64,000 bases of DNA. Source: Psammoneis japonica. Its lineage: Eukaryota. Under the pieces are notes generated by a model. The model saw nothing but the letters and a program-made list of their open reading frames with translations, did not search any database and was not told where the DNA came from. The stretch is from positions 496,001 to 560,000 of the forward strand of contig QPGO01000013.1 in the NCBI GenBank assembly GCA_008632985.1, given 5' to 3'. This document shows, piece after piece, positions 1 through 64,000 of this stretch. Position 1 is the stretch's first letter. The number at the start of each line of letters is the position of its first letter. The position numbers and the translations under genes are program-made.

Positions 1-420
1 TCGAAGTGGCGTCATGCGCGAATAAATTTGCGGCAAAATTCTCGCACGCTTCAATAAGCGTGTCAACAACGAGCCAATCAGAATTAGCCACTGAGACGGG
101 CAACTTCACGTTCGTCACCGAACTTTGAAGTCAAGATATTCCATAGAAGAATCCAATCTCAGTATACTTCTATGTAGCCTTGTACGCAAATAAGGGAGTT
201 TAGTTCTCTGGAAAGTGTCAGAGAAGGACTCCATCAATTCCTCGCGGAAATTCTGATTCCCTCGCAAGGCTCTTTCGCCGAGCGCAACCAACACAACACA
301 CAAGATCGGCACACAAAAAAGAAAAAAGACTTCGGTGTGGATTCATTCTTTTCACTTCAACAAACAACACAGCACCCTCTCCTCTCTACTTCTGTAGACA
401 ATAGAAATAGACCATCAACC

Positions 421-734
421 ATGGGTAAGAACAAGAGCAAGGCCGATGACGACATCAAGCTTTCCAAGTAAGTACCAGTGTAGCAGGATCGCGATCTTTT
501 TTGTTCCAAGGAAAGATTTCAGTCGGTCGTTGTTTCATTGGCATTTGTACTCAACCTCTGGTACACGTCTACGTCTCGGTCGCTTTTGTCAACAGGAAGG
601 ACCAAAAGAAGGTTGACAAGTTGACTGCCCAAATCCCATACCATCAAGGGCGTGGCAACACTGAAGAAGTCGAAAAAATCCAGCAGCAGATTGAAGACAT
701 CTGGACAAAAACACGAGAAGCTGCTTACGCCTAA
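421..734 (+). CDS. Small (61 aa) two-exon protein of unknown function; exons 421-467 and 596-734
   Basis: ATG at 421, donor GTAAGT at 468, acceptor AACAG ending at 595. Splicing gives MGKNKSKADDDIKLSKKDQKKVDKLTAQIPYHQGRGNTEEVEKIQQQIEDIWTKTREAAYA*. Confidence 0.8.
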
Positions 735-1579
735 GTGTGTAATACAGTTTTGAAGTTTAGAACGAGCGGAAGAGAGGCCTATTGTATAGATATGTCGAGA
801 CGCTGGACGCGACGGTAGAAGGAGCCTCCTTTTTCGTGTGTACGAGTCGAAATAAATCTCTATAGACTTTTTGGTCGTTTTCGTGAAACACATCATGGCT
901 TTTGCTCTCATCATATATCGTAGTCTATGAACGAATCGCCCGGAACTCTTTCATGTCGCTTTATGATCACGGCTTGGTGTTATGGCCACTCGGGTGCCAC
1001 CGTCTTATACCGTTGTTGTTGTTTTTTTCATCGGCACACCGCCATCGTCATACCGTACATGCATGGTCTTTTCACTTCTTCTGTTCAGTCGAGTCCAACC
1101 AAAGACAGACACGGACACCAAAAAAGTATCTTTCTTTTACACAGACAAATAGACTGTCTGTCGATCGTTCCACTGCTGTCCATCCCAGAGGTTCCACATC
1201 CCCGGAGCTCTCAGCTTTGTTGCTGTCGGCAAAAAGAAAAGAGAGTCATTGTTTTTGGTGGAATTGTTGCTCACCAACCAGCACCAAGACCATCATTCCA
1301 AGGGAACAACTCAGCCAAACAACGGCAGTTGCCGATGTGCTGGCAGCGCTTTTTTTTTGTCAAGAGGGGGGTGCCGCTTCCGTTGTGGAGAATGCGTGCC
1401 ATGTGTTGCCATTTTCTCTGAGTTTTTTGTTGCATGAAATGCCATGCTAAAAGTGATGTGGGGAAGCGACACAAGAAACACACACAAAAAGTGTGGCAGG
1501 GTGGGTGGTGGTTTTGAACCAGCCTCTTTGCAGCTTGCCAATGTGCACAAGGCTTTGCGCAAGCTGCAGGAGGATTTTG

Positions 1580-1930
1580 TTTGCAAGCTGGTTGCAAAAC
1601 TTGTTTGCAAACAAGTGTTTGTGAAATTTCAAGGGCCTCATGTTCATCATGAGACCCCACAAATGCAGAGGGACCCTCCTGCAGAGCTCTGCGCGAATTT
1701 TTGCATGTGGCACTGAAACATGTAGCCTGCATGCGCAAAACTGGCACAGTTTCTATGACAAAAATCCGAAAAAACACCTGGTTCGCGAGACAGCTCTGGC
1801 ACAAAACCTGCGTGAACAGTCCCCATGCATTCAGGCAGAACTCTGCACATTTCCGGGTTGCGGGTCCCTCCGAATTTGTGGGGTCCCATGATGAATGTGG
1901 CTGCAAACTCGCTTGCAAACTGGTTGCAAA
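1580..1930. repeat. Imperfect inverted repeat (possible MITE or TIR remnant)
   Basis: TTCATCATGAGACCCCACAAATGCAGAGGGACCC (~1643-1676) is the near reverse complement of GGGTCCCTCCGAATTTGTGGGGTCCCATGATGAA (~1862-1895). TTGCAAAC-type motifs flank both arms. Confidence 0.6.
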
Positions 1931-4900
1931 CTGAAGAGCTGAAACAGCTTGCAGCTCAGTCAGTGTGCATGAATCGCGGGCATGGCATGATGGTGAGGAG
2001 ACACCCCCCACTTCTTGCCAAGAGAGGTCCTTGCCTCTCTTGCTTCTTGCTGCAGCACTGCAATGAGGTTTCACTTGCTTTCAACTGTGCTGCACTGGCG
2101 TCATTCAAACAATGTGCAGCAAAAAGAGCTCACAAATGTGGTGGCAGAATGTGGCCATTTTGTGCTCTTCATTCTGCAAACTGGTTTGCAAGCTGCAAAG
2201 CAGCTTGTTGGAAGAATCTTTGCAAGCTGCAAAGGCCAGTTTGAACTCCACACTGCAGCTGCGGGGCAGCTCTGTCATTTTTCTCTGCACCAACCTGCTG
2301 CGGGAGGTGGCCTCAAATGTGCCAGCAACCAATTTCTCAATGGAGGGTTCTTCTGCAACCCTCTCCACTCTTGTCATGGGCTGTCTGCTCAGGCAGAGTG
2401 GTCATGAGCACAGTGGAGATGGCTTGCGCAGCTCTTGCAAATCTCCAGCTCCTGCTTTTGTTGGCCCTTTCTCTTGAAGCCTCCTGCTTTGGCATCCCAA
2501 GATCTTCATTTCTGTCTGGCTCTGCCATCAGTGCTGCAGCTGGGGCACTGGGGATGCCCCCCCCATCATTCATGCCTGGATTGCAAGTTCATGGCACGTG
2601 CCTTCTCCCCCCACTGAAACACAACTCTTTGTTCTGTTTGCAGGTGACAGCATTTCTGCACTGGGAAAAGACAGCTTTCAGCTGTTCTTCTGGAGCTTGC
2701 AAGAACCATGCTGTCAGATTTGTCATCATCATCTTGTGCTCTGCCAGCAGCAGTTTCCTGGGGATGAGTCTCCAATCCAGAGGCTCTGATCCAGAGGATC
2801 CTGCTGATCCTGATGTCCCTCCATTGCACAACACGTGCACCATGCTCCTCCTCTCTGATGAGGATTTTTGCCCCACCTCCTGTGTGTGTGTGTGCTCACC
2901 CGCCATTGTGCCAGCAGGGTCCTGCTTGTTTTTGCATCTCTGCACAGACAGAGTGCAGGGTCTGCTGACTTTGTCAGCTGGGAAGCAAGGGTCACACAAA
3001 AGGAGCATGCCAAAAAATGGTGCCTTCTTTTGACAAAGCCTCCAATGGCATCTGCTTTGATGCAGCTGAGGAGAGGCCATGTGAATTGCTCTCAAGAAGT
3101 GCCCCCTTTCTGGAACATCTGTTGCAATTTTGTTGTGAAGCAGGACACTGACAACAAAGCAATGGAAGGAAGGCCCCAAGTGCTGCAGAGCCCTGCCCTC
3201 TCATGTCTGCAATTTTGCCAAGGCTTTGCAGATGATCTGGCTGTGGAGCCAGCACCTCATGACAAGCCTGCTGGAACTTGTCTCTCCAACCAAATCCAGA
3301 AGATGTTGGTCTTCTTGCACGCTTCTGCCAGAGGCACCCAGCAGCCTTTCTGCTGCACAATGCCTCCTGGCGGCAATGTCTGCTTTCTGGACAAGGCAGG
3401 TGGCAGCCTGCATTTGTTTGCAGGCAGCCAAGAGATTGCAGATGGCAAGTGAGGTCAATGCAGGTCCAACCACAAGGAATCACATCAGATTTCTGCTTTT
3501 GTCTTTTGAGTTGCTTGTGCAGAGCTGGCAGCATTTGTGTTGTTCCAAGAGGTGCAGAGCTGCTCATGTGCTCCTTGTTCTCAAAAGAGAAGAGCTTGGC
3601 TCACATGCTCCTCATCCAGAACAAGAAGAGAGCGCAGAAAAAGCTGCAGACAGAGGGGCACAATGGGAGCATGATTGCTGCTTCTTTGGCAACAACATCA
3701 ACACAGGCACAGCTTTTCTCCTGGTGGCCGTGTTTGTTGGCTGTTCTGTGCACTGTGACTGGCGGGAAAGTTGAGCCCTGAAAATCAGCAAGGGATTCTT
3801 GCTGCTTTTGCACAGGAATGAATGTCACTGGCTGCAGTCATTGTGGTGGCATTTGCTGTTTTTGTGTGGCTGAGTGACTGTTGAGTCATGCTCAATGATG
3901 AGTGAAAAAGCAAAAGCTCAGCAAATGACTGTAGCTTGCACCCAGAAACATGACTTGCTGTTGTGTCTGCAATTTTTGCAGTGACACATTTTGTTTTCAT
4001 GGTTGAGTGTGTGCTTGGCTGCACTCAATGGGCACAAAAGTAAAACTCAGTGAGGGTTTGTCTTGCCTGTGTTCAGGAACACATGTGTTGCAGCACAATC
4101 TTCAAACCAACACATTTTGTTTTTGCAGTGTCAAGCAAGTGTTCAATCATGCTCAAGAGATGCACAACAAAAGATTGTGATGCACAGATGTGGTCATGTT
4201 GTGCACTGCTGGATTGCACCTGCCAGAGACAGCTTTGTGAAAAGACAATGCAAGTTCTTAGAAGCAGAGGCTTTTGTGTGTGCAAAGCAAGACAGCAGAT
4301 CAACTTTGCACTTGCTGCATTTTGTTCAATGACGCGGTGGTTGCAGCCAAGTGGTGGGAGCAGAAGGAACAAAACATGGGCAGGGAGGGGCATGTGCATG
4401 CTTGGTTTGCAGATGAGAGCACATTTGCTCTCTGGTGCTGGCTGGGCAAATTAGAAAAATTTGGCCAACAGCAGCTTTGTCTGAGGGTTTCTGCTTTGGT
4501 GGAGCCTGCTTGAGCTTCTGTGAGTGCACCAGCATTGATGCATCCAAGAAGCTGGAGGATGACAGCAGCCCATTGCATGTGGGTGGTTGGCAAGCTCATG
4601 GTGCCAGGAGTGTTGGCACCAGCAAAGTGCTCAGCTGTGGGACACAGGGAAAATCACACTGCGGTGGCCTGTGGCTCAAAACCAGGGTTGGAGCAAGGGG
4701 CAGATCAACAAATGTGGCAAGGAGCTGCTCAGATGAGTGCACAGCCACCAGGCTGCACAAACAGCACTGACATCTGGTTGATGCCAGCAAAAAATGCCTT
4801 GTCGCTCATGCAAGCTTCCTGCAGTGGAAAGTGTTTCAAGCAAAAACACACACCACATGTGCACAGCTGATGCTCACTCTGCTCAGCATCTGCTTGGGCA

Positions 4901-6977
4901 CAGCAGATGCACTGGCACAATTGTGTGTTGCTGGCTGCAAGCAAAGCCGCACTGCAGCAGGGGTTGTGCATTCTCAACTGCCTCCCAAAGTCATGCCAAG
5001 TGTGTGCCAAGACTTTGTGCACAAAGCTTTGCATCATGCAGCACTTGCTGAGTGCCAAAATGAGCTTGATGTGAGCCCTTTCTTGTTTTCGTGGACAGAC
5101 AACTTCATGCACACATGTGTGAGGTGCAAGCATGCAACTCAACTCATGTGGTTGAAAATTTTAAGCTTGCAGCAAAATGGCCTGCTGACTCAGAAATGGG
5201 CTCACAGTTCTCATCAACAGCAATTTTTGCAGCTGGTGTCTTTGTGCTCATCAACAAATTTGGTGGGCAGGGCACTGTGACATCACTCCTGCAAGTGTGC
5301 AGAGAAACCCTGCCAACTGCCAAAATCAACAGTGCCACTGCCCAGCAACAGTGCTTGCCAAGCTGCCTGCAACTGTGACTCCACCCTTGGAGTGAGAAAA
5401 AAAGCTTGCCAAGTTCATGGCCAAATTCAGCCAAATGATGCAGAGTGGCTGTGACCCTCAAAACAAAGACCTGCAAGGAGCAAGTGCAGTCCTTGGGCAA
5501 AATCCACACCAGAGTGTGCACACCCAGCTGTGACCAGGAACATGTTGTTTTCAATCACTCTCAGCTCAGGGCACAGAGCTGGGTGAAGATGGCCCATGGA
5601 GTGGCACACTCTCAGCAGCAGCTGGTGCCGAGCGGAGATGCCATGTTGAGCACTGCATGCCACACCAAGCAAAAATGTGCCCAGGACAGAAAGCAGGCTT
5701 GTCTGGCTGAACAACAAATGAGAGAACTCCAAGCTCAAAGAGTGCCAGCACACCACACAAGGCTGTTGGCACTTGTGTCAAACAGGGGTGAAAGACCAAA
5801 CATGAAGCTGACACTGTCATGCAGACCCTGCCAGGCTTTTCTGCACAGCTGCACATGCAAGACAATGCACTGACAAATTGAGCCCTGTCAATGGCAAGAT
5901 GTCTGGCACTCTGTGGCCATTGTCATGGGGGAGCAAGCTGTGGCATGCACTGCACTGATCACTGACAGATGCCAGCAAACATCTTTTGATGCAAGCTTTC
6001 TGCAGCAGAAACAAAGACACATCACATGTGTGTTTGCATTGCATGTGAGCACATCACCTGCAGCCAGCAGTGCTCATTCTGCTTGGTGCAAATGCGTGTT
6101 GGTGCAATTGTGTGCAAGCCATGAGTGAGCCCACACTGTGCAAGATTGAAGCTGCACCAACTGCACATCTTTCAGTGCTTGCTGTGTCCCAAAATGAACT
6201 TTGAGTGGTGAGACCATTCTCCATTTGTGGATCATGGAGAAGCTCATGAGCACAGGCAAAGCAAGTGCACAGTTCATGCCCTGGTGGCTCAACATTTCCC
6301 AGTGCAAACTGTGCTGAGAAGTGGCCTCACACAGCCACCACCAACAGCAATCTTTGCACCCCTGCCATCTGTGTGTGAGCTCAGTGCACAAGGCAGCAGC
6401 TTCAAAGGAGAACAGCAAAGAAAAGGAAGTGAGGGGTGACACAGCAAAGAAGCAAGAGGAGGGCTGGGGTGGCAGCCGCAAGAAGCACACTCTTGATGAT
6501 TGTGCAAATGCAGCTGGGTCACATGGCTGCAACACAATTTGGGGTGATGCAGCACCCAAAAGGCTGGGAAGGAGGGCACATTTGAGCTTTGCACTGTGGC
6601 TGAGATGCAGCAGCAACAGGGCTGTGGTGCTCCATGTGGGAGTGGAGCTGCAGCAGCAAACAGCAAATCAAGCAAAGCTGCTCTTTTGAGCAACAAACAC
6701 AGAGCACACTTGAGTGCTGCCTTGCTTTCCCAGCTTCTGGCAAGAAGTTGCTTGTTGGTTCTTGTCCAAAACATTTTGGAGAAAAGCCAACATTTTTGTT
6801 TTCAAAGTTTCCAGCCACAGCACTCAGAGCTGCAAAACCTGTTGTTTTTCATCATTTGAAGAAGCTCCCAGCTCCTGTCAGACAGGCAGACCTCAATCAG
6901 GGAGGTCCTGCCTGCCCAGATGTGGCTGGCAAAAAAAGAAAAGAGCAGGGTGTTGGATGTCATTTCCAAAGCTCTGA

Positions 6978-7230
6978 GTGTTGGAGTTTCATGGCTTGTC
7001 AGCCAGTGTGCACTCAGTCTTGCCAACCCCGAACCCACCTCGTGGCTCACAAGCACATTCCGAGTGGTGCCGTCAACTGCTGTTGCCATGTTGGCTGGGT
7101 GCAAAAGCCAAAAAGTGAGCACAAGACCCACAACTTGATCTGAGTTGTGAACAGAAATTTGCTGCATTGTCCACAATTGTCAGCACATCTTCTGCTGTGA
7201 CTTTGTCCATCTGTCCTGTGAAAGCCACCT
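6978..7230 (-). repeat. Diverged repeat copy A of a degenerate coding sequence (copy B at ~10095-10450)
   Basis: Shares TTGGAGTTTCATGGCT, CTCAGTCTTGCCAACCCC and AAGTGAGCACAAGACCCACAACT with copy B. Minus-strand translations align (IKLWVLCSLF vs IELWVLCSLL). Confidence 0.75.
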
Positions 7231-10094
7231 CCAGTGCCAATGTTCCAACACACTCCTTCACACAAAGAGCCGTCAATTGAAAAATGCCATGTGCACATCA
7301 AGCACAGGAGGATGACACTTGGACTCCATGCCACCCAATGCCACATTGGCTGTTCCACCAATTCCTGTGGTCCACATCATCCAACTCTGCCAATGAACAA
7401 TCATTTTCAAGGTGGTTCTTCCTCACATGTCCAACTTTGTTTCATTTCCAGCATCCAATCTGCTTCTTCTCTTTCTTTTCAAAACTTGTGCCATCAGGTT
7501 TCTTCTTGGTCCCACAGGTGTCCAACACCTGCAGTGCCTCCTTGGCTGAATCATGGGTGCACAAGCAAACAGCTGCGCAGGCCCAATTGACATCAGATCA
7601 GTTGCCAGCTGCCCCCCTCTTTCCAGTGCAGCTGCACATTGGCAGCAGGGGCTTCAAGTTTTTGCATGCTAAATTTTGCAGTTCAGAGCATTTTGGAATT
7701 TTGGATTTTTCTGAACACCACAACACACAACAACACTTGAACAACAAGCATCAATGCTGCCATCAACGGGACAATGGAACAGATGCAGGCACCATCGGAG
7801 CTGCTTCATTTTGTCAGTGAACTCATTGCAGTGCAATGGCACCTTGCACCCAGGCTGCAACCAATGACACAAAAAAGAAGGCAAAGAAGGCCTGCATTTG
7901 CAGCTGGGGCGACAAGTGCAATGCAACACATTCCATGTGCTTGGCATCCAACAAGCACAACATGACCTGCCTTGTGAAAATTGTGGAGAGATGAGAACAG
8001 TCCACTGCAATGTTGCACTGAAAATCACTTCAACTTGAGCAGAGATTGCAGGAAAAAGCACAAAGTGTTGGCTCATCACTGCCTGCCAGAGCTTGCAGGA
8101 AGCTGAGGAAGGAGCAAACCAGTTGATTGAAGACAGGGTCTCAAAAGACTTTCTTTGCTCTCATGCATGGAAGCAGCTTCACAATGGAGAAGACAGCAAA
8201 GCAGTGACTGCTGACAACTCCACCCATGATCAGGATGAGAGTGTGTCTGTCCCTGAGATTGTTGACAGCACGGTCAACAAAACATCAGTGCACCACACAT
8301 TTCTGGCAGGGCCCTGCCTTGTGGCAACACAGGGCACAGCAAAGGCTGGGTTTTGTTGCAACCTGTGTGTTTCAAGATCACTTGGCTGCACATTGTTAAA
8401 ATTTGCCATCTTTGAATCTGTCATCTGAGCTCAATTTTGCAAATCATGCAGTTCCTCCTCCACAAGCCACCATGTGCTGCTTGTTCTGTCCAGAATCCCC
8501 TGTTTAACTGCCGCTCCACAGGCCCACTTTCTGACAGCTCCACAAGAATGAAGTTGGTGGCAACAATGTGATGCAAGCATTGGCTGCAACACAAAGGACA
8601 CCACAGAAAAGAGATGATTGGAAAAACATCCACATGAGTGTCAGCCACTCAATGTGGATGCAGCCAATTGTGGTGATCTCTTTTCAACCATCAATCAACT
8701 GAATTCACACAAAGCAATTGTCCCCCATGACGAACCAGAAAGTCTGATCACAACAACCCAAAAGAGACCTTGTGAGGTGTGTGATCACTCATGATGGTCC
8801 ACAGCACAAGGTGCAAGGTGCTCTTTTTGTCCAACATCATCACATGCTCCTCCAGAAGATGCGTGTGATGCTCCTCACAAACACAGCCATTGTGCAACAT
8901 TGTGGAGGGATTGTTTGAGCAGCTGTGGACTCACTTTCTTGATGGGTTCTTGAGAGGTTGCCAACAACTCCTTCCCCTCCTCCTGCCAAGCATCTTCTGA
9001 CTGAGCAACTTTGGCTTAGAGTGTTTCTCCAAAAAGAAGAAAGCATGGATTTGAGGCTCTGAGTGTGTGACACAAAAGGCTTGCTGAGCTTGAGCATTGC
9101 ATTGACATGAGTGGCAGATCAAGCTAAAGCTGATGAGAACAAGAGGAGCAAGACAAGAAAGCAGACACACGCCATTGCAACATGCCTTGCAATGCATGGG
9201 CAGCACCAACAACACCAACAGATGATGATTTTTGAAAAGATGCAACAAGGTGCAAGGTGCAGATTTGGATCCATGGGTTGAAAAAGCCCCCCCCCTCCCC
9301 TCAAAATTTAGCACACAGCAAGTTGAAGACTCCGCAGATGCTGTGGGATTGCACTGCAAGTGGGAGGCTGGCCAGCAACCAATGTGATGCTGATTGAACA
9401 TGGCCCATCTGTCCTGTTGTCAATTGTGCACCCATGGGCTGAATTGGTGCAAATGTCACCCCCCAGTGTGAACTGGCAATGCAGGTGACATTCCAACATT
9501 CCTTGGCACCTTCCACTGGCATCACTGCTGACAGCTGGCTCCTTTCTTTGTTCTGGGTGTCATTGGCATCTTTGCTGAACCCATCTTCTTTCCAGTCAAT
9601 TTCTTCTGTGATCATGATCCTGCCATGGGACATTTCTGCCGCTTCAACTGCACTCACAAACTGACCAAAACAATCTTGAAGCACTGCTCCTTTGTCTTGA
9701 CAAATGAGTGCCAACTGTTTCCAAACTTTGACTGCCTGGATGTGTGGGTTTGTCTTCTAATTTGCATCAAACAAAATTGACTTGAGAACATCCACCAGTG
9801 CTGCCATGTCCCACTCCTTCATGACTCTTGCAAACTTTGCTGCTGGTCCTTCAATTTTTTGATGAACAGCCTTCACACATGATTGTCCCACAATTGTGTT
9901 GAATGACCTCACCTTCTCACCTGCATCTCTGGCCCAAACATTCTTCCAACACACACTTGCCAATCTTCCTCATGGTTTTGATGCAACCATCTGCTTGTCA
10001 CCCCAACTCAGCAATGGTGTCACACACACACTCCTTTAGATCTTCCGTGCTTCCATGCTCAGCTGTGTCCTTGCCCACATTTTTGGGAACTTGT

Positions 10095-10450
10095 GTTGGA
10101 GTTTCATGGCTTGCAGACAGCTGTGCGCTCAGTCTTGCCAACCCCAACACAACCTCACTGTGTGCCCTCTTTCAGCAGACCCTTTTTGGCTTCTGTGTTG
10201 GAGCTTCATGGCTCACCAGCAACAAGTGCATGTTCAGCCTTGCCAACCCCAAACTCGCTGTGTGGCTTGCAAACATGTTCCTCAATGCTGTTGTCTGTTG
10301 CTGCAATGTCAGCCAGGTGCAGAAGCTGAGAAGTGAGCACAAGACCCACAACTCAATCCCAGCTGTGAAGGTAAATTCACCACACAGTCCACAATCATTG
10401 GCGCATCTTCCGCCGCAGCTTTGTCTGTCTGCCCTGTCAAAACCATCTCT
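10095..10450 (-). repeat. Diverged repeat copy B, with a short internal duplication of one end
   Basis: Aligns to 6978-7230. The TTGGAG.TTCATGGCT...CTTGCCAACCCC block occurs twice (~10096 and ~10198). Confidence 0.75.
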
Positions 10451-13400
10451 CTGACCACAATGTTCCATCACTGAGACTCTCTCTGATGCTCTTGCAGAGC
10501 AGCTCCATGTGCAACAAAATGAGCAGTGCAGTGGATCTGCTTGGCTGCTTTCAAGCATTTTGCAAAAGTCAAATCCAGTGCAGCCAGATCTGCTTCTGCA
10601 CATTTGAGCCACTTGAGTCATTTTAGTCTGTCATCAGCATCCTTGAATGGCATCACTGCAAATCTCATCAGCACACCAGCTTGTCTTCAGGAGGGGAGGT
10701 TCTCCATGGTGCAAAAATGAGACCACATTTTGGACCCTCATTGTGCCAAATTTTTTGATGACTGCTCATGTCAGTCAGCTTTTTCACAAGCCATCACATG
10801 CACCATCTTCATTTCTGAGCAGAAAAACATGTGCAGTGTTTCCTTTTCCAAGACCCCTCACACAGCACAGTTTTTTCAGGTGCTCTGCTGCCTTTTTTTG
10901 AAGCATGCAATGCCTCACCTCAGAGCAGCACACCAACACAATGGCACTCCTCAGCTTCTTCCTGGAGTTGGCTTTTTTGGTGGACCCACTCAAATTCTCT
11001 GGAAAATCTTTAGGAGTTGAGCTCACTCTCCTCTCAGGCGCCCCTGCCAGCATTGGTGAAAGGGGCATGTTGTGTGGGGAGACATCGGCACTTCTCAGAG
11101 TTTCCGCCATCAGTGCCAGACAACAGCACAGCCTCTGGTTGCCACATGACTCTTGTTTGTTGGAGCTGGTGCCAAGAATGAGGGATGATGACATCACAAC
11201 CTTTTGGCACAACATTTGCAGCCAGCTGACATCATCAGCAAAGTGTGAGAGGGCTGCTCTCCTTTCACATGCTGGTGCATCTCCCCCTGATGCTCAGCTT
11301 TGCACTGCTGTTCTCTTGGCAGAGCCTCCGCCTCCCATCAATCCTCAAAATTGTTGTGCCTGCTGTTCATCAAAACAGTTGGACAAATGTCCAAACCAGT
11401 TGCTCTGCCTCAGCCACCAGCATCATCTGTTTGTCACATTTGACGGCCGGCTCTGTTTGTTTGTTCAAGAGAGAGAGAGAAAGAGAGAGAGACATCTGAG
11501 ACACTCCACTTCTTGTGAAAAGCTGGAAATTTTCCAGTTGTTGGGGGAGCTGCCCAGAACACGTGCACATGAGAAATTCACAGGCACGCTGTCACCCAGA
11601 GGTGTGGCATGAATGACAGACAGGGAAATGCAGCAGAAGTGGGCCATGCAGGCAAGAAACCAATGGGTTTTGGGCAGGGAGCAGGCAGCAAGTTGGGTGT
11701 GTGGTTTCACAGAGCACTGGATGAGTTGATTGGCAAGAAGGGACTTGATGATGACCAGGTTGAGGCTCTGAAGGTCCCATTGCACCAGAGCAGCAGTGCC
11801 AGCAGGAGAGGCCAAAATGGGCTGATGCAGTGTTGGACCAGGTGGCTGTTGCAGCGGGGAACATGCCTCCTCACAGAGAGAGTTGAGCACTGGTGTGGGT
11901 GGTGCAGGCAGATGGATGAAGAAAGGAAGATTCCAAAGTCCAGGTTGGGGCAGGGTGGTCTCAGTTGGCTCCAAAAAGGAGACAGTGAGCAAAGCAGCCA
12001 GGCATGGCAAAAGGGACCAGATGCCCGTGCACTCACAGAGGAGATGACAGTCTTGCTGTGTTGTGTCATTTGTGAGTGCCATGGAGTTTCTGCTTGGTGC
12101 TTGCATGGTTTCCCTTGGTGAAAGGGTTGCGCCAGGGGGTGGGCAAGCCAGGAGCTGAAAGAGGAGGTGGCTTGGGAACCACAACATGGATTGCAAGGCA
12201 AGTGTGGCAGAGAGGGGATGCAGCAGATGAAGCAGGAGTGAGCTTGACACCCACATTGGCTGGGCAGAATGAGGTTGGTGGGCTCATGGTGGACAGCAGA
12301 AAGGAATTTCTGCAGGTGCCCAACATGGGACAGGGGGGCAACAGTTTGCAAGATGGCAGAGGTGCCATTGTAGATGGCACATTGGAAATGGTGGTCTTGT
12401 GTCCCACAAGGAGTGGCGGCAGAAAGCATGATTGCTGCATGGGCCAGCATTGCCATTGCAAGAGGGTGGGCACATGAAATTGCATCGTGTTGGAGGAGAT
12501 GGGCAGATGAAGCTTTTGATGCAACACAAGGCAAAAAACATCAGGCATTGGGATGGAAGGGACAAAGCAAGGAAGTGGAGAGAGGGCAGAGCCATGGCAA
12601 CATGTGGCAGGCTGTGATGCTGCTGGTGGTCAAGCTGTCAAAGGAAGTGAACATGGTGGCGGCAGAGGGCATGCAACAAATTCTTGAGTGAAGTGGCTTT
12701 GACCAAGGCAGATGGAGAGGGAGGCAGAGGGTTGGGGGAGGGAAGAATTGTGGCTCCACAGTGGCGGAAGACTTGGCACAAACAATGCAGTGATTGGTGG
12801 CAGGCTGCCCAGGTGGTGTGCAGGGAGCATGCAAAGAGGGGGGTGGGGGGTGGGGGGGGTGGCAAGCCCTTGTGTGGCCCATGGCAAAAGGAGCGGGAGT
12901 GGTGCTGGCAGCAATGGATTGGTGCCCTGTTCCACCAGCTGTGGCTGGAACATGTGACAGGAGAATCAGCATGGAGGAAGGGAGCATGGCGAGGTGGCAA
13001 GGTGCATGGAGATGTGCATCACAGCACTGCTGTGCCATGTCTTGGAACAAAGGGATCCTCCAGAAAGCTCAAAGAAAGCAGCAGTGGCTGGCAGCAATCT
13101 CTGCAGATTGGGTTGGGTGACCTGCTGTTGGGTGGAGGAAAGACAGAGTTTGTTGTGGGGTGGCGGTGCTGAGCTCTGGCAAGTGCAGAAGGGGGGAGCT
13201 GGTGATGGAGAGGCAAGGACAGCATTCTTGTCTGGGCTGAAGCAAATGCAGCAATGGAGATGGCTGAGGGCAGTCAACCAATCAAGAAACCATGTGCACT
13301 GTGCTCAAAGAACGAGCACAAACAAAAGTGGAGTCAAGTGTGAAAAGTGAAAATTATGAGATTAAATTTTGCTCTATGATTTTTGGTTTCTCCGAACGAG

Positions 13401-13663
13401 TTCTCAATGGCCTAAAGCTTCTGTGCTGCTTCCACAGACAAAAGGCCTTTCGGAGAACATGTTCGTGACAACAGATTGTCCGGATGCGATTGCTGTTGAC
13501 ACGTGAGATGTCAACATCGTCAATCAATCGCATTTGCAATTTTCGACATCCGATCAACTCTGTGTGATCGTTCTGTCCTTTGCACGCATCCACGACTGTG
13601 GTGCGATTGACACATGAACAATGTGTGATTGTGAACATGCACACAACAGTTGCATGCTGCACA

Positions 13664-13846
13664 NNNNNNNNNNNNNNNNNNNNNNNNNNNNNNNNNNNNN
13701 NNNNNNNNNNNNNNNNNNNNNNNNNNNNNNNNNNNNNNNNNNNNNNNNNNNNNNNNNNNNNNNNNNNNNNNNNNNNNNNNNNNNNNNNNNNNNNNNNNNN
13801 NNNNNNNNNNNNNNNNNNNNNNNNNNNNNNNNNNNNNNNNNNNNNN
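13664..13846. other. Assembly gap (183 N)
   Basis: Run of N. Confidence 0.99.
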
Positions 13847-13849
13847 CCC

Positions 13850-14160
13850 CCCTCCCCCCAAACACTTGTGAGTGTGTCTGCCCCCCAGTTTCAAGTTGTC
13901 AGATTTGGCACAGCAGTTGTCAAATTCAACAAACTGCTGTTTTTTGACAAAATTGCACTGCTTGTGGCAGACAAGCCACAACTTTCCAGAAAATGTTGGC
14001 AACAATTGGTGTTTGATTGGCTGACAAGCCAAACAATGCTTGTGGTTGCAAGCACTGTGTGCATGCCCTGTGCTGCTGTCTTGCAAGTCAACAAAGTTTG
14101 ACCTGACCCAATGCTGAATTTTTTTGGCAAACCCAAGCATTTGAAATGATGCGTGCAATC
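13850..14160 (-). repeat. Hypermutated copy of a non-coding repeat also found at ~42262-42566
   Basis: Reverse complement aligns with 42262-42566, e.g. TGGAAAGTTGTGGCTTGTCTGCCA vs TGGAAAGTTGCGGCTTGTCTACCA. Both end in CACAAGTGTTTGGGGG. Confidence 0.8.
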
Positions 14161-16423
14161 TTTGCAAAGCTCACAAAAAAAGACCTCCACTCATTGACCC
14201 ACTTTTTCAGCTCCATTTTGCACAAAAAAAGGCTCCTGTTCTAAGATCAGTTTCTTCTGAATGCACACAGCACAGTGCAAGCAATCATGCACCCCACAAA
14301 AAAGAGAAGCACACATCACTTTGTCTTTTTGAAGCCATCATCACGCTTTGTCATTCATTGTCCAAACCACAATCTCTGTTGGCACTCTGAGCTGCACTGA
14401 ACAATGAGACAGGTGTGGCATGTGTTCCACCCATCATTTGCCTGTCAGGTCTCATGCAAAACAAGTGCTCCAACTCAGGCTTTCTGCCAGGTTCATGCAA
14501 GCACAAGTTCTGGCAGTTGAAGACCTTTGAGATGCACTCCTGTTGGATCTGGTTGAGACAATCATTTGTCTGTGGACAGTTTGAGGCATGCTCTTGGAGA
14601 AGTGACCAAGGGCTGGCAAGAATCAACCCATGAAAAGGCAGCAAATGTTGTTGTTTTGACCCATCAACAAGAGATGCTCTGAAAGACAAGGAGCTTGATC
14701 CAATCCCATCTGTGAGCAGCGATTTCTTGCAAGCTGCTGACTGTGGTGCTGGTGAGGACACTTGCCAATTGAGTGCAAAAAGCTCATGCTAGAGAGAGAG
14801 TGCACCTGGTTGACAACTTTTTCAGCTTGGGTGGTTTGATCATTGGAGCTTTGCAAGCAGGCATCACATGGTGAGCAGTCATTCTGTCAAACAATTGGCA
14901 CATGGTTGTTCCAGAGAAAGATTGGCAGCAGCACCAGCAGCAGCAGCAGCTGCAGGTTTTAGCAGCTTGTTGCCAGCAGCTTGTTGCAAAAACAAGTGCT
15001 CTGCACAAGCAGCCATTCCAAAAAATGACTGGTGGCAGCAGCGCCAGCAGCTTTGGTGTTGTGTCAGCAATGGGTGGTGGTGGCAGCAGCAATGTTGACA
15101 TCAGCAGTTTCATTGTCTTGCTGCAAACAAGTGCTGCACAAGTGGCTCTCCCAAATTTGTCAAAGCATCATCATCAGAAGCAGTTTTTAATGTCTTGCAC
15201 TGCAAACAAGTGCTGCAAAAGCAGCTGCACCAAACAATGGCAGCTTCAGCAGTTTTGACATCTTTTGGGCTCTTCTTAGAAATCTGTGTGTGTGGCTTGT
15301 CTGGAGCACCATTTGGCCACAAAGCCTGCGTCAAAGAAGCAAAGCACTCAGGCAACTCTTTTTGTTTTGCAAAATGTGTTGAGCCAGGTTGTCAAGAAAC
15401 AACCCATGTGGCAACCTCTTCATTTGTGAACTTCCGAAAATTTGACACTTGACAAGTGGCATTTCCATCTTGTGTTCCCAGCTTTCGTGGCACTTCTTTG
15501 CCTTTCCTGAGTGTGCTTCACAAGAAAAATGAAAAGCAACAGTGGCTGGGTGCATTGTGGACAAGTGGCCCAAGTTTGGCAGCAAACTGACGGCACTGAC
15601 ATCTTCTTCTCAGATGCCCTTGCTCTGCCATGAGGACTTTGTTTGGCCTTTTTGTCTTGTGTCTTGAGGTGCTTTGCATTGCCTCCTTTTTGCCCCACCT
15701 GAAAGACACAAAAAGCAATGGATCATGAGCACACTGACAACACACAGCAGCACAGATGCACGGCGCAACTCTTCATGCACTGATCATTCTCCAAAGCACA
15801 GCGCACCATTTGCGCAAACATTTGTTGTGCACCCAAACTTTGGCACACAAGGAACATGGGGTGAAAGAGAGTTGGCAGATGGAACACCTCCATTGAGCTC
15901 ACTGGCCTGGATCATCTAAAGATGCCATTGTTGCCATGTGTTGCAAGTGCGGCGCATTTTTTGGCAGAAAATCATGAGCCACATTGGCCAAATTCGAGCA
16001 AAAAAAGCAGCAACAGGCCACCCTCACTGGCACTTGAAGAACAAAACCCAAACGAACCTTCACTGTGATGTGCCTCACCGGCACAGTGCACGGACTCTAG
16101 GTAACGCACACTGTAGACTGCTCTCTCTAGAGTAGAGGGGCCCTGCAGCACTGTGGGCACCGGTGGAATCATCAGCCACACCCAACAACCAGATTTTCAA
16201 ACTCATTTATCGAAAAAATTAGCCCAGTACATTTTTCCACGCACACTTGCGTGTTGCGAAGCCACGCAAATCTTTAGCATTCATTTTCCTTCATCCATGA
16301 GGCTTTTTATTTGATAGAGAAGGCGCGTGGACCACACAAACGTCAGTGAACGATCAAATCGCAATCGCATTTTTTCCAAAGCGAGATCTTTCGCACAATT
16401 CGTCGACACTGTCTATTATTACA

Positions 16424-17741
<1,318 letters not shown>

Positions 17742-18021
17742 ATTCAAAGTCACACAAATCATTTCACAGCACTCGCTAATTAATCATTTGTAGACCATCA
17801 TTTTTTCCAACTTCTTGCTTTATTATTAGTTGCGACGTCGCCACATAGATTTGCATGAAATTTTCCCTGTCTTGGATGTACAAAGTATGCAACCACCTAG
17901 ACATCACAGCATACGCTGTACGAACTACAGTGCACACAGGGCATATAATCCGATCATGGCAACAGGAAAGTGTCGTAGACCACTAATAATCTCTCCTCAA
18001 GAAGCGAGGGCACCTACAGTA

Positions 18022-19275
18022 TCATTGCTTCATCCGTCTTAGTTCGGGACGAGCGCTCTCTTGCGCACCTGACCGCGTTGCGACATTGATGGCACTCATC
18101 ATGGATCCAACATTCTCACTGTTTCCAAAACCTGCCGCCTTCTTCGCTACAGAGCCACTCCTTTTTGGGGGCGCATTGTTAGCTACGGTTTTTGGACAAC
18201 TCTTAGTGAGAGAGCCTTTTGGCAGTCCGCTAGGTATCATAAAGGATGGGGTGTGGTGATCACTAAAGCTGCTACCACCACTCAGTATAGCTTGTTTCGC
18301 CAAATAGTATTCACGCGTCTTTCTTTTCGCGTCGTCAAAGTCTGTCTTTACCGCGTCCGCGTCGGAGGCGGCTGCAGCCAACGCTAAATTCCTTGACCAC
18401 GCTGTGAATTCCTTGTAACGCTCTGCGATTTGCTCGTCCTTGTTTTTGGACCGACGTCGCTTCCTCTGCTCGTTCAGAACCATCGTTAAAGCTAGATGTT
18501 TGCTGTTCTCCACCTCTTTCTGTTCTTGCGACAAGTATCGCTCTAACCCGCGGCGAGAATGTCCAAACTTTTTGTACCACTTGCTAGACTTTTCTTGCTG
18601 GGTTGCTTCATCTCCCAACCAAACTTCGCAGCCACCCAATTGCTTCGAATTCATCAACAACTTGAGTTCCAATTTGAACGCTTCGAAATCGCTCTGCTGC
18701 CACCAAATCTCTTTGCGTTCTTCTGGTGTCATGGTAAAAAAGGGTTGAATTGCTACCATCTTTCCAATCGGATTTGAGAAATGTACAACGCATTTTTGGT
18801 GTGGATGTTCATGAAAGTCTGAAGGATTGTATGTTCTTCTCTGGGACTGGTCAACGCCCGGAGTAATCTGCACCTCAATGCTAGATCGCTTCAATATGCC
18901 TCCCTCACGATGGCTATCAACGCGCTCGAGGTGCGGAAAGTCATCGCTGTTTTCATCGCAATTCTCATCGTCAGAATCTGTCTCTTCCTCGCTGAACCAT
19001 GGAGCCCAGAAACAACCAACCTTGCAGTCGTTCTTTTTGGTGCTGCGTTTCTTTTTCGTTCCATAAAAATCACTTTCATACTTGGCTACGTCGTGGCCGA
19101 GCTCCCACCACGATTCTTCGTCATATGTGCTGGTGGGTGACTTTTTCTCTGCAATAAATGATGATTCCTCAAGCGGTGATTGCAGTTCGTTATGGCTGGC
19201 GATTGCCGGGTCGTACTGCGCATGTGCAAGATTTTTAAGATTCTGATACGAATCTCTGGTGTTTCCCAATGGCAT
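18022..19275 (-). CDS. Hypothetical protein (~417 aa); start uncertain
   Basis: Long ORF with normal composition. The VHFS...IWW...RGLE pattern resembles common diatom uncharacterised families. Confidence 0.75.
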   Translation of the reverse strand: MPLGNTRDSYQNLKNLAHAQYDPAIASHNELQSPLEESSFIAEKKSPTSTYDEESWWELGHDVAKYESDFYGTKKKRSTKKNDCKVGCFWAPWFSEEETDSDDENCDENSDDFPHLERVDSHREGGILKRSSIEVQITPGVDQSQRRTYNPSDFHEHPHQKCVVHFSNPIGKMVAIQPFFTMTPEERKEIWWQQSDFEAFKLELKLLMNSKQLGGCEVWLGDEATQQEKSSKWYKKFGHSRRGLERYLSQEQKEVENSKHLALTMVLNEQRKRRRSKNKDEQIAERYKEFTAWSRNLALAAAASDADAVKTDFDDAKRKTREYYLAKQAILSGGSSFSDHHTPSFMIPSGLPKGSLTKSCPKTVANNAPPKRSGSVAKKAAGFGNSENVGSMMSAINVATRSGAQESARPELRRMKQ

Positions 19276-19737
19276 TTTCGTTTCTTCAGAGAAGCTCACT
19301 GCTCAATTGATTTTAAAAAGATACTGACAAATCGACGTAAGCCTTGTAACTAGAGATGCGGAGGAGTTGGATTCAATACCGCATGCCGCATCCACATAAG
19401 AGACTCCAAAAAGAACGTTCAAAACTTGTCAAAACAGAACAAAATGCGACAGCGACATACTGTATTCATGTGATAGAAGTCTTACCGCCCGTAGGGTACA
19501 GTACATACCATACAGGGGGCCCCCATAGGTGCACCCCCACAGTTACACATTATTCGTATCTGAACATCCTTAAAACAATAAAGTACGCCCCCTCCAAGAG
19601 AAAATGGTGCCCCGCCGAAGCCCGCGTTACCATAGATTGGATCTTGCGGATGGATTGGTAGATACCGCCCGGTAGAGGTAGTACGGTGACTAGAGCGACA
19701 CTCTACTGTAGATTATCTGTGACTATCTGCCGCCAAG

Positions 19738-19800
19738 CTCTCTCTCAGCTCTCTCTCAGCTCTCTCTCTCTCTCTAGAGTAGCTAGAGTAGCTCTAGAGT
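19738..19800. repeat. (CT)n / CTAGAG low-complexity microsatellite
   Basis: CTCTCTCTCAG units followed by TAGAGTAGC units. Confidence 0.7.
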
Positions 19801-20160
19801 TGCTTTTTACCCACCGCTATTACAACAGCAGATGGTATTAGGGTACATATGCTCTACGTCTAAGAGTGAGCCCAATTGCAGTCAATGAATTACGTTCAAA
19901 GGCAGGTCGTTTAGGATGTGCCTTATGCAACCCAGGGAGAAAAGAGGCGCAGCCAGACAACCCACAGAAGAAAGAGAGGCAACGAGAATAGATTGGAAAA
20001 GTGTGCAAGAAACTAATTGAATTAGATTCCTAAGATGTTTTAATATCTCCAAAGGAACATCGTCAAGTTTTAGTATGTAAAGACACCAATGTTGATACAT
20101 AAACCAGACTACCCATGCTGTACATAAATATACATTTAGTTCTCTATCTTAGCCATCTTC

Positions 20161-21078
20161 CTACTCTCTTGCATTCCTACGTAGCTCCAAAAGAACGTCA
20201 CCTAGGTATGTAAAGACGCCTTCAGCAAAATGCCGCCTGATGTTTCTACATTCACGCAGAAGAGACTCCGCGAGTTTCGCTTCCATGAACTCCTTGAACT
20301 CGGGCGTCGATCGGTATTCAGTTGTTTCATCACCTGGTAGCCCACCACCTTGATCGTTGTCGTCAGTTCCACACATTGAACAGCTGGTTCGAACTCGGAA
20401 AGTCTTTTTCTTGCTGCGTTTCTTGTTTCTGTTTCTCTTCTTTCGTCGGGCCCTCTTTGTTTGCGCAGCCGTTTGAAGAAAGCGTTTGCCGTCGCTGCTG
20501 TTGTCACTGCTGGAGTCGCTGTTTTCGCTGTCGTCGCTTTCACTATTGTCTTTCTTCTTGACGTGCTTACTGGAAACGCCTTCGTCTTCCCTGTCCCTCG
20601 TCCACTTCTTCACGAAGTGTTGCAGCATCTTCACTCCTTTCTTCTCTGCATCTGTCATCTCTTGCGTATTTGTTTTATAGAAAGGAGCTTTCACCTCCAT
20701 CTTTTCGGGCTTACTACCTTGAAACTCTGCGTAAATGGTATTACCATCATCTTCGTCCAGAACGTTCACATCTACCTCTCCCCAGCTGCTTGTTGGGTCG
20801 TAGCCTAGCAACTCGACGAGGTAAGCTTTTTCGTGGATAGGCACGTTTGTCAGGATTGAGGCTGCCATGCATTCGGCGTCATCTCTACCAGGTTCATAAT
20901 TTTCGTCCAAGAACCAAACGTCATACGAGTAGTCGTAAGTTCTCTCGAGAGGATTACTCTTGCGGTCTTTCAAATTTCTACGCCCTATCAGATCGAGGTT
21001 CCGAAGGGGCGACTTGTCGGCCATGCCATTCCATTGCGTGGTAAATGCGATGAGTATGGTCAAAAGCTGTATCCTCAT
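20161..21078 (-). CDS. Putative secreted protein (305 aa) with Ser/Asp-rich and polybasic tracts
   Basis: Hydrophobic N-terminus MRIQLLTILIAF; RNL/RFL motifs; RRKKRNRNKKRSKKK; CxxC. Confidence 0.8.
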   Translation of the reverse strand: MRIQLLTILIAFTTQWNGMADKSPLRNLDLIGRRNLKDRKSNPLERTYDYSYDVWFLDENYEPGRDDAECMAASILTNVPIHEKAYLVELLGYDPTSSWGEVDVNVLDEDDGNTIYAEFQGSKPEKMEVKAPFYKTNTQEMTDAEKKGVKMLQHFVKKWTRDREDEGVSSKHVKKKDNSESDDSENSDSSSDNSSDGKRFLQTAAQTKRARRKKRNRNKKRSKKKTFRVRTSCSMCGTDDNDQGGGLPGDETTEYRSTPEFKEFMEAKLAESLLRECRNIRRHFAEGVFTYLGDVLLELRRNARE

Positions 21079-21720
21079 CGTGATTCAATTGTATGTAGGG
21101 AAGGAAGAAGGAAGAAGCCGTGCTCGCTATCTGAATTTGTGGGTATTGGAGTAGACTACTTCTATGATAGGTATGATACACTACTGTACAAGCGGAGCGA
21201 TGCTATGACCTCTCGTGTGTAACGTCCGTTACGTTCGAGGGGCTTTAGTTTCATCATGCAAAATGACCAAACAAGAAAAGGCAGGCCGGCAGGATATATA
21301 TTTGAGACATCGAGGGAGGGGGTCATCGCCGAATTATTGTTCTACAGTAATTGCCTTTAGCCATGACGAATAAACTTCTATGCCCCGATAGATCGTTAAG
21401 TAGAACCGTTCTCCAGACATATGCCCCTCGTTACAGTACCGGCGGCCCATTCTGCACTCACTCTTCACTCGTTTTTCCTATGAATACCTCAGGATAGAGT
21501 CGCACGACGAGGATCAACGCTGTCTAGGCCTACTCTATCTAGCCGCCTACCGCATACTACAAACCTTAAAGAGGAGTCGGTCAAAATAGGACATCAACGT
21601 CTTCTTCGAATAGAATCTCGACCGGCATCTCGTCCATTGAAGAATTCCCGTACCAGTAAGGTATAATCGGAAGAAGGCGCCTGAGTCACCCTCAAGGAAT
21701 TCATCGCTTCCGAATCGGGC

Positions 21721-24445
21721 CTACTCTCGGTGGCGGCCTTGATCTCTATACCATAGAACCTCTTCGTACGTCTTTAATTTGAGAGTATTGAGATCGATCC
21801 TCGAACTTTCTAGGAAATCAGGGCCGACCAGTGGCTGTTCGACACTCTTCTGCTCGCAAACAAGTTTTGCTGAAACAAATTAGAAAAGGCACTCTATCCA
21901 GAAAGACGACGCGGATACACCACCTACCTCCATTTCCTTTCGTCGAACGCCTTTCAAGAAATCGTGTTCAAGTGCTTCTTCAGCAGTGCAACGCTTTTTG
22001 GGGTTGAATTTGAGCATGTGTTTCAACAAATCCAAGGCCGCTGGATCAGCTGCTGGAAACAGAGATTCAAATGGGGTACCCTTCTGTTTGTCTAGAGACT
22101 TGACATAATCAGTTACCTGTGTACAAGCAGATTTCGATGTTCTGTCAGAACAGTTCACGGTATTTACAGACGTTGCAAGAAAAAAGCGCGGACAAAGATA
22201 CCTTTCCAATCGAATCAAGGTCTTCTGCTTCAGGCGTGCCAATGACACCAAATATGACGCTAAGTTGATCCAGCCGTTCATCCTTCTTGATGGCGCCGCC
22301 TTCCCCGGAAAGGGGATAGCAGGATCCACCGGGAAAGAGAGGTTGTCGTTCTTCGTAGCCAGGTAGGCTCCCTTCTTGCATACTCAACAGCTCGGCCAAA
22401 ATGCAACCCATGCTCCAGATATCAACCGCAGATGAATAAGGTTGTATCAAGATAAGTTCCGGTGCGCGGTACCACCTTGTTACCACATGCTTTGTCAGCT
22501 GCCTTGTCAGCCGCGACTTCTGGCAGAGAAGGATAATGGCTCATCAGCATCGAACAGTTCATACAACGCATTGAAAGGTTCAACATAGATTGCAACGTAC
22601 CGGTACAGCCCCAAAGCTAACAGGCGTGTCAATAATGTTTGCTTCACCTGCTTCTGTGGATGAGCCGTCTTTAGGTTCGTCGTCGTCACCAGCTGTTGCT
22701 GATGAAAGCATTGTAGATTCATTAACAATTCTTGCTAACCCAAAATCGCAAATCTACGGTGATAGGCAATTCAACGGCAGAAAAGAATGTCAGGATGAGG
22801 CATCAAACTGGCGCACAATGCAATTGGTGCTAGAGCTGACTGCCGACTGAACGAACCTTTAGAGAACAATCCTCGTTCAACAAAATGTTTGCTGGTTTCT
22901 GTGGTCAACAAAAAGAAAATAATGATTAGGAGAATCGAGCCATACCCAAACGCATAGACTGTAGACTAACTTCACTTACTAGATCACGATGAATTACTGA
23001 CGACGAATGAATATACTTGAGACCCGCCAACATTTGATACAAGAATGTCTGAAACAGCGAACCGGACAAAAGGGTGAGGCTTGACAAAAACCTTTCATGA
23101 TGCGTTTACGAATGGATGGATCAACACGGAAGCGTACCTGTATGTGCTCTGTTGTCAAAAACTGTGGCGACATGATAAGTTTGTACAAGTCTGTGTCCAC
23201 ATCTAATACAGTCCGACAGAAAGAGATAGGTCAGAAACAATAAGAAGGACATTGAGCGTTTCACAGCAGCGAAAATGCATATCCTCCCACTGGTCGATGA
23301 TGACTCACATTCAAACACGAGATACAAGTCATGAAAGTCATCCAAGTCTTCCGTTGGAGGTTGAACAACATCCAACAACTGAATAATACATTCGTGTCCC
23401 CTTAATCTTCTCAGAATGTGCATTTCTCGGTATAATCGAACAGCATCCACCTCTTGCTCAAATGCGGATGTGATTCGTTTTATAGCAACAAAGGTGTCTT
23501 CCTTCTTTCTGGCAGTCGAATGCAAATCCCGTGCCTGTGCAACTTCACCGTAGGAACCTCGTCCCAGTATTCTCACAGTTCGTATCGATCTCCGACGGCC
23601 CATTCACTAAAGTCTTCAGCCAACCCCGGGCCAGACTTTTTCCGTCGATTTTCGGTTGGTGCAGGAGTGGCCGCAGCGGATGCAGTGGCAGCGTTGCGCT
23701 CTTGCTCCAAAAGATGAGCATTCTCCATTACACCATGCTGTGGGTCACGTCGCATTTCCAACTCATAGTCGTCTTCCATCATTTGTGGACGCGGCGTTGC
23801 CATATCTTGAAACGTCTGTACAATACTGGCTGGTGTCGAGGGTGGTGCCGGTGGCGGTGGAAGAGGTGATGGTCCTGAAGTGCGACTTGAGGGAGACATG
23901 TGTAAGGGTGACTCTGGAAGATGCTCCTGTGATGGGGAGGCGCGAGGGGAATGGTGCATCAGCTCATCCGACGCATCGTCTTGGGGGCGTGGTGTCAACA
24001 GAGGTCTTCGCTTGCTTTCTCTGTACTCTTCACTATGATCTAACCCTTCTTCAACAGACGATTCAGTTAACGTTGCTGATGGATTACGCGAAAATGGAGG
24101 AGGTTGAAGAGCAGAGGAAGAGACGCTCACAACCTCAGGCAAGTCTCCCCGCTGCCGTTTCCTGGATGGCGAGACGTCATTCCCCTGTTGTGACGGTCCC
24201 ATCTCTTTATGATTTGATTCATCAGCTAATCCGTTGTTTACTTGCTCCGTATCTTTAGTCGCCGTTTCTCGCGGTGTTTCGTCACGGAGGCGTTTGGAGG
24301 CATTCTGACTTGTGTTTGGCTCGATTGGAGGAGACATGACTTCAGGTGTGGTCGCCGATGCGCCGCCCGCCGAGTCGTGACTGTTTGGTCCCACTTCCTG
24401 CTTCCCACCTCCATTTTGTGGTACATCTACCCTTTGATGATCCAT
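21721..24445 (-). CDS. Multi-exon MAP kinase with a long N-terminal extension, TKH activation loop, and an apparent 1-nt frameshift at ~23577
   Basis: [47 protein letters not shown] across GT-AG introns. Stop TAG at 21721-21723. Confidence 0.9.
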
Positions 24446-25475
24446 GAGATCTTTCTTTATTTGCAGCAATGTGCTGGAGTATGCCTCTGCCAAGGAAAAT
24501 CTACTAGCAGCTTTATTATGCGCTCCCTATCGCCTCTTTCAACGATGCGTTCCCCAAACAAAAAACCCCGACACTTTCCAGATACAGATTACAGTCTCGC
24601 CACAAACTTAATTGTTTCATATACCAACAAATCAACAACAGTGGGTTTTTTACTCTTGCTGTAAGTATCTTTTTCGAAAGTTTTTCTGTCGGCACAAATC
24701 GTGGACGTCGTGTTGTCAGTTGAGCGTGATGAAAATGACGTGATCGTGAGAGCGGCTTCAACCTTGGATTTCACGTACAAGTCGTACTGAGATTGTGCGT
24801 AGGGTGGAAGATCTATTTCTACGTCAGCCTCCGTATTGTTTGCTGTAGATGGTAAGAAAGATCCAAGAATCTTTGAATTTTAATCTTCATCAATGGATAA
24901 AGTGTTTCCAAAGGCATCTTCTCACCCCGCCTTTGGTCTAGCCGCATTGTCAGGATTAGTGTATAGGGCCTACCCTTTACCAGCTCATGTGTTTCGAGAT
25001 CTAGTTGAACTTTTAAGGTTAATCTTTGATGAGAGAAACACTCATTGTTACAGTTTCGACGGTTGTTTGTTTCCATCTCCTTTGCTTGACCATGATGCTT
25101 TCAAGTCTAGAGTGGGACCAGCGAAGCTCATGCCCAGAGGATTGATGTGTTGGCTGGGAGTGAGCAGTAGGAGCTACAGAAAGCACATCACAAGTGCCAT
25201 ACGGTGCAGAAATCTAAGAGTGCAGCATGGCATAGAACTGACATTGCAACGACGATTCTTCGAATCGAACTCGGGTGGGGAGGCGGACAGTCGAATCGAG
25301 TCGTGCATCACGCACTCTACCACCCGCCCACTTTTTTTGATTTTTTGTCTTCAGCCCGGCCACATGCCACAACCACAACACACCGACAGCAAAAACACTC
25401 TTGACGCTGCTGTTCCAAGCAACATTATCCTTTCCGCAGTACCCCATCAAACGGCTCAGCTTCTTCCCTTCAAAC

Positions 25476-27578
25476 ATGTCTTTCAATCAAAGTGATTCTG
25501 ATGGTCGCTGGTTTTCGATTGACAACGAGAAGAGTGCGGATGAGCGGAACCTCGATGAAAGCCACGTGACGCACGAATCGAAAAGCCAGCTTTATTGTAA
25601 CCACAACGCCAACGATCCATCCAGTTACCACCATATAAATAGAAACGAACGTTTCGATACGAGTGGGGTACAAGGGGGGCTGCTTGATGGCCAATTTTCT
25701 CAGAATGACATAGTCACGAATGCCAGCGTTCCGAATGCCACGAATCAACATCCTCCCTACGTTCCGTCTGTTTCCTGCACCGAATGGTCACCTGAGTATC
25801 ATTATCCTTCCTTCCTGCATCACCAGTGGCCTTCTCCTCAAGAATACTATTATCCAAACTCCCAGTACCAACAGTACAACCATGAAAGTGGTTTGTACCA
25901 TGGCTTCACCATGCATGCAAACGTACCTGGAGGATATTACTATCCTTGGTACTATCAACCCTGTGGAGAGTACAACTCCGGTCCTGCCAGCATGACTGGA
26001 TATCAAGGAATGAATGGTCCTGGTTTTATGCCGTATGCCGGAGCGCCGACTCCATGGATGGCACCGCCAGAGGAAGCGGCCCATCAAACGTACGCCTATC
26101 CTGAAACTCCCGCTGAAGCCTCTCTTGAGCATGGCTACAGCTACAATTCTGTGCCTTATTACTACCCCTACTGGCACCAGCCGCTTCTGCAGCAGCAGCA
26201 GCAGCAGCAGCAGCAAAATCCAATCTGTTGCGCCCCGGATTACTACCGGTATGGCAATTTAACCGACCACTGTGGTCCCGGTACGATCCATCAGGACTAT
26301 CCCGCGGATGACCATGACGAGTCCGGCCTAACGTTGGATTTCGTCAGTGCTAAGGATAAGTCTCTCATCCCCGAGACAAAAGAGCATCTAACTCCAACCG
26401 AAGCAAAATCTCCCATTTGTACCGAAGCCTTCTCGGACAAAATCCTTCGCCCTGCCAAAGCCACTGCGGAATCATCCACAGGGCTTTTCCTTAATTCATC
26501 GCATCAAACGTTACTCGACCTTAACGAGGATGTTGTCATGCAGTCCCTGCAGTTTTTGGACCCGGTGGATCTTTCGCGGGCTGGATCTGCCTGCAGACAC
26601 CTGCGCAAGCTTGGGGAGAATGAGTGGCAAATGAGAGATTCAGACACAAGTGCCTCTTCTCGCTCTATGGCATCCACATGTCGCGAACGAGTAATTCGAT
26701 TCTTTCTGAGTGAGCAAAAAGCTTTCTCGATAGAGATGAACGGATCTACTGAAGTACAGCGTACCCATGCCGAAGAAATCATGGATGAGCCAACACGACA
26801 TGAATTCTTTGCTCGGTTTTCTTGTAAAGGTGATTCCAATCTCATTTGGCAGGGGTTCATTCCGCTACTCGATTCATTTGATTGGCCTTTAGTTGGGGAC
26901 GCTTCTTTCATCCTTGATTATATTCATCCGTTGCAAAATTTGGATCATCTTTTACAGCGAGAACACCAGAATGACGAGATAGCGCAAGAGGATTCAACAA
27001 CTAATGTGTTTGCTCACCTGAGCTTGGCGATTGTGGCTCTTCCTTACTCACTGTCCGAATCCATAATTCCGAAAGTCGTTTTTCACACTGAACCTGGCAG
27101 ATGCTGGCGCGAAACTGGTGCCGGTCAGCATCGTTGCACTCAAGACACTAATTCGTTCGAAGTTGATTGTTTTTTGTCGTCCCACCTCTGGAGGCCAGTG
27201 GAAGAACAGTCAGCGAGCATCAAAATGTTGTCTTTGTCCAAGTGGCCAAGTTTTAGGAGTGCCCTTGCTGACTTAGCGCAATATACTGCTACAGCGCGGT
27301 TTGTGCTACGTCCCCAAGCCGATCTGCAATGGGAAGAAAGCGCCGTGCAGAGGTTGCAGGGACTAGAGAGTGTAAACCGTCGTGTTTTGAATGTTCTATA
27401 CGAGTATGTAAGAAGGGATGCTACGATCAACGAGAAGAATCGAAGTGGAAGACGTCGATCTCAGCGTCAATTTAAAATGACATACGAACCCACGGAAAGA
27501 CGCTACAAGCCGAAAGGAGGAAGAATATATCCCAAAAGGCAACACGGTGGACACGGTCGACGATTCGGAGGTCGCTAG
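25476..27578 (+). CDS. F-box-like protein with a Tyr/Pro/Gln-rich low-complexity N-terminus
   Basis: ~700-aa ORF. LLDLNEDVVMQSLQFLDPVDLSRAGSACRHLR fits an F-box. PolyQ encoded by (CAG)8 at 26190-26213. Confidence 0.75.
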   Translation: MSFNQSDSDGRWFSIDNEKSADERNLDESHVTHESKSQLYCNHNANDPSSYHHINRNERFDTSGVQGGLLDGQFSQNDIVTNASVPNATNQHPPYVPSVSCTEWSPEYHYPSFLHHQWPSPQEYYYPNSQYQQYNHESGLYHGFTMHANVPGGYYYPWYYQPCGEYNSGPASMTGYQGMNGPGFMPYAGAPTPWMAPPEEAAHQTYAYPETPAEASLEHGYSYNSVPYYYPYWHQPLLQQQQQQQQQNPICCAPDYYRYGNLTDHCGPGTIHQDYPADDHDESGLTLDFVSAKDKSLIPETKEHLTPTEAKSPICTEAFSDKILRPAKATAESSTGLFLNSSHQTLLDLNEDVVMQSLQFLDPVDLSRAGSACRHLRKLGENEWQMRDSDTSASSRSMASTCRERVIRFFLSEQKAFSIEMNGSTEVQRTHAEEIMDEPTRHEFFARFSCKGDSNLIWQGFIPLLDSFDWPLVGDASFILDYIHPLQNLDHLLQREHQNDEIAQEDSTTNVFAHLSLAIVALPYSLSESIIPKVVFHTEPGRCWRETGAGQHRCTQDTNSFEVDCFLSSHLWRPVEEQSASIKMLSLSKWPSFRSALADLAQYTATARFVLRPQADLQWEESAVQRLQGLESVNRRVLNVLYEYVRRDATINEKNRSGRRRSQRQFKMTYEPTERRYKPKGGRIYPKRQHGGHGRRFGGR

Positions 27579-27779
27579 AGAGAGCGCTATGTACTTATTT
27601 TCTATTTTCATAAAAAGCTCGTCGCAAATTAGTCAGAGCTCTGGAGCTGCATTAGTTAGAATACAATCCATGACATAGCTGGTAGTGTATATAGCTCGAA
27701 TACAAAAGTACGTAATAATTAGTCTACCTAAAGCTCCTTTTGATTTCAATTACTCCCCTTGATACACCCAATACGAAAT

Positions 27780-29477
27780 TCAAATCAAAACCTGTTTCTT
27801 GTGTCTTTTCTTTTTCTGCCTTCGAAACAACATCTCACGACAGCGGTTGGTTTGTTTCTCGCACATCAACTCTGACACTTGGGCCTTGTTCATCTCAGTT
27901 ACATCCTCTCCGTCGACAGAGAGTAACTGGTCGCCAGTTTTGACATGCTTATGCAAGACACTGGATTCTCGAACAATCTGAACCGTGGGTATCCCGCTGC
28001 TTTTGGTTTCCAAAACCAATCCTAGCACCCCTGGCGGTGCCTCGACCAAAAACGCACGGTAACGCACTTTCCCCTGTAGCTCATCCGTTTCGACTTGCCG
28101 CTGCTGCACTTCCCAGGCGAGTGACCCTTCCTTTATTGAGACTTTGCTCACCTTGACTGCTGGCTTCAAGCTAAAGATGCTTATATTGGCAAGAGAAGGT
28201 GCTCCAAGGGTACTCACATCTCCAGATCCAAAAGCAAGATCGATCTCAGACGCATACCCGCGGCTTTCTTCTTCCGTAGATTCATAGTCACACATTATTT
28301 GAACCGTCGGTTCCTGTTTCCTTTCCCTTGCATCTTTGATACGAAAATAGATGAGAAATAAAATACCGATCCCGGCGCAAGCCGAAATTACGGAGATCGC
28401 AAAAAGAATCTTGCTTCGTGTGTCACTGTTGCTAGTGTCAACTGGATCTTGTGGTGCTTCTTCAATACCTGACTGCTCCACAGTTGGGGCGGCGGTCGGC
28501 GGCAAGAAGTGTTCCACTCTTTCGGGCACCCACAAGACCTCAATAGCTGCGGATATCACATTATGAAACCAAGCACTGTTGGCCTCAGCCAATTGGTTCT
28601 TGTAGGTTGCTTGTCCTTCTTCGGTGTTGAATGCCCCGGTAAGATACGCCGCCATGTCGTGGCTTTCTTTCAATGAAAGCATGGACATATCAACATTAAA
28701 ATGAATGTCCAAGGATGGCTGTTGACGAGTAAAGACATTGCCACCCTCTTCATTGACTTGAGGTGCGTACATTACTTGTTGAGATACCATTCGGACCGTG
28801 ACGTGCAGGTAGGCATAATGTCCAAATTGCAATCGTGACTCGATGAATTGAGTAATGCGAGCTGCCGTGACGCCTACCCACTCGCCCGCGACTTGCCCGT
28901 CCAAAAGGATGCTTATCCCCCTTAACGCCATTTTTGCTTTTGCTTGCTTGTACGCGATCCGCGTCATGTCGCCAAGAGGCATGGTCGGCCTTTGGGATGG
29001 AGCTGCGGAAGGAGCATATTCAGTCGTTGGGCGGGGAGTTGTAGTGGGGTATGCCGATGGTCTTGGAAATGTAGGCATCATGGTTGGCGGTGGAGTCGGC
29101 ATTTCAGTCGCAAATGACGGAGCACTTGTAGCAACGGTGGGTGCCAATGTCTTCTTTCTGGTTGGCGAAGGTGTCGTTCCACGCCTCGTGGGTTGCGACG
29201 TACGACGCGAAGGTGCAGGCGAACGAAGAGGCCGCGTGGATTTAACCGTAGGAAACAGGCTAGGAGAAGAAGCTGCTAGTGTTGGTCGAAGAGTGGGAGA
29301 TGCGGTGAGTCCAGCTGGTGTCGGCGCAAAAGTAAAGACGGGTCGCCGTCTTCGTGGCGTTGGTGACGGCGTGACAACGTCCTGGGCTTGAACCAATGAA
29401 AGGTTCAATAGTATGATGCACATTGTCAAGATATAGCGACTCTTTGAAGTAAAGTCTGAAAATTTCTTCGTATCCAT
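27780..29477 (-). CDS. Type I membrane protein: signal peptide, Pro/Thr-rich stalk, TM helix, C-terminal PDZ-like domain; start uncertain
   Basis: IILLNLSLVQA, PTxxP repeats, ILFAISVISACAGIGILFLIYF, APPGVLGLVL...GDQLLSVDG. Confidence 0.85.
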   Translation of the reverse strand: MDTKKFSDFTSKSRYILTMCIILLNLSLVQAQDVVTPSPTPRRRRPVFTFAPTPAGLTASPTLRPTLAASSPSLFPTVKSTRPLRSPAPSRRTSQPTRRGTTPSPTRKKTLAPTVATSAPSFATEMPTPPPTMMPTFPRPSAYPTTTPRPTTEYAPSAAPSQRPTMPLGDMTRIAYKQAKAKMALRGISILLDGQVAGEWVGVTAARITQFIESRLQFGHYAYLHVTVRMVSQQVMYAPQVNEEGGNVFTRQQPSLDIHFNVDMSMLSLKESHDMAAYLTGAFNTEEGQATYKNQLAEANSAWFHNVISAAIEVLWVPERVEHFLPPTAAPTVEQSGIEEAPQDPVDTSNSDTRSKILFAISVISACAGIGILFLIYFRIKDARERKQEPTVQIMCDYESTEEESRGYASEIDLAFGSGDVSTLGAPSLANISIFSLKPAVKVSKVSIKEGSLAWEVQQRQVETDELQGKVRYRAFLVEAPPGVLGLVLETKSSGIPTVQIVRESSVLHKHVKTGDQLLSVDGEDVTEMNKAQVSELMCEKQTNRCREMLFRRQKKKRHKKQVLI

Positions 29478-30200
29478 GTTCGTCGATCCCGTCTGACACC
29501 ACCGACCCGCTTCTTTGTTGACACACATCTTGGTGACCTTGTGTTTCTTCTCTTGATAGACACCAGTTGTGAAACGACGGTTGTTGCTTTCAGTATTCGT
29601 TCTTCTTTGCTCAGTCTTGAGCTTTGCTTTCCAAAATGCTGTTGCCGTGACTGATCACTGCCATGTGATGATATGCGCTGTCCTCAGAGAGAAGAAAGAG
29701 AGAAGAAAGGGGGGAGAAACAGGAGAAATCGAAATTTGAAATTTTGATTTGCCAATCCGGTCAAATCGTTGCCGTTGAGCATTTATCTTTTTATTCATTT
29801 TTTAATAATGTATTTTGAATGAATAACGCATGATTATTCTAGTTCAAAATTCTAATATCAAGTTTCAAGGGCACAACTGAAATGAAAGTAGTATAGACTT
29901 ATTTAAGACTAATTATAGTTATGATGATCGATACACATGGAAAAAGAATCTGCGCTACTCGCGGTCTTTCTTTCATTCCGATGCCCCGTTCGCGATTCTT
30001 CTTCTTCTCATCTTGCTTGTGCTGAAAAGTGAGCGGCACACAAGTTCAGAGCTTAGCTCTAGGGCCGAAGACAATCCAGTTTGCTTTACGACTTGCTTTA
30101 CACTTATCAAAAGTCTGGTTTCTAAAAGATTCAGGAAAGGAAGCTTTCGAAACAAAGGTTGATTTCATCATCAGAACGCAGCAAAGTACCGTTCAGAAAA

Positions 30201-32291
30201 ATGTCAAGAGAAGACATGTTACCGAAGCAGCCGTCCCAGCGGTCTTTTACGGAAGCCGTGCCGCTCTCCTTATCATCCATGGCACATATGAGCCTGCCTC
30301 TGAAGGATGGTGTTTCGGACGGAATGCGTCAAGTTCTACAGCACACGCTCATGGCTTGCGTGTTGTATGCGCGTGCAGTGTATGCACCTCATGGTTGGAC
30401 GGTCCGTGACTTGGTCACCTCGTCCAATGCATGGAGGGCTGTTTACGGGGGTGCCATTAATGCTGCAGACTTGCCACATTCCATATCAAAGTTGGGATTG
30501 AAGCATCAGTATGTTCGTCATTGTCTAGTGTACTTGGGAAAAGATGGGAATGCTATTCCAATCAATCACGAGACTGAATTGGAAACTCTCAAGGATTGGA
30601 ACAAGTCTTCCAACAATTCGATTCTCGGACGAATCTCTCTCTTGTATGCATCCAAGGAAATGCTGACGGCAGAAGAAATGGAAATTTCGTCGGATGCAGA
30701 ATCGACTCTTAGCGACGACGAAGACGTCCCGCCCACGGTGCTTTACAAGGTCGTTGTGGAATATAGGAGTTTACCGCCTACTGGTAAAGTTCAAGCCGTT
30801 GAAGCGGAAGAGTTAAGCATGCTGTCATTTGGGGGGTCAGTAGACGATGATGTCAAGTACGGTGCTCTGGCTTCTCTGTACGACGAGACGGCTCGTTATG
30901 TGCTGGAGATTTACAGCGTTCGTGGGAAAAAGTACAAGTTTGACTTGATGGATTCAACTCTGAGCAACGGAACCGTGCCTCGTTGGAAAAACGAAACGCA
31001 CAATGATCCCTTTGCCAAGAGTCTGTGCCTTACCGTGACGGACCACGGACCTCCCAGTGTCGGAGAAGCGCACGCCATTACCAAAATGCATCTAACTCTG
31101 GAAGGACCGTTGCGAAGACCCTTGGGAAGCCTTCCTCCCTTTGACAAATACCCAAAGGAGCTTATTGATTCGTTTCTCATCTTGGATCCGAACCGTAGGT
31201 CCGAACAGACCGCGATTGGGATTCCTTCCAAGCAGGCGCTCTTGTTGGATCCCCGTCACGCTGGAAAAGTCTTTTTGAATGGACGTTTAATCACTTCATG
31301 GGGACACGATCCAACGGTAGGGACACACGTGCCAGCCTTGTTTGGTTTGGATATGCATGGAATCCCTCTATGGCATGGTCGTATTGTGGACTATGAGGTG
31401 TTCAAGATGGAGTATGCGCGCTTATGGCAAGAAATCATGATTGATGCTCGCTTGGAACAGTTGAAGATTGCCGACAAGCTCCTGCATCGACTCATTCACG
31501 GCAAAGACAATGACGATGAGTATTACTACGACGACGAAGATGAAGAGGATGGAGGCGGTGCGACTCTTGGGGATTGTCTTGAGTCGCAAATCATGTCGTC
31601 CGCCAAGTACGATCCTGTGGGGATTTGTGCCAAGGCGTTGGCAACGCACTTTGCTGCTGAGTATAGCAAGAAGGCTTATCCATGCGAAGCACACGAGGTT
31701 GACTGGGTCCAGGCCAGACTGGGTGGAAAAACTCCTGTTGTTGTTCCTCCAAGACTTATTTCTATTCTAAGACGAGGTGGGTATTTTGACGTAAAGGCAA
31801 CCATTGAATACGAGTGGGAAACGGAATATCGGCTGGCGGTCGACGATACTACTTCAGTGGAATACACAATAGCTACGGATGCGATTGCACTCTTGGAAGA
31901 ATCAGGGTGCACCGACGTTGCTCTGGCCCAGCTGTGTTTTGTTGATAAAAAGAAGCTGCCCTCCAACGACAAGGATTGCATGGCCGACAGGTGCATTTGT
32001 CGGTACAACGACGCCAGCAGGCAGTATTTCATCAATGACGCAGTCGCTACGATGGATTTGCCAAGTAATAATGACGATGACATGGATGTGGTGAACGACG
32101 ACGACAACAACAAGGCTGTCGTTGCAGCGAAACGAGCCTTTCTTCTTGGTATGCACATTGCCCAAGAGCATCCGGACGGTACCGTCTTGGTTCGGTATCT
32201 GTTGAGACATTCAAGCTTTAATGGGGAGACGGACGACGGCTTGCTTGGTCGTTTGAAATCAGTTATTCGAACTGTGGATTGCGGGAATTAG
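30201..32291 (+). CDS. Hypothetical protein (~696 aa)
   Basis: Long intact ORF with normal composition; no motif I recognise. Confidence 0.8.
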   Translation: MSREDMLPKQPSQRSFTEAVPLSLSSMAHMSLPLKDGVSDGMRQVLQHTLMACVLYARAVYAPHGWTVRDLVTSSNAWRAVYGGAINAADLPHSISKLGLKHQYVRHCLVYLGKDGNAIPINHETELETLKDWNKSSNNSILGRISLLYASKEMLTAEEMEISSDAESTLSDDEDVPPTVLYKVVVEYRSLPPTGKVQAVEAEELSMLSFGGSVDDDVKYGALASLYDETARYVLEIYSVRGKKYKFDLMDSTLSNGTVPRWKNETHNDPFAKSLCLTVTDHGPPSVGEAHAITKMHLTLEGPLRRPLGSLPPFDKYPKELIDSFLILDPNRRSEQTAIGIPSKQALLLDPRHAGKVFLNGRLITSWGHDPTVGTHVPALFGLDMHGIPLWHGRIVDYEVFKMEYARLWQEIMIDARLEQLKIADKLLHRLIHGKDNDDEYYYDDEDEEDGGGATLGDCLESQIMSSAKYDPVGICAKALATHFAAEYSKKAYPCEAHEVDWVQARLGGKTPVVVPPRLISILRRGGYFDVKATIEYEWETEYRLAVDDTTSVEYTIATDAIALLEESGCTDVALAQLCFVDKKKLPSNDKDCMADRCICRYNDASRQYFINDAVATMDLPSNNDDDMDVVNDDDNNKAVVAAKRAFLLGMHIAQEHPDGTVLVRYLLRHSSFNGETDDGLLGRLKSVIRTVDCGN

Positions 32292-32606
32292 TTTGTTGTG
32301 TAATAAGTATTCATTGTCAATACGAGTGCCATGTTGTGACTTTTCTATCGTTGCGATTGTGAATTGTAGATATGAAGAGGAATCGCCGCATGACTGACGA
32401 CCCAAGGAATTGCTGCAATTCTGTGAAAAGAGGACAATGATAGTGATATAAATAGTATAGCTAGTAGCTAGTACTGACGGAATGTGATTTTCGATTGGGT
32501 ACTGATTACCTCTACTCATTCTTTGCTCATAAGAGGACATGTCATTATCCCACTCGAGGTCACGCAAGACAAATTATCCTCAATACAAACCAGATCAAGG
32601 TTGAAG

Positions 32607-33467
32607 TCAAAAACCTACCGTGATGACACTCCCATTGGCGCAAACATGAAACAGTTGTAGTTTGTGGCACATCTCGAGCACGTCCTGCATGCCCTTCACC
32701 GAAAAGTTAGAGTTTCCACAGCCATTGTGTCCGCGGTGCTTGTACCGAAAGAACTCAAGGTTGGGACAACACTGACCTAACGACTTGAGGATTGCGTCTG
32801 AGCAAAAGTTATTGACCTGCACGTCAATATCAAGACTTTTTAGTCGACTCCCCATGGCGCGAATAAAGGGTACCAATGTCTTGTCGTGTACGCTTTGGAC
32901 TGTGATTTTGAGCTTTTTGAGCTTTGGAAAGAGCACAGGGACTCGACGAAGATCACTGTTGAATAGATACATGGAGAGATCTAATTCTTCCAGCTGCGGC
33001 CCAAGCGCCTCGGCAATATATTCAAACAAGTTGCCGAGAATTGCTCCGTGTGCATTGGGAAGCACCAACTTTTTGAGCAAGGAAAACTGCGGCCGCTGGA
33101 GAAATCGGCGAAAATCATTCCTGAGGAAATGACGCAGTTCCTTCGAATCTGACCTCCAGATATTTCCTTCTAGCGCTTTCCACCAGCGAGGATTCTGCGT
33201 TGCCGCGAGCCAAGCCTTGCACACCATGGAAACGCAATGAACAAGCTCGCTTTTTGGTAGGTATTCAAACACGAAACGTCCCAACTCGTCCACGAGTACA
33301 ACGTTTTCTGCTACAAAGCACGGTCTGGAGGATGCGCTACTCTCCCGAATATTCTTGATTGTAACGATAGCAAAGTCGTCCACGGGCTCGGACTCATATG
33401 CTCGTATATGTTTTATGCCCGCCAACGCAGCTTCGGCTGCCCTGCGCTTGGGACGGCGAACCACCAT
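32607..33467 (-). CDS. F-box/leucine-rich-repeat protein
   Basis: LVDELGRFVFEYLPKSELVHCVSMVCKAW (F-box), then LEELDL, LKKLKI, LKSLDI, CPNLEF repeats. Confidence 0.85.
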   Translation of the reverse strand: MVVRRPKRRAAEAALAGIKHIRAYESEPVDDFAIVTIKNIRESSASSRPCFVAENVVLVDELGRFVFEYLPKSELVHCVSMVCKAWLAATQNPRWWKALEGNIWRSDSKELRHFLRNDFRRFLQRPQFSLLKKLVLPNAHGAILGNLFEYIAEALGPQLEELDLSMYLFNSDLRRVPVLFPKLKKLKITVQSVHDKTLVPFIRAMGSRLKSLDIDVQVNNFCSDAILKSLGQCCPNLEFFRYKHRGHNGCGNSNFSVKGMQDVLEMCHKLQLFHVCANGSVITVGF

Positions 33468-34407
33468 GTTAGATTTCGCTTCAAGTTTCGTCAAGAAGAG
33501 TCTCCAAAACGATAGTAGCGTTGCGTTGTTCTGCGTCTTTTTCCCTGAAGAGTGAAGTGATAGCGGCGGCTCCGAATATCCCGCGGTGGAAGCTTTTTGA
33601 ATTTGACGTAGAAATCGTGGATGCTTCTACCTACGAGAAATTGTACCAGGGTTTGTGTAGAAATTTGCTCCACCGCGATTAAGGGTGGTCGGTTGCTACT
33701 TTTTTTAGCTCGAATTCGGCCGAATAGCTCGTGTTTTGCATGATTTTTCCTGAATTTCACCGTGCTTCACCGTGGTGAAAACAACAAGCCATAAGTCTGT
33801 GACGGAGGTGGTCTCATTTATTTTATGCTTGTTATGTATCAAAGATTGTATATACATGAAAAGTTGGTAGACGGCAAACTACGTTTTTGAGAAATATCGA
33901 TGATTGTCATCATCGTCGTGCTTCGATCGCGGTGCTGATGGTTCTCGTTTTCGTGCGCGATCGGGTGTGACTATGAATAATTCTTGTATTCAAAAATAAA
34001 CACTATAAAAAACCTTATTCAAATGCAACGGTAATTTTAGGATAAACGCGGGGATGACCCCCCTTAAATCCGCTTTTCGCCTGAAAGGCCTTCCAAGTAC
34101 CGCAATTGTATCTCGCATGATCGCTCCGTTTGCATTTGGAAATCATCATGGTCTGTGATACCGGTAGAGACGGATGGGCACCAACAAGCCTTTGCTCTCA
34201 TAAACCATCTGCTCTCTGTCTGTTTGCGTTGTGCAAAGGATTTCGAACATATTCATTTTTGTATGTTATATAAGTCTATCAGAAAAAGGCTTTCATGCTT
34301 TTACGATTTTGTCTGAGTGTTATTTTGCCTCAGCGCTCGGCGCCCGCACTCACAATGACCGACCCTCTGTGCGGCAAAACACAACGCACCAGAGCCACAC
34401 CAAAACG

Positions 34408-35453
34408 ATGTCTTCCTCTTCAGCTACTGTTACGTCATGTCTAAACATTCTAGATAGGGTACCACCCTGTGATATGGAGAAAGTAAGTACATAGTGATAC
34501 AAAACGTACGATACGAAAACTCAGAAAGATATGCCGATCTTTTTTATCTTATTTCAGCGTTTGTTGCCTCCCTACTTTTCTAGAACATTGAAGGCCTGTC
34601 GGTTCTGTTATCTACAAAAGAAACGACCGAGTTGAATCACGCGCTTCGTCATGTTGTTCCACTCAAAGTTGAAGAGGATCCCAAGGCCGAGGACAATCGC
34701 CCATTTCTTCTGTCGGAGTACAATCGAGTTGCAAACACAAATTCCTATCGCTCTCCGTGGACAAATACGATATATCAGCGCCCTTCCATGACGGAAGATA
34801 CAGGCTCGTCGTCTTCGTCTTTACCGCCACCGTTGGTTCGTGATCTAGAACAGCACGCCAATGAGGTGTGGAGTGTTTACACCGACATGTATTACGGAAA
34901 AGGCGCCGTCGGATCCGTGTATTTATGGCAAAAGGAACAAACGCTCATGGCGGGGTGCTTTCTCGTTCGCAATCAAGTTCAAAATGATGATGAACTGTCG
35001 GAATGGAACAGCCTTCATCTCGTCAATGTGACTCCACAACAGGACGGTGCAAAGGCCAAGTACGCTGTGAATTCGTCCGTATGGGTGGTTTTGCGCGACA
35101 AGCAAGATAACAGCTCGTCCACCATTTCTGGAGTCTTGCATCACAAGCCCGTGTCCAAGATTTGTGCATTTGATGCTGCTACACCTTCAAGTCATGTGGA
35201 GAACCTGGGTCCAATTATGGAATCCATTGACAGTGACTTGAGATCCAACATGCACTCTGTCTGTCTAGGCAAGACATTGCAAGTGGCTGAATCCATCCGA
35301 ACGACAACAGGTGGTGGGATTGTCAAGCCAACCAAGAAGAAGGTTTTAGGTGGGATCCCAATGGTTGGTTTGGGAGCTGGTGGAGCAGAGCATGCCGCCA
35401 TGTTGAATCAAGCCATTCTTGCACGTAAACTCAAAAAGACAGGGATCGAGTAG
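34408..35453 (+). CDS. CAPZB: F-actin capping protein beta subunit-like; exons 34408-34482 and 34584-35453 (intact copy)
   Basis: FLLSEYNR...SYRSPWTN, LEQHANEVWSVYTDMYYG..VGSVYLW and HVENLGPIME match CapZ-beta motifs. Phase-0 GTAAGT...TAG intron. Confidence 0.85.
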
Positions 35454-35601
35454 TGTCCTTTCTTCTAAAGAAGGGGATATAGTTTGGTATAGAATAACAC
35501 AGCAGTTATATTGGACAGATGGACATGTTGCACATGGATCACCATTGTTTTGTATCGTAATAACATTCATTATTCACTGAAGGTGCGTCAATTAAACCGT
35601 G

Positions 35602-36148
35602 CTACACACCAACACCGCAAAAGGTTCCACAACCAGAACGCTCATACGACCAGGCTTCCTCTTTCTTCCACTTTTTGAATTCCTCAAAAGATATTTTTCC
35701 ATCTCGGTTCGAAAAAATGGAATTAAACTCACGGATATTATGGAACGTGTCAATGTCAAGGTCGAGCTCGGAAATAATTGCCATGAACCCATCAATGTCA
35801 AGGAAACCGTCTTGGTCGTTGTCGAACTTGCGAAAGTCAATAAACAGAATGGCGTCATCCATTTTGTTGCGGCAAACGCCTTCAATCCTTCTAGCTGGAT
35901 TATGACCAACACAAAAGGCAAGCAACCCAACAACCATGAGGATGGATCCAGCAATGGTCGTCTCGAGGACAGGATGGCTTGCTTGAAGCAATCCCAACGA
36001 GAAAAGGAAAAGGCCGCGACCCCATCAAAATCACACAAAGCTCAAATGCTTGGTTGTAGAATGCCGTGCCAATGTTGAAAATGATTTTGGGTCAGGGCTC
36101 CAAAGCTCACATGCAGGTCAAGTCTAAGGCGCCCATGATCCAAGAAGC
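35602..36148 (-). pseudogene. 3' part of a duplicated EF-hand membrane protein gene
   Basis: Near-identical to 52286-52828. In-frame TGA at 36025-36027 where the intact copy has TTA (LLWGRG). Homology stops at ~36148. Confidence 0.85.
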
Positions 36149-39100
36149 ACGTTGGTGGCATCATCTCCAACTTAAAGAGTTTCATTTCATGCACAATTGT
36201 GCTTGACCCAGAATGCAATTTCCAGGTGGCAAAGTGCTGCTCTTGATGAAGATCTTGGACAGTGATCATTGTCTCCCTGGTGCTGTTGCTGCAACAGTTG
36301 CCAGCAGCGTGAAATGCAGTTGCCAGCAGCATGAAATTTTGCAACGACACACTGCTGTTCACGATCAATGACATCCATCCATTCCAATTCAACTGACATT
36401 TCAGCCTTCTCCATGGCTTCTTGGATCTCAGGAGCCATGCGCTGTTTGGCTTCAATGCACAGCAATTTTACAAGCTTGACTTCCTTGGCTGGGTTGATGG
36501 GCACCAGAACCAATGCATCCATCTGAGTGAAGGTGGCCTTCATGGATCATTTTAACTTTCTTGGCACCTCTTCACATTCTTCTTCTTCATCATCTTCTTG
36601 CAGAGCAATGGTTCCTTTTCAAGCCTGGCTTTTGCAAACTCAGCCTTCAACTTTGGAGTTCTGCATCAGCTGATGCAGCTGCCAGGTTGTCTTTGTCATT
36701 GTTGGTGGCATTGCTGTTGTCAACAGCAAACAATTCAACAGATGACTCTGAGCCATCATTGTTGTCATTGCCATCATTGTCATCACAATGACTGCACCTG
36801 GAGGGGTGAGTTTCAAGGCATTCTGCTGTGGGAGTGCAGCAAGTTTGCTCCACAGTGGCTCACTTTGAATGCCACGGCCACTTCTGTGCCCTGACTCGGA
36901 GCCAAAAATTTGGCCAAAATCTTGTTTGTGTCCTTGGCAGCCAGCTGCACAAAATCATGATGTCCACTCGTGCAGCAACACATTCCACCACACAAGCACA
37001 AAACCAAATGCATGGAACTTTCTTTCTGAGTGTTGCAGTCCAAAACAGTGTGTCTTCCAGCTGCTTGCCCACAAATGTTGTTCTCTCTGCTGATCAGTGG
37101 GCCACACACCTTCTTGGGAGATTGGAGCATGTGCATGGCCTCTGCAATCACAGCAGATGGCTGGACAAACAAATCAATTGTTTTGCCCATGAACATTTTG
37201 ACAAACATGGAAATTCCAGCATCAAAGGAAGTGTGCAGGGTCATGGACCACACAGACCAAGGTCATGAACAATGAGAGAATCATCAGGGCCATCACCTTG
37301 AGACCAGGTCTTGTTGCTTGTGCTCCCATTGACATCATCTGAGGATCAGATTGACAGATGACAGACTGTGGGCTTGGTCTTCATCTGGATTGCTGAGCCA
37401 TTTGCACACTTGTGAAAAAGAAAGAAAGCATGGTGAGTGTGTTGACACAGTGCATGATCCTGAGAGATGTGAAACACACTCTCACTCAAATTGACAATGC
37501 ACCACCATTTTTAGGTTGAGAGCAGTTGGAAGGCTCAAAGGAAGCTCAGTGGTTTGAGAATTTTTCTTTTTGCTGGCCTTGTTTATCTTCTGAGTTTTGC
37601 CTGTTGGGAGAGCAAAGTGGGCAGGTTTCTTATGATGCAAGCTCTCCTGATGTGATGCATTTGCACAGATGATTTTTTGGTGGCAGCACAGATCAACACC
37701 AACTTGTGCAGATGCACACTCATTGGCATGGCTGACAGAGACCATGTGCACTGCCACAAGAAGAAATGACATCATCAGAAAAAAGGCTTGTCTGTCATGG
37801 AGTGCACTCACAATGCAAACTGGTTGAATGACAGTCATCAAGCTGCCACAAAAGGAGCAAGGAAAGTGCTCTCACTGCAAGGACAGAAAAGAGAAAACAA
37901 GCTCACCAGCGGCAGGTTGCACGGGGCATTCATGGAGTCAGCACTGTGGCATGGGGCATTTGCAGAGTTGGTGCTGCAACATGGGACAATCAGAGAGTTG
38001 GAGTGTTGTCACCCTTCTGTGTCCTTGGAAGAGGAGCACTCAAAAAATGACAACAACGTTGGTTGCTGATTGTCTCAAAGTGTGACAAGAGCAATCTTTT
38101 CCTCTCGTGGATTTGCTTTCACTGACTTGGGGCCAATGATGAAAAACAAGAATGAGCACAACAACAAAGAGGGGCAGCAAGAGGCAACAAGGCATCAGCT
38201 CTCACTGTTCATTCTTTTGTTGGTCTTTTTGTCCCATGACATGTGTCCCCCCCTGCCCTGCCCTTGCCTGGACTAGAAACAGATGGGTGCCGCAAGACGC
38301 AGTTGGGGTTTTGGGCTGACCACTTTCAAAATGACCAAATTTGCAAGTGGTCTTTGGTGTGCACAAAGAAGGAGTGTTCAATGACTTTCAAAGGCTTCAG
38401 AATTTGCTCAAATTCTGCTTTGTGCACAAATGCAAGACATGCCAAATTGTGAATTGGTCATTTTTTGGTTTGAAAATGATTGGCTCCTGGCCAGTCAATT
38501 GGCCACTTCTTTGTTTTGAGGTTGTTGCCACCCAGTTGCTTTTGTCTTTCAATTGTTCATCTCTGTCCATGTGGACATGACAGCACTTCTTTTCCATTGA
38601 GATGATGGATTTTTGGATTGTGTGCTTTTTGCATGCAAACTCACTTTCGAAGATCAACCCCCTTGTTTCTGTCCTCACAAAGACAGCCACACAATGCAAG
38701 CCCAGATTGTTGCCACATTGTCAAAAAGCAATGTCTGACAACAACAATCTTTGGTTGTGATGCCTTGCACAGTCATTTGCAGTTTTTGCAGCAGAAGCCT
38801 GCTGAGAGCACCTTCTTGCTGGAGCCCTCTTGTGCACCTGAAGTGACCAAGGAACTCACTCACCAGCACCAACAATGTGCCCTTTGTTTTCCTGCCATCA
38901 AGCTTCTTCCCAAGACAAAGTCACACTTTCTTGTTGTCACTCTCTAGACAGAACCACACAAACCCAGCTGTCTCTGTGGCCAAAGTTGTTCTTGGCTCTC
39001 AACTGTCCTCCCCGGAGCTTGTGTGCAGTTGCTGCATTGTTGCACAAAACTGGGAACTGGGGCATCTGCATGCTCTGACTGACTCTTGGAGTTCTTTCAT

Positions 39101-40165
39101 CAACAAGCCCATCACAGGGAAAAGAAAGTTTACAACACACATCTCTCTCCGTGGAGTCAGCACATGAAACAGACCTCCCCCCTGCCTTTTTCTCATGCCT
39201 CAAGATGGCGGGCTCTGCTTGTGAAACACAGGCTGACCTCACCCAACAACCACCAAACCTCATCAACTCCAAATCAGCCAAAGAAACACCTTCCTTCAGC
39301 CAGCACCCTAAAAAATGTCAACAGCTTTGTCAGCCTCCTTTTTCTCCATGTCCTCATTGAGGTTTTTATCATCAGGGCAGCCATGGCAGAGCTTGAGAAG
39401 CAGGCCCACATGCCTTGATTCATCCCCAGCTTGCTTGACAAAGCACCACCAGCAAGAACAAGCAACCTTCCAAGACACCCAAGAAGCAACCACCAAGTTC
39501 CCCAACGGGGCACAATGAGGAGGAAAAGTGGCCTCTGTGTCAGACAAAAAGGAGTCTGTCTTCTTTGCACTCAAATGACCAGCCAGTGCTTCAGTGGACA
39601 GCATTGCTTGGCTTGCTTCTGTGGACAGGGAAACAAGGTCCAATTCTCTGGGCACCTGCAAGGATGTGGGGAATTGATTGCTGGCAGGTCAAGGTTCTTT
39701 ACTTTCAGACATTGTCAAGAGAGTCAGTTTTGACAATGACAAAGATCAAAAGGAGAGTGGCTGCTGGTCCACCAGGACTTGTCCAATCACAGTGGATGAA
39801 AACACCACTGAATCACACTTTCAACTTTGTCAGCTTGTCAAAAGTTGGGGGTGACAAAGCACAACAAAGACAACAAGAAGCGCAACACAGAGCGTGTTGA
39901 TGACGATGACAAGCTGTTCAACGCTGCACTGCACTCTCCAACCCACTGCACCCAACCACTTGTGAAGGCTGTCCCTGCAGTTGTCAAGTTGATTGGAGTG
40001 GTGTGTGATGGTGAAAATGATGCTGACGAGACATTTTGTGATGCTGGCATGATGGGTGTGTTGCTGAGCCCTTGGTTTGTGGGCAATGAACATCCAAACG
40101 AAGCCCAAGAGCATTGTGGATGCCCTTCTCCCTTGGGGTGTTGAGTGCAATGTCACTAGTCAACA
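36100..40165. other. CpG/TpA-depleted degenerate domain 2
   Basis: Same dinucleotide signature as domain 1. Confidence 0.9.
36950..37225 (-). pseudogene. Degenerate ubiquitin-like domain gene
   Basis: MFVKMFMGKTIDL...GKQLED...LDCNTQKESSMHLVLCLCGG vs ubiquitin IFVKTLTGKTITL...[28 protein letters not shown]; frameshifted. Confidence 0.85.
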
Positions 40166-40478
40166 GCATCGAATGTTTTATCTCAGTTTGAAGACAATGA
40201 GCGAGACACAGCCGCCGTTCAGCGAAGCGTCCAATCCAGCTGCCGGCACGTGACGAATCGCATGTGGTCTCTCAGCGAGAGTCTGTCAACCCATCCGGTG
40301 CGCGGTTCCCAAATATGACGGGAACGAACTTATTTTTTTTGCAACCACCGACCACCGCACTGCGAGGGGAACACCATGCACCATGCATCAACCATCACCA
40401 CCACCGCACCGAGAAGAACCATTGATCATACCGGTACGGTAGTTCTTTTCTATTTTTTATCCCAACTTTTCTTTAAGA

Positions 40479-42241
40479 ATGACCACTGCCGCTGCTGTCA
40501 ACGTTGGACAAGTTGTTGTCGTCCCGTACGTGAATGAGTCAGGTCTGCGACGTGAATCGACTCTGCAATTTATGGTGAGAGAGTCACACCCCGCCCTCTG
40601 GAACGTATTGGACGCGTCGAGCTGCCTTGTCGACGGTCCTCCAGGCTCAGGCAAGTCCACCGCGGTATGGCTGTGGCTGCTGGAACGAGTGCAACGTACA
40701 GGGAATGCTGCGCTATGGGTTCATTTCACAAAAGTGGGCTATATGCTTGCTGTCGTCATCAAACGTGCGGAGGAAGAGCGTCTACTGTTCAACAAGGTCC
40801 TGCGAAAGGACCCCTTTGATGATCACGAGGTACAAAAAGCTGTACGTGTATGCGTAGTGGACGGAGTTACGGCTGACAACAAAGACAAGGCTGGTGAGAG
40901 TTGGTATGTTTTCGGCATGGATCCCAGTGTCTACCCAAACTGTCATATGATTTGGGTATCCAGCCAGCAGCTTGTAATACCTGGAGAACATCTAACGGTT
41001 GTCAAAATGGAGAGGCACCTGTTTTTTTCGTGGGCGAAGGATGAGATCATTGCGTATGCGGCAACCTTTGACCCTGAAACAAGAAGCAATTTTGTACACG
41101 ACATTGTCTCCGGATTGCCAAGCCGGCGCCTTACGCCAGGAGAAGTCATTGATTTCGATCAAGCTGTTGCCATCAAAATGCACTACTGTGGATGCTCGGC
41201 TAGATGGATGTTTGGAATGACAATGAAAGAAGCAATAATAGACATAGAACTGCACTTGTCGAATGTGCACGATGCAAAACTGATTCAAGCTGGATTGTCT
41301 GGGGCTCGAGGGCTGACTGCCGTGAATCATATCATTGCGACGTATGAGTCTGACGACCCAGAACATCTGGGTCTCTTTAGTATTGCAAGTAACTTTATCA
41401 TGGAGAAAATTTCAGAGACCGTTGGACTAGAGGCCATACGCGTCATGTATTCAAGCCATTGGGTAAACAGTAACCCTTCTGTTCACGGATTTGTTTTTGA
41501 ATGGGACATTCTTACAAGGCTCGAAAAGTTCAAGTCGCTTACTCTCACTGATTTGCATGGTTCAAACACAACATGGAGCATCACTAAGTCAGTGCGCTTA
41601 AGTGATGTTATTTATCACGGCATTACAGCCGACAAAATGTTGGTCTACCCGGAAAAGTGGAATCACCCCGAGTTCGACGGGTTGTATATACATAGCGATC
41701 AAGGTGGTCTACACTTGGTGGCCTGGAATGCATCGGAAGCAACCACACACTCAGGAAGCGTGTCCAAGCTTGTCGTATTGTTGGAATCGCTTAGCCAACG
41801 AGAAGTGGGATCAATCAACTTTGTCAACGTCCGTTTCTTGTTTCTGGTGCCAGGCGAGACTTTGGCAACTTTCAAAATGCCCAGGAATTCTCATCGTTTG
41901 TTGGCGAGACAGCAGCTTGCGGCGCACCCCTGTGGTAGGGGAGAATATGGTGATGTCATGGTTACGTGGCAGTTTATATCTTATTCATTATATTTTTATA
42001 TAAATGTCCTCACATTTATTTATGCATTTGTACGAATTTTTACTTATGGAATATACACATTCGTGTGGATATTAAGATTGAAACTCAACGCACGGCGAAG
42101 CCGTGCGCACACAACCACGCACACACACAGAGCTCCCCTGCCACAGGGGTGCTTGCGGCGTGGTCTTTTGCCGACTTTAACGCGGACGCTGACCTAAGGA
42201 TGGATCGATGTTTGGCGGTCGATTTTATTTGGAGCTCGTAA
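40479..42241 (+). CDS. Crinkler/CR-like P-loop NTPase with a probable restriction-endonuclease-fold C-terminus; interrupted near the 3' end by a TIR element
   Basis: Walker A GPPGSGKST, Walker B-like VCVVDG, GCSARWMF, GFVFEW, YPEKWNHPEFDGLY. Removing the insert and one TSD copy gives ...QQLAAWSFADF...FIWSS* ending at 42241. Confidence 0.7.
41925..42151. mobile_element. 227-bp non-autonomous TIR element (MITE) with 9-bp TSD
   Basis: TIRs CACCCCTGTGGTAGGGGAG / CTCCCCTGCCACAGGGGTG (18/19 match). TSD CTTGCGGCG at 41916-41924 and 42152-42160. AT-rich interior. Confidence 0.92.
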
Positions 42242-42261
42242 ATGTTTAAAAATAACCCGGA

Positions 42262-42566
42262 TTCTTCGCACCAACAATGCGCGCGTTCGCCAAAAATGTT
42301 CAGCGATGGGTCAAACTTTGTCCGTTCGCAAGATGTCAAGGTTCGGGATCTCTAGAACAAGCCAGTCAAACGCCAATTATCGGCCTTTCCTGGAAAGTTG
42401 CGGCTTGTCTACCATGAACAGTCCGATTCTGGCGAAAAACAGCAGTTCGTCGAATTTGGCAACCGCACCCAATGCGACAATCGGCGTTTGAAGGTTGACA
42501 AGTGTGGTTCATGTCAAGGTCTGCCAGCCCTGATGGGGGCTGGACACACACACAAGTGTTTGGGGG
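42262..42566 (+). repeat. Largely unmutated copy of the repeat at 13850-14160
   Basis: Alignment by eye; retains CG and TA in its left part. Confidence 0.8.
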
Positions 42567-42991
42567 GTGCTCAGATGCATCGCAAAATGACACGGGTGAA
42601 GTGCGAGCAAATTGCAGAATCACGAGCTGTTTGAAAAAAATGCCGCCAAACATCGATCCAGCCCCAATGATTGCAGTGTCAGTTGTTTTGTCACCCCCCA
42701 CTGTGCAGACCGGTTCAGTCCAGTGCACTTCCGATGTGGGCGCTGTGCGCCCCAGTCCGGACTGACCCATCTGACTGAATGACACCCCCTCCACGCAGAC
42801 AGGATTTTGTTGCACGTGACATCATCGCGCGCCCGCGTGACCACGACTTGAAGATTCTGTCTTGCGCATCCAATGCCCACACCAATCAAACCATCAAAGA
42901 CACAAAACCATCACCTCCCTGTCACCGTCTCTCTTGTCGTTGCCCTCTGCCGACACTGGACATGCGATGCGACACCACGACATCAGCCATG

Positions 42992-43429
42992 TGCAGCATG
43001 CATGCAGACAAAAGGTCATTTTTGTCATGCCCTTTGTGACATTTAAAGGCTGCAACACGTCGCCGTGATGCATTGACTCTTGTTGGTGGCTGTGTGTTGC
43101 ACTCCTCCCCATGTGTCATGCGTCCATGCGGCTCTTTGCTAATGTGTGCTGACACTGCACGGTTTTGGCAGAACAGTGTGGGTGCGTGCGAAGGAACACA
43201 CAGAACTGCACAGAGTTTTGTGCATTCGACAGTGATCAACGTTGCTGCAGACAACTCCCACTCAGGGTTTCGAACCCCTGGCCTCCTGCCTGATGGTTGC
43301 GATGAACCACTCCGCTGTGAATTCACAATGCAGCATGCACGCAGACAAAAGGTCATTTTTGTCATGCCCTTTGTGACATTTAAAGGCTGCAACATGTCAC
43401 CGTGATGCATTGACTCTTGTTGGCAGCTG
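42992..43429 (+). repeat. 101-bp direct repeat pair (42992-43092 and 43329-43429)
   Basis: TGCAGCATGCA.GCAGACAAAAGGTCATTTTTGTCATGCCC... is identical except at YR dinucleotides. Confidence 0.92.
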
Positions 43430-43439
43430 CACATTGCAC

Positions 43440-44204
43440 ATGGCGACCACCCGTCAAAAAGAAAAAGAGAGTTCTGAAGAAGCACCAAGGGACTCCACGA
43501 TGATGGATGCTGCTCCTGATGGCAGCAACAAGTCGGGCGGCAAGGCACGTCTGTTTGTGTGTGTGTCCGCCCCAATCAAACTGGTCTGTTTCCTGTCTTG
43601 CTTGTGTCACGCGGTGACACGCGCGCGGTGACCTGTTTTAAATGAAATGCCCGGTGACCTGTTTTTTAAACAAAGCTTTCTTTGGTCAAAACCTTTTCTC
43701 TCTCTGCGTGCACAGAGGAAGGCCACCCCTGCCAATGCTGCCATTGAGCCCACAAGGAAGAGCGCCCGCAATGCTGCACGCCTCAAGGCCAAGGAGGATG
43801 CTGCCAAGGCTGGCAAGGGCAAGGGTGGCAAAAATGCCACCACTGCTGCTGCTGCTGCTGCAAGCAGTGCCAAGGCTGGCAAGGGCAAGGGCGGCAAAAA
43901 TGCTGCTGCTGCAAGCAGTGCCAAGGCTGGCAAGGGCAAAGGTGGCAAAAATGCTGCTGCTGCTGCTGCTGCAAGCAGTGCCAAGACTGGCAAGGGCAAG
44001 GGTGGAAAAAATGCTGCCACTGCCAGCAGCGGCAAGGCTGGCAAGGGCAAGGGTGGCAAAAACACCACCACTGCTGCTGCTGCTGCTGCTGCTGCAAGCA
44101 GTGCCAAGGCTGGCAAGGGCAAGGATGGAAAAAATGCCACCACTGCTGCTGCTGCTGCAAGGGGGTGCCTTTTCCAAGCAAACCTTCATTTGATCCTCAA
44201 ATGA
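43440..44204 (+). pseudogene. Probable two-exon gene remnant encoding Lys/Ala/Gly tandem repeats
   Basis: Exon 43440-43544 (MATTRQKEKE...SGGK) joins in phase to 43716 (RKATPAN...) after a pyrimidine tract and CAG. The donor reads GCACGT. Confidence 0.5.
43803..44160 (+). repeat. Six tandem units GCCAAGGCTGGCAAGGGCAAGGGTGGCAAAAATGC-(TGC)n-AAGCAGT
   Basis: Directly visible; translates as AKAGKGKGGKN(A/T)nSS. Confidence 0.95.
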
Positions 44205-46200
44205 CAAAAATCCAGCTGACATGAAAACAGGAAGCTCAAACAAGGCGTGGGTGCAGCCCAGCAGCATCAACGCCGCCACATCTTGGAGGATGACAACACG
44301 CAACTGTTTCAAGAGTCCAACAAAGGCACATGCCATGGGGTGCTCCGGGCAAGTCACACTCCTTCTGCCATGCCTTCCAGCCAAGGAAAGATCTCCTTCT
44401 GCAATTCATCTGAAGGCTGACAGAGGGCACGTGAAACAAAGTGGGTTCCAGGCTCCTTTGCGAAGCCAGCTGCAACCCTCATCGCCTGGAATTGTTTGGT
44501 TAAAACAAAATGTGAGTTTTAATTAAAAGTGAAACAGGCCACACGCAAGTGCAACAACTCACCTTCAAGGGCAGCTTTGTGGAGTGGTGAGCATCAAACA
44601 CACTTGGGTCCCAATTTCCAAGAGCTTTGATGAGATGAGACTCCAGCTCCTCCAACTCTAACTCAACTGTGTCTCCAACATGTCCAAAGTGCAAACTGCA
44701 GTTGATGAGCAGGTCAAGCCATTCTTTCAAATGATCAAACCAAGCAGTGTAAGATGACGGAGACATGCACTGTGTGTTGGGTGAATTGGTGCCATCTCCA
44801 GAGGATGTGCCAGCCTTTTGAACGTCCACAAGGAGCTTGATGTTCCACCATGTTTCCTTCCATTTGAGATTAATCTTCTCCCATTCCTTGCTGATCTCAA
44901 AGCGTCCTGTGTTCAAAAAGAATTCCAGCAACAGTTTGCCCAATTAAAACGTTTTGTAAAGCCAAAACAATCAGATGTGGTTGGATGCGCACTGAGCAGA
45001 TAAAGACCCAGTGCACCAATGGAGTCCATTCTCACATCTCTGTGTCACATGACATGGCCAAACAGCGTGCTTTTGCCATTGGTTTTGCCTGTGAACATCT
45101 GCATGATGAGCACCAGGTGGGCCTGTTCCTCCTTCCTTGCCTGATGACTGAAGCTGCGAAGATCACTCAGGTCAGCCTTGAGGGGAGACTCCCCACGGGA
45201 AATGGCTTGCTTTGTGTGCAGCATGAAGAAACGGTTGCACAGAGCAACTGTTCCATTCAGCAATGTCCCAGAAGAATGTTCCCAGCAACCCTCCTCCAAC
45301 TCTGGGAAATGCTCATGGGCCAGGCAGGGCGACATGTCACCAGAAACCTGACCGGGTTTGAGGTGGACAACACAGCACAGGTCAGCGGTTTTAAATGAAA
45401 ATGTGAAACACATTTTGATCAAGACTCACCTTCTCATCCATCTGTTTCCATTTCTCTTGTGCTTTCCTGGACTTGACAAGCCTCTTGAGATGTCTGATGC
45501 TGCTGGAATTTTCACAACGAAGCAACACAGCAGGATCTCTGCCATGTGTTTCAAGCTGATGAACAAAGAGTCGTCCAAGGGATGCACAAGCCTGGTTGAC
45601 AACATCCCACTGGCACAGCTTGTTGGGTTTGCTGACACCAGCTTCTGTCTGGTCAAGCAGCTCAGTCTCGTTTGGAATGTCCACTGCATCAGTCAAGGGA
45701 TTGCTGGCTGTCACCCTTTCAAAGAGCTCAACATCAAAGATTGGCCTGGTCTCTCCCTTCTTTGCCCTGCCCCTCTTCTTTTGTTGGCAAAAGGCACAAC
45801 GGAACAGGCAAATGAAGGCTTTTTGCTCATCAATCAAATGCTTGGTGTCTCCCAATGAGGCATGCTTGTGGTTGCATGTTGTGCAGAACTGGCTCTCGTG
45901 TCTGCCAGAACAATTTAATTAAAACAGGGGAGAGGGTCAGACAAAAACTTTAATTAAAACACATCATCAAAATGCAGGTGTGACAAGGGTTCAATTAAAA
46001 CTTGCACCTTCATTGCTTTCTTTGTGTTGTTGTCTTTGTTGCCCAGGTCATCGTGCATGTCACGCACCAATCTTGACTGCTGAGCAAAAGCGTCAGAGGT
46101 GAGCTCATTGGAAGCCCCCATTGCAGCCATCCCAAGAGTGGCTGTGGAATTGACAACAGGGTCTCTTGGCATTTTGGACCGGTCATTGTGATGCAATGCA
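44200..46200 (-). mobile_element. Degenerate Crypton-like tyrosine recombinase (Ndc10 domain II-like) element with introns
   Basis: MFTGKTNGKSTLFGHVM..H, LHFGHVG...IKALGNWDPSVFDAHHSTKLP and LLKQLRVVILQDVAA...HALFELPVF fit the Crypton/Ndc10 pattern. GTGAGT donor near 44560. Confidence 0.7.
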
Positions 46201-47899
46201 GAACAGGCTGACGACGCCAACAATGACGGCGGTGCTGTTGTTGTTGTGGTTGTTCTTCTCGTGCATGGTTGCAGGGAAGCCACTTGAAAAGGAGTCCTGA
46301 GATGGAATCCCGATGTCCGGCGCTGCGTGGCATGCAATCTTGACGTCAAGTGCTGAGCCCAGCGAAACAACTGCAATTGTTTGCACAAGTCTTGTAAAAC
46401 AATTGGATCATTTTTACAAAATTGCTTGGGGCCCCACATCACCAGTCCGGTCCGGGGCCGGTCCGGACCGGCCGGTCTGCTGAACACAATGAATGAAAAC
46501 ATGCAAAGAATGATGCACAGACGTGCACCAATTTTGGTTGTCGATCGCGATTGATGAATGATTCGCCAATTGCAAGCTGATTGGGCATGATTTTTACAAT
46601 GTTTGCACCACTTCTTGCAGACGCAGGTCTCTCACCCCTTCATTTGTCCGGTGTCCAGTCTGACTTCAAACCACATCCCTGCAGGTGCAACCATCAGGGA
46701 CGACCGTTGGGGAGCCCCCCTTCATTTTCCAATGGATGGCTCACAGTTTTTTCACAGCAACTTTCTTCATTCCTTTGCAACTCAATTGTCAACATGTTCC
46801 CACGCACAACTCTTGCTGCAGTGTGGTTTGCCTGTGTCAGCTCACCCTTTGGGTGTTCCAAAAAAAGCATCTTGAGGGAGCCTGGTCAACATCAGAGGCT
46901 GCAGTGCAGTGGTTTGCACTTTCCTTTGTAAATTTTTTAATGTGCATTGTCAAAATTGTTAACAAGCAGAATTTAAAAAATGCCAGCAAAAGTGCTCAAC
47001 AACATGCAGCTGTTTTTTGCATTTCATCTGATGTCTCATTAACTTTTCTTGCACAAACTTCAATCAAATGCATGCAATGTTCAATTTAATTGGGATCGAC
47101 ATCTGTTTTTTGTGGTGCATGGTTTAGTTTCCTTTCAATCGCAATCAATTTGAACTTGGTTTTAACTTTGTCCTCCTCACTCATGTGTGCATGTCTTTGC
47201 ACATGTGCAGTCTGCTGCACATGCAGCACTTCACACACGCACGTGACCCACCTTCATTTTTCTTCATGTTTCCCAGATTTGCACAGCCCGTTGGTCTGCA
47301 GCATTTTCAGCACATTTTTTGCATGCGCAATTTTCTGCACACTTCATGATGGCACACCCTCACCCCAAAAGTTGAAAAACGAGAGCGTGCGCTGTTGTGG
47401 TTCATGTGGATCCTGCGTGTGATCGCAAATCTGCAAATCGACAACCGGCCATGGTGGTGAAAGACTTCACCCCATTGGCCGATGACAGCAGCTCAATGCA
47501 TGGTGAAACCTGCTGTCCTTCTGGCTGGTCAAGATGGGTTTTGATTCAGGCACAGCTTGAGTTTCATGATGCGACTGTGCTGTCACGAATCCACCATGTC
47601 GAAGAATCATCATGCCGAGCTGGCATGTCATCATGTGCACGCACATCACAAACTTTTCTGCAGCATTGGCAAATCATGCATGTCAGAGTTTTGCATCCAG
47701 AGTCATTGCAAGTGGCCACAAATGACGCTCTTCAAACAAGGCATGTGCAAAAAGAGGTTCATTGGTTTTTGATGCGTTCATGCCAACAACGCATCCGTCT
47801 TCTCCAATTTTTATGTCCAGATCCAGAAAGACGACCGCAGATGTGCTGTGGCCACTGTTGTTGTTGCCATCGTGTTGTTGTTGCTGTCACCATTGTCGT

Positions 47900-48890
47900 C
47901 ACACATTTAGAAAGAGGGGCGCACATCCAAATCTCATCACATGTGAAGTTGTTTTCTGGTGCTGTCTTGGTGCATCTGCTGAAGTCCACCATGCCCAATG
48001 TGTTCTCCAGGGGATGGTTGACCATGGGTCATTCTGTCATTGCTGTGCAAGTGTTTGTGCTGTTGGTGGTCTTGTGGAGTGCCAAAGTTGAAGGTGTGGC
48101 TTCCACATGTGCTGAGCTTTCTTTGTGTGGTTTGCCAACATGTCCGCTGCCTTCTGCAAAAGGGATTCTTTGGACATTGTGTGCCTCTTTGTGCACTTTC
48201 TCCAGTGCTCTGCATGCCCCCCCATGCTTTGATCATGAGTTTCCCTGGGCCCTTCTCTGATGTTTGTGCTTGCTTCTTTGTGATTGCCAGATCACCTGGA
48301 TGGAACTTGTTGCCTGAACGGCTCTTGTTGGTGAGGGTTTGGTGGTGGTTTCTGCAATCTTTGATGAGCAACTTCAATGCAAGTTGCTGTTTTGCCAGGA
48401 GAGGGAAAGTCACACTCACATGTTCTGGCACTTGTTCCCCCTGATTGGTGTTCTCCAGTGGAACTGTTGCTTCTTGGCAAGTGTCAACAGGAAAGGGAAA
48501 ATCATGTCCCATTGCTGCTCTGCTGCTTCCAACAATGTTTGTGCCTTCCACTGGTCCATTCTTTTAAGGATTGGCAGTCTGCAGTTTGTGTGCACTCTGT
48601 CTTGTTCAGATGTTGAAAATGCCTCTCACACAAAACAGCCTTGTGGTGTTTTCTCTTGTTGCTGTGCAGGCTTGCATGCCCAGCAGGCCGCACAGTTGCA
48701 GCGCCAACCCGGCAAACTGTCAACCTGCATCCACAAGCGCAAGTCTTGGTGAACTGCAGAGGGCAGTGATGCCATTTAACTCCCACACCAGTGCAGACTG
48801 GAGTGCTGTCAGCAGCATCTCTGCTGGGCTTGTGCCTCTGGATGGCAAGCCTTGGGCATCATGGTGTTGTCTCCGTCAGCATCATTTAAA
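47900..48890 (-). mobile_element. Degenerate Ty3/Gypsy-like integrase C-terminal region
   Basis: EGTNIV...AAMGHDFPFPVD and FHPGDLAITKKQAQT...GPGKLMIKA resemble integrase C-terminal motifs; frameshifted. Confidence 0.5.
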
Positions 48891-49422
48891 TTAAACACAA
48901 ACAACAAAGTGGAATGTTTGCAATGCAAATGATTTAATTTGCAGGTTTTGCAAGATTGGAGGGTGGGCACTCTCACAGGGAAAATGGTTGGCTGTTTCAC
49001 AGTGAATGGTGTTGCCTCGTGGGACAGCGCTGGGCTCCATGGCAACAAATTTTGTCTTTCACAGTTGACAAATTATCACCACGTACACAGCTGCCAAGGT
49101 TTGAAACCACAGAATTTTTAATCACAAAAGGAAAAAATGTCGCCATGAGAACAGAGGTCTGGATCACTGCAATGCGTGCTCTGATGAACTCCTGGCTGCA
49201 TTGTCTTGCGCAAGCAACTCCCTTGGGACTGCAGCGGTGCTTGGGGCCAGTGGGAATCTAGACAACTGGGGAGCTTCGGACAGTTTTTTGTTTCAAGGAT
49301 TGGACCCAATGAAGCGGTGTCTCTGACTGCTTTCTGTGGGGCTTGAAAGGTGTCCAGTCCAAATTTTGAGAGCTGTTTGGATCTCATCCATGAGTTTTTT
49401 AGCAGCTTGTGGGGATGCTTTC

Positions 49423-49770
49423 TCTCTCTTGATCTCATCTGAAACAGAAAGTCCAGGGCAGCCATTTCTTTGTTGCTGCTGTCATCCATCTTGCTGGCAT
49501 CTGGAGGAGTGTGTGTGGATGGTGCTGCCTTTGGCACCTCTTTCTTTTTGCTCCCTCAAAATGTCTCATGGTTGTTGTTTGTTGTTGCTTTTTTCGTGAC
49601 AGCCAAAGCCCATCAAAAACCTGCAGCTGGGCCAGCTCCAAGCAAGCTCAGCTTGGCTGCTCTGCACTGAGATGGGATCTTGAGGCATCAAGAATCTGAA
49701 CCTCTTTGAACACCATCAACTCTCAAAATGCTGTTTCTTTTACAAATGTTCAAAGAAGAGCAAAAAAGTG
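49423..49770 (-). pseudogene. Hypermutated 5' end and upstream region of the EF-hand membrane protein gene
   Basis: PKAAPSTHTPPDASKMDDSSNKEM vs PKAVPSTYTPPDVNEMDDSSDEEM; aligns to ~53234-53560. Confidence 0.85.
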
Positions 49771-50199
49771 GAACAAACATTTGCCAGCAATTTGCAGTTT
49801 TTGGAATGAATGTTCCGGATGTTTTCCTGGCCATTTGACTGAATTCAGTCAATTTTGAGGAACTGGCTGCATTTGAAAAAAAAAATGGTTGTTGATGCCA
49901 TCTGATGCATGAAAACAATCCATTCATGCCTGAACAACAAAGCAGCACCATTGGATTCATCAAAATGAGCAAAACAAAGTCAAAAAACAAGCTTTTTAAG
50001 ATGGTCATGTTGCGACGGAAAGTTTCTTGCCAAGTTCAGTGGCCACTGCAAGTTTGTTGCTCCGCCTCTGACAAATCATTTGCAAAGCAACTGCTGCATC
50101 AAATGACACCTGGGCCACAAGTGCAGTGTGTGCAAACCCTCCTTTGGCATGTGCTGTGATGATTTCTGCACCTTGGAATTTTTTTCTGTGTGTGGCAGG

Positions 50200-51300
50200 G
50201 TGGCAAGCCTGCAAGTCAACAATGATGATCTGGGGCTGTGTCTTGGTCTTTCATCCTCTTCTCTTGCAAGATGATCATTGAATGTGAGATTGTGGGCAAA
50301 CAGCTTGCAATGTTCAAGTTGCTCTGGGAGTGGATCATTCCAAAAGTCCCGCAAGGCAACAATTCACTCCAACTGCCCCAAGAATGAAAGCATGGGGATG
50401 ATTTGGTCACCACCTCATGCCCAAAGTCTCCTCCAAACTGATTGGACTCTGCCCTTGTTGTGGTCATCAACAGCATGGCTGAATTTGTTGGGATGCTGGA
50501 AGGTGTCGTGCCAGTTCTTGCCATGAACAGTGCACAGCCAAGTCTTCTGTCTGCCAACATGCTCATTGGTGTTGCAAAAAGACATGAGCATCACAACATG
50601 GTTTGGCTCTTTTGTTGCAAATGCATTTGCTGGTGCATTGTTGAGAGTGCCTGCAATGGATTCAGCATTGCTGGCCTGCTTGTCATTGAAGTGCGCAATG
50701 ACTTCATCCCTCTTCTTTGTGTTCCTTGGCCACCAATGCTGATGCTTCTTTGTCAATGCCATGGCAAGCTCACCTTTTGTTCAAAGCTCTGCAATCCCCC
50801 AAAGCACACAAAAGCCACTGTCCAATGCAACAACCTTGGCACTGTTCCAAATGGGTTTTGAGAGTCAAAGCAACAGCCCAGCCATTTTGCCTTTGTCGTC
50901 ATCATGCTTGGGTCTTGGTCTCTCCTGTGGTGCTCATCATTGCCCTCCACCAGCTCAACAGCATGCATTGCACAAGACAATCCACAGCATCTGGCATGAC
51001 ATTCATTTCTAAATGGCTGCAGCTTCCTTGGACAAAATGCAAAGCCAGGGCAGGTGTGTTGGTTCATCCAAATGGACACAGACTCATCAATGCAACTCAC
51101 TCAGCTTGGAGTGAAGTTCTCCATCATGTTGTCATTCCAAGCTTAAATCATCTGCCTCACTTCATGGAAAGGATCATTTTGCAAATTGGGGCCTGCTGAT
51201 CTGTGCATCAGATGCATCTTGGGATTTCCTCAAACCTGTTACATGACATGAGATTACAAAGTTAGAGTGGAGTGCTGTCAAACCTTGTGATTGCCTTGGT
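50200..51300 (-). mobile_element. Degenerate piggyBac-like (DDE_Tnp_1_7-type) transposase
   Basis: CIDESVSIWMNQHTCPGFAFCPRKLQPFRNECH..CCGLS...VELVEG, KKHQHWWPR, KEPNHVVMLMS, AVDDHN. Confidence 0.8.
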
Positions 51301-51466
51301 TGACCAAAAGCCACTGTGCCATGGACCTTGAATGGCAGCCATCAAAAACCACATGCTGATCCAATGCAAGCACTCACCATGCTGCACTCTCTCTCTCTCT
51401 TTGCACATCATTTGCATCAATCTGGGGAACAATTGTGCCCAACACAAACAACTTTGAAAAGAACAA

Positions 51467-52133
51467 TCCATGCTGGAAGATGCAGGCTCATTGTCATTGT
51501 CCTTGTGCCACTGCCTTTGGTTCGTGCACTAGAACAGCATGCCAATGAGTTGTGGAGTGTTTGCACCAACATGCACTGTGGAAAAGGCACCATCGGAACC
51601 ATGTGTTTGTGGCAAAAGGAGCAAACACTCATGGTGGGGTGCTTTCTTGTTTGCAATCAAGTTCACAATGATGATGAACTGTTGGAATGGAACAGCCTTC
51701 ATCTCATCAGTGTGACTCCACAGCAGGATGGTGCAAAGGCCAAGCACACTGTGAATTCGTCAGCATGGGTGGTTTTGTGTGGCAAGCAAGAAGCCAGCTC
51801 ATCCGCCATTTCTGGAGCCTTGCATCACAAGCTGGTCTCCAAGATTTGTGCCTTTGGTGCTGCCACGCCTTCAAGTCATGTAAAGAACCTGGGTCCAACT
51901 GTGGAATCCATCGACAGTGACTTGAGATCCAACATGCACTCTGTCTGTCTCAGCAAGACACTGCAAGTGGCAGAATCCACCCGAACGCCAACAGATGGTG
52001 GGATTGTCAAGCCAACCAAGAAAAAGGTTCCAGGTGGGATGCCAATGGTGGGTTTGGGAGCTGGAGGAGCAGAGCATGCCGCAATGATGAATCAGGCCAT
52101 TCTTCGCGTAAACTCAAAAAGACAGGTATCGAG
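51467..52133 (+). pseudogene. 5'-truncated, hypermutated copy of the capping protein beta gene
   Basis: Colinear with ~34785-35453. VYTDMYYGKGAVGSVYLW has become VCTNMHCGKGTIGTMCLW. 1-nt deletion near 52105. Confidence 0.92.
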
Positions 52134-52285
52134 TAGTGTACTTTCGTCTAATAAGGCTACAAACCATGATAGATTTTTTATCACAGGATTTATATTGGAC
52201 AGATGCCCATGTTACACATGGATCACCATTGTTTTGTATCGTAATAACATTCATTATTCACTGAAGGTGCGTCAATTAAACCGTG

Positions 52286-53377
52286 CTACGCACCAACACC
52301 GCAAAAGTGTCCACAGCCAGAACGCTCATACGACCAGGCTTCCTCTTTCTTCCACTTTTTGAATTCCTCAAAGGAAATTTTTCCATCTCGATTCGAATCA
52401 ATGGAGTTAAACTCACGGATATTATGGAACGTGTCCATGTCAAGGTCAAGCTCGGAAACAATTGCCATGAACCCATCAATGTCAAGGAAACCGTCTTGGT
52501 CGTAGTCGAACTTGCGAAAGTCGATAAACAGAATAGCGTCATCCATTTTGTGGTGGCGAATGCCTTCAATCATTCTAGCTGGATTGCGACCAATGCAAAA
52601 GGCAACCAATCCGACAAAGATGAGGATGGATCCAATAATGGTCGTCTCGAGGGCAGAATGGCTTGCATGAAGCAATCCCAACGAGAAAAGGAAAAGGCCG
52701 CGACCCCATAAAAGTCGCATAAAGCTCAAATGCTTGGTAACGAAAAGCCGAGCTGATGTTGAAAATGATTTCGGGTCTGGGCTCCTAACCTCACAAACCA
52801 AGTACAAGGCGCCCATGATCCAAGAAGCCACTGCAGTCATGCCGTGAGAAATCGTTGTCCAGTTCAAACCCTCACTTAGATACTGGTCATACACGACAAG
52901 AACGCTTGTTAAGTACATTGCAGTCACTGCACAGATACAAAAGTAGCGAATCACCATTGGTCCGTCTTCGGCACGTGACCTTAGCTTTTCGAGTTGCTTG
53001 CTCTTGGAAATGTCCTTGTCGACTGCGATACGTTCCGCCTCCATTTCAGATCCTTGGTAAGGGATTTCCTTCTTATCAGGATCTTGCACTGATTTCACAT
53101 CTTTGTGGGCTACAGATGGACTCGCGATGGCGGAGGGACCCTTTGGTTGCTTGCCCGACAGCACAGTGTCCGTCTCCTTTTTCGGTCCGGAAGCCGCCTT
53201 CTTTTCTTGGTTCTGGTGATTGGAAGCTGCAGCCTCTCGATCGCCTGAAATAGAGTAGTCCAGTACAACCATTTCCTCATCACTGCTATCGTCCATCTCA
53301 TTAACATCTGGAGGAGTGTATGTGGATGGTACTGCCTTTGGCGCCTCTTTCTTTTTGCTCCTTCCAAACAATCTCAT
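52286..53377 (-). CDS. Multi-pass membrane protein (COPI-associated/Tvp15-like) with two C-terminal EF-hands (intact copy)
   Basis: About four hydrophobic segments; FMRLLWGRGLFLFSLG; DYDQDGFLDIDGF and DSNRDGKISFEEF. Confidence 0.85.
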   Translation of the reverse strand: MRLFGRSKKKEAPKAVPSTYTPPDVNEMDDSSDEEMVVLDYSISGDREAAASNHQNQEKKAASGPKKETDTVLSGKQPKGPSAIASPSVAHKDVKSVQDPDKKEIPYQGSEMEAERIAVDKDISKSKQLEKLRSRAEDGPMVIRYFCICAVTAMYLTSVLVVYDQYLSEGLNWTTISHGMTAVASWIMGALYLVCEVRSPDPKSFSTSARLFVTKHLSFMRLLWGRGLFLFSLGLLHASHSALETTIIGSILIFVGLVAFCIGRNPARMIEGIRHHKMDDAILFIDFRKFDYDQDGFLDIDGFMAIVSELDLDMDTFHNIREFNSIDSNRDGKISFEEFKKWKKEEAWSYERSGCGHFCGVGA

Positions 53378-53958
53378 GGCTGCTTCTTTCACGACAGTCC
53401 AAGCCTATCAAAAACAGAAGCTCTAGCTAGACTAGTTCCAATTGAGTTCAATATAACTACTCTGTGACTAGATGGGTTCTTGAGACATTAATCTGCAACC
53501 TCTTTGAACAACCAAACACTCGCTCTGTTCACAAATTTCAACTGCGAAGAGCAAAAAGTGAAAGGAACCTTGGCGATCGATAGTTTTAAGTGAATATCGC
53601 GCTTCGAATGTTAAATCATATTTGGCGATACAAAAATAGTACTTTTCTTGTGACTCGAGAAGCGTTGGGGCAATAATAAAATTTCAATATTATTATATTT
53701 GAACGTATATATATTCCAAGTCACTAATGTTTCAAACGGACGTGATTATGAACATACCGTACGGAAAAGCGCGGGAAAAGACTTCGTCTGTTCCGCGTCG
53801 GTGAAACACGTACTTTTCGCTCATGCTCTTCAGCTTCCCGCCACCTCTCACGCACGTCATTCGCATCTGGAGAATCTTGTCAGCCATCACCGCACATCTT
53901 TAGTCTGTATCACTGCCAACATCGTCACAATTATTTGAAATCACCGTTTGTGTTTGCC

Positions 53959-55162
53959 ATGAAGTTGTCTCTCGCGTTCCTTGCTTCATCCTCGGCGGTT
54001 TTGTCGGTATCGTCCTTTACTGTCCCACCTGCCGCCTTTGCGCCAACGACTCACACTGCTGCTCGGCAAAATGTGATCCTTGATGCGAGCCGAAGGCGCG
54101 ATAAGATCGCATCGGTCACCAAGTGGCTTGAATCGAGAGGGCAGGCCAGCGAAGCCGTCGTTATGGACAAAGTAGAGGCTGGTCTCATGAAAAATGATGA
54201 GGGACTAGAGTACGTCAAGCTCGTTCATCCCGAGACGGGGGCGACCTCCGACGTTTATCTCTATGGTGGCGTCGTGACTTCTTATGTGGATGGTGATGGC
54301 CAGGAATACATTGCCGTCCGCCCCGATGCCAAGATGGATGGATCCAAGCCGATTAGTGGAGGTCTCTCGCACTGCTGGCCTCAGTTCGGACCCGGTGAGA
54401 TTCAACAACATGGATTCGCCAGAAACGTCGATTGGACCGTAAAGTCAATGACCGACACCTCTGTCGAACTCGAGATGGCTCCGTCGGACTACACCAAGGA
54501 AATGTGGGACAAGGAGTTCTTGTGCACCTTTTCCGTCAACCTCGAGGATGACCAGCTATCAACCAAAATGCAAGTTGAAAACACGGGAGAGGAATCGTTC
54601 GACTTCCAGGCGGCGCTCCACTCCTACTTTACGGTATCGTCCATTGACCAGTTGGAGATTGCCGGATCCTTCGAGGGTAAGGAATTCTTGAACAAGATGG
54701 TAGGTGACGAAGGGGAAATGCAGACAGAGGACCGTGATGTCATTACCATTTCCGAGGAATACGATCGCGTCTACAAGGGTGTGAATGATCCTGTGTTGAA
54801 GGACGCTGGAACTGGCAAAACGGTAAGCTACTACACTTGAATATCAAGTGCAAAATTTTTGCTGAACTATTTCTCAACACAAATTCTTGTTCGTTCAAAG
54901 TTGTCGGTGCTCAATACAGCCGGATGGGAAGACACAGTCTTGTGGAACCCTTATGGAAATGAAGGCATGGGATACAACAACTTTGTTTGTGTCGAAAGCG
55001 TCAAGGTAAGGTTCCTGGCGAAACAAGTCTCTCGAATGGCTCATTGCACATCATCTCACTCTTTATTCGCCTTTACCTACAATTCAACAGTTTGACCCTG
55101 TTACGCTTGATGGAGGAGCCTCTTGGACGGGAGATATGGCACTCAAACCTGGAACACTTTGA
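53959..55162 (+). CDS. Plastid-targeted aldose-1-epimerase family protein (glucose-6-phosphate 1-epimerase-like); exons 53959-54822, 54901-55005, 55091-55162
   Basis: PISGGLSHCWPQFG, QHGFARN, FQAALHSYF, DTVLWNP, FVCVE. Presequence MKLSLAFLASSSAVLSVSS-F. Two GTAAG...AG introns. Confidence 0.92.
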
Positions 55163-55439
55163 TGAACGAGCATCCCTTCGTCTGTCTACTGTACCACCGT
55201 AGAAAGCTATTTTAATGTACGTACATCATATCATATTGGCACTCATTCAATATATTATTTATTCTGAATATAAGTATTTTAATAAGTAGATCACAGTATA
55301 AATATTTGTGGATGCAGGGTATGGATTATTCAATCCCGAAATTTGGAAACTCGCTTGCCCTCACTTTTTCCCTGCAAAATGACCAAGACACAGCGGGTCA
55401 TTTTCTTTTCCACATCTATCTCACAACACTCGTTCGACC

Positions 55440-56929
55440 ATGGGATTGTCGAACAAATTGAAGAAGCGTTCAAACCTCCCTGTAGCATCCCCCAGTATAC
55501 GAACACACAAGCCTTCTTCTTCTTCCTCCATTAATACGCAAAAGCTTGTGTTGACGTTTATCTTGCTTCTCGAGATTTTTGCCATTTTGTTCAATTGGAC
55601 GACTCTTTGGCAGTTTGTGGAGGGACCAACGAGAATCATTTATGGTGCTGTCACGCCCAATAATACAGAGAGGAGAAGGAGTCTACGAGTTGTCTATTTA
55701 GACTCTGAAAACAACAATGGTTATTTCGAACCGAAACACAATCGACAAGTACTTCACATTTGGGACGGTGCTCGAGATTTGAATCACCACTTCCCGGACT
55801 TCAAAAGCATCCTGAGGAATCCGGGCACGCTTGACAGCAAGAATGGTGAAGACGTATGCGTCCCCTCTGCCAAATGGCAAACAGAGAGCAATCCAACATG
55901 TAATTCCTTTCACGAATTGGGCTTTGCTTTTGATCGCACGCAAAGTCAAGCAAAAGGCAACGACAATATTCACATGTCGACCGACGACACAATTTTGGAA
56001 CTATTGGGAGTTGGCACGTCGATTCATGCATGGAAGGTAACCAAAGAAGACCCTGATGATCCAGTCGTTCTAAAGACTCTTCAAATTGAATGTAAGAGTG
56101 GCTGTGACTTTAACGACAAATTTTATCACAAGCAAACTTTGGATGCCGTAGCATCGGAGCGATTGACGTTTTCGCCCTATGTGCTTGACGTGTACGGTTT
56201 TTGTGGAATGTCTGTATTGAACGAATTTGGAAGATTTCTCAAAGACGTCAAGAATTTATCAATGGTGGAGAGACTTAAATACTCTCGAGACTTGGCAGCC
56301 GGAATGGCGGATATGCATTCCGTTGGTGGAGCGGATCATGCAATGCTGTGTCACGGTGATTTCAAACCAAGCAATGTAATATTTTCAAAGGACGGGAAGA
56401 ACCTCAAGATAAGTGATTTTAACAAGGGAAGATTCTTAGGATGGAATACCAAGACAAAGGAACCATGTGGCTATCTCAGTGCGCGGTCTGCTGCCGGGGC
56501 TTACATTCTAGCCCCGGAAGAATGGTTTGGCAAAGTCAGGACAGAGAAAACGGACATTTATCATTTGGGTGGTATGATCTATTACTTATTGACAGCAAAA
56601 AAGGTGAGTTTCCTTATTCTAAGCTTATTGTTTGCTATCATGCCATTTTTCCTTCTCTGTATGTAGCCTAGTCTCACCATACTTTGCTCCAGCCGTATCA
56701 CTTGAACGAAAGCGACTTGACGGACAGAGATCGCCGTTTTGAGGAAAAGGGAGACTGGGCGTTGCCTGCCCTGCCGGAAAAGCTTAAGAATGACAACGAC
56801 CCCTCTGTTGTAGCGATGCGAAACGCCATCGGACGAACGGTGTTACAATACCCAAACAACCGCGCCTCAGCAAAAGAAGTGCTGCAGATTCTAAACAGCG
56901 CGCTAGAGAAAGTAGGTGGTAAAAGCTAG
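55440..56929 (+). CDS. Membrane-anchored protein kinase; exons 55440-56603 and 56693-56929
   Basis: N-terminal TM segment; VVLK, CHGDFKPSN, ISDFN, LAPEE, DIYHLG; GTGAGT...CAG intron. Confidence 0.88.
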
Positions 56930-57117
56930 TGCTACAATACAGGCATGCAGCGATATAATGTCTAAAAACACACTACTAGATTAAAAAGGTATCATACTGT
57001 CGTACAAGTATCCACAACACCAAAGTGTGCTCCAGAATCACACCACAACAAACATCGTACGCGAATCTTTTAACAATCGCGCATTCCCCCCACCACTATA
57101 CCATAAACATACATGGC

Positions 57118-58941
57118 TCATAACGGCTGTCCTGTTTCTTCCAACTCTGAGAACAACAGGTCGAGCTCATCGTCGGTGGCATCAGAATTGATGGAAAGAG
57201 ACAGGACATCTCCCACCTCGATATCTCTATTAGCAACAGCCCTTAGAATTACCGTAGGAGAACCAACTTCGTTTCCACTCCCCGTGATTTCTAAGCGACA
57301 ATTGGCGTCTTCCGATTTCATGCCCAAACGGTCCATCATGGCAATGCTGCCAAGCGTCAATATCGCCATGTTGTTGTCTCCATCCCATTGGTCGACACGC
57401 TTCCAGTCCGTATCTTGGCTTTGGGTTTGAACAACCAATTTTCCAGTTTCGCGAAGTCCCCGTAACGTAATGCGACTGGCTCCTCCCAAAACTGCCCAAC
57501 GAAACGTCAGGGGTGCCAATGGAGTGCCGTCCACCACGGATTTGTGCATGAGCAAACCGGGTGCCGTTTCGGCAACGTCACCGGCTTTCATGGCAACTTT
57601 GGCAACCACACTGCCATAACCAGCGTCCAGGTCGGGGTGCAACATGTCCACTGCGTTACCGGGATAATAGTGGGGAGCTGTCCCAGCCAAAACGTCCTCT
57701 TCAAATGTTTCAAGACCATATCCAGCATATGACTTAGAGCAACCGTCCGCCATGCGTTGCTCCATTTCCTCGGGTGAAAGCATGGTTTCTTCCCTCGTCA
57801 GTGTTTTACGCTCCAAACGTCGTGTCGAGAACCAGTTTCCACCGCCATCGTCGAGTCCATACGAACTGAACAATTCCTCTCCGGCCTTGATATCGCGCAA
57901 CGCGGTAAAACCAACAGCCTTGGCTGCATCCGGATTCTCATCGGTGGGTTCCTGCCCGAATCCCATCCACTTCATATTGGGCGTCACGGCATGATTGTTC
58001 AGCATGATGAATCCCAACGACACAGCCGCCTTGGATTCACCCGTGTTCTCACGGACATAACCATAAATGTAATCGTCCAAGACGCTATTCTTAACAGTGG
58101 GAACACCGTACTCCATGGGTACATAGAGGGGAGTCAGCTCGACAATGTCATTTTGCTTAAAGTCGTGTGCCGCAAACACTCCGTATCCACAGTCGGAAAG
58201 CTTGGAGGGTGCCCAAAAAATGTGACATTGTTGCCACCCCTCTACCTTTTCAGGCTCGAACAGAGACCTTACGTTCTGAGCCAAGCTTTCCAAAAGAGCT
58301 CCAGGACTGAACAAAAAGTCATCAAACAACTCACAAGCGTCAAAACAAGGTTCTGCGATGGAGTCTGGCAGAAATTGACAGGAAGAGCACACGGCCAACG
58401 TCAGGGAAACCAGTAAAACCGTAAATGCTACGATGCGCTTGAGCTTTGAGAAAACGCCAGAAGTAGTTTTCGGGGCAGTTTGCTCCTTCTCAGGACTTTC
58501 CGATACAGCTTCTGGTGTCTGTTGTGACTTGGGCTGTGCTTTCGTGGGCTTCTTTTTCGTTTTCGGTGTCGCTGCTGCTGCTTTTTTCTTTGGTGACGAG
58601 GCCTTTTTCGCAACTGGAGCTGGAGGAGGAGGGGGTGAGCTCAATTCTGTCTTTTGTTTCAACTCCGTCTTGGCCCATGCCGCTGCTCTCGCTTCTGCCT
58701 CCTTTCGTTGCTGTTGTTTGGTCAACTTTTTCGGAGTCGACGTTGACTTCTTCTTGAGTTTCGCTGCCGCTTGTTTTGTAGCAGCCACAGCAGCCACCGA
58801 TGGAGCATTCTTTTTGCGTTCCTGTTGTTCTTGTGCCCACGCTTGAGCTCGATTCAAAGCTTCTTGCTTTTCCCTCTCTGTCATTTTCTTCTTCTTTGGA
58901 GTACCATTGGTATCCGATGCCTTGCGTTTTTTTGGTGGCAT
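57118..58941 (-). CDS. SET-domain protein with Lys-rich N-terminus, TM segment and a second degenerate SET-like repeat
   Basis: GYGVFAAHDF, MLNNHAVTPN, ALRDIKAGEELFSSYG; later GYGSVVAK...ANRDIEVGD. Confidence 0.85.
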   Translation of the reverse strand: MPPKKRKASDTNGTPKKKKMTEREKQEALNRAQAWAQEQQERKKNAPSVAAVAATKQAAAKLKKKSTSTPKKLTKQQQRKEAEARAAAWAKTELKQKTELSSPPPPPAPVAKKASSPKKKAAAATPKTKKKPTKAQPKSQQTPEAVSESPEKEQTAPKTTSGVFSKLKRIVAFTVLLVSLTLAVCSSCQFLPDSIAEPCFDACELFDDFLFSPGALLESLAQNVRSLFEPEKVEGWQQCHIFWAPSKLSDCGYGVFAAHDFKQNDIVELTPLYVPMEYGVPTVKNSVLDDYIYGYVRENTGESKAAVSLGFIMLNNHAVTPNMKWMGFGQEPTDENPDAAKAVGFTALRDIKAGEELFSSYGLDDGGGNWFSTRRLERKTLTREETMLSPEEMEQRMADGCSKSYAGYGLETFEEDVLAGTAPHYYPGNAVDMLHPDLDAGYGSVVAKVAMKAGDVAETAPGLLMHKSVVDGTPLAPLTFRWAVLGGASRITLRGLRETGKLVVQTQSQDTDWKRVDQWDGDNNMAILTLGSIAMMDRLGMKSEDANCRLEITGSGNEVGSPTVILRAVANRDIEVGDVLSLSINSDATDDELDLLFSELEETGQPL

Positions 58942-59188
58942 TGTATTGTCTCTTCTGCTGTTTGTTGTCTTGTCGATTACTACACTCTCGGCGTCAATGT
59001 CCCAAGATTACGCGTGAAGTGAGAGAAGTGAGGCTCTGAACGTCACGCGTCCCGCCCGCGGGTCTGAGGTCATTTTTTGACTGATGACACCTGACCGACC
59101 GGCGCTCATCTCGGATCGATGCACGTAGAAACGACACTGCAAAATACGTGCAGGACATTCCCATCATCTATTCTCAAGTAAGAGAGGG

Positions 59189-59440
59189 TTACAGTACGGC
59201 GCGCCCTCTACTCATCTTCTTCTGAGTGCAATCGGGGTCAAGTTTCATGTCCGTCTGACAAAGCCATTTGTCGCCTTTTTTGACGTTACAATCCTCACAA
59301 CATAAGACATAGTTCTTAGCTAAGTCTAATCCGTGAGAGTGGCTTCTCGGAATTACATGATCTATGGTGGCGTTTCTTTTGCTTGGTTCTAAGCAGAGCA
59401 GTGGTCGGCACACGTGTTGCACACAGTGCAAAATGCAAGA
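59189..59440 (-). pseudogene. HNH endonuclease domain fragment at the domain boundary
   Basis: TIDHVIPRSH...NYVLCCEDCNVKKG; upstream part lies in TA/CG-depleted DNA. Confidence 0.7.
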
Positions 59441-62400
59441 GATTCTGAAGACCAGACAACACAGGCCAACACAGCCTCTACTCTCTAGAGTGTCAAAGCT
59501 GGAGTCCTGCAGGTTGGCACACAAGAAAACGTGCAGTGCTCTACCAGCAGGAATGTCAAAGCAGCTGTGGTGGCACTCTCCTTGCTGCTGCTCCCTCTCA
59601 CCTCCTCATGTCTTGCACTGTGGCATTTTGCAAAAAAGCACGCTCTGACGATGCGACTGTTCAGCTGCACAACAGTGGAGTTAGAAGCAAACTGTGGAGG
59701 CATTTCAACCACCTGTGAGTCCCACAGGACAATGCTGAAGAACAGCCCAAGCTGCTGGCGTGGGGGCAGGGTTGGGGCTCTGAGCAGCTCATTTCAAATG
59801 CCTGCCTCATGATGTGAAACTGATCTTTTTCCCAAAGAAGCCAGGTGGAGAGAAAACAGCACTTTGTGCAGGCTTTTGTTGGGCAACAGCAGCATTAAAC
59901 AGAGCTGACTGCAACAGCCAAAACATGGGCTGTGTGCCATTCTGACATTGTTTTTCTTTGTGCTCTGTCAACCATGCCACCTTGACATTGTTCTTCTCTG
60001 TGTTCCTTTCCTTTTGTCAAAAAAAATCTGCAGCAGTTGTCTGGTGGTGCAACAATCTGACAATGCATTTTTTGTTTTCATTTTAAAATTTCTTGCACGC
60101 TGTGATGCAAATCTTGGTTCTCTGATTCAATTGTTTTTGTCGTGTCGCACACAAGAAAATTCAAATGCAATGAGCACACGGATGATGTTCCTGACAATTT
60201 CAAGTGCAACACTTGGTTGCTTTTCACTGTGCAACAAATTGCTTTCTGTTCTCATTCTGACTTTCAAAGGACATCCTGTCTTCAATGAATTTTTTGTTGT
60301 TGAAACTGTGAGTTGAACTCCAGTCATTTTTGCTGCTGTCATCATGTGCTGCTTGCCAGCAAATGCTGCCACTCTGCTGCCTGTGTGGTCATGTGCTCCT
60401 TGTCCACTGCTGTGAGTTGTCACTTGCTTGGCCTGCTTGCGTGGAAGTGGCTGCAGTTGTCTGCAGGTGCTGCTCCTGGAGTCTCTTCCTCTGAATTCCC
60501 ATGTGCATTGTCACCTCCCTCCACTTTCTCATTGCTGTTGCTCTGGCCAGTTTTTGGAGCAGCCCACCCCTTTGTTCTTTCCTTTTTCTTCCTCTTTCTT
60601 TTGTTGCCACATGCACTCTCTGACACTTCTTCATCTGCAGGCACTGTCCATTGACTCTGTTGCGCTCCTGGTCAGCTCCTTTCTCTCTTTTTCTGCTGCG
60701 TTGAACAACTCATTGCATCTGTTGATTCCACTCTGGTTCCATCCTTGATTTCTCTTTGCATTCTTCCTTTGAAAGGTGTGCTTGGGGGGGGGNNNNNGGG
60801 GGGGGGCAAAGGCTGTCTTGTTTCTTCCACTCTTCCATGTCTTTCTTCTCCTTGTGTTGTGGCTCCATTTCTGCTGTTGCTGCAGCTGTCTTGCAGTGAT
60901 TTTCATGCATTAGCCTGGCAAAAGTTTCTGTGCTTGTTGTCCTCAGCCAATTGCTGGTGTCTTGGTTTGCTGCCATCTCAAACTGCTCTGTTCCAGCTGC
61001 CATGGAGTGGCAGTTTTCTGAGAACCAGAAGTGCGTGCATGGCAACTCCCTGCCCTTTTTGAAGTTGTCAACAGCTTTTGGGCTGTCATCTCCAGCCAAA
61101 GCCAAGCAAGAACAAATGGGTGAGGAGCAGTCTTCTCCATTGCATTTCGACACCACCTGCATTGCATGCACCAACCATGTTTTTCCCAAAAACCTCCTGT
61201 CTGTTGTTTTGTCCCCAATTTGGTCTTTTCTTTGCTTCTCCTTCTTCTGTTCTTGCCAAACTGCACAGTCACTGTTGGCCATGTTGAGGTGTTTGCAAAC
61301 CGTTTTCTGCATTTTACTGCCAAAAGCCAACTTGACCTTGTCACATGTCATGAACTTGCTCTTTGGGTGCACTGCCATTGCAGTGCAGTCAGCTCTCATT
61401 TGACCATCCACAAACTTCCTTTTTCAGCTGCCTCTGAGCTGCTGACTGACATCCCTGCAATCTGCACATTGCGGGACCCCATCTCTGTGTGTCATGGGCA
61501 CTGACTGCAACCAAAAACACAACCTGTGTTGGCAGCCAAACCCACATCTGTCTCAGTGTTGCTTTCACCACAATGCATGCACCTGGTGAATTGTTTTTCA
61601 CCAACATGTTTGCCCATGCATTTCCACAGTGTTGTGTCCCCAAGATTTGTTTTTCAGCATTGACCGCAGGCCAATCGCACCTGCCAGCACAGTGTTGGCC
61701 TTTCTCTTTTTTTGCTTCTCCTCTTTGAGTGCCAAAATTTTCAAATGGCTCAGTTCACAACATCAATGCACACATCATGGCATTGTGTTTGAATGGCATT
61801 TTTTCCAATGCTGCAGCTCCACATCACATGTCCACAGTTGCATGCAACACACAAAGAACAACAACACTGCTGCTTTTTTCATGCCACATTTTTTCAAATG
61901 GGTTGCCAATTCAACAAATTTTCAGATGCTTTTGTCAATTCACTGAGTTCCAGCTCAGTCTCATTTGGGCTGAGGCTGTGCAACTAAAAGGAGCTGCAGT
62001 CATGCTGCTCCAAACCTGTGATCTTGGTTGGCTTGTGACGGGAACTTTCAGCACTTGGTTTGCTGTCTGGGACCCCATGCTCTTGGACCTTGCTCATCAT
62101 CTCTGACCCTTCTTCCTTGCTCATCTTGGCCCGTGTTGACCTGCAAACTTGGAACAAGTGCTTGAGACAAGGGTCCAATCCCATGTGATGTCCCTCCATT
62201 GCCAACTGGACACATGCACAGTGCACCCTCAATCCAATGAGTTTTTTCTCTTTGCAAAACACCATGTCTCCACTGACTGCAGGAGGAAACCAATCATTGA
62301 TCAGTTGGTTTTCCAACACCCTGTCATGTTTTTCCAGATGAACTGCATCTGTCATTGTTTGCTCATCCCTGATGTTGAATGGCTCCCACACATGTGGTGG

Positions 62401-64000
62401 CAGAGAGCACACACAAAATTCTTGGGAATCTGCAAGTCTTGTCTCCTGGCTTGCACCCAATCACTGTGGTGCAAGGCCGATGCTGCCAGGTGTGCAGCTG
62501 CTCCACCACTTTCTGTTTGCTGAAACTGAAGATCAAAGCATCTCTGTCCAGGTGTTCATCAAAATGGATGCATCTGTTTCTCACAAATGTTTCCAAAAAA
62601 TGCATCTCACCAGTGCTGTTGAAAGTCTTGCCATCTCACAGCAAAATGAAAATTGAATTTTTGATGGCCACAGCATGGCCCACTTTTGTCAAGCTCATGG
62701 TGTGAATGGAGTGGCATGAAACTTGCCATGCACTCTCTGTGCAACCACTGCACTGGCTCAGCAGGCCTGTGCTTGTGCGCCAAAGCAAACCTTGGATCAC
62801 CCATGTCACTGTGCATCTCTGTGCATGCATTGTCATCCACAATCACCTGTTGCAAAGTGTTTGTTGTGTGATGCCACATGCATTTCTTCACTTTGTCCAT
62901 TTTCAAAAGATTTTTGTGTCAAGACAAGAAAAAAAACATGGTGAACAAGGCTTTCTGATTGTGCCAGGTTTTCCAGCTCAGGCAATTGCAGGCATTGGGA
63001 ACAGCACCCTGGCAACTCTGCCACAGTTTGTTTTTTGATGTTGTTCATCACTCTCCAGTGACAACTTGGCATTGTTGTTCTCTGTTGTGTTTCTTTTGCA
63101 GTCCAGCTGCATTTTGCAATTGTGGTTTTGTTGCCAGAGGGGCAGCAGTCATGATTTTTGCCAAACTCAAAATTTTGGTGGGGGGGCAGCAGCCACACCA
63201 TTTGCTTGTTTGAAAAATGTGGTGTCTCAATTTTCATGATTGAGGTGCGTTGTTTGTGTGTTCTGCATTTTGTGCAATGAATGACATTGAACATTCAAAA
63301 CTGTGCTTTTTTGTGTCAAATGTTGCTCAAATGGTGCATGAAATTTTGATCATCATTCTTCATTGTGTCATTTAATTTCCATTGAATTTGTGGTTGAATG
63401 AAATGCACTGTTGCCAAAATTGGTGACCCACAATTTGTCATCACCCTTGGTGACAAAAGGAGAAACAACATCATCAAATGGTTTGGAAACAAATTCTTTG
63501 TTGTCCAGGTGTGCTGGCACTCTGAAACATCATTGGCAGCTGGCCAAATGGCAGTGTCATGAGAAAGATGTGGCTCTCACACTTGTGCCACTGCACGATT
63601 GGATCTCAGTGGCCAGGGATTGTGTTGCAAGTCCACAAGACAAATGTGGCATTGGAGTGAGATCCCGTTGCAACCATTTCAACAGGAGGAGGGGCAAAGG
63701 TGGCTGGAAGAGGCAATGGCATCACCTGATTCTTTGGATTCTCTTGTTTGCAGCTGTTTGCCATGAGCATCTGTCAACTCATTGCCTGAAACACCACAAA
63801 TGCATTGAGAAAAGGAGAGTTTGCAGAGCAAACAAGCTCTGAGGTGATGTTAAAGACCAATTGGGAGGAAACATTTGCCGCAAATGGGGCAATCATTTCC
63901 TGCGGCAAAGGAAGGCATCATTGTTCATGCTGCAAACAGAGTGAGATGGAGATGTGTGGGAAGCAAAAATGAACAAAATGTGAGCCATGTGGCAAAAGCA
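59390..64000. other. CpG/TpA-depleted degenerate domain 4 (runs off the window; 5-N gap at 60793-60797)
   Basis: Same signature; fragmentary minus-strand coding remnants I cannot name. Confidence 0.9.

Follow-up and report, generated by a model that had tools for sequence, protein, structure and literature searches.

This locus raises the question of what could have removed TA and CG from long stretches of a genome while the genes beside them kept both. The window, a 64,000-nucleotide stretch of contig QPGO01000013.1 from Psammoneis japonica, carries a plastid-type GAPDH gene (16599..17741, plus strand, ~500 bp from the edge of the first depleted block) that is 91-93% identical to plastid GAPDH of pennate diatoms, in agreement with an earlier note on this DNA, which had taken its source to be a diatom. 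The same note had described four blocks nearly without TA and with few CG, next to neighbours of normal composition, and the counts, all of them from this one 64-kb window, bear it out. The blocks, at ~1.25-16.05, 35.9-40.2, 42.5-52.1 and 59.4-64 kb (33 kb in total; the earlier boundaries agree within 100-200 bp), contain 105 TA against ~1384 expected and 346 CG against ~1786 expected, with G+C unchanged from the rest and TG and CA at 1.8 times expectation. For domain 1 the note's estimate of roughly two dozen TA was close: there are 31 in 14,518 bases of 1400-16100, compared with 610 at normal-zone density.

Pooled over 32,952 bp of block, the observed/expected (o/e) ratios are 0.05 for TA, 0.18 for CG, 1.81 for TG (3797 occurrences) and 1.86 for CA (3700); in 30,106 bp of normal zones they are 0.60 (1264 TA), 0.98 (1632 CG), 1.15 and 1.16. 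Fourteen 1-kb windows in succession (2001 to 15001) give TA ratios of 0.00-0.09, CG ratios of 0.03-0.45 and TG and CA ratios of 1.59-2.34 each, and the same per-kb pattern recurs at 36-40, 43-52 and 60-64 kb, whereas in gene zones TA ranges from 0.43 to 0.90 and CG from 0.70 to 1.35. The depletion is specific to these domains, since non-ORF DNA of the normal zones has ordinary TA (0.72) and CG (1.02). Block edges are sharp to ~100 bp, TA per 100 bp jumping from 0 to 11 at position 52,100. The sum of CG, TA, TG and CA is conserved (239.4/kb in normal zones, 241.2/kb in blocks), as pure conversion predicts. Among 751 control 1-kb windows from 79 unrelated fetched loci, none combined a TA ratio below 0.15 with a CG ratio below 0.35.

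Block 1 (1250..16050; 30 TA) includes an assembly gap at 13664-13846. Block 2 (35900..40200) starts ~450 bp beyond the stop codon of an intact F-actin capping protein beta gene (capB; last exon 34584..35453, plus strand; Pfam PF01115, E = 1.5e-43), which is covered by a spliced RNA contig (34234-34482 and 34584-35499, intron ends GT..AG), and it ends ~240 bp before an ORF at 40443. That ORF opens a gene island of normal composition (40443..42197, plus strand; RNA contig over 40453-41951), beyond which lies block 3 (42480..52095), the block with the least CG decay, containing high-copy repeats, a tandem repeat and two host-gene fragments. Next to it is an intact EF-hand/COPI-associated protein gene (52286..53404, minus strand; Pfam and alignments), the origin of two fragments in or beside blocks. 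Block 4 (59400..64000) has a gap at 60793-60797 and continues past the window end. The description of these domains as TE-rich held in part: read depth marks some stretches as high-copy, but when the 169 ORFs of 90 aa or longer in the blocks were compared with Pfam, none matched a transposon or viral family, and fragments of host genes are present.

Read contigs from run X1 over depleted DNA (35996-38335, 39032-41951 and 48998-51942) showed 0 differences from the window, and that at 39032-41951 spans the 40.2-kb block edge; word depth was 63-75 in depleted DNA and 57-64 for genes. The run may be the assembly's own source data, and thus is no independent platform. The repeat at 42672-43338 has a word depth of 54,440, compared with ~65 for single-copy DNA, and most of its other genomic copies have TA or CG where the window has TG or CA. 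Among the copies found elsewhere in the genome, transition types occur at 130-140 places each and transversion types at 10-22 each.

The direction of change was read from three pairs in which one copy is unmutated. A pseudogene fragment of capB in block 3 (51467..52095, plus strand; PF01115, E = 5e-17; copy B) was aligned with the intact last exon as reference copy A: 14 of 15 TA (12 to TG/CA) and 25 of 31 CG (22 to TG/CA) are changed, as against 11 of 113 TG and CA. A fragment at 49425..49814 (plus strand), copied from the 5' part of the EF-hand gene and its upstream sequence (53233-53598), has lost 16/16 TA (13 to TG/CA) and 9/9 CG (7 to TG/CA). At 13878..14022 (minus strand), a copy of a repeat end that is unmutated at 42360-42498, both TA became TG and all 11 CG changed (9 to TG/CA; alignments in each case). 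Taken together, 32/33 TA (27 to TG/CA) and 45/51 CG (38 to TG/CA) are changed, compared with 34/181 TG and CA, which upholds the claim that internal duplicates show both conversions on both strands. When the predicted direction of change was tested separately on the polarised pair, the log-likelihoods were nearly equal (-22.89 against -22.87) and the test carried no information. Where both copies lie within a block and have mutated independently (6978..7251, plus strand, and 10195-10471), nucleotide identity is 71.8% and purine/pyrimidine identity 92.8%, and the 298 aligned bases differ by 73 transitions and 26 transversions. TG-versus-CA dinucleotides are discordant at 18 places and concordant at 38; each strand is resolved independently.

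Loss also depends on the flanking base. A T or C after TA goes with the strongest depletion in all four blocks, and in all four the remainder rises in the order ATA/TAT <= GTA/TAC < CTA/TAG <= TAA/TTA. Measured against the window's genic DNA, a baseline that may differ from the blocks' original sequence, the fractions left in block 1 are 0.008, 0.014, 0.093 and 0.108, with 0.085-0.242 for CG classes; in block 3 they are 0.013 for ATA/TAT, 0.051 for GTA/TAC and 0.23-0.49 for CG classes. Of two models for the 16 NTAN counts, the one that is multiplicative per strand fits (deviance 9.2, df 12, p = 0.68), and the uniform one is rejected (deviance 227.5, p = 5e-40). Protection of TAA is uneven: block 3 has 29 of the 40 surviving TTAA, and TAA/TTA in the other three blocks (0.11-0.17) is near CTA/TAG (0.09). 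Among CG classes TCG/CGA is the most depleted in every block, an order not known from human data on spontaneous 5-methylcytosine (5mC) deamination. When nothing but the two conversions was applied to the normal DNA of the window, with hazards fitted to TA and CG classes and product classes left unfitted, the trinucleotide make-up of the blocks was reproduced with r = 0.970, compared with 0.666 for unmodified DNA, and with residuals of 0.8-1.4 fold for some trinucleotides.

The two losses are separable, since TA-free segments exist at normal CG density. The clearest is a TA-poor segment at 42500..44000, which includes the very high-copy repeat and has near-normal CG: 500-bp windows at 42500, 43000 and 43500 hold 0, 3 and 2 TA and 26, 18 and 16 CG. 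Five 500-bp windows have at least 30 CG per kb yet only 0-4 TA each. TA loss is faster than, and ahead of, CG loss. The data call for a second activity, one that changes A:T to G:C at TpA, as had been proposed.

We consider it probable that silent DNA is here rewritten in place by two site-specific transition processes, the TpA one akin to a process in the chlorarachniophyte Bigelowiella natans. The blocks would be silent DNA between transcription units, "silent" being judged by position relative to genes. A fast process would turn A:T into G:C at TpA, giving TpG or CpA on either strand independently and favouring 5'-TAY-3' over TAG and TAA. A slower one would convert CpG to TpG/CpA, the familiar loss that cytosine methylation in silent diatom DNA leads one to expect; in diatom transposons CG methylation is brought about through DNMT5a (PMC9998398). 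Deamination of 5mC resembles what is seen in the blocks in giving TG or CA, on either strand and in silent domains only, but it leaves their TA loss unexplained. Targeting would be set by chromatin or transcription state rather than by repetition or foreign origin, since host pseudogene fragments are rewritten and duplicates in active zones spared; we infer that the domains correspond to chromatin in a silent or methylated state.

For its TpA part the system can no longer be called undescribed. An April 2026 preprint (Mettrop et al., bioRxiv 10.64898/2026.01.13.699255) reports that silent viral inserts in B. natans undergo A:T>G:C hypermutation restricted to TpA. Mutation-accumulation lines showed it directly: of 231 mutations in two such inserts, 230 were A>G or T>C, every one on TpA. 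The genome holds 124 clusters of TpA-poor, CpA+TpG-rich windows, and an ADAT2-like deaminase is proposed, with ADAT2 enzymes cited as acting on DNA in amphioxus and Trypanosoma. As in the diatom window, TpA sites alone become TpG or CpA by strand, particular silent regions are affected with other genome parts normal, the long-term footprint is a clustering of 1-kb windows with little TpA and much CpA+TpG, and mutated genes lose recognisable annotation. The differences are also clear. B. natans is a rhizarian and the diatom a stramenopile; TA o/e is 0.45 in an NCLDV insert of B. natans but near saturation in the diatom blocks; mutation rates were measured in B. natans, whereas the diatom window allows them only to be inferred. 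The blocks have also lost CpG, show the +1 rule (TAY over TAR) and include host pseudogene fragments with no viral or transposon domain, whereas the targets in B. natans are viral and the preprint's text is silent on CpG, flanking bases and diatoms. Kinship can only be inferred, since B. natans showed no matching G:C>A:T excess, its targets are viral, and no block ORF matched a viral or transposon protein family. We read the diatom window as what may be a saturated variant of the B. natans process, overlaid with CpG decay.

In the TpA step itself, a TadA/ADAT2-like enzyme working on DNA would deaminate adenine to inosine, which is read as G. The flanking-base rule qualitatively suits this candidate: the activity of TadA-derived editors is highest with T and lowest with A on the 5' side of the target, and on the 3' side C favours it and A reduces it (PMC8989541). 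Such enzymes thus share with the putative diatom activity the A>G change, the strong need for a preceding T and the preference for C over A at +1; in the blocks, unlike the editors, T at +1 is at least the equal of C. Their natural role is tRNA editing, and the diatom counterpart is putative.

An unlikely alternative is chemistry directed at thymine, in which a TET/JBP-like dioxygenase or other modifier acts on the T of 5'-RTA-3' in silent DNA, and oxidised T mispairs with G to give T>C. Methylated CpG and TpA both present 5-methylpyrimidines on both strands, oxidised thymines are mutagenic towards T>C, and the same enzyme class might act on CpG 5mC. Deaminating the adenine of the opposite strand would leave the same sequence; all pair and context counts therefore fit equally well, and sequence does not separate the two. 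A literature search on 5-hydroxymethyluracil in diatoms returned dinoflagellate work and, among what it retrieved, no diatom evidence. One shared enzyme for TA and CG is disfavoured because TA is lost without CG loss, and the 5' preferences differ: A/G before the T of TA, T/A before the C of CG.

Far less probable is a by-product of repair. It could come from error-prone filling of patches once 5mC has deaminated, in which Pol eta-like synthesis would make A>G changes at WA, or from a T:G mismatch glycosylase that is over-active and would fix replication errors at TpA; the two signatures do occupy the same domains. The WA motif, however, is not what was lost: AA is undepleted, with o/e of 1.30 inside the blocks and 1.16 elsewhere, AAA/TTT reaches 1.16 times normal density, and TA disappears where CG is intact, which counts against the Pol eta-like candidate of the earlier note. 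The segment at 42500-43000, free of TA with its CG retained, makes TA loss independent of nearby deaminated CpG, and TA loss outpaces CG loss. Divergence at other sites of the capB pair is 46/626 (7.3%) in the mutated part, no more than the 23/376 (6.1%) of the unmutated part.

More doubtful still is a premeiotic, homology-triggered mutation like fungal RIP, which the RID-related DNMT4 of some diatoms would drive. RIP is known as a response to duplication that makes only C>T changes, creates TpA and clusters its changes by strand. It shares with the blocks a heritable, transition-only scrambling of unwanted DNA and a dinucleotide footprint, and the mutated sequences include duplicated DNA; a DNMT4 akin to fungal RID, with no known function, is present in 31 of 60 diatoms (PMC9998398). 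The blocks, however, destroy TpA instead of making it, and include A:T>G:C. Strand clustering is absent (19 runs against 18.0 +/- 2.9 expected; 17 and 17 events per strand), and the repeat with hundreds of copies mostly keeps TA/CG at sites changed in the window copy. Duplication is insufficient: ~730 bp of the 1.36-kb capB duplication (~94% identical), on the B side at 52096..52828 (plus strand; alignment) in the EF-hand gene's active zone, is unmutated in both copies, each in an active zone. Between 35491-35866 (A) and 52171-52550 (B) there are 23 differences in 376 aligned bases, with 3 of 17 TA and 2 of 18 CG differing; hypermutation is not homology-driven, since these 17 TA and 18 CG were kept.

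The least probable reading, misread modified bases, a mispolished assembly or elements natively free of TA and CG (as through selection on RNA against CpG and UpA; RNA viruses are known for joint CpG and UpA avoidance), could draw on the two gaps within blocks and on the sole DNA run found, but k-mer contigs from reads gave identical bases at single-copy depth, position 42506 has the window's G at ~56 of 1099 depth with A in other copies, both host-gene fragments are converted relative to intact copies, and a mutated fragment continues unbroken into unmutated duplicated DNA, so that no RNA intermediate was involved. A base with altered pairing would in any case be turned into a genuine mutation when the DNA is next replicated.

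We conclude that rewriting of silent DNA by two transition processes probably accounts for the four blocks. The TpA process seems more widespread than known, with this diatom window matching the process of an unrelated alga, and action of a TadA/ADAT2-type enzyme over whole chromatin domains would be new.

The window contains four blocks depleted of both TA and CG (block 1, 1250-16050; block 2, 35900-40200; block 3, 42480-52095; block 4, 59400-64000). Between positions 2001 and 15001, 14 consecutive 1-kb windows gave observed/expected (o/e) ratios of 0.00 to 0.09 for TA and 0.03 to 0.45 for CG, with TG and CA each at 1.59 to 2.34; per-kilobase dinucleotide counts showed the same footprint at 36 to 40, 43 to 52, and 60 to 64 kb. 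Pooled over 32,952 bp, the blocks hold 105 TA (o/e 0.05) and 346 CG (0.18), with TG at 1.81 and CA at 1.86, and the remaining 30,106 bp hold 1264 TA (0.60) and 1632 CG (0.98), with TG at 1.15 and CA at 1.16. These counts confirm the four TA- and CG-poor blocks amid normal neighboring genes described in an earlier note on this DNA, along with its estimate of very few TA in the first domain: 31 are present in 14,518 bases, where 610 are expected. The G+C content is practically equal inside and outside the blocks (0.485 and 0.471), and the borders are sharp, to about 100 bp; at position 52,100, TA per 100 bp goes from 0 to 11. Because gene-zone DNA outside long ORFs (10,495 bp) has the highest ratios in the window (TA 0.72, CG 1.02), the depletion belongs to the blocks. 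Joint depletion was found in none of the 751 1-kb windows of 79 unrelated loci fetched through GAPDH, a comparison that has no bearing on other diatoms, since 10 of the loci are diatom-like (82 to 93% identity) and one of these is longer than 2 kb (6 kb). An islet of about 250 bp in block 1 (13350-13600), adjoining an assembly gap, may be an insertion younger than its surroundings: CG is moderate there, with 16 in the 500-bp window that starts at 13250, and a few TA remain.

The gene zones carry GAPDH, capB (F-actin capping protein beta), an EF-hand/COPI-associated protein, aldose epimerase, a kinase, and a SET-domain protein. The blocks occupy the space between transcription units and end 200 to 500 bp before ORF ends. 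The GAPDH ORF (16599-17741) is 91 to 93% identical to plastid GAPDH from pennate diatoms (Phaeodactylum, a Bacillariaceae MAG, Mayamaea, and Fistulifera). The capB protein (34584-35453) is unusually divergent, its best match among 5.8 billion proteins being 37% identical, compared with 93% for GAPDH from the same window. A direct duplication of 1.36 kb (34785-36148 and 51467-52828) extends from mid-capB to the middle of the convergent EF-hand gene, with capB intact in the left copy and the EF-hand gene intact in the right copy. It flanks about 15.3 kb of inserted DNA, comprising blocks 2 and 3 plus one gene, and resembles a target duplication of exceptional length or else a tandem one split at a later time.

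The duplication supplies the first of three copy pairs in which one member is unmutated, so that the changes are polarised. Compared with the intact gene, the redundant capB fragment in block 3 (51467-52095) has 14 of 15 TA changed (7 to TG, 5 to CA) and 25 of 31 CG changed (12 to TG, 10 to CA), and only 6 of 58 TG and 5 of 55 CA. A>G at adenines outside TA is rare (8 of 145). The other differences in this pair, at 46 of 626 positions (7.3%), lack a transition bias (24 transitions, 22 transversions) and agree in frequency with the unmutated part of the duplication, 35491-35866 versus 52171-52550, where 23 of 376 positions differ (6.1%) and 3 of 17 TA and 2 of 18 CG are changed. In the second pair, 53233-53598 (unmutated) versus 49425-49814, all 16 TA and all 9 CG are changed, as are both TA and all 11 CG in the third, 42360-42498 (unmutated) versus the reverse of 13878-14022. 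Summed over the three pairs, 32 of 33 TA changed (27 to TG or CA), as did 45 of 51 CG (38 to TG or CA) and 34 of 181 TG and CA. The claim that internal duplicates show conversion of both CG and TA to TG/CA on both strands is thus borne out.

A further pair, with both copies in block 1, has a base identity of 71.8% and a purine/pyrimidine-code identity of 92.8%; at 18 places one copy has TG and the other CA, the signature of an ancestral CG or TA resolved independently in each copy. When copies elsewhere in the genome were compared with the window, each type of transition occurred at 130 to 140 places and each type of transversion at 10 to 22. A self-BLAST of the window in purine/pyrimidine code returned no internal homology besides the pairs already seen; the reversed-sequence control reached 302 bits on a tandem repeat, and weaker matches were disregarded.

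Conversion of TA and CG accounts for most of the composition of the blocks. Together, CG, TA, TG, and CA come to 239.4 per kb in the normal DNA and 241.2 per kb in the blocks. Simulating the two conversions alone on the normal DNA of the window, with hazards fitted to the TA and CG classes and the product classes left unfitted, raised the trinucleotide correlation with the blocks from 0.666 to 0.970. Relative to this simulation, AGC/GCT, CAG/CTG, GCC/GGC, and CCC/GGG are 1.2 to 1.4 times as frequent in the blocks, and GAA/TTC, GGA/TCC, and AAT/ATT are at 0.8 times. These residuals may reflect a different ancestral composition, including a GCT-rich tandem repeat at 43.8 to 44.16 kb, or a further weak bias.

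Read data show that the converted bases are real. One public DNA run contains the sequence (0.88 of sampled words), and its read contigs have no differences from the depleted DNA over 2340, 2920, and 2963 bases; one of them (39032-41951) spans a block edge. k-mer depth was 63 to 75 for the contigs in depleted DNA and 57 to 64 for genes. This identity rules out a polishing or assembly error, though not on an independent platform, since the run may be the assembly's own source. A base that merely pairs differently becomes a true mutation at the next replication anyway. A second run was taken to be RNA, as one of its contigs is spliced across a GT..AG intron; it lacks cover over most block DNA and was given no weight as evidence.

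Copies of a repeat in block 3 bear on the ancestral state of the blocks. At position 42506, the window's G accounts for about 56 of a depth of 1099, the level of a single copy, and the remaining repeat copies have A. Among the 40 rows listed of 661, most copies have TA at 42506 and CG at 42597, 43143, 43221, and 43224, where the window has TG or CA; 42769 and 42793 are likewise CG in the few contigs that cover them. To judge by these copies, the repeat family did not natively lack TA or CG at the listed sites. k-mer depth reaches about 54,000 at 42672-43338, 3,700 at 46674-48007, and 1,000 at 38003-39336, versus about 65 for single-copy DNA; at 42672-43338 the depth implies hundreds of copies. 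Part of this element lies between the two copies of a 140-bp direct repeat (42963-43102 and 43298-43439, 95% identical), and the RNA-like run includes a 226-base contig over 43097-43322. A T-arm-like appearance near 43.25 kb raised the possibility of a tRNA, which was rejected when ARAGORN returned 0 genes. Rfam gave 0 matches to the repeat at the gathering score, with only low-complexity chance matches below it, and no metagenome contig matched a 30-base stretch of the repeat. Read contigs from elsewhere join 47845 to 42360 with 5 other letters between, which points to 42360-47845 as a single repeat unit of 5.5 kb that is joined end to end in other copies, as in a tandem or circular arrangement. 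The tandem repeat at 43799-44158, also in block 3, has a period of 51/111, is rich in GCT and GGC, and reads like a Lys/Gly/Ala-rich coding repeat.

The loss of TA follows a rule set by the flanking base. Of the 105 surviving TA, 71 are preceded by T and 60 are followed by A; 1 is preceded by A and 8 are followed by T. A model in which 5'-TAN-3' is hit independently on each strand, at a rate that depends on N, fits all 16 NTAN counts (deviance 9.2, df 12, P = 0.68), and a model of equal loss is rejected (deviance 227.5, P = 5e-40). Pooled per-strand survival of TAN is 0.82 for A, 0.32 for G, 0.10 for C, and 0.037 for T. The order of survival, ATA/TAT <= GTA/TAC < CTA/TAG <= TAA/TTA, holds in all four blocks, the shares left, relative to the normal-zone baseline, being 0 to 0.031 for ATA/TAT, 0.014 to 0.051 for GTA/TAC, and 0.108 to 0.447 for TAA/TTA. 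The protection of TAA is overstated by the pooled figure: block 3 alone contributes 29 of the 40 TTAA that survive, and elsewhere (blocks 1, 2, and 4) TAA/TTA is left at 0.11 to 0.17, near CTA/TAG at 0.09. That TAY is lost far ahead of TAR is robust. A test of the per-strand model on the direction of change in a polarised pair did not tell the models apart (log likelihood, -22.89 versus -22.87). The 34 TA and CG conversions in the capB pair divide into 17 per strand and form 19 runs, against an expectation of 18.0 ± 2.9, and so show no strand clustering.

CG loss obeys a different flanking rule, TCG/CGA being the most depleted class in all four blocks and GCG/CGC the least depleted in three of four. 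In block 3, the CG classes stand at 0.23 to 0.49 of expectation, with ATA/TAT at 0.013 and GTA/TAC at 0.051, and five 500-bp windows have at least 30 CG per kb with 0 to 4 TA (42500-43000, for example, has 0 TA and 26 CG). TA loss therefore outpaces CG loss and can occur without it. The proposal that a further mutagenic activity acts on TpA in these domains is supported, and that activity is separable from CG loss.

At E <= 0.01, no transposon or viral Pfam family was matched by any of the 169 block ORFs of at least 90 amino acids; apart from the capB fragment, Pfam gave only three weak matches, ascribed to chance. One ORF in a repeat of about 57-fold depth (47376-48257) had no relative in a word-indexed library or among 1.84 billion representatives. 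Since the capB fragment, which is equally hypermutated, is still recognized by Pfam at E = 5e-17, transposon genes of intact length that carried this mutation alone should be found. The blocks are thus either noncoding repeats or much older debris, and of their description as TE-rich only the high copy number of some parts, seen in read depth, stands. The ORFs themselves, 169 in 33 kb over all six frames, are long and false and fill the blocks because TAA and TAG are almost gone (5.4 per kb on both strands, versus 34.9 in normal DNA); the capB pseudogene is open over 265 codons. Long false ORFs in such blocks can mislead gene finders and repeat annotators.

Converted DNA includes fragments of the host genes capB and EF-hand, and duplicated DNA in active zones (35491-35866 and 52171-52550, 94% identical) keeps 17 TA and 18 CG. 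Because duplicated DNA is untouched there and host gene fragments are hit, the trigger seems to be position in silent intergenic DNA, and neither duplication nor foreign origin.

We found no account in the literature of the joint erasure of TA and CG in diatoms. The TpA half has a direct recent precedent, and to that extent the earlier note's "undescribed system" does not hold. According to a preprint of April 2026 on mutation-accumulation lines of the chlorarachniophyte Bigelowiella natans (10.64898/2026.01.13.699255), mutation in two regions of integrated viral DNA, of which one is transcriptionally silent, runs at about 1000 times the rate elsewhere in the genome, and does so in some lines only; 230 of 231 changes in these regions are A>G or T>C, all on TpA. 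TpA-poor, CpA+TpG-rich windows form 124 clusters in that genome, and an ADAT2-like adenine deaminase is proposed as a candidate; its available text makes no mention of CpG, flanking bases, diatoms, or stramenopiles. The P. japonica blocks are alike in the direction of change at TpA (27 of 33 ancestral TA to TpG/CpA, with other contexts rare) and in their TpA-poor, CpA+TpG-rich windows (14 consecutive, with TA at or below 0.09 and TG and CA at or above 1.59). They differ in lineage, saturation, added CpG decay, host-derived targets, and a rule for the +1 base. The targets in B. natans are foreign DNA (integrated virus, virophage, or transposon); in the blocks, parts are high copy, none of the 169 ORFs has a viral or transposon family, the ORF at 47376-48257 has no relative in either protein library, and two host gene fragments are hit. 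A rise in G:C>A:T is absent there, whereas here 38 of 51 ancestral CG became TG or CA; being separable from TA loss, CG conversion is probably a second process laid over one of the B. natans type.

Two overlaid processes in silent chromatin probably account for these observations: a fast-acting TpA editor, enzymatic and similar in kind to that of B. natans, and the ordinary decay of methylated CpG. For the latter, one study describes diatom transposons as CG methylated through DNMT5a, with a RID-related DNMT4 in some diatoms (PMC9998398), and the conversions seen here would fit methylation-driven decay in kind and in strand symmetry (17 events per strand over TA and CG sites combined). The leading candidate for the editor is a TadA/ADAT2-like enzyme that would deaminate adenine. 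TadA-derived editors, as described in PMC8989541, act best after T and worst after A, and better before C and worse before A. The outline of this specificity is matched here, TA alone being lost, but T at +1 is at least equal to C, and the agreement with the TadA-like candidate put forward earlier is qualitative. A modification directed at thymine would leave an identical sequence outcome; we consider it improbable.

Of the remaining explanations, a single enzyme acting on both TA and CG is unlikely, given the separability of the two losses and their different flanking rules. Pol eta-type mutagenesis at WA motifs, which the earlier note had listed among its candidates, yields A>G at both AA and TA. 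It is contradicted by the AA ratio, which is 1.30 in the blocks versus 1.16 outside, by the capB pair, in which A>G occurred at 3 of 48 AAN sites versus 8 of 15 TAN sites, and by TA loss that proceeds without CG loss. Fungal RIP makes only C>T changes, creates TpA, and is triggered by duplication; it fails on direction, the block TA ratio being 0.05 with A:T>G:C present, on trigger, duplicated active-zone DNA having kept its TA and CG, and on strand pattern. ADAR editing through an RNA copy is excluded by the mutated capB fragment, which passes unbroken into duplicated intergenic and antisense gene DNA that stays unmutated over about 730 bp. 6mA at TA was set aside because the papers found on the subject tie eukaryotic 6mA to transcribed DNA. 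GC-biased gene conversion would lack TA specificity and be unable to remove CG, and UV photoproducts do not account for the order of 5' neighbors at CG (T>A>C>G), which is not pyrimidine specific.

The editor and CpG decay can be distinguished within the same DNA, and the preference for TAY over TAR, with strands independent, is a testable sequence rule for candidate enzymes. So far, TpA-directed A:T>G:C hypermutation has been reported once, in viral inserts of one rhizarian alga. What is new here, on the basis of one window, is its extension to diatoms, a targeting that seems to follow silence rather than foreignness, and the sequence rule. We advance only tentatively, as a possibility we rate below even, an ancient defense common to diatoms and chlorarachniophytes that is guided by chromatin and edits adenines in DNA. 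A natural TadA/ADAT2-derived editor would convert 5'-TAY-3' to TGY in any transcriptionally silent DNA; it would not depend on cytosine methylation, would outpace CpG decay, and would remove TA-containing signals permanently. On this reading, domains free of TA should be markers of silent chromatin throughout the SAR algae, and a comparison of genomes that have the footprint with those that lack it could reveal the enzyme. Genome engineers, too, would be interested in a natural editor of adenine in DNA. A saturated footprint in a diatom means that the process may be widespread in SAR algae, which include major primary producers of the ocean.

Follow-up and report, generated by a model that had tools for sequence, protein, structure and literature searches.

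What removed nearly every TA dinucleotide from long tracts of this diatom DNA, and why are the few TA sites still present there so often flanked as YTAR? The stretch analysed (the window) is 64 kb long; 33.1 kb of it, in four domains, is depleted of TA and CG, and 30.9 kb is normal DNA. The domains, together with a high-copy element within the first of them, are as follows (none has an assigned strand).

About 1201-16000: depleted domain 1, with 30 TA in 14.8 kb and a YTAR share of 0.73.
13341-13663: high-copy element with most TA gone and CG intact (TA observed/expected ratio, O/E, 0.15; CG O/E 0.99).
36101-40200: depleted domain 2, with 15 TA (O/E 0.05; 8 of the 15 YTAR) and 27 CG (O/E 0.12); its left edge falls within the right end of a duplicated segment, copy A below.
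42401-52000: depleted domain 3, with 53 TA, 38 of them YTAR; it ends inside the other copy of that segment, copy B.
59401-64000 (window end): depleted domain 4, with 11 TA (O/E 0.03; 8 of the 11 YTAR) and 29 CG (O/E 0.12).

Pooled over the domains there are 109 TA (O/E 0.05) and 360 CG (O/E 0.19), and in the normal DNA 1283 TA (O/E 0.60) and 1660 CG (O/E 0.96). Nearly every TA of these silent stretches has been converted to TG or CA, both of which are raised in the depleted domains to O/E 1.8-1.9, in numbers (3807 TG, 3716 CA) that show the strands to be balanced overall. The surplus of TG+CA calculated from base counts, about 2755, is close to the deficit of TA+CG, about 2684, and G+C is nearly equal (depleted 0.485, normal 0.472). 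These data do not match general GC-biased drift, which was set aside because G+C is almost the same, because CG goes to TG or CA, a change from GC to AT, alongside the change of TA to TG or CA, and because the gain of TG+CA matches the loss of TA+CG. The edges of domain 1 are sharp, a TA at 1150 being followed by the next at 1448 and one at 15917 by the next at 16098; between 2001 and 13340 the O/E is 0.02 for TA and 0.09 for CG.

The interval 2000-16000 contains 27 TA; without those within 13350-13660 (at 13355, 13363, 13375 and 13413) 23 remain, of which 19 are YTAR (nine TTAG, five CTAA, four TTAA and one CTAG) and four are GTAR (3932, 4041, 10372 and 12371). This is exactly the tally claimed from inspection by eye in an earlier note on this DNA, whose example positions are all correct. 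The same bias, as it also held, is present in domains 2-4, where the YTAR share is 0.53, 0.72 and 0.73, against 0.08, 0.17, 0.14 and 0.17 in the normal segments. Pooled, YTAR makes up 76 of 109 TA in depleted and 211 of 1283 in normal DNA (odds ratio 11.7, Fisher p=3e-31), and the expectation from the flanking dinucleotides of the depleted DNA itself is a share of only 0.332 (binomial p=7e-15). RTAY has a single representative among the 109 survivors. The contrast persists when the control is normal DNA outside long ORFs, with 18% YTAR and 31% RTAY as against 70% and 1/109, and the YTAR excess remains when 300 bp are cut from each domain end (68/96). TTAY and RTAA are, as the note had it, the usual exceptions, making up 24 of the 33 survivors that are not YTAR. 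By class, with survival measured against adjoining genic DNA rather than the true ancestor, the counts in depleted and normal DNA are 40 and 56 for TTAA, 29 and 100 for CTAA+TTAG, 7 and 55 for CTAG, 16 and 156 for GTAA+TTAC, 8 and 189 for ATAA+TTAT, 6 and 175 for CTAC+GTAG, 2 and 134 for ATAG+CTAT, 1 and 106 for GTAC, 0 and 209 for ATAC+GTAT and 0 and 103 for ATAT.

Equal depletion of all NTAN classes, the outcome that the earlier note had itself set against its claim, is rejected (deviance of uniform loss 226.6 on 15 df). A multiplicative model in which the A of each strand is struck without regard to the other and its 3′ neighbour determines the rate fits the surviving TA (deviance 9.5 on 12 df, p=0.66), with half-site survival of 0.83 for a 3′ A, 0.33 for G, 0.10 for C and 0.04 for T. 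Under simple decay the rates by 3′ neighbour run T > C > G > A at about 17:12:6:1; a model of balance between creation and destruction gives the same order (1 : 4.5 : 18 : 46 from A to T) and a worse fit (deviance 22.6). The +2 position adds an effect, with extra protection when it is A. The rule is thus a graded hierarchy of 3′ neighbours plus a +2 effect and not a switch between YTAR and the rest. Since both half-sites of TTAA are slow it is the longest-lived class, and RTAY, with fast half-sites on both strands, disappears. The fit also bears out the suggestion that TAY to TGY and RTA to RCA are one event on opposite strands. When normal DNA was mutated forward in simulation, its 4-mer spectrum correlated with that of the depleted DNA at r 0.96 when loss followed the half-site model and at 0.94 when it ignored context, compared with 0.67 before mutation; among 4-mers centred on TG or CA the two kinds of loss gave 0.71 and 0.41 respectively. 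NTGC and GCAN are under-predicted (CTGC, for instance, is observed 694 times and predicted 467 times), so something outside the model also shapes the spectrum.

An excess of YTAR might in principle owe nothing to differential destruction, with TA re-created from TG or CA after erasure, or held by selection or bound proteins. Survivors do lie in contexts of T-runs and A-runs, and recur as TTTAATTAAAA-like palindromes (44520/44524, 45916/45920, 45951/45955 and 48887/48892) that could be functional or young insertions. However, re-creation from TG and CA predicts about 21% YTAR (1611 of 7518 source tetramers) instead of 70%, the share is still 71/104 without adjacent and duplicated sites, and polarised changes, including those away from TpA, show the same 3′ rule directly (below), all of which makes this origin very improbable.

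Direction comes from two pairs of duplicates within the window in which one member is normal and ancestor-like.

34786-36148, forward strand: copy A, an intact 3′ part of CAPZB with an EF-hand gene fragment, normal to about 36020 and serving as ancestor-like reference.
51468-52828, forward strand: copy B (51467-52828 in the self-BLAST match), hypermutated in its left part to about 52022 and normal in the remainder.
53234-53574, forward strand: normal, ancestor-like copy of 49426-49784, identified by self-BLAST.
49426-49784, forward strand: hypermutated copy of 53234-53574 (71% identity by self-BLAST).

Copies A and B align over 1370 columns at 87.6% identity by self-BLAST, and the Pfam F_actin_cap_B score falls from 149.6 bits in A to 61.8 bits in B. 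Of 14 TA in copy A, 7 are TG in copy B, 4 are CA, 2 are something else and 1 is kept; alignment of 53234-53480 with 49426-49690 likewise takes 14 ancestral TA to 7 TG, 4 CA and 3 others, with none kept. Together, 28 ancestral TA have become 22 TG or CA and 5 others with 1 kept, a small sample in which parts of the second alignment are weak (at some sites only 7-10 of 16 flanking positions are identical). TAY to TGY or RTA to RCA accounts for 15 of the 22, in agreement with the earlier note's view of the commonest changes, and its exception, CCTATC to CCCATC, is found at 53406 and 49611. CTAG is retained in both CAPZB copies, at 34846 and 51530, as it had said; all three CTAG of the second pair have changed. 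The survival that it ascribed to YTAR holds as a strong excess among survivors and does not extend to immunity, these sites being merely slow: only 1 of 6 ancestral YTAR is kept in the polarised pairs. The CAPZB pseudogene copy shows ordinary additional divergence too.

By ancestral trinucleotide, A>G has occurred at 7/14 TAT, 10/16 TAC, 5/16 TAG and 3/9 TAA, and at 7/26 AAT, 7/26 AAC, 1/28 AAG and 0/29 AAA. The 3′-pyrimidine rule also applies to A>G outside TpA, where VAY has 27/177 and VAR 3/175 (p=3.6e-6), VAG alone having 1/75 (AAG as above, CAG 0/23, GAG 0/24); the normal-versus-normal control for such changes gave counts of 8 and 6. Before AY the 5′ base matters as well, with 17/30 for TAY, 14/52 for AAY, 7/66 for CAY and 6/59 for GAY. 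T greatly exceeds A in effect, with C and G lower still, so that A(A)Y sites drift to G too, more slowly. At sites that join a fast to a slow half-site the predicted strand was struck in 8 of 11 cases in the polarised pairs and in all three cases from a repeat described below (1670-1894), together 11/14 (one-sided binomial about 0.03). Neighbouring hits switch between the strands and do not run along one strand in the two runs tests (17 runs for 17.1 expected and 11 for 8.2 expected).

The closest known case comes from the chlorarachniophyte Bigelowiella natans, where integrated DNA of giant viruses and virophages undergoes TpA hypermutation, and the diatom erasure is read here as being of the same kind. 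Mutation-accumulation lines of B. natans allowed TpA>TpG/CpA hypermutation to be measured as it arose de novo. A:T>G:C made up 230 of the 231 hypermutations, no C>T wave accompanied them, and the authors, noting a parallel with ADAR in the upstream U, prefer adenine deamination, unproven, as the cause (Mettrop et al., bioRxiv 10.64898/2026.01.13.699255, 2026 preprint, main text).

From sequence alone, A>G on one strand looks the same as T>C on the other, and a chemistry on the thymine side has to be weighed, in which the T of 5′-R-T-A is modified (for example by TET/JBP-type oxidation to 5-hydroxymethyl- or 5-formyluracil) and mispairs with G to give T>C. In dinoflagellates 5-hydroxymethyluracil occurs mainly at TpA and TpC, and 5-formyluracil does mispair with G. 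The context rule would become a 5′-purine rule for T and, since TAY>TGY equals RTA>RCA in duplex terms, every context and polarised count fits equally well. Oxidised thymines are usually repaired, though, and also yield transversions, while 22 of the 27 changed TA here are clean transitions; our search, which was not directed at the matter, met no report of such modification in diatoms, and the B. natans preprint favours adenine deamination, likewise without proof. Thymine modification is judged unlikely.

Editing by an ADAR-like enzyme of double-stranded RNA or RNA:DNA hybrids from silent repeats, with the edits fixed in DNA, is rather improbable. ADARs act on RNA, in strand-coordinated clusters, with a 5′-neighbour order of U > A > C > G and a role against repeats and viruses. 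The A>G change here, its 5′ order of T >> A > C~G and the involvement of both strands, as with double-stranded RNA, resemble this, and the upstream U is the parallel drawn in the preprint on B. natans. The ADAR hot spot, however, is given as 5′UAG (PMC10661471, in part), and the 3′ preference here is the reverse, G being slow and pyrimidines fast (survival of TAG 0.33, TAC 0.10, TAT 0.04). Strand-coordinated A>G clusters are absent by the runs tests, and edits made in RNA would need some way of returning to DNA.

CpG loss occupies the same domains as TpA loss and is separable from it, the TpA half being faster. In copy B the 30 CG of copy A have become 12 TG, 10 CA and 3 others with 5 kept, and 46 of 50 CA are kept in that pair. 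By 5′ base the changes are 7/20 for TCG, 11/22 for ACG, 8/14 for GCG and 0/14 for CCG, so that a C after C never changed (26/56 in the other contexts). Parts of domain 3 lack TA and still have CG (TA and CG O/E 0.07 and 0.60 at 42401-44000, 0.12 and 0.90 at 46201-46600, 0.04 and 0.56 at 47201-48000), and in the high-copy element TA is mostly lost and CG unreduced, which shows that TA loss precedes CG loss. Methylation-driven CpG decay in silent DNA has the same products, CG>TG/CA (22/30 in copy B), and would suit the CG O/E of 0.09-0.15 in deep blocks; it accounts for CpG loss alone. The A:T changes could instead be errors made at WA during patch repair by a polymerase-eta-like enzyme, set off by the T:G mismatches that arise when methylated CpG is deaminated; the second phase of immunoglobulin somatic hypermutation works in this way. 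WA is the motif of such errors, the mutated A is indeed preceded by T or A, and CpG decays in the same domains. The blocks without TA that still hold CpG (O/E 0.99 at 13341-13663, 0.60 at 42401-44000) speak against it; polymerase eta also yields many transversions, whereas the TA changes are mostly transitions (22/27), and the 230 of 231 in B. natans came with no C>T wave in the preprint's main text. This cause is held to be quite improbable.

The process seems to be directed by locus. Domain 1 is a mixture of single-copy DNA and repeats, the latter placed by depth in the X1 run at 1335-2001, 5337-6003, 6671-8004, 9339-10672 and 12674-14007 (in the bin 13341-14007 the summed depth is 30081, and about 65 for single-copy DNA), and depletion is as strong in the single-copy stretches as in the repeats. 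Each copy of the 1.36 kb duplication is mutated only at its end within a depleted domain. A further repeat bears on the point.

1670-1894, no assigned strand: repeat-family member with CA or TG where other copies still hold TA.

Among the 40 of 839 difference rows listed, between 3 and 16 other X1 contigs, with 47-74% of the depth, have the TA form at 1704 (GTAT), 1711 (GTAC), 1800 (GTAC), 1810 (CTAC), 1827 (ATAC), 1836 (GTAG) and 1845 (CTAC). Borders that pass through a duplication, TA kept in other repeat copies and equal depletion of single-copy DNA argue for targeting by locus, not homology. In fungal RIP mutation extends along the duplicated segment and strikes every copy; here tracts end within a duplication and other repeat copies keep TA. 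What is shared with RIP is dinucleotide-specific transition hypermutation that ruins repeated or foreign DNA, in sharply bounded domains of skewed composition. RIP changes C>T chiefly at CpA, creating TpA and AT-rich DNA (PMC2621366, in part), whereas here TpA is destroyed, CA is mostly kept and G+C is unchanged.

A sequencing or assembly artefact, such as modified bases miscalled in the consensus, is extremely improbable. Some platforms can misread modified A as G and modified C as T, and the best DNA run may be from the same sample as the assembly. Separately built X1 contigs nevertheless reproduce the TA-free DNA with hardly a difference, one (record 2) with 1 difference from 1843-7124 (5282 letters) and another (record 5) with 3 differences from 10048-13322. 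Word depth of TA-free DNA, 63-75, is similar to that of genes, 66-94; strand-specific miscalls would leave a mixture of TA, CG, TG and CA rather than a TA O/E of 0.02, and ordinary extra divergence is present in the CAPZB pseudogene copy too.

On balance, locally targeted A>G hypermutation of silent, gene-free diatom DNA by a DNA adenine deaminase is the account to be preferred, by a modest degree of confidence. Of the earlier note's motif-specific enzymatic process in place of GC drift, the context specificity and the poor fit of drift stand, and the enzyme is retained as a presumption. The four domains would be silent DNA free of genes and under local hypermutation, in which nearly every TpA becomes TpG or CpA. 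The elementary event would turn an A of either strand into G, with the two A of a TA struck independently, at a rate set chiefly by the 3′ base (T > C > G > A) and lowered by an A at +2. The likeliest agent would be a polynucleotide adenine deaminase acting on DNA with a preference for 5′-T-A-Y, turning A to hypoxanthine that is read as G, guided to its targets by locus or chromatin state and not by sequence homology, and perhaps serving in defence. Loss of CpG would be a separate and slower process, with deamination of methylated cytosine as its simplest explanation.

As to what such an enzyme might be related to, the natural tRNA deaminase target, A34, follows U33, and TadA/ADAT2-ADAT3 enzymes favour single strands or the loops of hairpins; TAT, which changes fastest here, is not known as an anticodon context. 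These targets share with the present sites a T or U before the A, and some members of the group are described as deaminating both A and C in DNA. The anticodon motif of tRNA adenosine deaminase is given as 5′ACG (PMC10661471, in part), which is compatible with a fast TAC, yet TAT is faster here. For amphioxus BjADAT2, the one natural ADAT2 whose context on DNA has been measured, the favoured sites are GAA when the target is A and TCG when it is C (PMC10354150, in part); in the present data A>G is seen at 0/29 GAA, and TCG has no advantage over ACG or GCG.

The context fingerprint should help to identify the enzyme behind this recently described kind of genome defence. The diatom and B. natans have in common A:T>G:C transitions at TpA giving TpG or CpA (here 22 of 28 ancestral TA), local domains adjoining normally evolving DNA, a long-term trace of TpA depletion with TpG+CpA enrichment, many targets that defy annotation and, as proposed cause, adenine deamination. 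The lineage differs: GAPDH here places the organism with the diatoms, at 93% identity to a Phaeodactylum protein, and CAPZB has no matching B. natans protein (best hit 37%). As to targets, which for the B. natans type are foreign DNA (integrated viruses, transposons), parts of domain 1 here are repeated in the genome, one target is a host pseudogene, CAPZB copy B, and none of the 225 ORFs of at least 75 aa inside the depleted domains has a Pfam match, with no viral or transposon protein relic among them. Flanking context, resolved here, is absent from the main text of the preprint, though its supplementary mutation list may give it, and CpG, erased here too, goes unmentioned in that main text. 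Beyond TpA there is here the weaker A>G at AAY and other VAY sites. The erasure is also near-complete, with TA O/E of 0.02-0.10, compared with a B. natans cluster cut-off of 0.43 and a value of 0.45 for its NCLDV region in the preprint.

Dinucleotide counts divide the window into two kinds of DNA with sharp edges between them. About 30.9 kb of normal DNA has observed/expected ratios (O/E) of 0.60 for TA and 0.96 for CG, whereas some 33.1 kb, lying in four blocks, contains just 109 TA (O/E 0.05) and 360 CG (O/E 0.19), with TG and CA nearly doubled (O/E 1.8–1.9). At one block edge TA occurs at 15917 and then at 16098, 16102 and 16114; at another the final TA is at 51881 and the next at 52109. 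Three further borders fall at 1150/1448, 40179/40314 and 59390/59479. The normal DNA holds the recognizable genes, among them those for GAPDH, CAPZB, a kinase, a SET-domain protein, an aldose epimerase and an EF-hand protein. With the plastid GAPDH precursor of Phaeodactylum tricornutum this GAPDH shares 93% identity, and with the precursors from other pennate diatoms 91–92%, while the best match of CAPZB in the protein collection is at just 37% identity, so that it has no close relative there. The source is accordingly taken to be a diatom, and not Bigelowiella natans.

Depleted domains (approximate bounds) and two genes of the normal DNA
1201–16000: depleted domain 1
16599–17741: GAPDH, normal DNA
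34584–35453: CAPZB, normal DNA
36101–40200: depleted domain 2
42401–52000: depleted domain 3
59401–64000: depleted domain 4

Scaled for length, depleted relative to normal DNA has about 2755 more TG plus CA and about 2684 fewer TA plus CG, and its G+C is nearly the same (0.485 versus 0.472). The depletion is therefore dinucleotide conversion and not GC-biased drift. That it is an artefact of sequencing or assembly is barely credible. Separately built contigs from a DNA run, X1, match the TA-free DNA with 1–3 differences over 3–5 kb and with word depth as in genes, and we cannot conceive how a library artefact could single out TA and CG and stay within sharp-edged domains. As X1 and the assembly may share a sample, the X1 contigs exclude a consensus error and not a library-wide one. 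A contig of a second run, X2, omits at high depth 128 bases with GT..AG ends (467–596), which are a spliceosomal intron of the window's leftmost gene; given this joint X2, though listed as ‘DNA?’, behaves like RNA, and looks to be from the same sample. Its cover lies on the flanking genes, with next to none in domain 1, though missing cover is not proof of silence. A marine metatranscriptome, X3 (share 0.06), maps to the GAPDH gene alone and with many differences, and was dismissed as evidence of habitat.

The earlier note had claimed that TA with a 5′ pyrimidine and a 3′ purine (YTAR) survives while RTA and TAY are erased, by a motif-specific enzymatic process. Between 2000 and 16000 there are 27 TA, or 23 when 13350–13660 is left aside, and 19 of these are TTAA, TTAG, CTAA or CTAG, the other four being GTAR; each survivor that the note named was found in place. 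The bias extends, as it had proposed, to the other domains, with YTAR shares of 0.73, 0.53, 0.72 and 0.73 in domains 1–4 against 0.08–0.17 in normal segments. In all depleted DNA 76 of the 109 TA are YTAR and one is RTAY, compared with 211 and 418, respectively, of the 1283 in normal DNA (for YTAR, odds ratio 11.7, p=3e-31, Fisher). The contrast persists against normal DNA outside long ORFs, where the YTAR share is 18%, and the share exceeds the 33% that flanking dinucleotides within depleted DNA itself would predict (p=7e-15); it stands at 68/96 once domain ends are trimmed and at 71/104 without adjacent or duplicated sites. Equal depletion of all NTAN classes, the outcome that the note had set against its claim, is rejected (deviance 226.6, 15 df), and this inequality between classes, together with the balanced exchange of TA and CG for TG and CA, supports motif-specific loss over GC-biased drift.

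TA sites by flanking bases, depleted/normal DNA
TTAA: 40/56
CTAA+TTAG: 29/100
CTAG: 7/55
GTAA+TTAC: 16/156
ATAA+TTAT: 8/189
CTAC+GTAG: 6/175
ATAG+CTAT: 2/134
GTAC: 1/106
ATAC+GTAT: 0/209
ATAT: 0/103

A model with four parameters for the 16 classes, in which each TA is two independent half-sites (the A of either strand with its 3′ neighbor) and survival is set by the 3′ base of that A, fits all of them well (deviance 9.5, 12 df, p=0.66). The fitted survival factors are 0.83 for A, 0.33 for G, 0.10 for C and 0.04 for T, the ratios being those of one window in which neighboring genic DNA stands in as ancestor. That TpA is converted to TpG or CpA in a context-dependent way is almost certain, and a strand-wise hierarchy set by the 3′ neighbor, T > C > G > A, is highly probable. 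The +2 base also matters, survival being 0.44 for TAAA and 0.09–0.18 for TAAC, TAAG and TAAT, an effect that is partly confounded by the enrichment of CA and AA in depleted DNA. It is very unlikely that the survivors were instead re-created or held by selection. A balance model, with TA re-created from TG and CA and destroyed according to context, returned the same order (1 : 4.5 : 18 : 46) with a poorer fit (deviance 22.6) and was set aside.

The direction of change can be read from duplicated sequence. A 1.36-kb segmental duplication (copy A, 34786–36148; copy B, 51468–52828) spans two domain borders of opposite sense: at one end copy A is normal and copy B depleted, and at the far end the roles are exchanged. 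Copy A, with a CAPZB Pfam score of 149.6 bits against 61.8 for copy B, is the working CAPZB and so was used as a stand-in for the ancestor. Its 14 TA have become seven TG and four CA in copy B, with two otherwise changed and one kept, a CTAG (34846/51530), and its 30 CG have become 12 TG and 10 CA, with five kept. For a second pair (normal 53234–53480, depleted 49426–49690) the 14 TA have given seven TG, four CA and three other outcomes, and none is kept, so that the polarized sample comprises only 28 TA sites, part of them in poor alignment. Just one of six ancestral YTAR was retained in these pairs; ‘YTAR survives’ is serviceable as shorthand, but such sites are slow to change rather than immune. 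Reads bearing on a repeat at 1670–1894 point the same way: at no fewer than seven places the window has CA or TG where 47–74% of the depth from other copies in the genome is TA, in a comparison that drew on 40 of 839 difference rows. The two loci of the segmental duplication have had reciprocal fates. Locus A has an intact CAPZB and a decaying fragment of an EF-hand/COPI_assoc gene, and locus B has retained the EF-hand/COPI_assoc gene (52286–53404, minus strand) beside a hypermutated CAPZB pseudogene; at both, the depleted domain ends where the working gene starts.

The half-site rule also predicts which strand should be changed at YTAY and RTAR sites, where one half-site is fast and the other slow. 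In the polarized pairs YTAY gave TG seven times and CA twice, and RTAR gave CA and TG once each; with the repeat at 1670–1894, where the prediction held in 3/3 cases, 11/14 are as predicted (one-sided p about 0.03). When the window's normal DNA is mutated forward in simulation at the fitted rates, the 136 4-mer classes of depleted DNA are matched with r 0.96, against 0.94 for context-free loss, and the 16 classes with central TG or CA with r 0.71 against 0.41. The simulation under-predicts NTGC/GCAN (CTGC/GCAG 694 observed versus 467 predicted, GTGC/GCAC 572 versus 429, TTGC/GCAA 716 versus 599), a surplus over the yield expected when the TA and CG of normal DNA are converted. A to G changes in the polarized pairs are found too at A without a 5′ T, nearly always before a pyrimidine (VAY 27/177, VAR 3/175, p=3.6e-6), the corresponding counts being 8 and 6 in a control where both copies are normal. 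Since such changes are most frequent after T (TAY 17/30), less so after A (AAY 14/52) and least so after C or G (13/125), W-A-Y with 5′ T strongly preferred is the best way to write the motif. Leakage of the process into genes found no support, TAY being commoner than TAR in normal DNA (TAT 738, TAC 752, TAG 519, TAA 557).

CpG is lost by way of CG to TG or CA in all four depleted domains (360 sites versus 1660 in normal DNA). Some blocks have nevertheless lost TA and kept much or all of their CG, and no block with the reverse pattern was seen in the window. TA and CG can thus be erased separately, with loss of TA the faster or the further-reaching.

O/E of TA and of CG in blocks of the depleted domains
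1201–2000: TA 0.06, CG 0.47
13341–13663: TA 0.15, CG 0.99
42401–44000: TA 0.07, CG 0.60
46201–46600: TA 0.12, CG 0.90
47201–48000: TA 0.04, CG 0.56

In the polarized pairs C to T changes occur at CpG only, and the C of CCG was never changed (0/14, versus 26/56 for TCG, ACG and GCG), with the result that CCGN becomes CCAN. No dependence on the base following CG was supported (C 5/14, A 7/20, G 9/14, T 5/22).

The domains occupy intergenic space and end 200–700 bp short of ORFs. Domain 1 combines repeats with single-copy stretches, the two being equally depleted, and summed X1 word depth reaches 30081 at 13341–14007 and about 1150 at 6671–7337 and 9339–10672, with about 65 for single-copy DNA; one target, the CAPZB copy, is a host pseudogene. 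Since domain borders run through the segmental duplication instead of tracking it, and other copies of the 1670–1894 family retain TA (in reads, from the same 40 of 839 difference rows), targeting is not by homology as in fungal RIP and would instead go by place or chromatin state.

The nearest known case is the TpA hypermutation of Bigelowiella natans, where mutation-accumulation lines gave 231 mutations in an integrated giant virus and virophage, 230 of them A:T to G:C and all at TpA, with rates near 6e-7 per site per generation; 124 clusters poor in TpA and rich in TpG plus CpA are present in the genome, and the enzyme proposed is an ADAT2 homologue (bioRxiv 10.64898/2026.01.13.699255). The main text of that report makes no mention of CpG, context, flanking bases, trinucleotides or tetranucleotides, and the quantitative fingerprint here is an addition to it. 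Literature searches found no earlier report of TpA hypermutation in diatoms, and the window is a probable diatom example of a kind described only in 2026.

As to mechanism, we give roughly even credence to a dedicated deaminase acting on adenine in DNA as the cause of TpA loss. Any candidate enzyme must match a fingerprint of 3′ T > C > G > A and 5′ T >> A > C~G with strands independent, which argues against the known preferences of two obvious candidates. ADAR1 and ADAR2 favor 5′UAG (PMC10661471), whereas here 3′ G is slow. ADAR-like editing via RNA is improbable on further grounds, as an RNA or cDNA intermediate would leave strand-coordinated tracts and a runs test found none along the duplicates, TG and CA outcomes switching at chance level (17 runs versus 17.1 expected, and 11 versus 8.2); the overall counts of TG (3807) and CA (3716) are balanced. 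Amphioxus ADAT2 on DNA favors GAA and TCG (PMC10354150), whereas here GAA is changed in 0/29 and TCG is unpreferred. The anticodon motif of TadA/ADAT, 5′ACG after U33, is consistent with fast TAC and leaves unexplained that TAT is fastest. Among other routes to the same changes, thymine-side chemistry is unlikely, and patch repair of a polymerase-eta-like kind is a shade less probable even than RNA editing.

More speculatively than an adenine deaminase as such, diatoms and chlorarachniophytes may share a dedicated double-stranded DNA adenine deaminase system, which would read 5′-T-A-Y on either strand in silenced chromatin and erase TpA from all but active genes; the order TAY > TAG > TAA would then mark a new natural editor of adenine in DNA. 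It would be the G+C-neutral mirror image of fungal RIP, to which the TpA erasure is a functional analogue and a chemical opposite, with G+C kept constant by the pairing of TpA erasure with CpG decay. The first report of TpA-specific hypermutation in silent DNA dates from 2026 and concerns one alga, B. natans; as an apparent diatom shows the same signature, taken almost to completion, the process may be widespread in marine algae, among them a group for which genetic tools exist. A natural enzyme editing A in double-stranded DNA would, if real, be of interest for base editing.

The fingerprint also offers an improved detector of TpA-erased domains and a rule for reconstructing their ancestry, and there is a warning for annotators. 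As TA-free DNA is without TAA and TAG stops it has many long spurious ORFs on both strands, and gene finders would over-call there: about 37 of the 114 ORFs of at least 130 aa fall in domain 1, none with a Pfam match. No Pfam match at E<=0.001 was obtained for 225 stop-to-stop ORFs of at least 75 aa wholly within the domains, and none of 30 long depleted-domain ORFs scored above threshold, the weak matches being to NDC10_II (18.5 bits) and OrfA (16.7 bits).

The NDC10_II match comes from an ORF across a tandem array at 43792–44187 (51-base spacing; six copies of a 111-nt unit at 65–100% identity) that falls in a TA-poor, CG-keeping part of domain 3. Rfam gave no matches in the whole window, including the very high-copy element at 13341–14007, which lies beside a run of 183 N (13664–13846) and has another member or fragment on the opposite strand at 42360–42466. 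Metagenome contigs gave no match to a 20-base pattern taken from the repeat near 13960 and no relative of the protein of 25341–27578. Eight of the 40 surviving TTAA are in TTTAATTAAA(A)-like palindromes at 44520–44527, 45916–45923, 45951–45958 and 48887–48895, which could be mobile-element ends or target sites, or merely the most resistant context doubled.

Follow-up and report, generated by a model that had tools for sequence, protein, structure and literature searches.

A duplicated CapZ-beta segment of the diatom Psammoneis japonica records the directional loss of TA and CG dinucleotides within a bounded domain

If one copy of a duplicated gene segment keeps its TA and CG dinucleotides while part of the other copy has lost nearly all of them, the pair raises the questions of whether the direction of mutation can be read from it directly, and of what process removes the two dinucleotides. 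Such a pair is present in the DNA analysed here, a stretch of 64,000 nucleotides from Psammoneis japonica (contig QPGO01000013.1, positions 496,001 to 560,000), hereafter referred to as the window. A segment of 1.36 kb at 34785-36148 (copy A) was found duplicated at 51467-52828 (copy B), with 87.6% identity over 1370 columns by BLAST. The duplicated unit covers the 3' ends of two convergent genes, one for CapZ-beta and the other for an EF-hand/COPI_assoc protein. The features of the locus are listed in Table 1.

Table 1. Positions of the features discussed, counted from the first letter of the window
Feature	Position	Strand	Content or remark	Basis
Copy A ("before")	34785..36148	+	functional CapZ-beta 3' part, intergenic DNA, EF-hand 3' fragment	BLAST, alignment, ORFs
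Intact CapZ-beta gene (PF01115)	34408..35453	+		ORF, Pfam on homologues, spliced RNA-type contig
EF-hand gene 3' fragment in copy A	35602..36148	-		ORFs
Copy B	51467..52828	+	CapZ-beta fragment lacking the first 92 codons, 3' part of intact EF-hand gene	BLAST, alignment, ORFs
Hypermutated part of copy B ("after")	51467..51960	+	TA 1/14 kept, CG 3/28 kept, other sites 6.0% different	
Unmutated non-coding remainder of copy B	51961..52285	+	frameshifted CapZ-beta tail, intergenic DNA	site-by-site list
Intact EF-hand/COPI_assoc gene	52286..53404	-	372-aa frame, Met ~53377	ORF; Pfam EF-hand_5/6/7, COPI_assoc
Second "after" copy (EF-hand gene 5' end and promoter)	49426..49784	+	source 53234-53574, 71% identity	
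TA-depleted domain	1151..16097		CG-depleted over 1978-15949	segmentation, bin profiles
TA- and CG-depleted domain	35902..40313		starts near the end of copy A	segmentation, profiles
TA-depleted domain with both mutated host fragments	42411..52108		CG-depleted over 43780-46179 and 46706-52079	segmentation; 1-kb and 250-bp profiles
Repeat, TA-depleted with normal CG density	42411..43779		~400x single-copy depth	depth, bin counts
TA- and CG-depleted domain	59543..64000		edge inside HNH-endonuclease-like ORF (59192-59605, -)	

The CapZ-beta gene that overlaps copy A is composed of exon 1 at 34408-34482 (ATG at 34408), a GT..AG intron at 34483-34583 and exon 2 at 34584-35453 (stop at 35453). Its product belongs to the family of F-actin capping protein beta subunits (PF01115): this domain was present in 10/10 database homologues, the highest identity being 39%, and the alignment contained 18 invariant columns. 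A spliced contig of run X2 spans 34584-35499, and its upstream overhang of 249 nt ends in CapZ-beta exon 1; run X2 is RNA-like by the behaviour of its contigs, none of the runs containing this DNA being labelled as RNA. Contigs of run X2 were absent from the 51.5-kb fragment and from the EF-hand gene, which was counted neither for nor against expression. The CapZ-beta fragment in copy B carries a 1-bp frameshift near its end, and it is contiguous with unmutated host sequence, indicating that it is neither a transposon nor a retrocopy.

A further piece of the EF-hand gene was detected to the left of copy B, where EF-hand residues 16-50 were located at 49552-49448 by tblastn. Since neither 49784-51466 nor anything else left of 51467 showed homology to the aldose-epimerase gene located right of 53574, a larger duplication unit is not indicated. 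In the simplest history, a chromosomal piece of ~2.1 kb was duplicated, carrying the 3' part of CapZ-beta together with the convergent EF-hand gene and its promoter; the upstream copy retained the working CapZ-beta gene, and its EF-hand copy was later split by an insertion of ~13 kb. In the downstream copy the EF-hand gene still works, and what is left of CapZ-beta is a dead fragment truncated at its 5' end.

The direction of change was examined by alignment with 10 outgroup CapZ-beta proteins, after removal of four columns (positions 20-25) that represented a spurious upstream alignment of copy B. At the positions of Y98C, Y102H, Y103C and Y159H, tyrosine was found in 10/10 outgroups, matching the 34.8-kb copy, and at Y112C the outgroups carried seven Tyr and three Phe. 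For the CG-derived replacements A107T, V111M and V146I, the residue of copy A was present in 8, 9 and 10 outgroups, respectively. At 16 of the differing columns the copy-A state was shared by at least five outgroups, and at two the copy-B state was (L79V, and V108I with a 5:5 tie). The outgroup proteins thus agree with the initial annotation, in which the conserved tyrosines had been taken as marking the 34.8-kb copy as ancestral, and the Cys or His states of the 51.5-kb copy, looked for as contrary evidence, were carried by 0/10 outgroups. The same polarity is favoured by the 34.8-kb copy being the expressed and spliced gene, as judged from the run-X2 contig. At the informative sites, the aligned proteins thus show the state of copy A to be the ancestral one.

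The two strings of 54 bases on which the initial annotation was based were found exactly at 34875-34928 and 51559-51612. Between them there are 12 differences; the first has 5 TA and 6 CG, the second no TA and one CG, as had been claimed. The CapZ-beta part as a whole (668 aligned bases) contained 83 mismatches, 59 of which were transitions. Three of the 17 TA of copy A were kept and 12 were converted to TG (7) or CA (5), while 8 of the 33 CG were kept and 22 converted to TG (12) or CA (10), the two strands contributing about equally to the TG and CA products. The conversion of 22/25 lost CG to TG or CA on both strands is as in methyl-CpG decay.

The loss is, however, not evenly distributed over copy B. 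Within 51467-51960, 13/14 TA and 25/28 CG were lost, TG or CA being the outcome for 33/38 of these losses and for 11/13 lost TA, and the TA count fell from 14 to 2. Over the other 868 bp of copy B (51961-52828), 18/26 TA and 28/31 CG were kept, and Fisher tests of the kept sites in the two parts gave p=2e-4 (TA) and p=3e-10 (CG). Within 51467-51960 itself, the sites in TA or CG differed between the copies at 43/92, compared with 24/400 for all others (odds ratio 13.7, p=1e-19). These 24 differences (6.0%) consisted of 13 transitions and 11 transversions, and the corresponding value for non-TA/CG sites in the rest of the duplicate was 55/704 (7.8%). The similar divergence at ordinary sites indicates that the general mutation rate was not raised, and rules out a recent gene conversion of the clean half as the cause of its unmutated state. 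The initial annotation had described the loss over 51467-52133, which holds for the first ~490 bp up to 51960, the remainder being mostly unmutated.

The edge of the mutated part lies at 51950-51982 (~30-80 bp wide): sites were last lost at 51900 and 51950, the next CG to be kept is at 51982, and a single stray change of TA to CA lies beyond the edge at 52031. In the non-coding sequence that follows (51982-52285), 8/8 CG and 11/16 TA were kept as counted from the site list. As the edge falls within the dead CapZ-beta fragment, ~300 bp past the EF-hand stop codon, the boundary cannot be explained by coding selection. The pair can therefore be used as a direct record of mutation direction, as initially proposed, with the support of the outgroups, the specificity of the changes and this internal control. 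For a survival of 1/14 TA and 3/28 CG and a background of ~3-6% on the copy-B lineage, we infer by our own estimate a rate of TA and CG loss at least roughly 20-40 times the background per dinucleotide, which is a lower bound as the loss is saturated. The mutated fragment has also gained three new CG and one new TA, so that the process may now be inactive there. For these descriptions of the locus, our confidence is close to certainty.

The same loss was found in the second pair. Between the source at 53234-53574 and the copy at 49426-49784, 0/16 TA and 0/6 CG were kept, 11 of the former and four of the latter having changed to TG or CA, and the other sites differed at 41/281. The loss thus affects host gene copies, as the initial annotation had stated for the CapZ-beta fragment, and the 5' piece of the EF-hand gene may be added. 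Its further statement that transposable elements are affected as well agrees with the multi-copy depth of the neighbouring depleted DNA, but among 115 of the 119 ORFs of at least 110 aa in the window no transposon or viral Pfam family was detected, and these are therefore putative transposable elements. The only Pfam match was to HNH, besides two hits below the curated cut-off, and phmmer with the HNH ORF gave 76 weak matches confined to the HNH motif of ~50 residues, none at E<=1e-10, by which the type of element is not indicated. Transfer RNA genes were not detected by ARAGORN, though 43240-43310 looks tRNA-like.

Variation among repeat copies was analysed by comparing run-X1 contigs with the window, for which 40 variant places were listed of 75 found. 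At 16/40 listed places CG in other genomic copies corresponded to TG or CA in the window, and at 10/40 TA in other copies corresponded to TG or CA. Six of the 40 made up three doubles of CA versus TG, in which one ancestral site was resolved differently between copies. The opposite direction, CG in the window and CA in other copies, was observed at 2/40, and 6/40 were of other kinds. This pattern indicates that the changes arise after insertion, copy by copy.

The depletion is organized in domains. In the normal DNA of the window the observed/expected ratio was ~0.6 for TA and ~1.0 for CG; in the depleted DNA it was ~0.03 for TA, ~0.1 for CG and ~1.9 for TG/CA, with G+C unchanged. By two-state segmentation the TA-depleted domains add up to 33,515 bp, or 52% of the 64-kb window. 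The CG-depleted segments are nested inside them, and the counts of TG and CA are balanced in each domain. In run X1 the depth reached ~29,000 at 42468-43795, 1500-3200 at 46452-47779 and 450-740 at 37820-39147, compared with 60-75 for single-copy DNA; single-copy stretches also occur inside the depleted domains, both host-derived fragments among them. Contigs of this run, of short-read type with k-mer depth of ~60-75, match 48998-51942 except for one 18-bp insertion at 50487, and a contig over 35996-38335 shows zero differing letters at depth 75, although run X1 is probably the source of the assembly itself and its support is then not independent. An ORF of 294 aa at 47376-48257 looks non-protein-like.

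Edges of the domains were located ~500 bp upstream of the GAPDH frame, ~400 bp upstream of an expressed ORF at 40443, and ~400-500 bp upstream of a SET-domain gene, the last cutting the HNH-like ORF, which keeps its TA and CG in the 3' part and is rich in Cys and His in the 5' part. The process thus ends abruptly, within tens of bases, and leaves roughly 300-650 bp between its edge and the end of the adjacent expressed gene. The genes of the window are long and nearly intron-free, and the plastid-type GAPDH (16599-17741) shares 91-93% identity with proteins of diatoms, among them those of Phaeodactylum and a Bacillariaceae genome. One-kilobase intervals with TA observed/expected below 0.2 and TG/CA above 1.5 accounted for 61/125 in this window and for 0/1455 in 79 GAPDH-bearing metagenome loci, which are mostly bacterial or short transcripts and provide a weak control, uninformative on other diatoms.

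The two losses do not always proceed together. TA was gone and CG density normal in four segments, 1151-1977, 13393-13604, 42411-43779 and 46180-46705, and no segment of the window was found by segmentation in which CG was lost and TA kept. The largest of the four, 42411-43779, is the repeat of ~400 times single-copy depth. At 43097-43322 within it, where another copy of the repeat has at least 7 TA and at least 14 CG, the window copy keeps one TA and 10 CG. The complete loss of TA at normal CG density indicates that TA is lost either more rapidly than CG or independently of it. The initial annotation had considered TA loss about as efficient as CG loss; this is correct for the end state of the CapZ-beta pair (93% versus 89% lost), where the two look alike because both are near saturation, but elsewhere TA is ahead of CG.

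The two losses also differ in sequence context. A total of 92 TA survive in 29,954 bp of depleted DNA, compared with 1185 in 28,502 bp of normal DNA, and the survivors are concentrated in TTAA (35 in depleted versus 53 in normal DNA), CTAA/TTAG (25 versus 91) and GTAA/TTAC (16 versus 143), while ATAT (0 versus 95) and ATAC/GTAT (0 versus 197) have disappeared. The counts were fitted with a model in which the 3' neighbour of A determines its hit rate, additively per strand, and the gene-rich DNA of the window is taken to represent the composition of the depleted DNA before mutation. The fitted hazards were 0.18 for TAA, 1.26 for TAG, 2.31 for TAC and 3.28 for TAT (likelihood ratio versus uniform 195.7, 3 df; residual deviance 5.9, 6 df), giving the order TAT > TAC > TAG >> TAA. 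For CG the corresponding hazards were 1.40 for TCG, 0.95 for ACG, 0.79 for CCG and 0.58 for GCG (likelihood ratio 45.2, 3 df; residual deviance 8.6, 6 df), and the spread among contexts was 18-fold for TA and only 2.4-fold for CG. In the direct pairs, strand-sites were hit at 2/9 TAA, 5/18 TAG, 6/14 TAT and 9/17 TAC, a weak trend in agreement with the fit; 5/5 TTAY sites changed to TG (two-sided sign test p=0.06), and one ATAA site changed against the rule. The context of CG is inconsistent, as the pairs showed hits at 0/13 CCG and 8/15 GCG, and GCG is slowest in the fit to survivors.

The process thus has a definite direction and sequence specificity, is symmetric between strands, stops at a sharp edge, is independent of homology, acts on host DNA, and consists of separable arms for TA and CG. 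Within the domain two transitions have gone near to completion, A-to-G at 5'-TA and C-to-T at 5'-CG on either strand, and other sites have mutated at the ordinary rate.

The closest known case was found in the chlorarachniophyte Bigelowiella natans. According to the preprint by Mettrop et al. 2026 (bioRxiv 10.64898/2026.01.13.699255), 230/231 new mutations in mutation-accumulation lines were A-to-G or T-to-C, all at TpA; they were located in two integrated viral regions that are silent, and the rate was ~6e-7 per site per generation, which is ~1000-fold above the background in living lines. The same source describes 124 clusters in the genome that are depleted in TpA and enriched in CpA and TpG, and proposes an ADAT2-like deaminase as the cause; an excess of C-to-T was not observed, and its main text makes no mention of CpG, diatoms or flanking bases. 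As far as it is described there, the phenomenon resembles the present one in the conversion of TA to TG or CA on both strands, in its confinement to regions, in the TpA-depleted and CpA- and TpG-enriched clusters and in leaving other sites unaffected. The host here is, in contrast, a diatom, i.e., a stramenopile. CG is lost in the same domains (25/28 in 51467-51960), and the coupling of TA and CG loss thus lies outside the phenomenon as that text presents it. Unlike the viral targets reported for B. natans, host gene fragments are hit here, which indicates that the origin of the DNA is not the criterion. The depletion is also far deeper, with TA observed/expected of ~0.03 against 0.45 in the NCLDV region of B. 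natans, and here, from sequence alone, the edges are visible as sharp to tens of bases and the 3'-neighbour rule as TAY > TAG >> TAA.

The best explanation overall, which we regard as probable, is a domain-limited, TpA-specific A-to-G hypermutation like that of B. natans, combined with methyl-CpG decay. The TA arm would then be an active and locally targeted hypermutation of the kind measured in B. natans, most likely caused by enzymatic deamination of adenine in DNA by a putative enzyme reading 5'-T-A-Y on one strand. A-to-G is the outcome of the deamination of adenine to hypoxanthine, and the 18-fold dependence on the third base, strand by strand, points to an enzyme that recognizes about three bases on one strand. 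Precedents for the preferred base are known among RNA-editing enzymes: ADAR converts A to I with preference for 5'-U, and TadA/ADAT act naturally on A34, which follows U33, TadA having a "UAC" context. APOBEC converts C to U, and both ADAR and APOBEC edit retroelements. ADAR and TadA/ADAT thus resemble the present case in that the preferred A is preceded by T or U and the result is A-to-G. However, ADAR, APOBEC and TadA/ADAT act on RNA or on single-stranded replication intermediates and mark one strand, whereas the segment mutated here is chromosomal and non-retrotransposed, and its two DNA strands are hit equally.

The CG arm would reflect 5-methylcytosine deamination in the same chromatin, which would be silent and methylated. 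Its weak dependence on context and its slower course fit such a deamination, for which the background divergence leaves enough time. As in the methyl-CpG decay of vertebrates and plants, CG is converted to TG or CA on both strands, in silent and repeat-rich DNA and with weak dependence on flanking bases; that decay accounts for the CG arm only, and it predicts cytosine methylation at this locus. Transposons of diatoms are CG-methylated (PMC9998398), and the diatom DNMT4 enzymes, described in that article as related to fungal RID, remain a lead for the CG arm. The positions of the edges suggest that targeting would be by chromatin domain and neither by the origin of the sequence nor by homology, in which case host DNA caught inside a domain would be mutated as well. 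The depleted domains would, as judged from their position, be silent chromatin.

Separate mechanisms for the TA and CG arms are favoured, though somewhat less firmly than the combined explanation as such. The alternative that one process is behind both losses we consider improbable, yet deserving of attention. It could be a deaminase acting on both A and C in DNA, or an oxidation of 5-methylpyrimidines, in which a TET/JBP-type enzyme acts on T and 5-methylcytosine at palindromic TpA and CpG to give 5hmU and 5hmC, followed by mispairing. The boundary common to TA and CG loss in copy B (51950-51982) and the position of CG-depleted segments within TA-depleted ones are as expected for a single process; TA and CG are also alike in being self-complementary pyrimidine-purine steps with TG or CA as the product, and ADAT2 enzymes reported to edit both A and C are cited in the B. 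natans preprint (bioRxiv 10.64898/2026.01.13.699255). Against it stand the four segments in which TA loss is complete at normal CG density, the repeat copy that lost 6/7 TA but only 4/14 CG, and the difference between 18-fold and 2.4-fold context dependence. Moreover, the TpA process of B. natans ran without C-to-T changes, and by our estimate methyl-CpG decay at 15-40 times the background suffices for ~90% CG loss at 6% divergence.

A defence resembling fungal RIP, in which duplicated DNA is recognized by homology and repeats are mutated, is very unlikely, and at this locus it is contradicted. Both consist of context-specific transitions that ruin repeated or foreign DNA, may reach adjacent sequence and leave transposon remnants unrecognizable; the mutated sequences here are duplicates or multi-copy repeats, and the relation of diatom DNMT4 to fungal RID is reported (PMC9998398). 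Fungal RIP is, however, triggered by homology, mutates both copies and changes C to T, typically CpA to TpA, so that TA is created. Here TA is destroyed (14 to 2), copy A is spared throughout, and over 868 bp of the duplicate (51961-52828 and 35282-36148) neither copy is mutated; in addition, read depth indicates a single copy for the depleted DNA at 35996-37819 and 48998-51942.

Still less credible is that a pseudogene decayed neutrally, or that dinucleotides were under selection, as in CpG/UpA avoidance in transposon RNA, although the fragment is non-functional and the genes of the window, too, have slightly fewer TA than expected (observed/expected ~0.6). The internal controls contradict this reading: outside TA and CG, divergence in the mutated part does not exceed that of the unmutated part (6.0% versus 7.8%), the unmutated non-coding DNA at 51961-52285 retains all its CG and most of its TA, and the neutral EF-hand fragment in copy A (35602-36148) shows no depletion, while the mutated host fragment lies outside any transposon transcript, contiguous with an unmutated flank. 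An artefact of sequencing or assembly, in which modified bases are misread as TG or CA, can practically be dismissed, for though strand-discordant miscalls at symmetric modifications could by our reasoning yield symmetric TG and CA, the run-X1 depth argues against a base-calling error, k-mer contigs of single-copy depth (~70) reproduce the depleted sequence save one 18-bp indel, the sized N gaps in the window are typical of short-read scaffolds, and the fragment carries indels and transversions as well.

In the literature searched, neither joint TA and CG depletion nor TpA hypermutation was found reported for diatoms, and targeted A-to-G hypermutation of chromosomal DNA was otherwise reported once, in the 2026 chlorarachniophyte preprint; the "hypermutation" of the SPLASH paper refers to antibodies and is unrelated. 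The signature of domain-limited TpA hypermutation with CG loss is thus extended to a diatom, a member of a major and genetically tractable group of phytoplankton. More tentatively, and with rather less than even confidence, we propose that diatoms have a chromatin-domain-targeted defence by DNA adenine editing, reading 5'-T-A-Y on either strand and erasing TpA in silent DNA faster than methylation erases CpG. Such a defence might be shared with chlorarachniophytes and maybe ancient in the SAR supergroup, blind to the difference between foreign and host DNA, and with its edges set by neighbouring active genes. If so, transposons and trapped duplicated genes would continually be turned into sequence free of TA and CG, with TGA as the only stop codon.

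The duplicated segment, half inside and half outside the affected domain, serves as a natural internal control, by which the specificity for TA (and CG), the unraised general mutation rate, the lack of a homology trigger and the predominance of position over sequence origin are observed on a single piece of DNA. The strand-specific motif, with TAY favoured and TAA spared, offers a target for testing candidate deaminases. For gene annotation, the domains lose TAA and TAG stops and become filled with long spurious ORFs, those of at least 110 aa numbering 119 in the window.

In the depleted domains, in which TA and mostly also CG have largely been turned into TG/CA, TGA is the sole stop codon left (for example at 2001-13600), since TA is gone. 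Because only TGA stops remain after the loss of TA, long open frames are present in all six frames of these domains, with 119 ORFs of 110 aa or longer in which Cys, His, Ala, Gln, and Trp are abundant. Such long ORFs could easily be mis-annotated as genes.

Genes and repeats within or near the depleted domains.
Feature	Position	Strand	Characteristics
Plastid-type GAPDH (GapC1-like)	16599-17741		Intron-less; 91-93% identity to diatom proteins
584-aa ORF	40443-42197		Single-copy
High-copy repeat	42411-43800		Depth roughly 400 times single-copy
Tandem array	43802-44146		Period 111 (sub-period about 51); 2.9 copies with 86% matches
HNH-endonuclease-like ORF	59192-59605	minus	Pfam HNH, E=1.5e-7

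The HNH-like ORF is another gene-like sequence that straddles the boundary of a domain: TA and CG are retained in its 3' part, and its upstream continuation past about 59450 is depleted and Cys/His-rich. A library-wide phmmer search with this ORF gave generic HNH-motif matches only. About 500 bp separate the start of the GAPDH frame from the edge of a 15-kb depleted domain. The 584-aa ORF, for which no Pfam match was detected, occupies a 2-kb island whose composition is normal, with a depleted domain on either side, and an RNA-type contig spans 40453-41951 of it.

The high-copy repeat is bounded by direct repeats of ~95 bp (42993-43085 and 43331-43425) and includes a tRNA-like stretch of the GGTTCGAA type at about 43240-43310, in which no tRNA was called by ARAGORN; from the direct repeats and the tRNA-like stretch, this element may be a tRNA-derived SINE. 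Between 43097-43322 and a matching RNA-type contig from run X2 there are 12 differences. The tandem array is located in a TA- and CG-depleted stretch, and its predicted coding content consists of Lys/Gly/Ala-rich repeats (…AKAGKGKGGKN…).

Within the hypermutated fragment of the CapZ-beta duplicate (51467-51960), three CG have newly arisen from CA or TG, via A-to-G or T-to-C, together with one new TA, suggesting that the proposed TA/CG to TG/CA hypermutation is currently not removing them or that the new sites are recent. Assembly and contigs differ by an indel at 50487, where a contig of run X1, a run that may be the source of the assembly itself, has 18 inserted bases that the window lacks.

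Follow-up and report, generated by a model that had tools for sequence, protein, structure and literature searches.

Loss of CG and TA steps at constant G+C in a diatom locus follows chromosomal position rather than duplication

RIP, known from Neurospora and other ascomycetes, is a duplication-triggered process in which both copies are mutated along their shared length; its changes are C:G to T:A transitions only, with CpA (to TpA) as the preferred target in most ascomycetes, and G+C falls. It involves an RID/DNMT4-type methyltransferase and a sexual phase, and it leaks a few hundred bp into adjoining single-copy DNA. In the silenced transposons of vertebrates and plants, methylated CpG decays, CpG being the sole hypermutable dinucleotide, and a TCG-biased CpG hypermutation has been reported for basidiomycete transposons. 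In addition, adenosine deaminases that prefer a 5' U or T are represented by TadA/ADAT, acting on tRNA and mRNA, and by ADAR hyper-editing; their substrate is RNA, and in that of TadA the adenine stands in a UAC.

The locus described here belongs to the pennate diatom Psammoneis japonica and lies in a stretch of 64,000 nucleotides (contig QPGO01000013.1, positions 496,001 to 560,000), referred to below as the window. About 30 kb of the window, arranged in blocks, is almost free of CpG (O/E 0.16, against 0.97 outside the blocks) and of TpA (O/E 0.05). In this converted DNA (30,254 bp) the frequencies of CG, TA and CA/TG are 0.0094, 0.0031 and 0.1145, compared with 0.0544, 0.0419 and 0.0713 in normal DNA (27,403 bp); TG/CA is 1.8-fold enriched in the blocks. 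The share of pyrimidine-purine steps is unchanged (0.2415 converted, 0.2389 normal), as is base composition, with a G+C of 0.484 in converted and 0.474 in normal DNA. ATAT is absent from converted DNA but occurs 92 times in normal DNA, and GTAC occurs once against 96 times. Among windows of 500 bp, the CG+TA share falls below 0.10 in 101 of 254; the 3,034 control windows, drawn from 790 kb of other DNA, include no such case and reach a minimum of 0.191. A search of the full-text literature, with most subscription journals outside its coverage, returned no description of joint CG and TA conversion in diatoms, and the only genomic diatom contig longer than 2 kb among 79 metagenome loci retrieved with a GAPDH query had no CG/TA-poor windows.

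The pattern is similar to RIP in its dinucleotide signature, in the ruin of non-genic or repeated DNA by dense transitions, in hits that can extend for a few hundred bp beyond it into unique sequence, and in the independent hitting of both copies when both lie in the target: the pair 6978-7251 / 10195-10471, located in a block, differs by 18 TG<->CA double differences, 65 transitions and 13 transversions. However, transitions at CpG (C to T) and at TpA (A to G) are found here together, CpA is the product rather than the target, duplicated DNA that is neutral and lies outside the block is spared, with the central part of the duplication keeping CG/TA in both copies, and the host is a diatom. 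Because the two kinds of change co-occur and G+C is steady, the process is not RIP, and the RIP frame in which the earlier note had set the locus is not supported.

Decay of methylated CpG offers a second comparison. As in that process, the change of CG to TG/CA is confined to an apparently silent domain that ends a few hundred bp short of genes, and, as in basidiomycetes, a cytosine preceded by T is the most sensitive, CG survival being 0.20 after T, 0.32 after A, 0.38 after C and 0.50 after G (chi-square 9.8 on 6 df). However, TpA is lost still more fully and by a neighbour rule of its own, its survival being 0.61 before A, 0.34 before G, 0.08 before C and 0.04 before T (chi-square 8.1 on 6 df); we know of no counterpart to this loss in methylated-CpG decay or in basidiomycete CpG hypermutation. 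These figures come from a per-strand multiplicative model, which fits, and as the model predicts all five TTAY sites in copy B of the duplication (Table 1) have become TTGY. Moreover, about 89% of sites are converted here against other divergence of only about 6%. The change of A to G where T precedes, with a pyrimidine favoured after the A, resembles the preference of TadA/ADAT/ADAR, the UAC of TadA in particular, but it is fixed here in chromosomal DNA that was never retro-copied, the segmental duplicate being contiguous with a working gene. Other genomic copies of the repeats differ from the window at 308 transition and 60 transversion places; 20 of the 34 best-supported differences fall at CG/TA<->TG/CA steps, six of these being double.

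Table 1. Features of the window that bear on the conversion pattern (coordinates within the 64,000 nucleotides)
Feature	Position	Strand	Basis
Gene 1, F-actin capping protein beta subunit	34408..35453	+	PF01115, E = 1.5e-43; homologues aligned
Copy A of the direct duplication	34785..36148		blastn self-comparison, alignment, short-read contigs 34040-35258 and 35996-38335 with 0 other letters
CG/TA-poor tract in working gene 1, common to copy B (51802-52102)	35120..35420		YR-step counts
Truncated gene 2, 3' part, in copy A; neutral, largely unconverted	35602..36148	-	alignment, site counts
Converted block, left part of insert	36150..40150		CG/YR 0.02-0.03, TA/YR 0.01
Unconverted gene island in insert, ORF 40443-42194 (+)	40200..42500		composition; X2 contig 40453-41951
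MITE-like repeat, 42-nt terminal inverted repeats, mostly unconverted here	42198..42663		self-comparison, repeat structure
Converted block, right part of insert and start of copy B	42500..52100		composition
Copy of gene 2 5' end (source 53241-53491), fully converted, deep in block	49435..49691		self-comparison
Copy B of the direct duplication	51467..52828		blastn, alignment; contig 48998-51942 over left junction, contig 52680-54000 continuing rightward
Copy-B-specific conversion zone (TG or CA where copy A has CG or TA), plateau 0.89	51467..51911		aligned site counts, step fit
Dead gene 1 copy, 5'-truncated, 1-bp deletion near 52105	51467..52135	+	alignment, homologue comparison
Gene 2, EF-hand / COPI_assoc-like membrane protein	52286..53404	-	ORF; Pfam EF-hand families and PF08507

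The direct duplication of 1.36 kb, identified by blastn self-comparison (87.59% identity over 1370 columns), is real and takes in the 3' half of each of two convergent genes, with an insert of 15.3 kb between its copies. Non-conversion divergence between the copies is similar in all segments (6.0, 7.7, 10.7, 4.2 and 11.2%), which indicates that the segments are of the same age. Past the duplication ends, purine/pyrimidine-coded alignments and diagonal scans gave no homology above shuffled controls or background except the known 260-bp fragment. An older tandem unit with an offset of 3.8 kb, sought by the same means, likewise did not rise above these controls and was rejected.

Gene 1 is intact only at copy A and gene 2 only at copy B. 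Gene 1 has two exons (34408-34482 and 34584-35453) separated by a GT-AG intron (34483-34583), and a contig of run X2, which with this one spliced contig behaves like cDNA contigs, covers 34234-34482 and 34584-35499 joined. The X2 contigs leave gene 2 and the converted blocks uncovered, a gap that is not counted as evidence. Of the 55 residues that differ between the two gene 1 copies, 32 have the copy A state in homologues and 7 that of copy B; replacements of Tyr by Cys or His and of Arg by Cys are among the changes in copy B. For the gene 2 fragment, comparison of A with B across 140 codons gives an omega of 0.49. The further copy of the gene 2 5' end, deep in the right block, matches its source at 71% in letters and 89% in purine/pyrimidine code, with 19 CG/TA sites converted and none kept.

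Mutation at this locus took place in situ and is polarised, copy B having changed and copy A not. Of the 35 ancestral CG/TA sites in the 336 bp with which copy B begins, 31 have become TG or CA and none has changed in copy A, which bears out the heavy conversion that had been noticed next to the insert (51467 to ~51850); in the rest of copy B, 10 sites are converted and 48 kept (Fisher p = 7e-12). The bins over 51467-51766 hold 28 CG/TA sites that are now TG/CA and 4 kept, with no change in A, and the first ~430 bp hold 22 changes of CG to TG/CA and 11 of TA to TG/CA. Farther right, the bins 52167-52566 / 35485-35884 keep 9, 8, 8 and 6 CG/TA sites in both copies, with 0-3 converted per copy per bin; over these bins the earlier note's observation that 52200-52700 / 35520-36020 retain CG and TA on both sides is borne out. 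A step model, the best fit, places the edge at 444 bp (about 51,911), with a plateau of 0.89 and a background of 0.14 (chi-square 56 on 3 df). With a logistic scale for this edge no greater than about 90 bp, the data are compatible with a gradient spread over as much as about 400 bp; copy A is itself poor in CG/TA between 51,800 and 52,100, which leaves only six informative sites in that interval. Accordingly, of the fading by ~52100 that had been described, the drop in conversion stands, but a gradient is not resolved and a sharp step fits equally well. As the drop falls inside a dead gene fragment, selection on copy B is no explanation for it.

At this locus, mutation is independent of homology. 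The proximal 444 bp of copy B are 89% converted, while the distal part of the dead gene 1 fragment in copy B, to the right of ~51,911, and the neutral duplicated stretch 35602-35884 of copy A, with 8 conversion-type differences in 283 bp and CG/TA kept in both copies, are unconverted. With neutral duplicated stretches spared and the step lying inside a dead gene, targeting follows position and not homology, in agreement with the central claim of the earlier note. The left half of copy A is uninformative on targeting, since selection acts there. On its right side, the mirror gradient suggested for 36030-36150 is not significant: the last 264 bp of copy A show 6 sites converted and 8 kept, against 4 and 19 further in (p = 0.13) and 2 and 8 in the same columns of copy B (p = 0.39), the likelihood-ratio chi-square is 7.7 on 3 df, and the extra divergence there is generic, with 16 other transitions and 13 transversions against 8 conversions. 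The edges are asymmetric: on the A side conversion ends no more than about 50 bp from the junction and on the B side it extends at least 444 bp, which a simple distance rule does not predict. In addition, the tract shared by working gene 1 and copy B has CG or TA at only 8 of its 72 pyrimidine-purine (YR) steps, against a minimum share of 0.246 in 1060 normal-DNA control windows, and within it no TG<->CA double differences were found between A and B. Since this tract of 300 bp is ringed by normal DNA, pure spread from the edge after duplication does not account for it.

Within the insert, depth is about 75 (single copy) over 36002-38002, 700-960 over 38003-39336, 2,000-53,000 over 42005-44005, about 3,500 over 46674-48007 and about 70 (single copy) over 49342-51342, although a single-copy k-mer depth may also represent old repeats diverged beyond recognition; segments of single-copy depth inside the blocks are fully converted. 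The CG/TA count of the MITE-like repeat, in which the earlier note saw conversion toward the right end (42262-42566), drops to 0 at 42500; its letters there, however, are shared by the one further copy within the window, and its right terminal repeat retains CGs. A converted copy of it lies at about 13890-14200 on the minus strand. No transposon domain turned up in a Pfam scan of 188 ORFs in the converted blocks (85 of at least 80 aa and 103 of at least 90 aa), where the sole matches, NDC10_II, OrfA and ARM_LIN_C, were weak and below threshold, and a phmmer search with the 294-aa ORF 47376-48257 found no relatives among 1.84 billion proteins. The label of TE DNA given to the sequence beside copy B is thus not demonstrated, the depth over 49342-51342 being that of a single copy.

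Among other explanations, the one that fares best, though unlikely, is ectopic gene conversion, by which 51467 to ~51911 would have been overwritten from an already converted copy of gene 1 elsewhere, and the tract in copy A likewise. The sharp step fits the edge in copy B, and the converted-looking tract of the working gene is in a state identical to that of copy B. However, the left part of the duplication shows no excess of non-conversion divergence (6.0% against 4.2-11.2% elsewhere), dS in the shared tract is 0.25, not below its flanks, and depth over 51343-52009 is 81.5, near single-copy, so that no further copy at least 88% alike is seen.

A RIP-like homology trigger, in which the duplication induced the mutations and selection then purged hits from the working halves, is improbable. 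The converted stretch does lie within the duplication and the changes are nearly all transitions; moreover, DNMT4 enzymes related to fungal RID are reported from some diatoms (PMC9998398). Such a trigger, however, does not sit well with the unconverted neutral stretches of both copies or with changes in both directions (A to G, C to T) at unchanged G+C. The fully converted gene 2 fragment at 49.4 kb keeps no CG/TA, yet it is only 71% identical to the sole partner found in the window. The MITE-like repeat also remains unconverted at 42200-42500, in the gene island, despite a summed depth of 2076 over 42005-42671, about 30 times the single-copy level.

Still less probable is an absence of special targeting, with all unconstrained DNA drifting to TG/CA and selection alone preserving CG/TA in genes: the unconverted DNA does consist of ORFs and short flanks, but introns, UTR-like intergenic DNA and the dead gene 2 fragment in A keep normal CG/TA (for example 34483-34583 and 52100-52286), and the lowest CG+TA share of the normal-DNA windows is the 0.246 given above. 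An artefact of sequencing or assembly, such as miscalled modified bases or collapsed haplotypes, is hardly credible, for although both N gaps of the window lie inside converted blocks, a separate short-read run (X1), possibly the data behind the assembly itself, contains 97% of sampled words and bridges both junctions with contigs (35996-38335 and 48998-51942) showing 0 other letters, and independent copies with TG<->CA double differences are not expected from miscalling.

The account that we consider probable, with some reserve, is mutation in place of CG and TA to TG and CA, targeted to a domain, with homology not the trigger. Kilobase-scale blocks of the diatom's DNA would be mutated by CG to TG/CA and TA to TG/CA transitions, and because every hit destroys its own target, TG/CA would be the end state and G+C would stay constant. 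The target would be a chromosomal domain of silent, non-genic chromatin and not repeated sequence as such. A rearrangement may have put the 1.36-kb duplicates on both sides of the insert, so that the domain came to include the promoterless gene 1 fragment of copy B, about 444 bp of which were converted, while the remainder of copy B, within the unit of gene 2, and the whole of copy A, behind expressed gene 1, would have stayed outside. From this geometry we infer that the domain is an epigenetic state of chromatin or methylation, which would fit sharp edges lying 190-700 bp beyond ORF ends. The chemistry may comprise deamination of cytosine or methylcytosine at CpG and of adenine at TpA, or mispairing of an oxidised thymine at TpA. 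More tentatively, a dedicated mutator aimed at chromatin can be envisaged, in which one or two DNA deaminases, or a paired base-modification system, act on 5'-TCG cytosines and 5'-TAY adenines of silent domains and erase every self-complementary pyrimidine-purine step at constant G+C. It would be a homology-independent genome defence, different from RIP, with a footprint leaking into neighbouring and working genes, and the shared tract in the capping-protein gene suggests such a leak.

Converted gene copies would be missed in annotation by ordinary similarity searches, and the blocks hold long false ORFs because TA-free DNA has only TGA stops. Sharp compositional edges would also make chromatin domains readable from sequence alone in this lineage. 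Whether being repeated or lying in a silent domain is decisive is still debated for RIP leakage and methylation spreading, and the duplicated segment represents a natural experiment that parts the two. If the double signature reflects a targeted process, it would be a second, mechanistically different way in which eukaryotes destroy silent DNA by point mutation, and no earlier process of this kind would have been seen in organisms other than fungi or with adenine (or thymine) involved besides cytosine.

Along the whole window the G+C level stays at ~0.47, and sliding dinucleotide counts delimit four blocks in which CpG and TpA are both almost gone and TG/CA is close to twofold. Pooled DNA from converted regions, in which CG or TA has become TG or CA, has frequencies of 0.0094 (CG), 0.0031 (TA) and 0.1145 (CA/TG) over 30,254 bp, compared with 0.0544, 0.0419 and 0.0713 in normal DNA (27,403 bp). 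Because the pyrimidine-purine step total is equal (0.2415 converted, 0.2389 normal), as is base composition, CG and TA have been swapped one for one for TG/CA. The CG+TA share falls below 0.10 in 101 of 254 window segments of 500 bp, and in none of the 3,034 such segments of 790 kb of unrelated control DNA, where the minimum is 0.191. Block edges lie 190-700 bp away from ORF ends. Both N gaps of the window (13664-13846 and 60793-60797) fall within converted blocks. At 42500-48000, TA is nearly eliminated (TA/YR 0.01-0.03) and CG part-lost (CG/YR 0.09-0.14), about half of CG being gone in this repeat-rich DNA; two conversions may have proceeded at unequal speed, or the repeats may have been TA-poor from the start.

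blastn shows the duplication as one long direct repeat, which takes in the 3' half of gene 1 (capping protein) and that of gene 2 (EF-hand protein), two genes that are convergent. In A as in B, one half belongs to a working gene and the other is a dead fragment; between the copies lies a 15.3-kb insert, and past either duplication end no homology was found. The GT-AG intron of gene 1 is confirmed by a spliced contig from a run whose contigs behave like cDNA. Contigs of a short-read DNA run, possibly the assembly's own source, span both junctions with zero differing letters, and 97% of sampled words are present in that run, so that neither the structure nor the converted letters are miscalls.

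Features of the window, with positions and supporting detail
Feature	Position	Detail
Direct repeat, copies A and B	34785-36148 (A); 51467-52828 (B)	87.59% identical (blastn)
Gene 1, F-actin capping protein beta subunit	exons 34408-34482, 34584-35453	PF01115; intact at A only
Gene 2, EF-hand membrane protein	52286-53404	intact at B only
Aldose-1-epimerase-like gene	53752-54840	PF01263
Plastid-type GAPDH	16599-17738	
MITE-like element	42198-42663; second copy ~13890-14200 (minus strand)	~466 bp; 42-nt terminal inverted repeats
Tandem array	43799-44158	units 51 and 111 bp; GGCAAGG/CTG-rich
Converted blocks	~1,900-15,950; 36,150-40,100; 42,500/43,750-52,000; 59,500-63,850	

Scoring covered all aligned dinucleotides with CG or TA in A, in B or in both; 52 sites are kept in both copies, conversions number 41 in B and 16 in A, and 17 sites are other. 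The first three 100-bp bins of B hold 28 conversions in B, none in A and 4 kept sites; over the first 336 bp the ratio of converted to kept is 31/4, against 10/48 in the remainder (Fisher p = 7e-12). CG became TG 12 times and CA 10 times, and TA became TG 7 times and CA 4 times, with no strand bias. B is the mutated copy, since at 55 differing residues eight capping-protein homologues match A at 32 and B at 7, and invariant Tyr has become Cys or His in B.

The earlier note held that the signal fades with distance from the transposon domain. Conversion in B does fall to background, more probably as a step than as a gradient: the logistic fit places the drop at 444 bp (~51,911), from a plateau of 0.89 to a background of 0.14, and the likelihood is highest for a pure step, with a loss of more than 2 log-likelihood units once the scale exceeds ~90 bp, at a resolution restricted by the very sparse CG/TA of A over 35,120-35,420. 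On the A side the block begins within ~50 bp of the junction, and the two edges are thus asymmetric. A mirror gradient in A, also proposed, did not emerge, with 6/8 compared with 4/19 (p = 0.13) or with B's own 2/8 (p = 0.39) and a likelihood-ratio chi-square of 7.7 on 3 df, which is not significant; the raised divergence at A's insert-side end consists mainly of other transitions and transversions.

Selection could mimic an effect of position. The gene 1 fragment in B is 5'-truncated and frameshifted and is therefore neutral along its full length, and the conversion step falls inside it. The gene 2 fragment in A is also dead, the A-B omega of 0.49 (140 codons) being what a constrained copy paired with a free one should give, and it retains CG/TA, with 8 conversion-type differences in the 283 bp of 35602-35884, both directions counted. 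Non-conversion divergence is alike across five duplication segments (6.0, 7.7, 10.7, 4.2 and 11.2%), so they share a single age. With two neutral duplicated stretches spared and a third, beside the block, 89% converted, position is favoured over homology; the evidence at this locus supports the earlier proposal that conversion follows position and not duplication.

A 300-bp tract of working gene 1, 35120-35420 (51802-52102 in B), has CG/TA at 8 of 72 pyrimidine-purine steps, the control minimum of this share being 0.246 (1,060 windows). The gene is expressed, and the tract is as depleted as converted DNA. Its state is common to B, and as no TG<->CA double difference occurs within it, the copies share it through descent or an early gene conversion and not through parallel hits. 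The dS within the tract is 0.25, not low, both copies have Cys in place of a conserved Tyr, and the compositional edge of B at 52,100 coincides with its right end. The tract may have originated in an old gene conversion, with a converted copy as donor, or in a hit before duplication.

Other comparisons speak for a general process that acts in place. At 49435-49691, a copy of the gene 2 5' end shows 19 converted sites and none kept. In block 1 (the first of the four), the identity of the pair 6978-7251 / 10195-10471 is 72% by letter and 94% once both are recoded as purine/pyrimidine, with 18 TG<->CA double differences, such as arise when one ancestral site is resolved independently in each copy. 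Between the insert repeats in the window and their other genomic copies there are 308 transition and 60 transversion places, and CG/TA<->TG/CA steps hold 20 of the 34 best-supported differences between repeat copies, 6 of the 20 being double. The MITE-like element, at ~30x single-copy depth, is CG-rich in its gene-island copy versus converted in its block-1 copy; the repeat at 42262-42566, thought earlier to be converted toward its right end, is part of this element, and such a trend was not demonstrable.

The sites that escaped share a context. In older blocks, T precedes or A follows 46 of 52 surviving TA sites, and in all converted blocks (e.g. at 5161, 8396, 8504, 13362, 15187) 87 of 95 lie in TTA/TAA contexts, 39 of them TTAA. 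TTAA is denser at 43-49 kb than in normal DNA. The data are fitted by a model with independent hits per strand, in which TA survival by the base after A is 0.61 (A), 0.34 (G), 0.08 (C) and 0.04 (T) (chi-square 8.1 on 6 df), and CG survival by the base before C is 0.20 (T), 0.32 (A), 0.38 (C) and 0.50 (G) (chi-square 9.8 on 6 df). As the model predicts, TTAY became TTGY at 5/5 such sites in B.

Taken as a process, these are in-place transitions that strike either strand at two self-complementary dinucleotides, are confined to blocks and do not depend on homology at this locus. With ~89% of sites converted against ~6% other divergence, the mutation rate of target sites is estimated at tens of times that of other positions. 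The block would correspond to a silent chromatin or methylation state, in which CG changes may arise by (methyl)cytosine deamination and TA changes by adenine deamination at 5'-TA or by a mispairing modified thymine. Methyl-CpG decay also ruins silent DNA by transitions, but here TpA is lost as well. RIP resembles the process in that silent DNA is ruined by transitions, but differs in the direction of change, the CpA target, the loss of G+C and the homology trigger. RID-related DNMT4 genes, of unknown function, are reported in some diatoms (PMC9998398). No description of the joint CG and TA signature was found in the full-text literature searched, which leaves out most subscription journals.

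Among the other genes of the window, which is eukaryotic, the GAPDH is 91-94% identical to diatom sequences (Phaeodactylum 91%, Bacillariaceae 92%), and the aldose-1-epimerase-like product carries an N-terminal signal that we take to resemble a diatom plastid-targeting presequence. The DNA beside B, earlier regarded as transposon DNA, is not demonstrably so: none of 188 ORFs scanned in the blocks has a transposon domain, and 49342-51342, like 36002-38002, is at single-copy depth. Other parts of the insert are repeated (depth 700 to 53,000), and the tandem array lies in the deepest-read part (8,800-53,000). The ORF at 47376-48257 (294 aa) has zero relatives among 1.84 billion proteins. DNA without TA has TGA as its sole stop and so yields long chance ORFs (up to 294 aa); gene finders would call too many genes in converted blocks.
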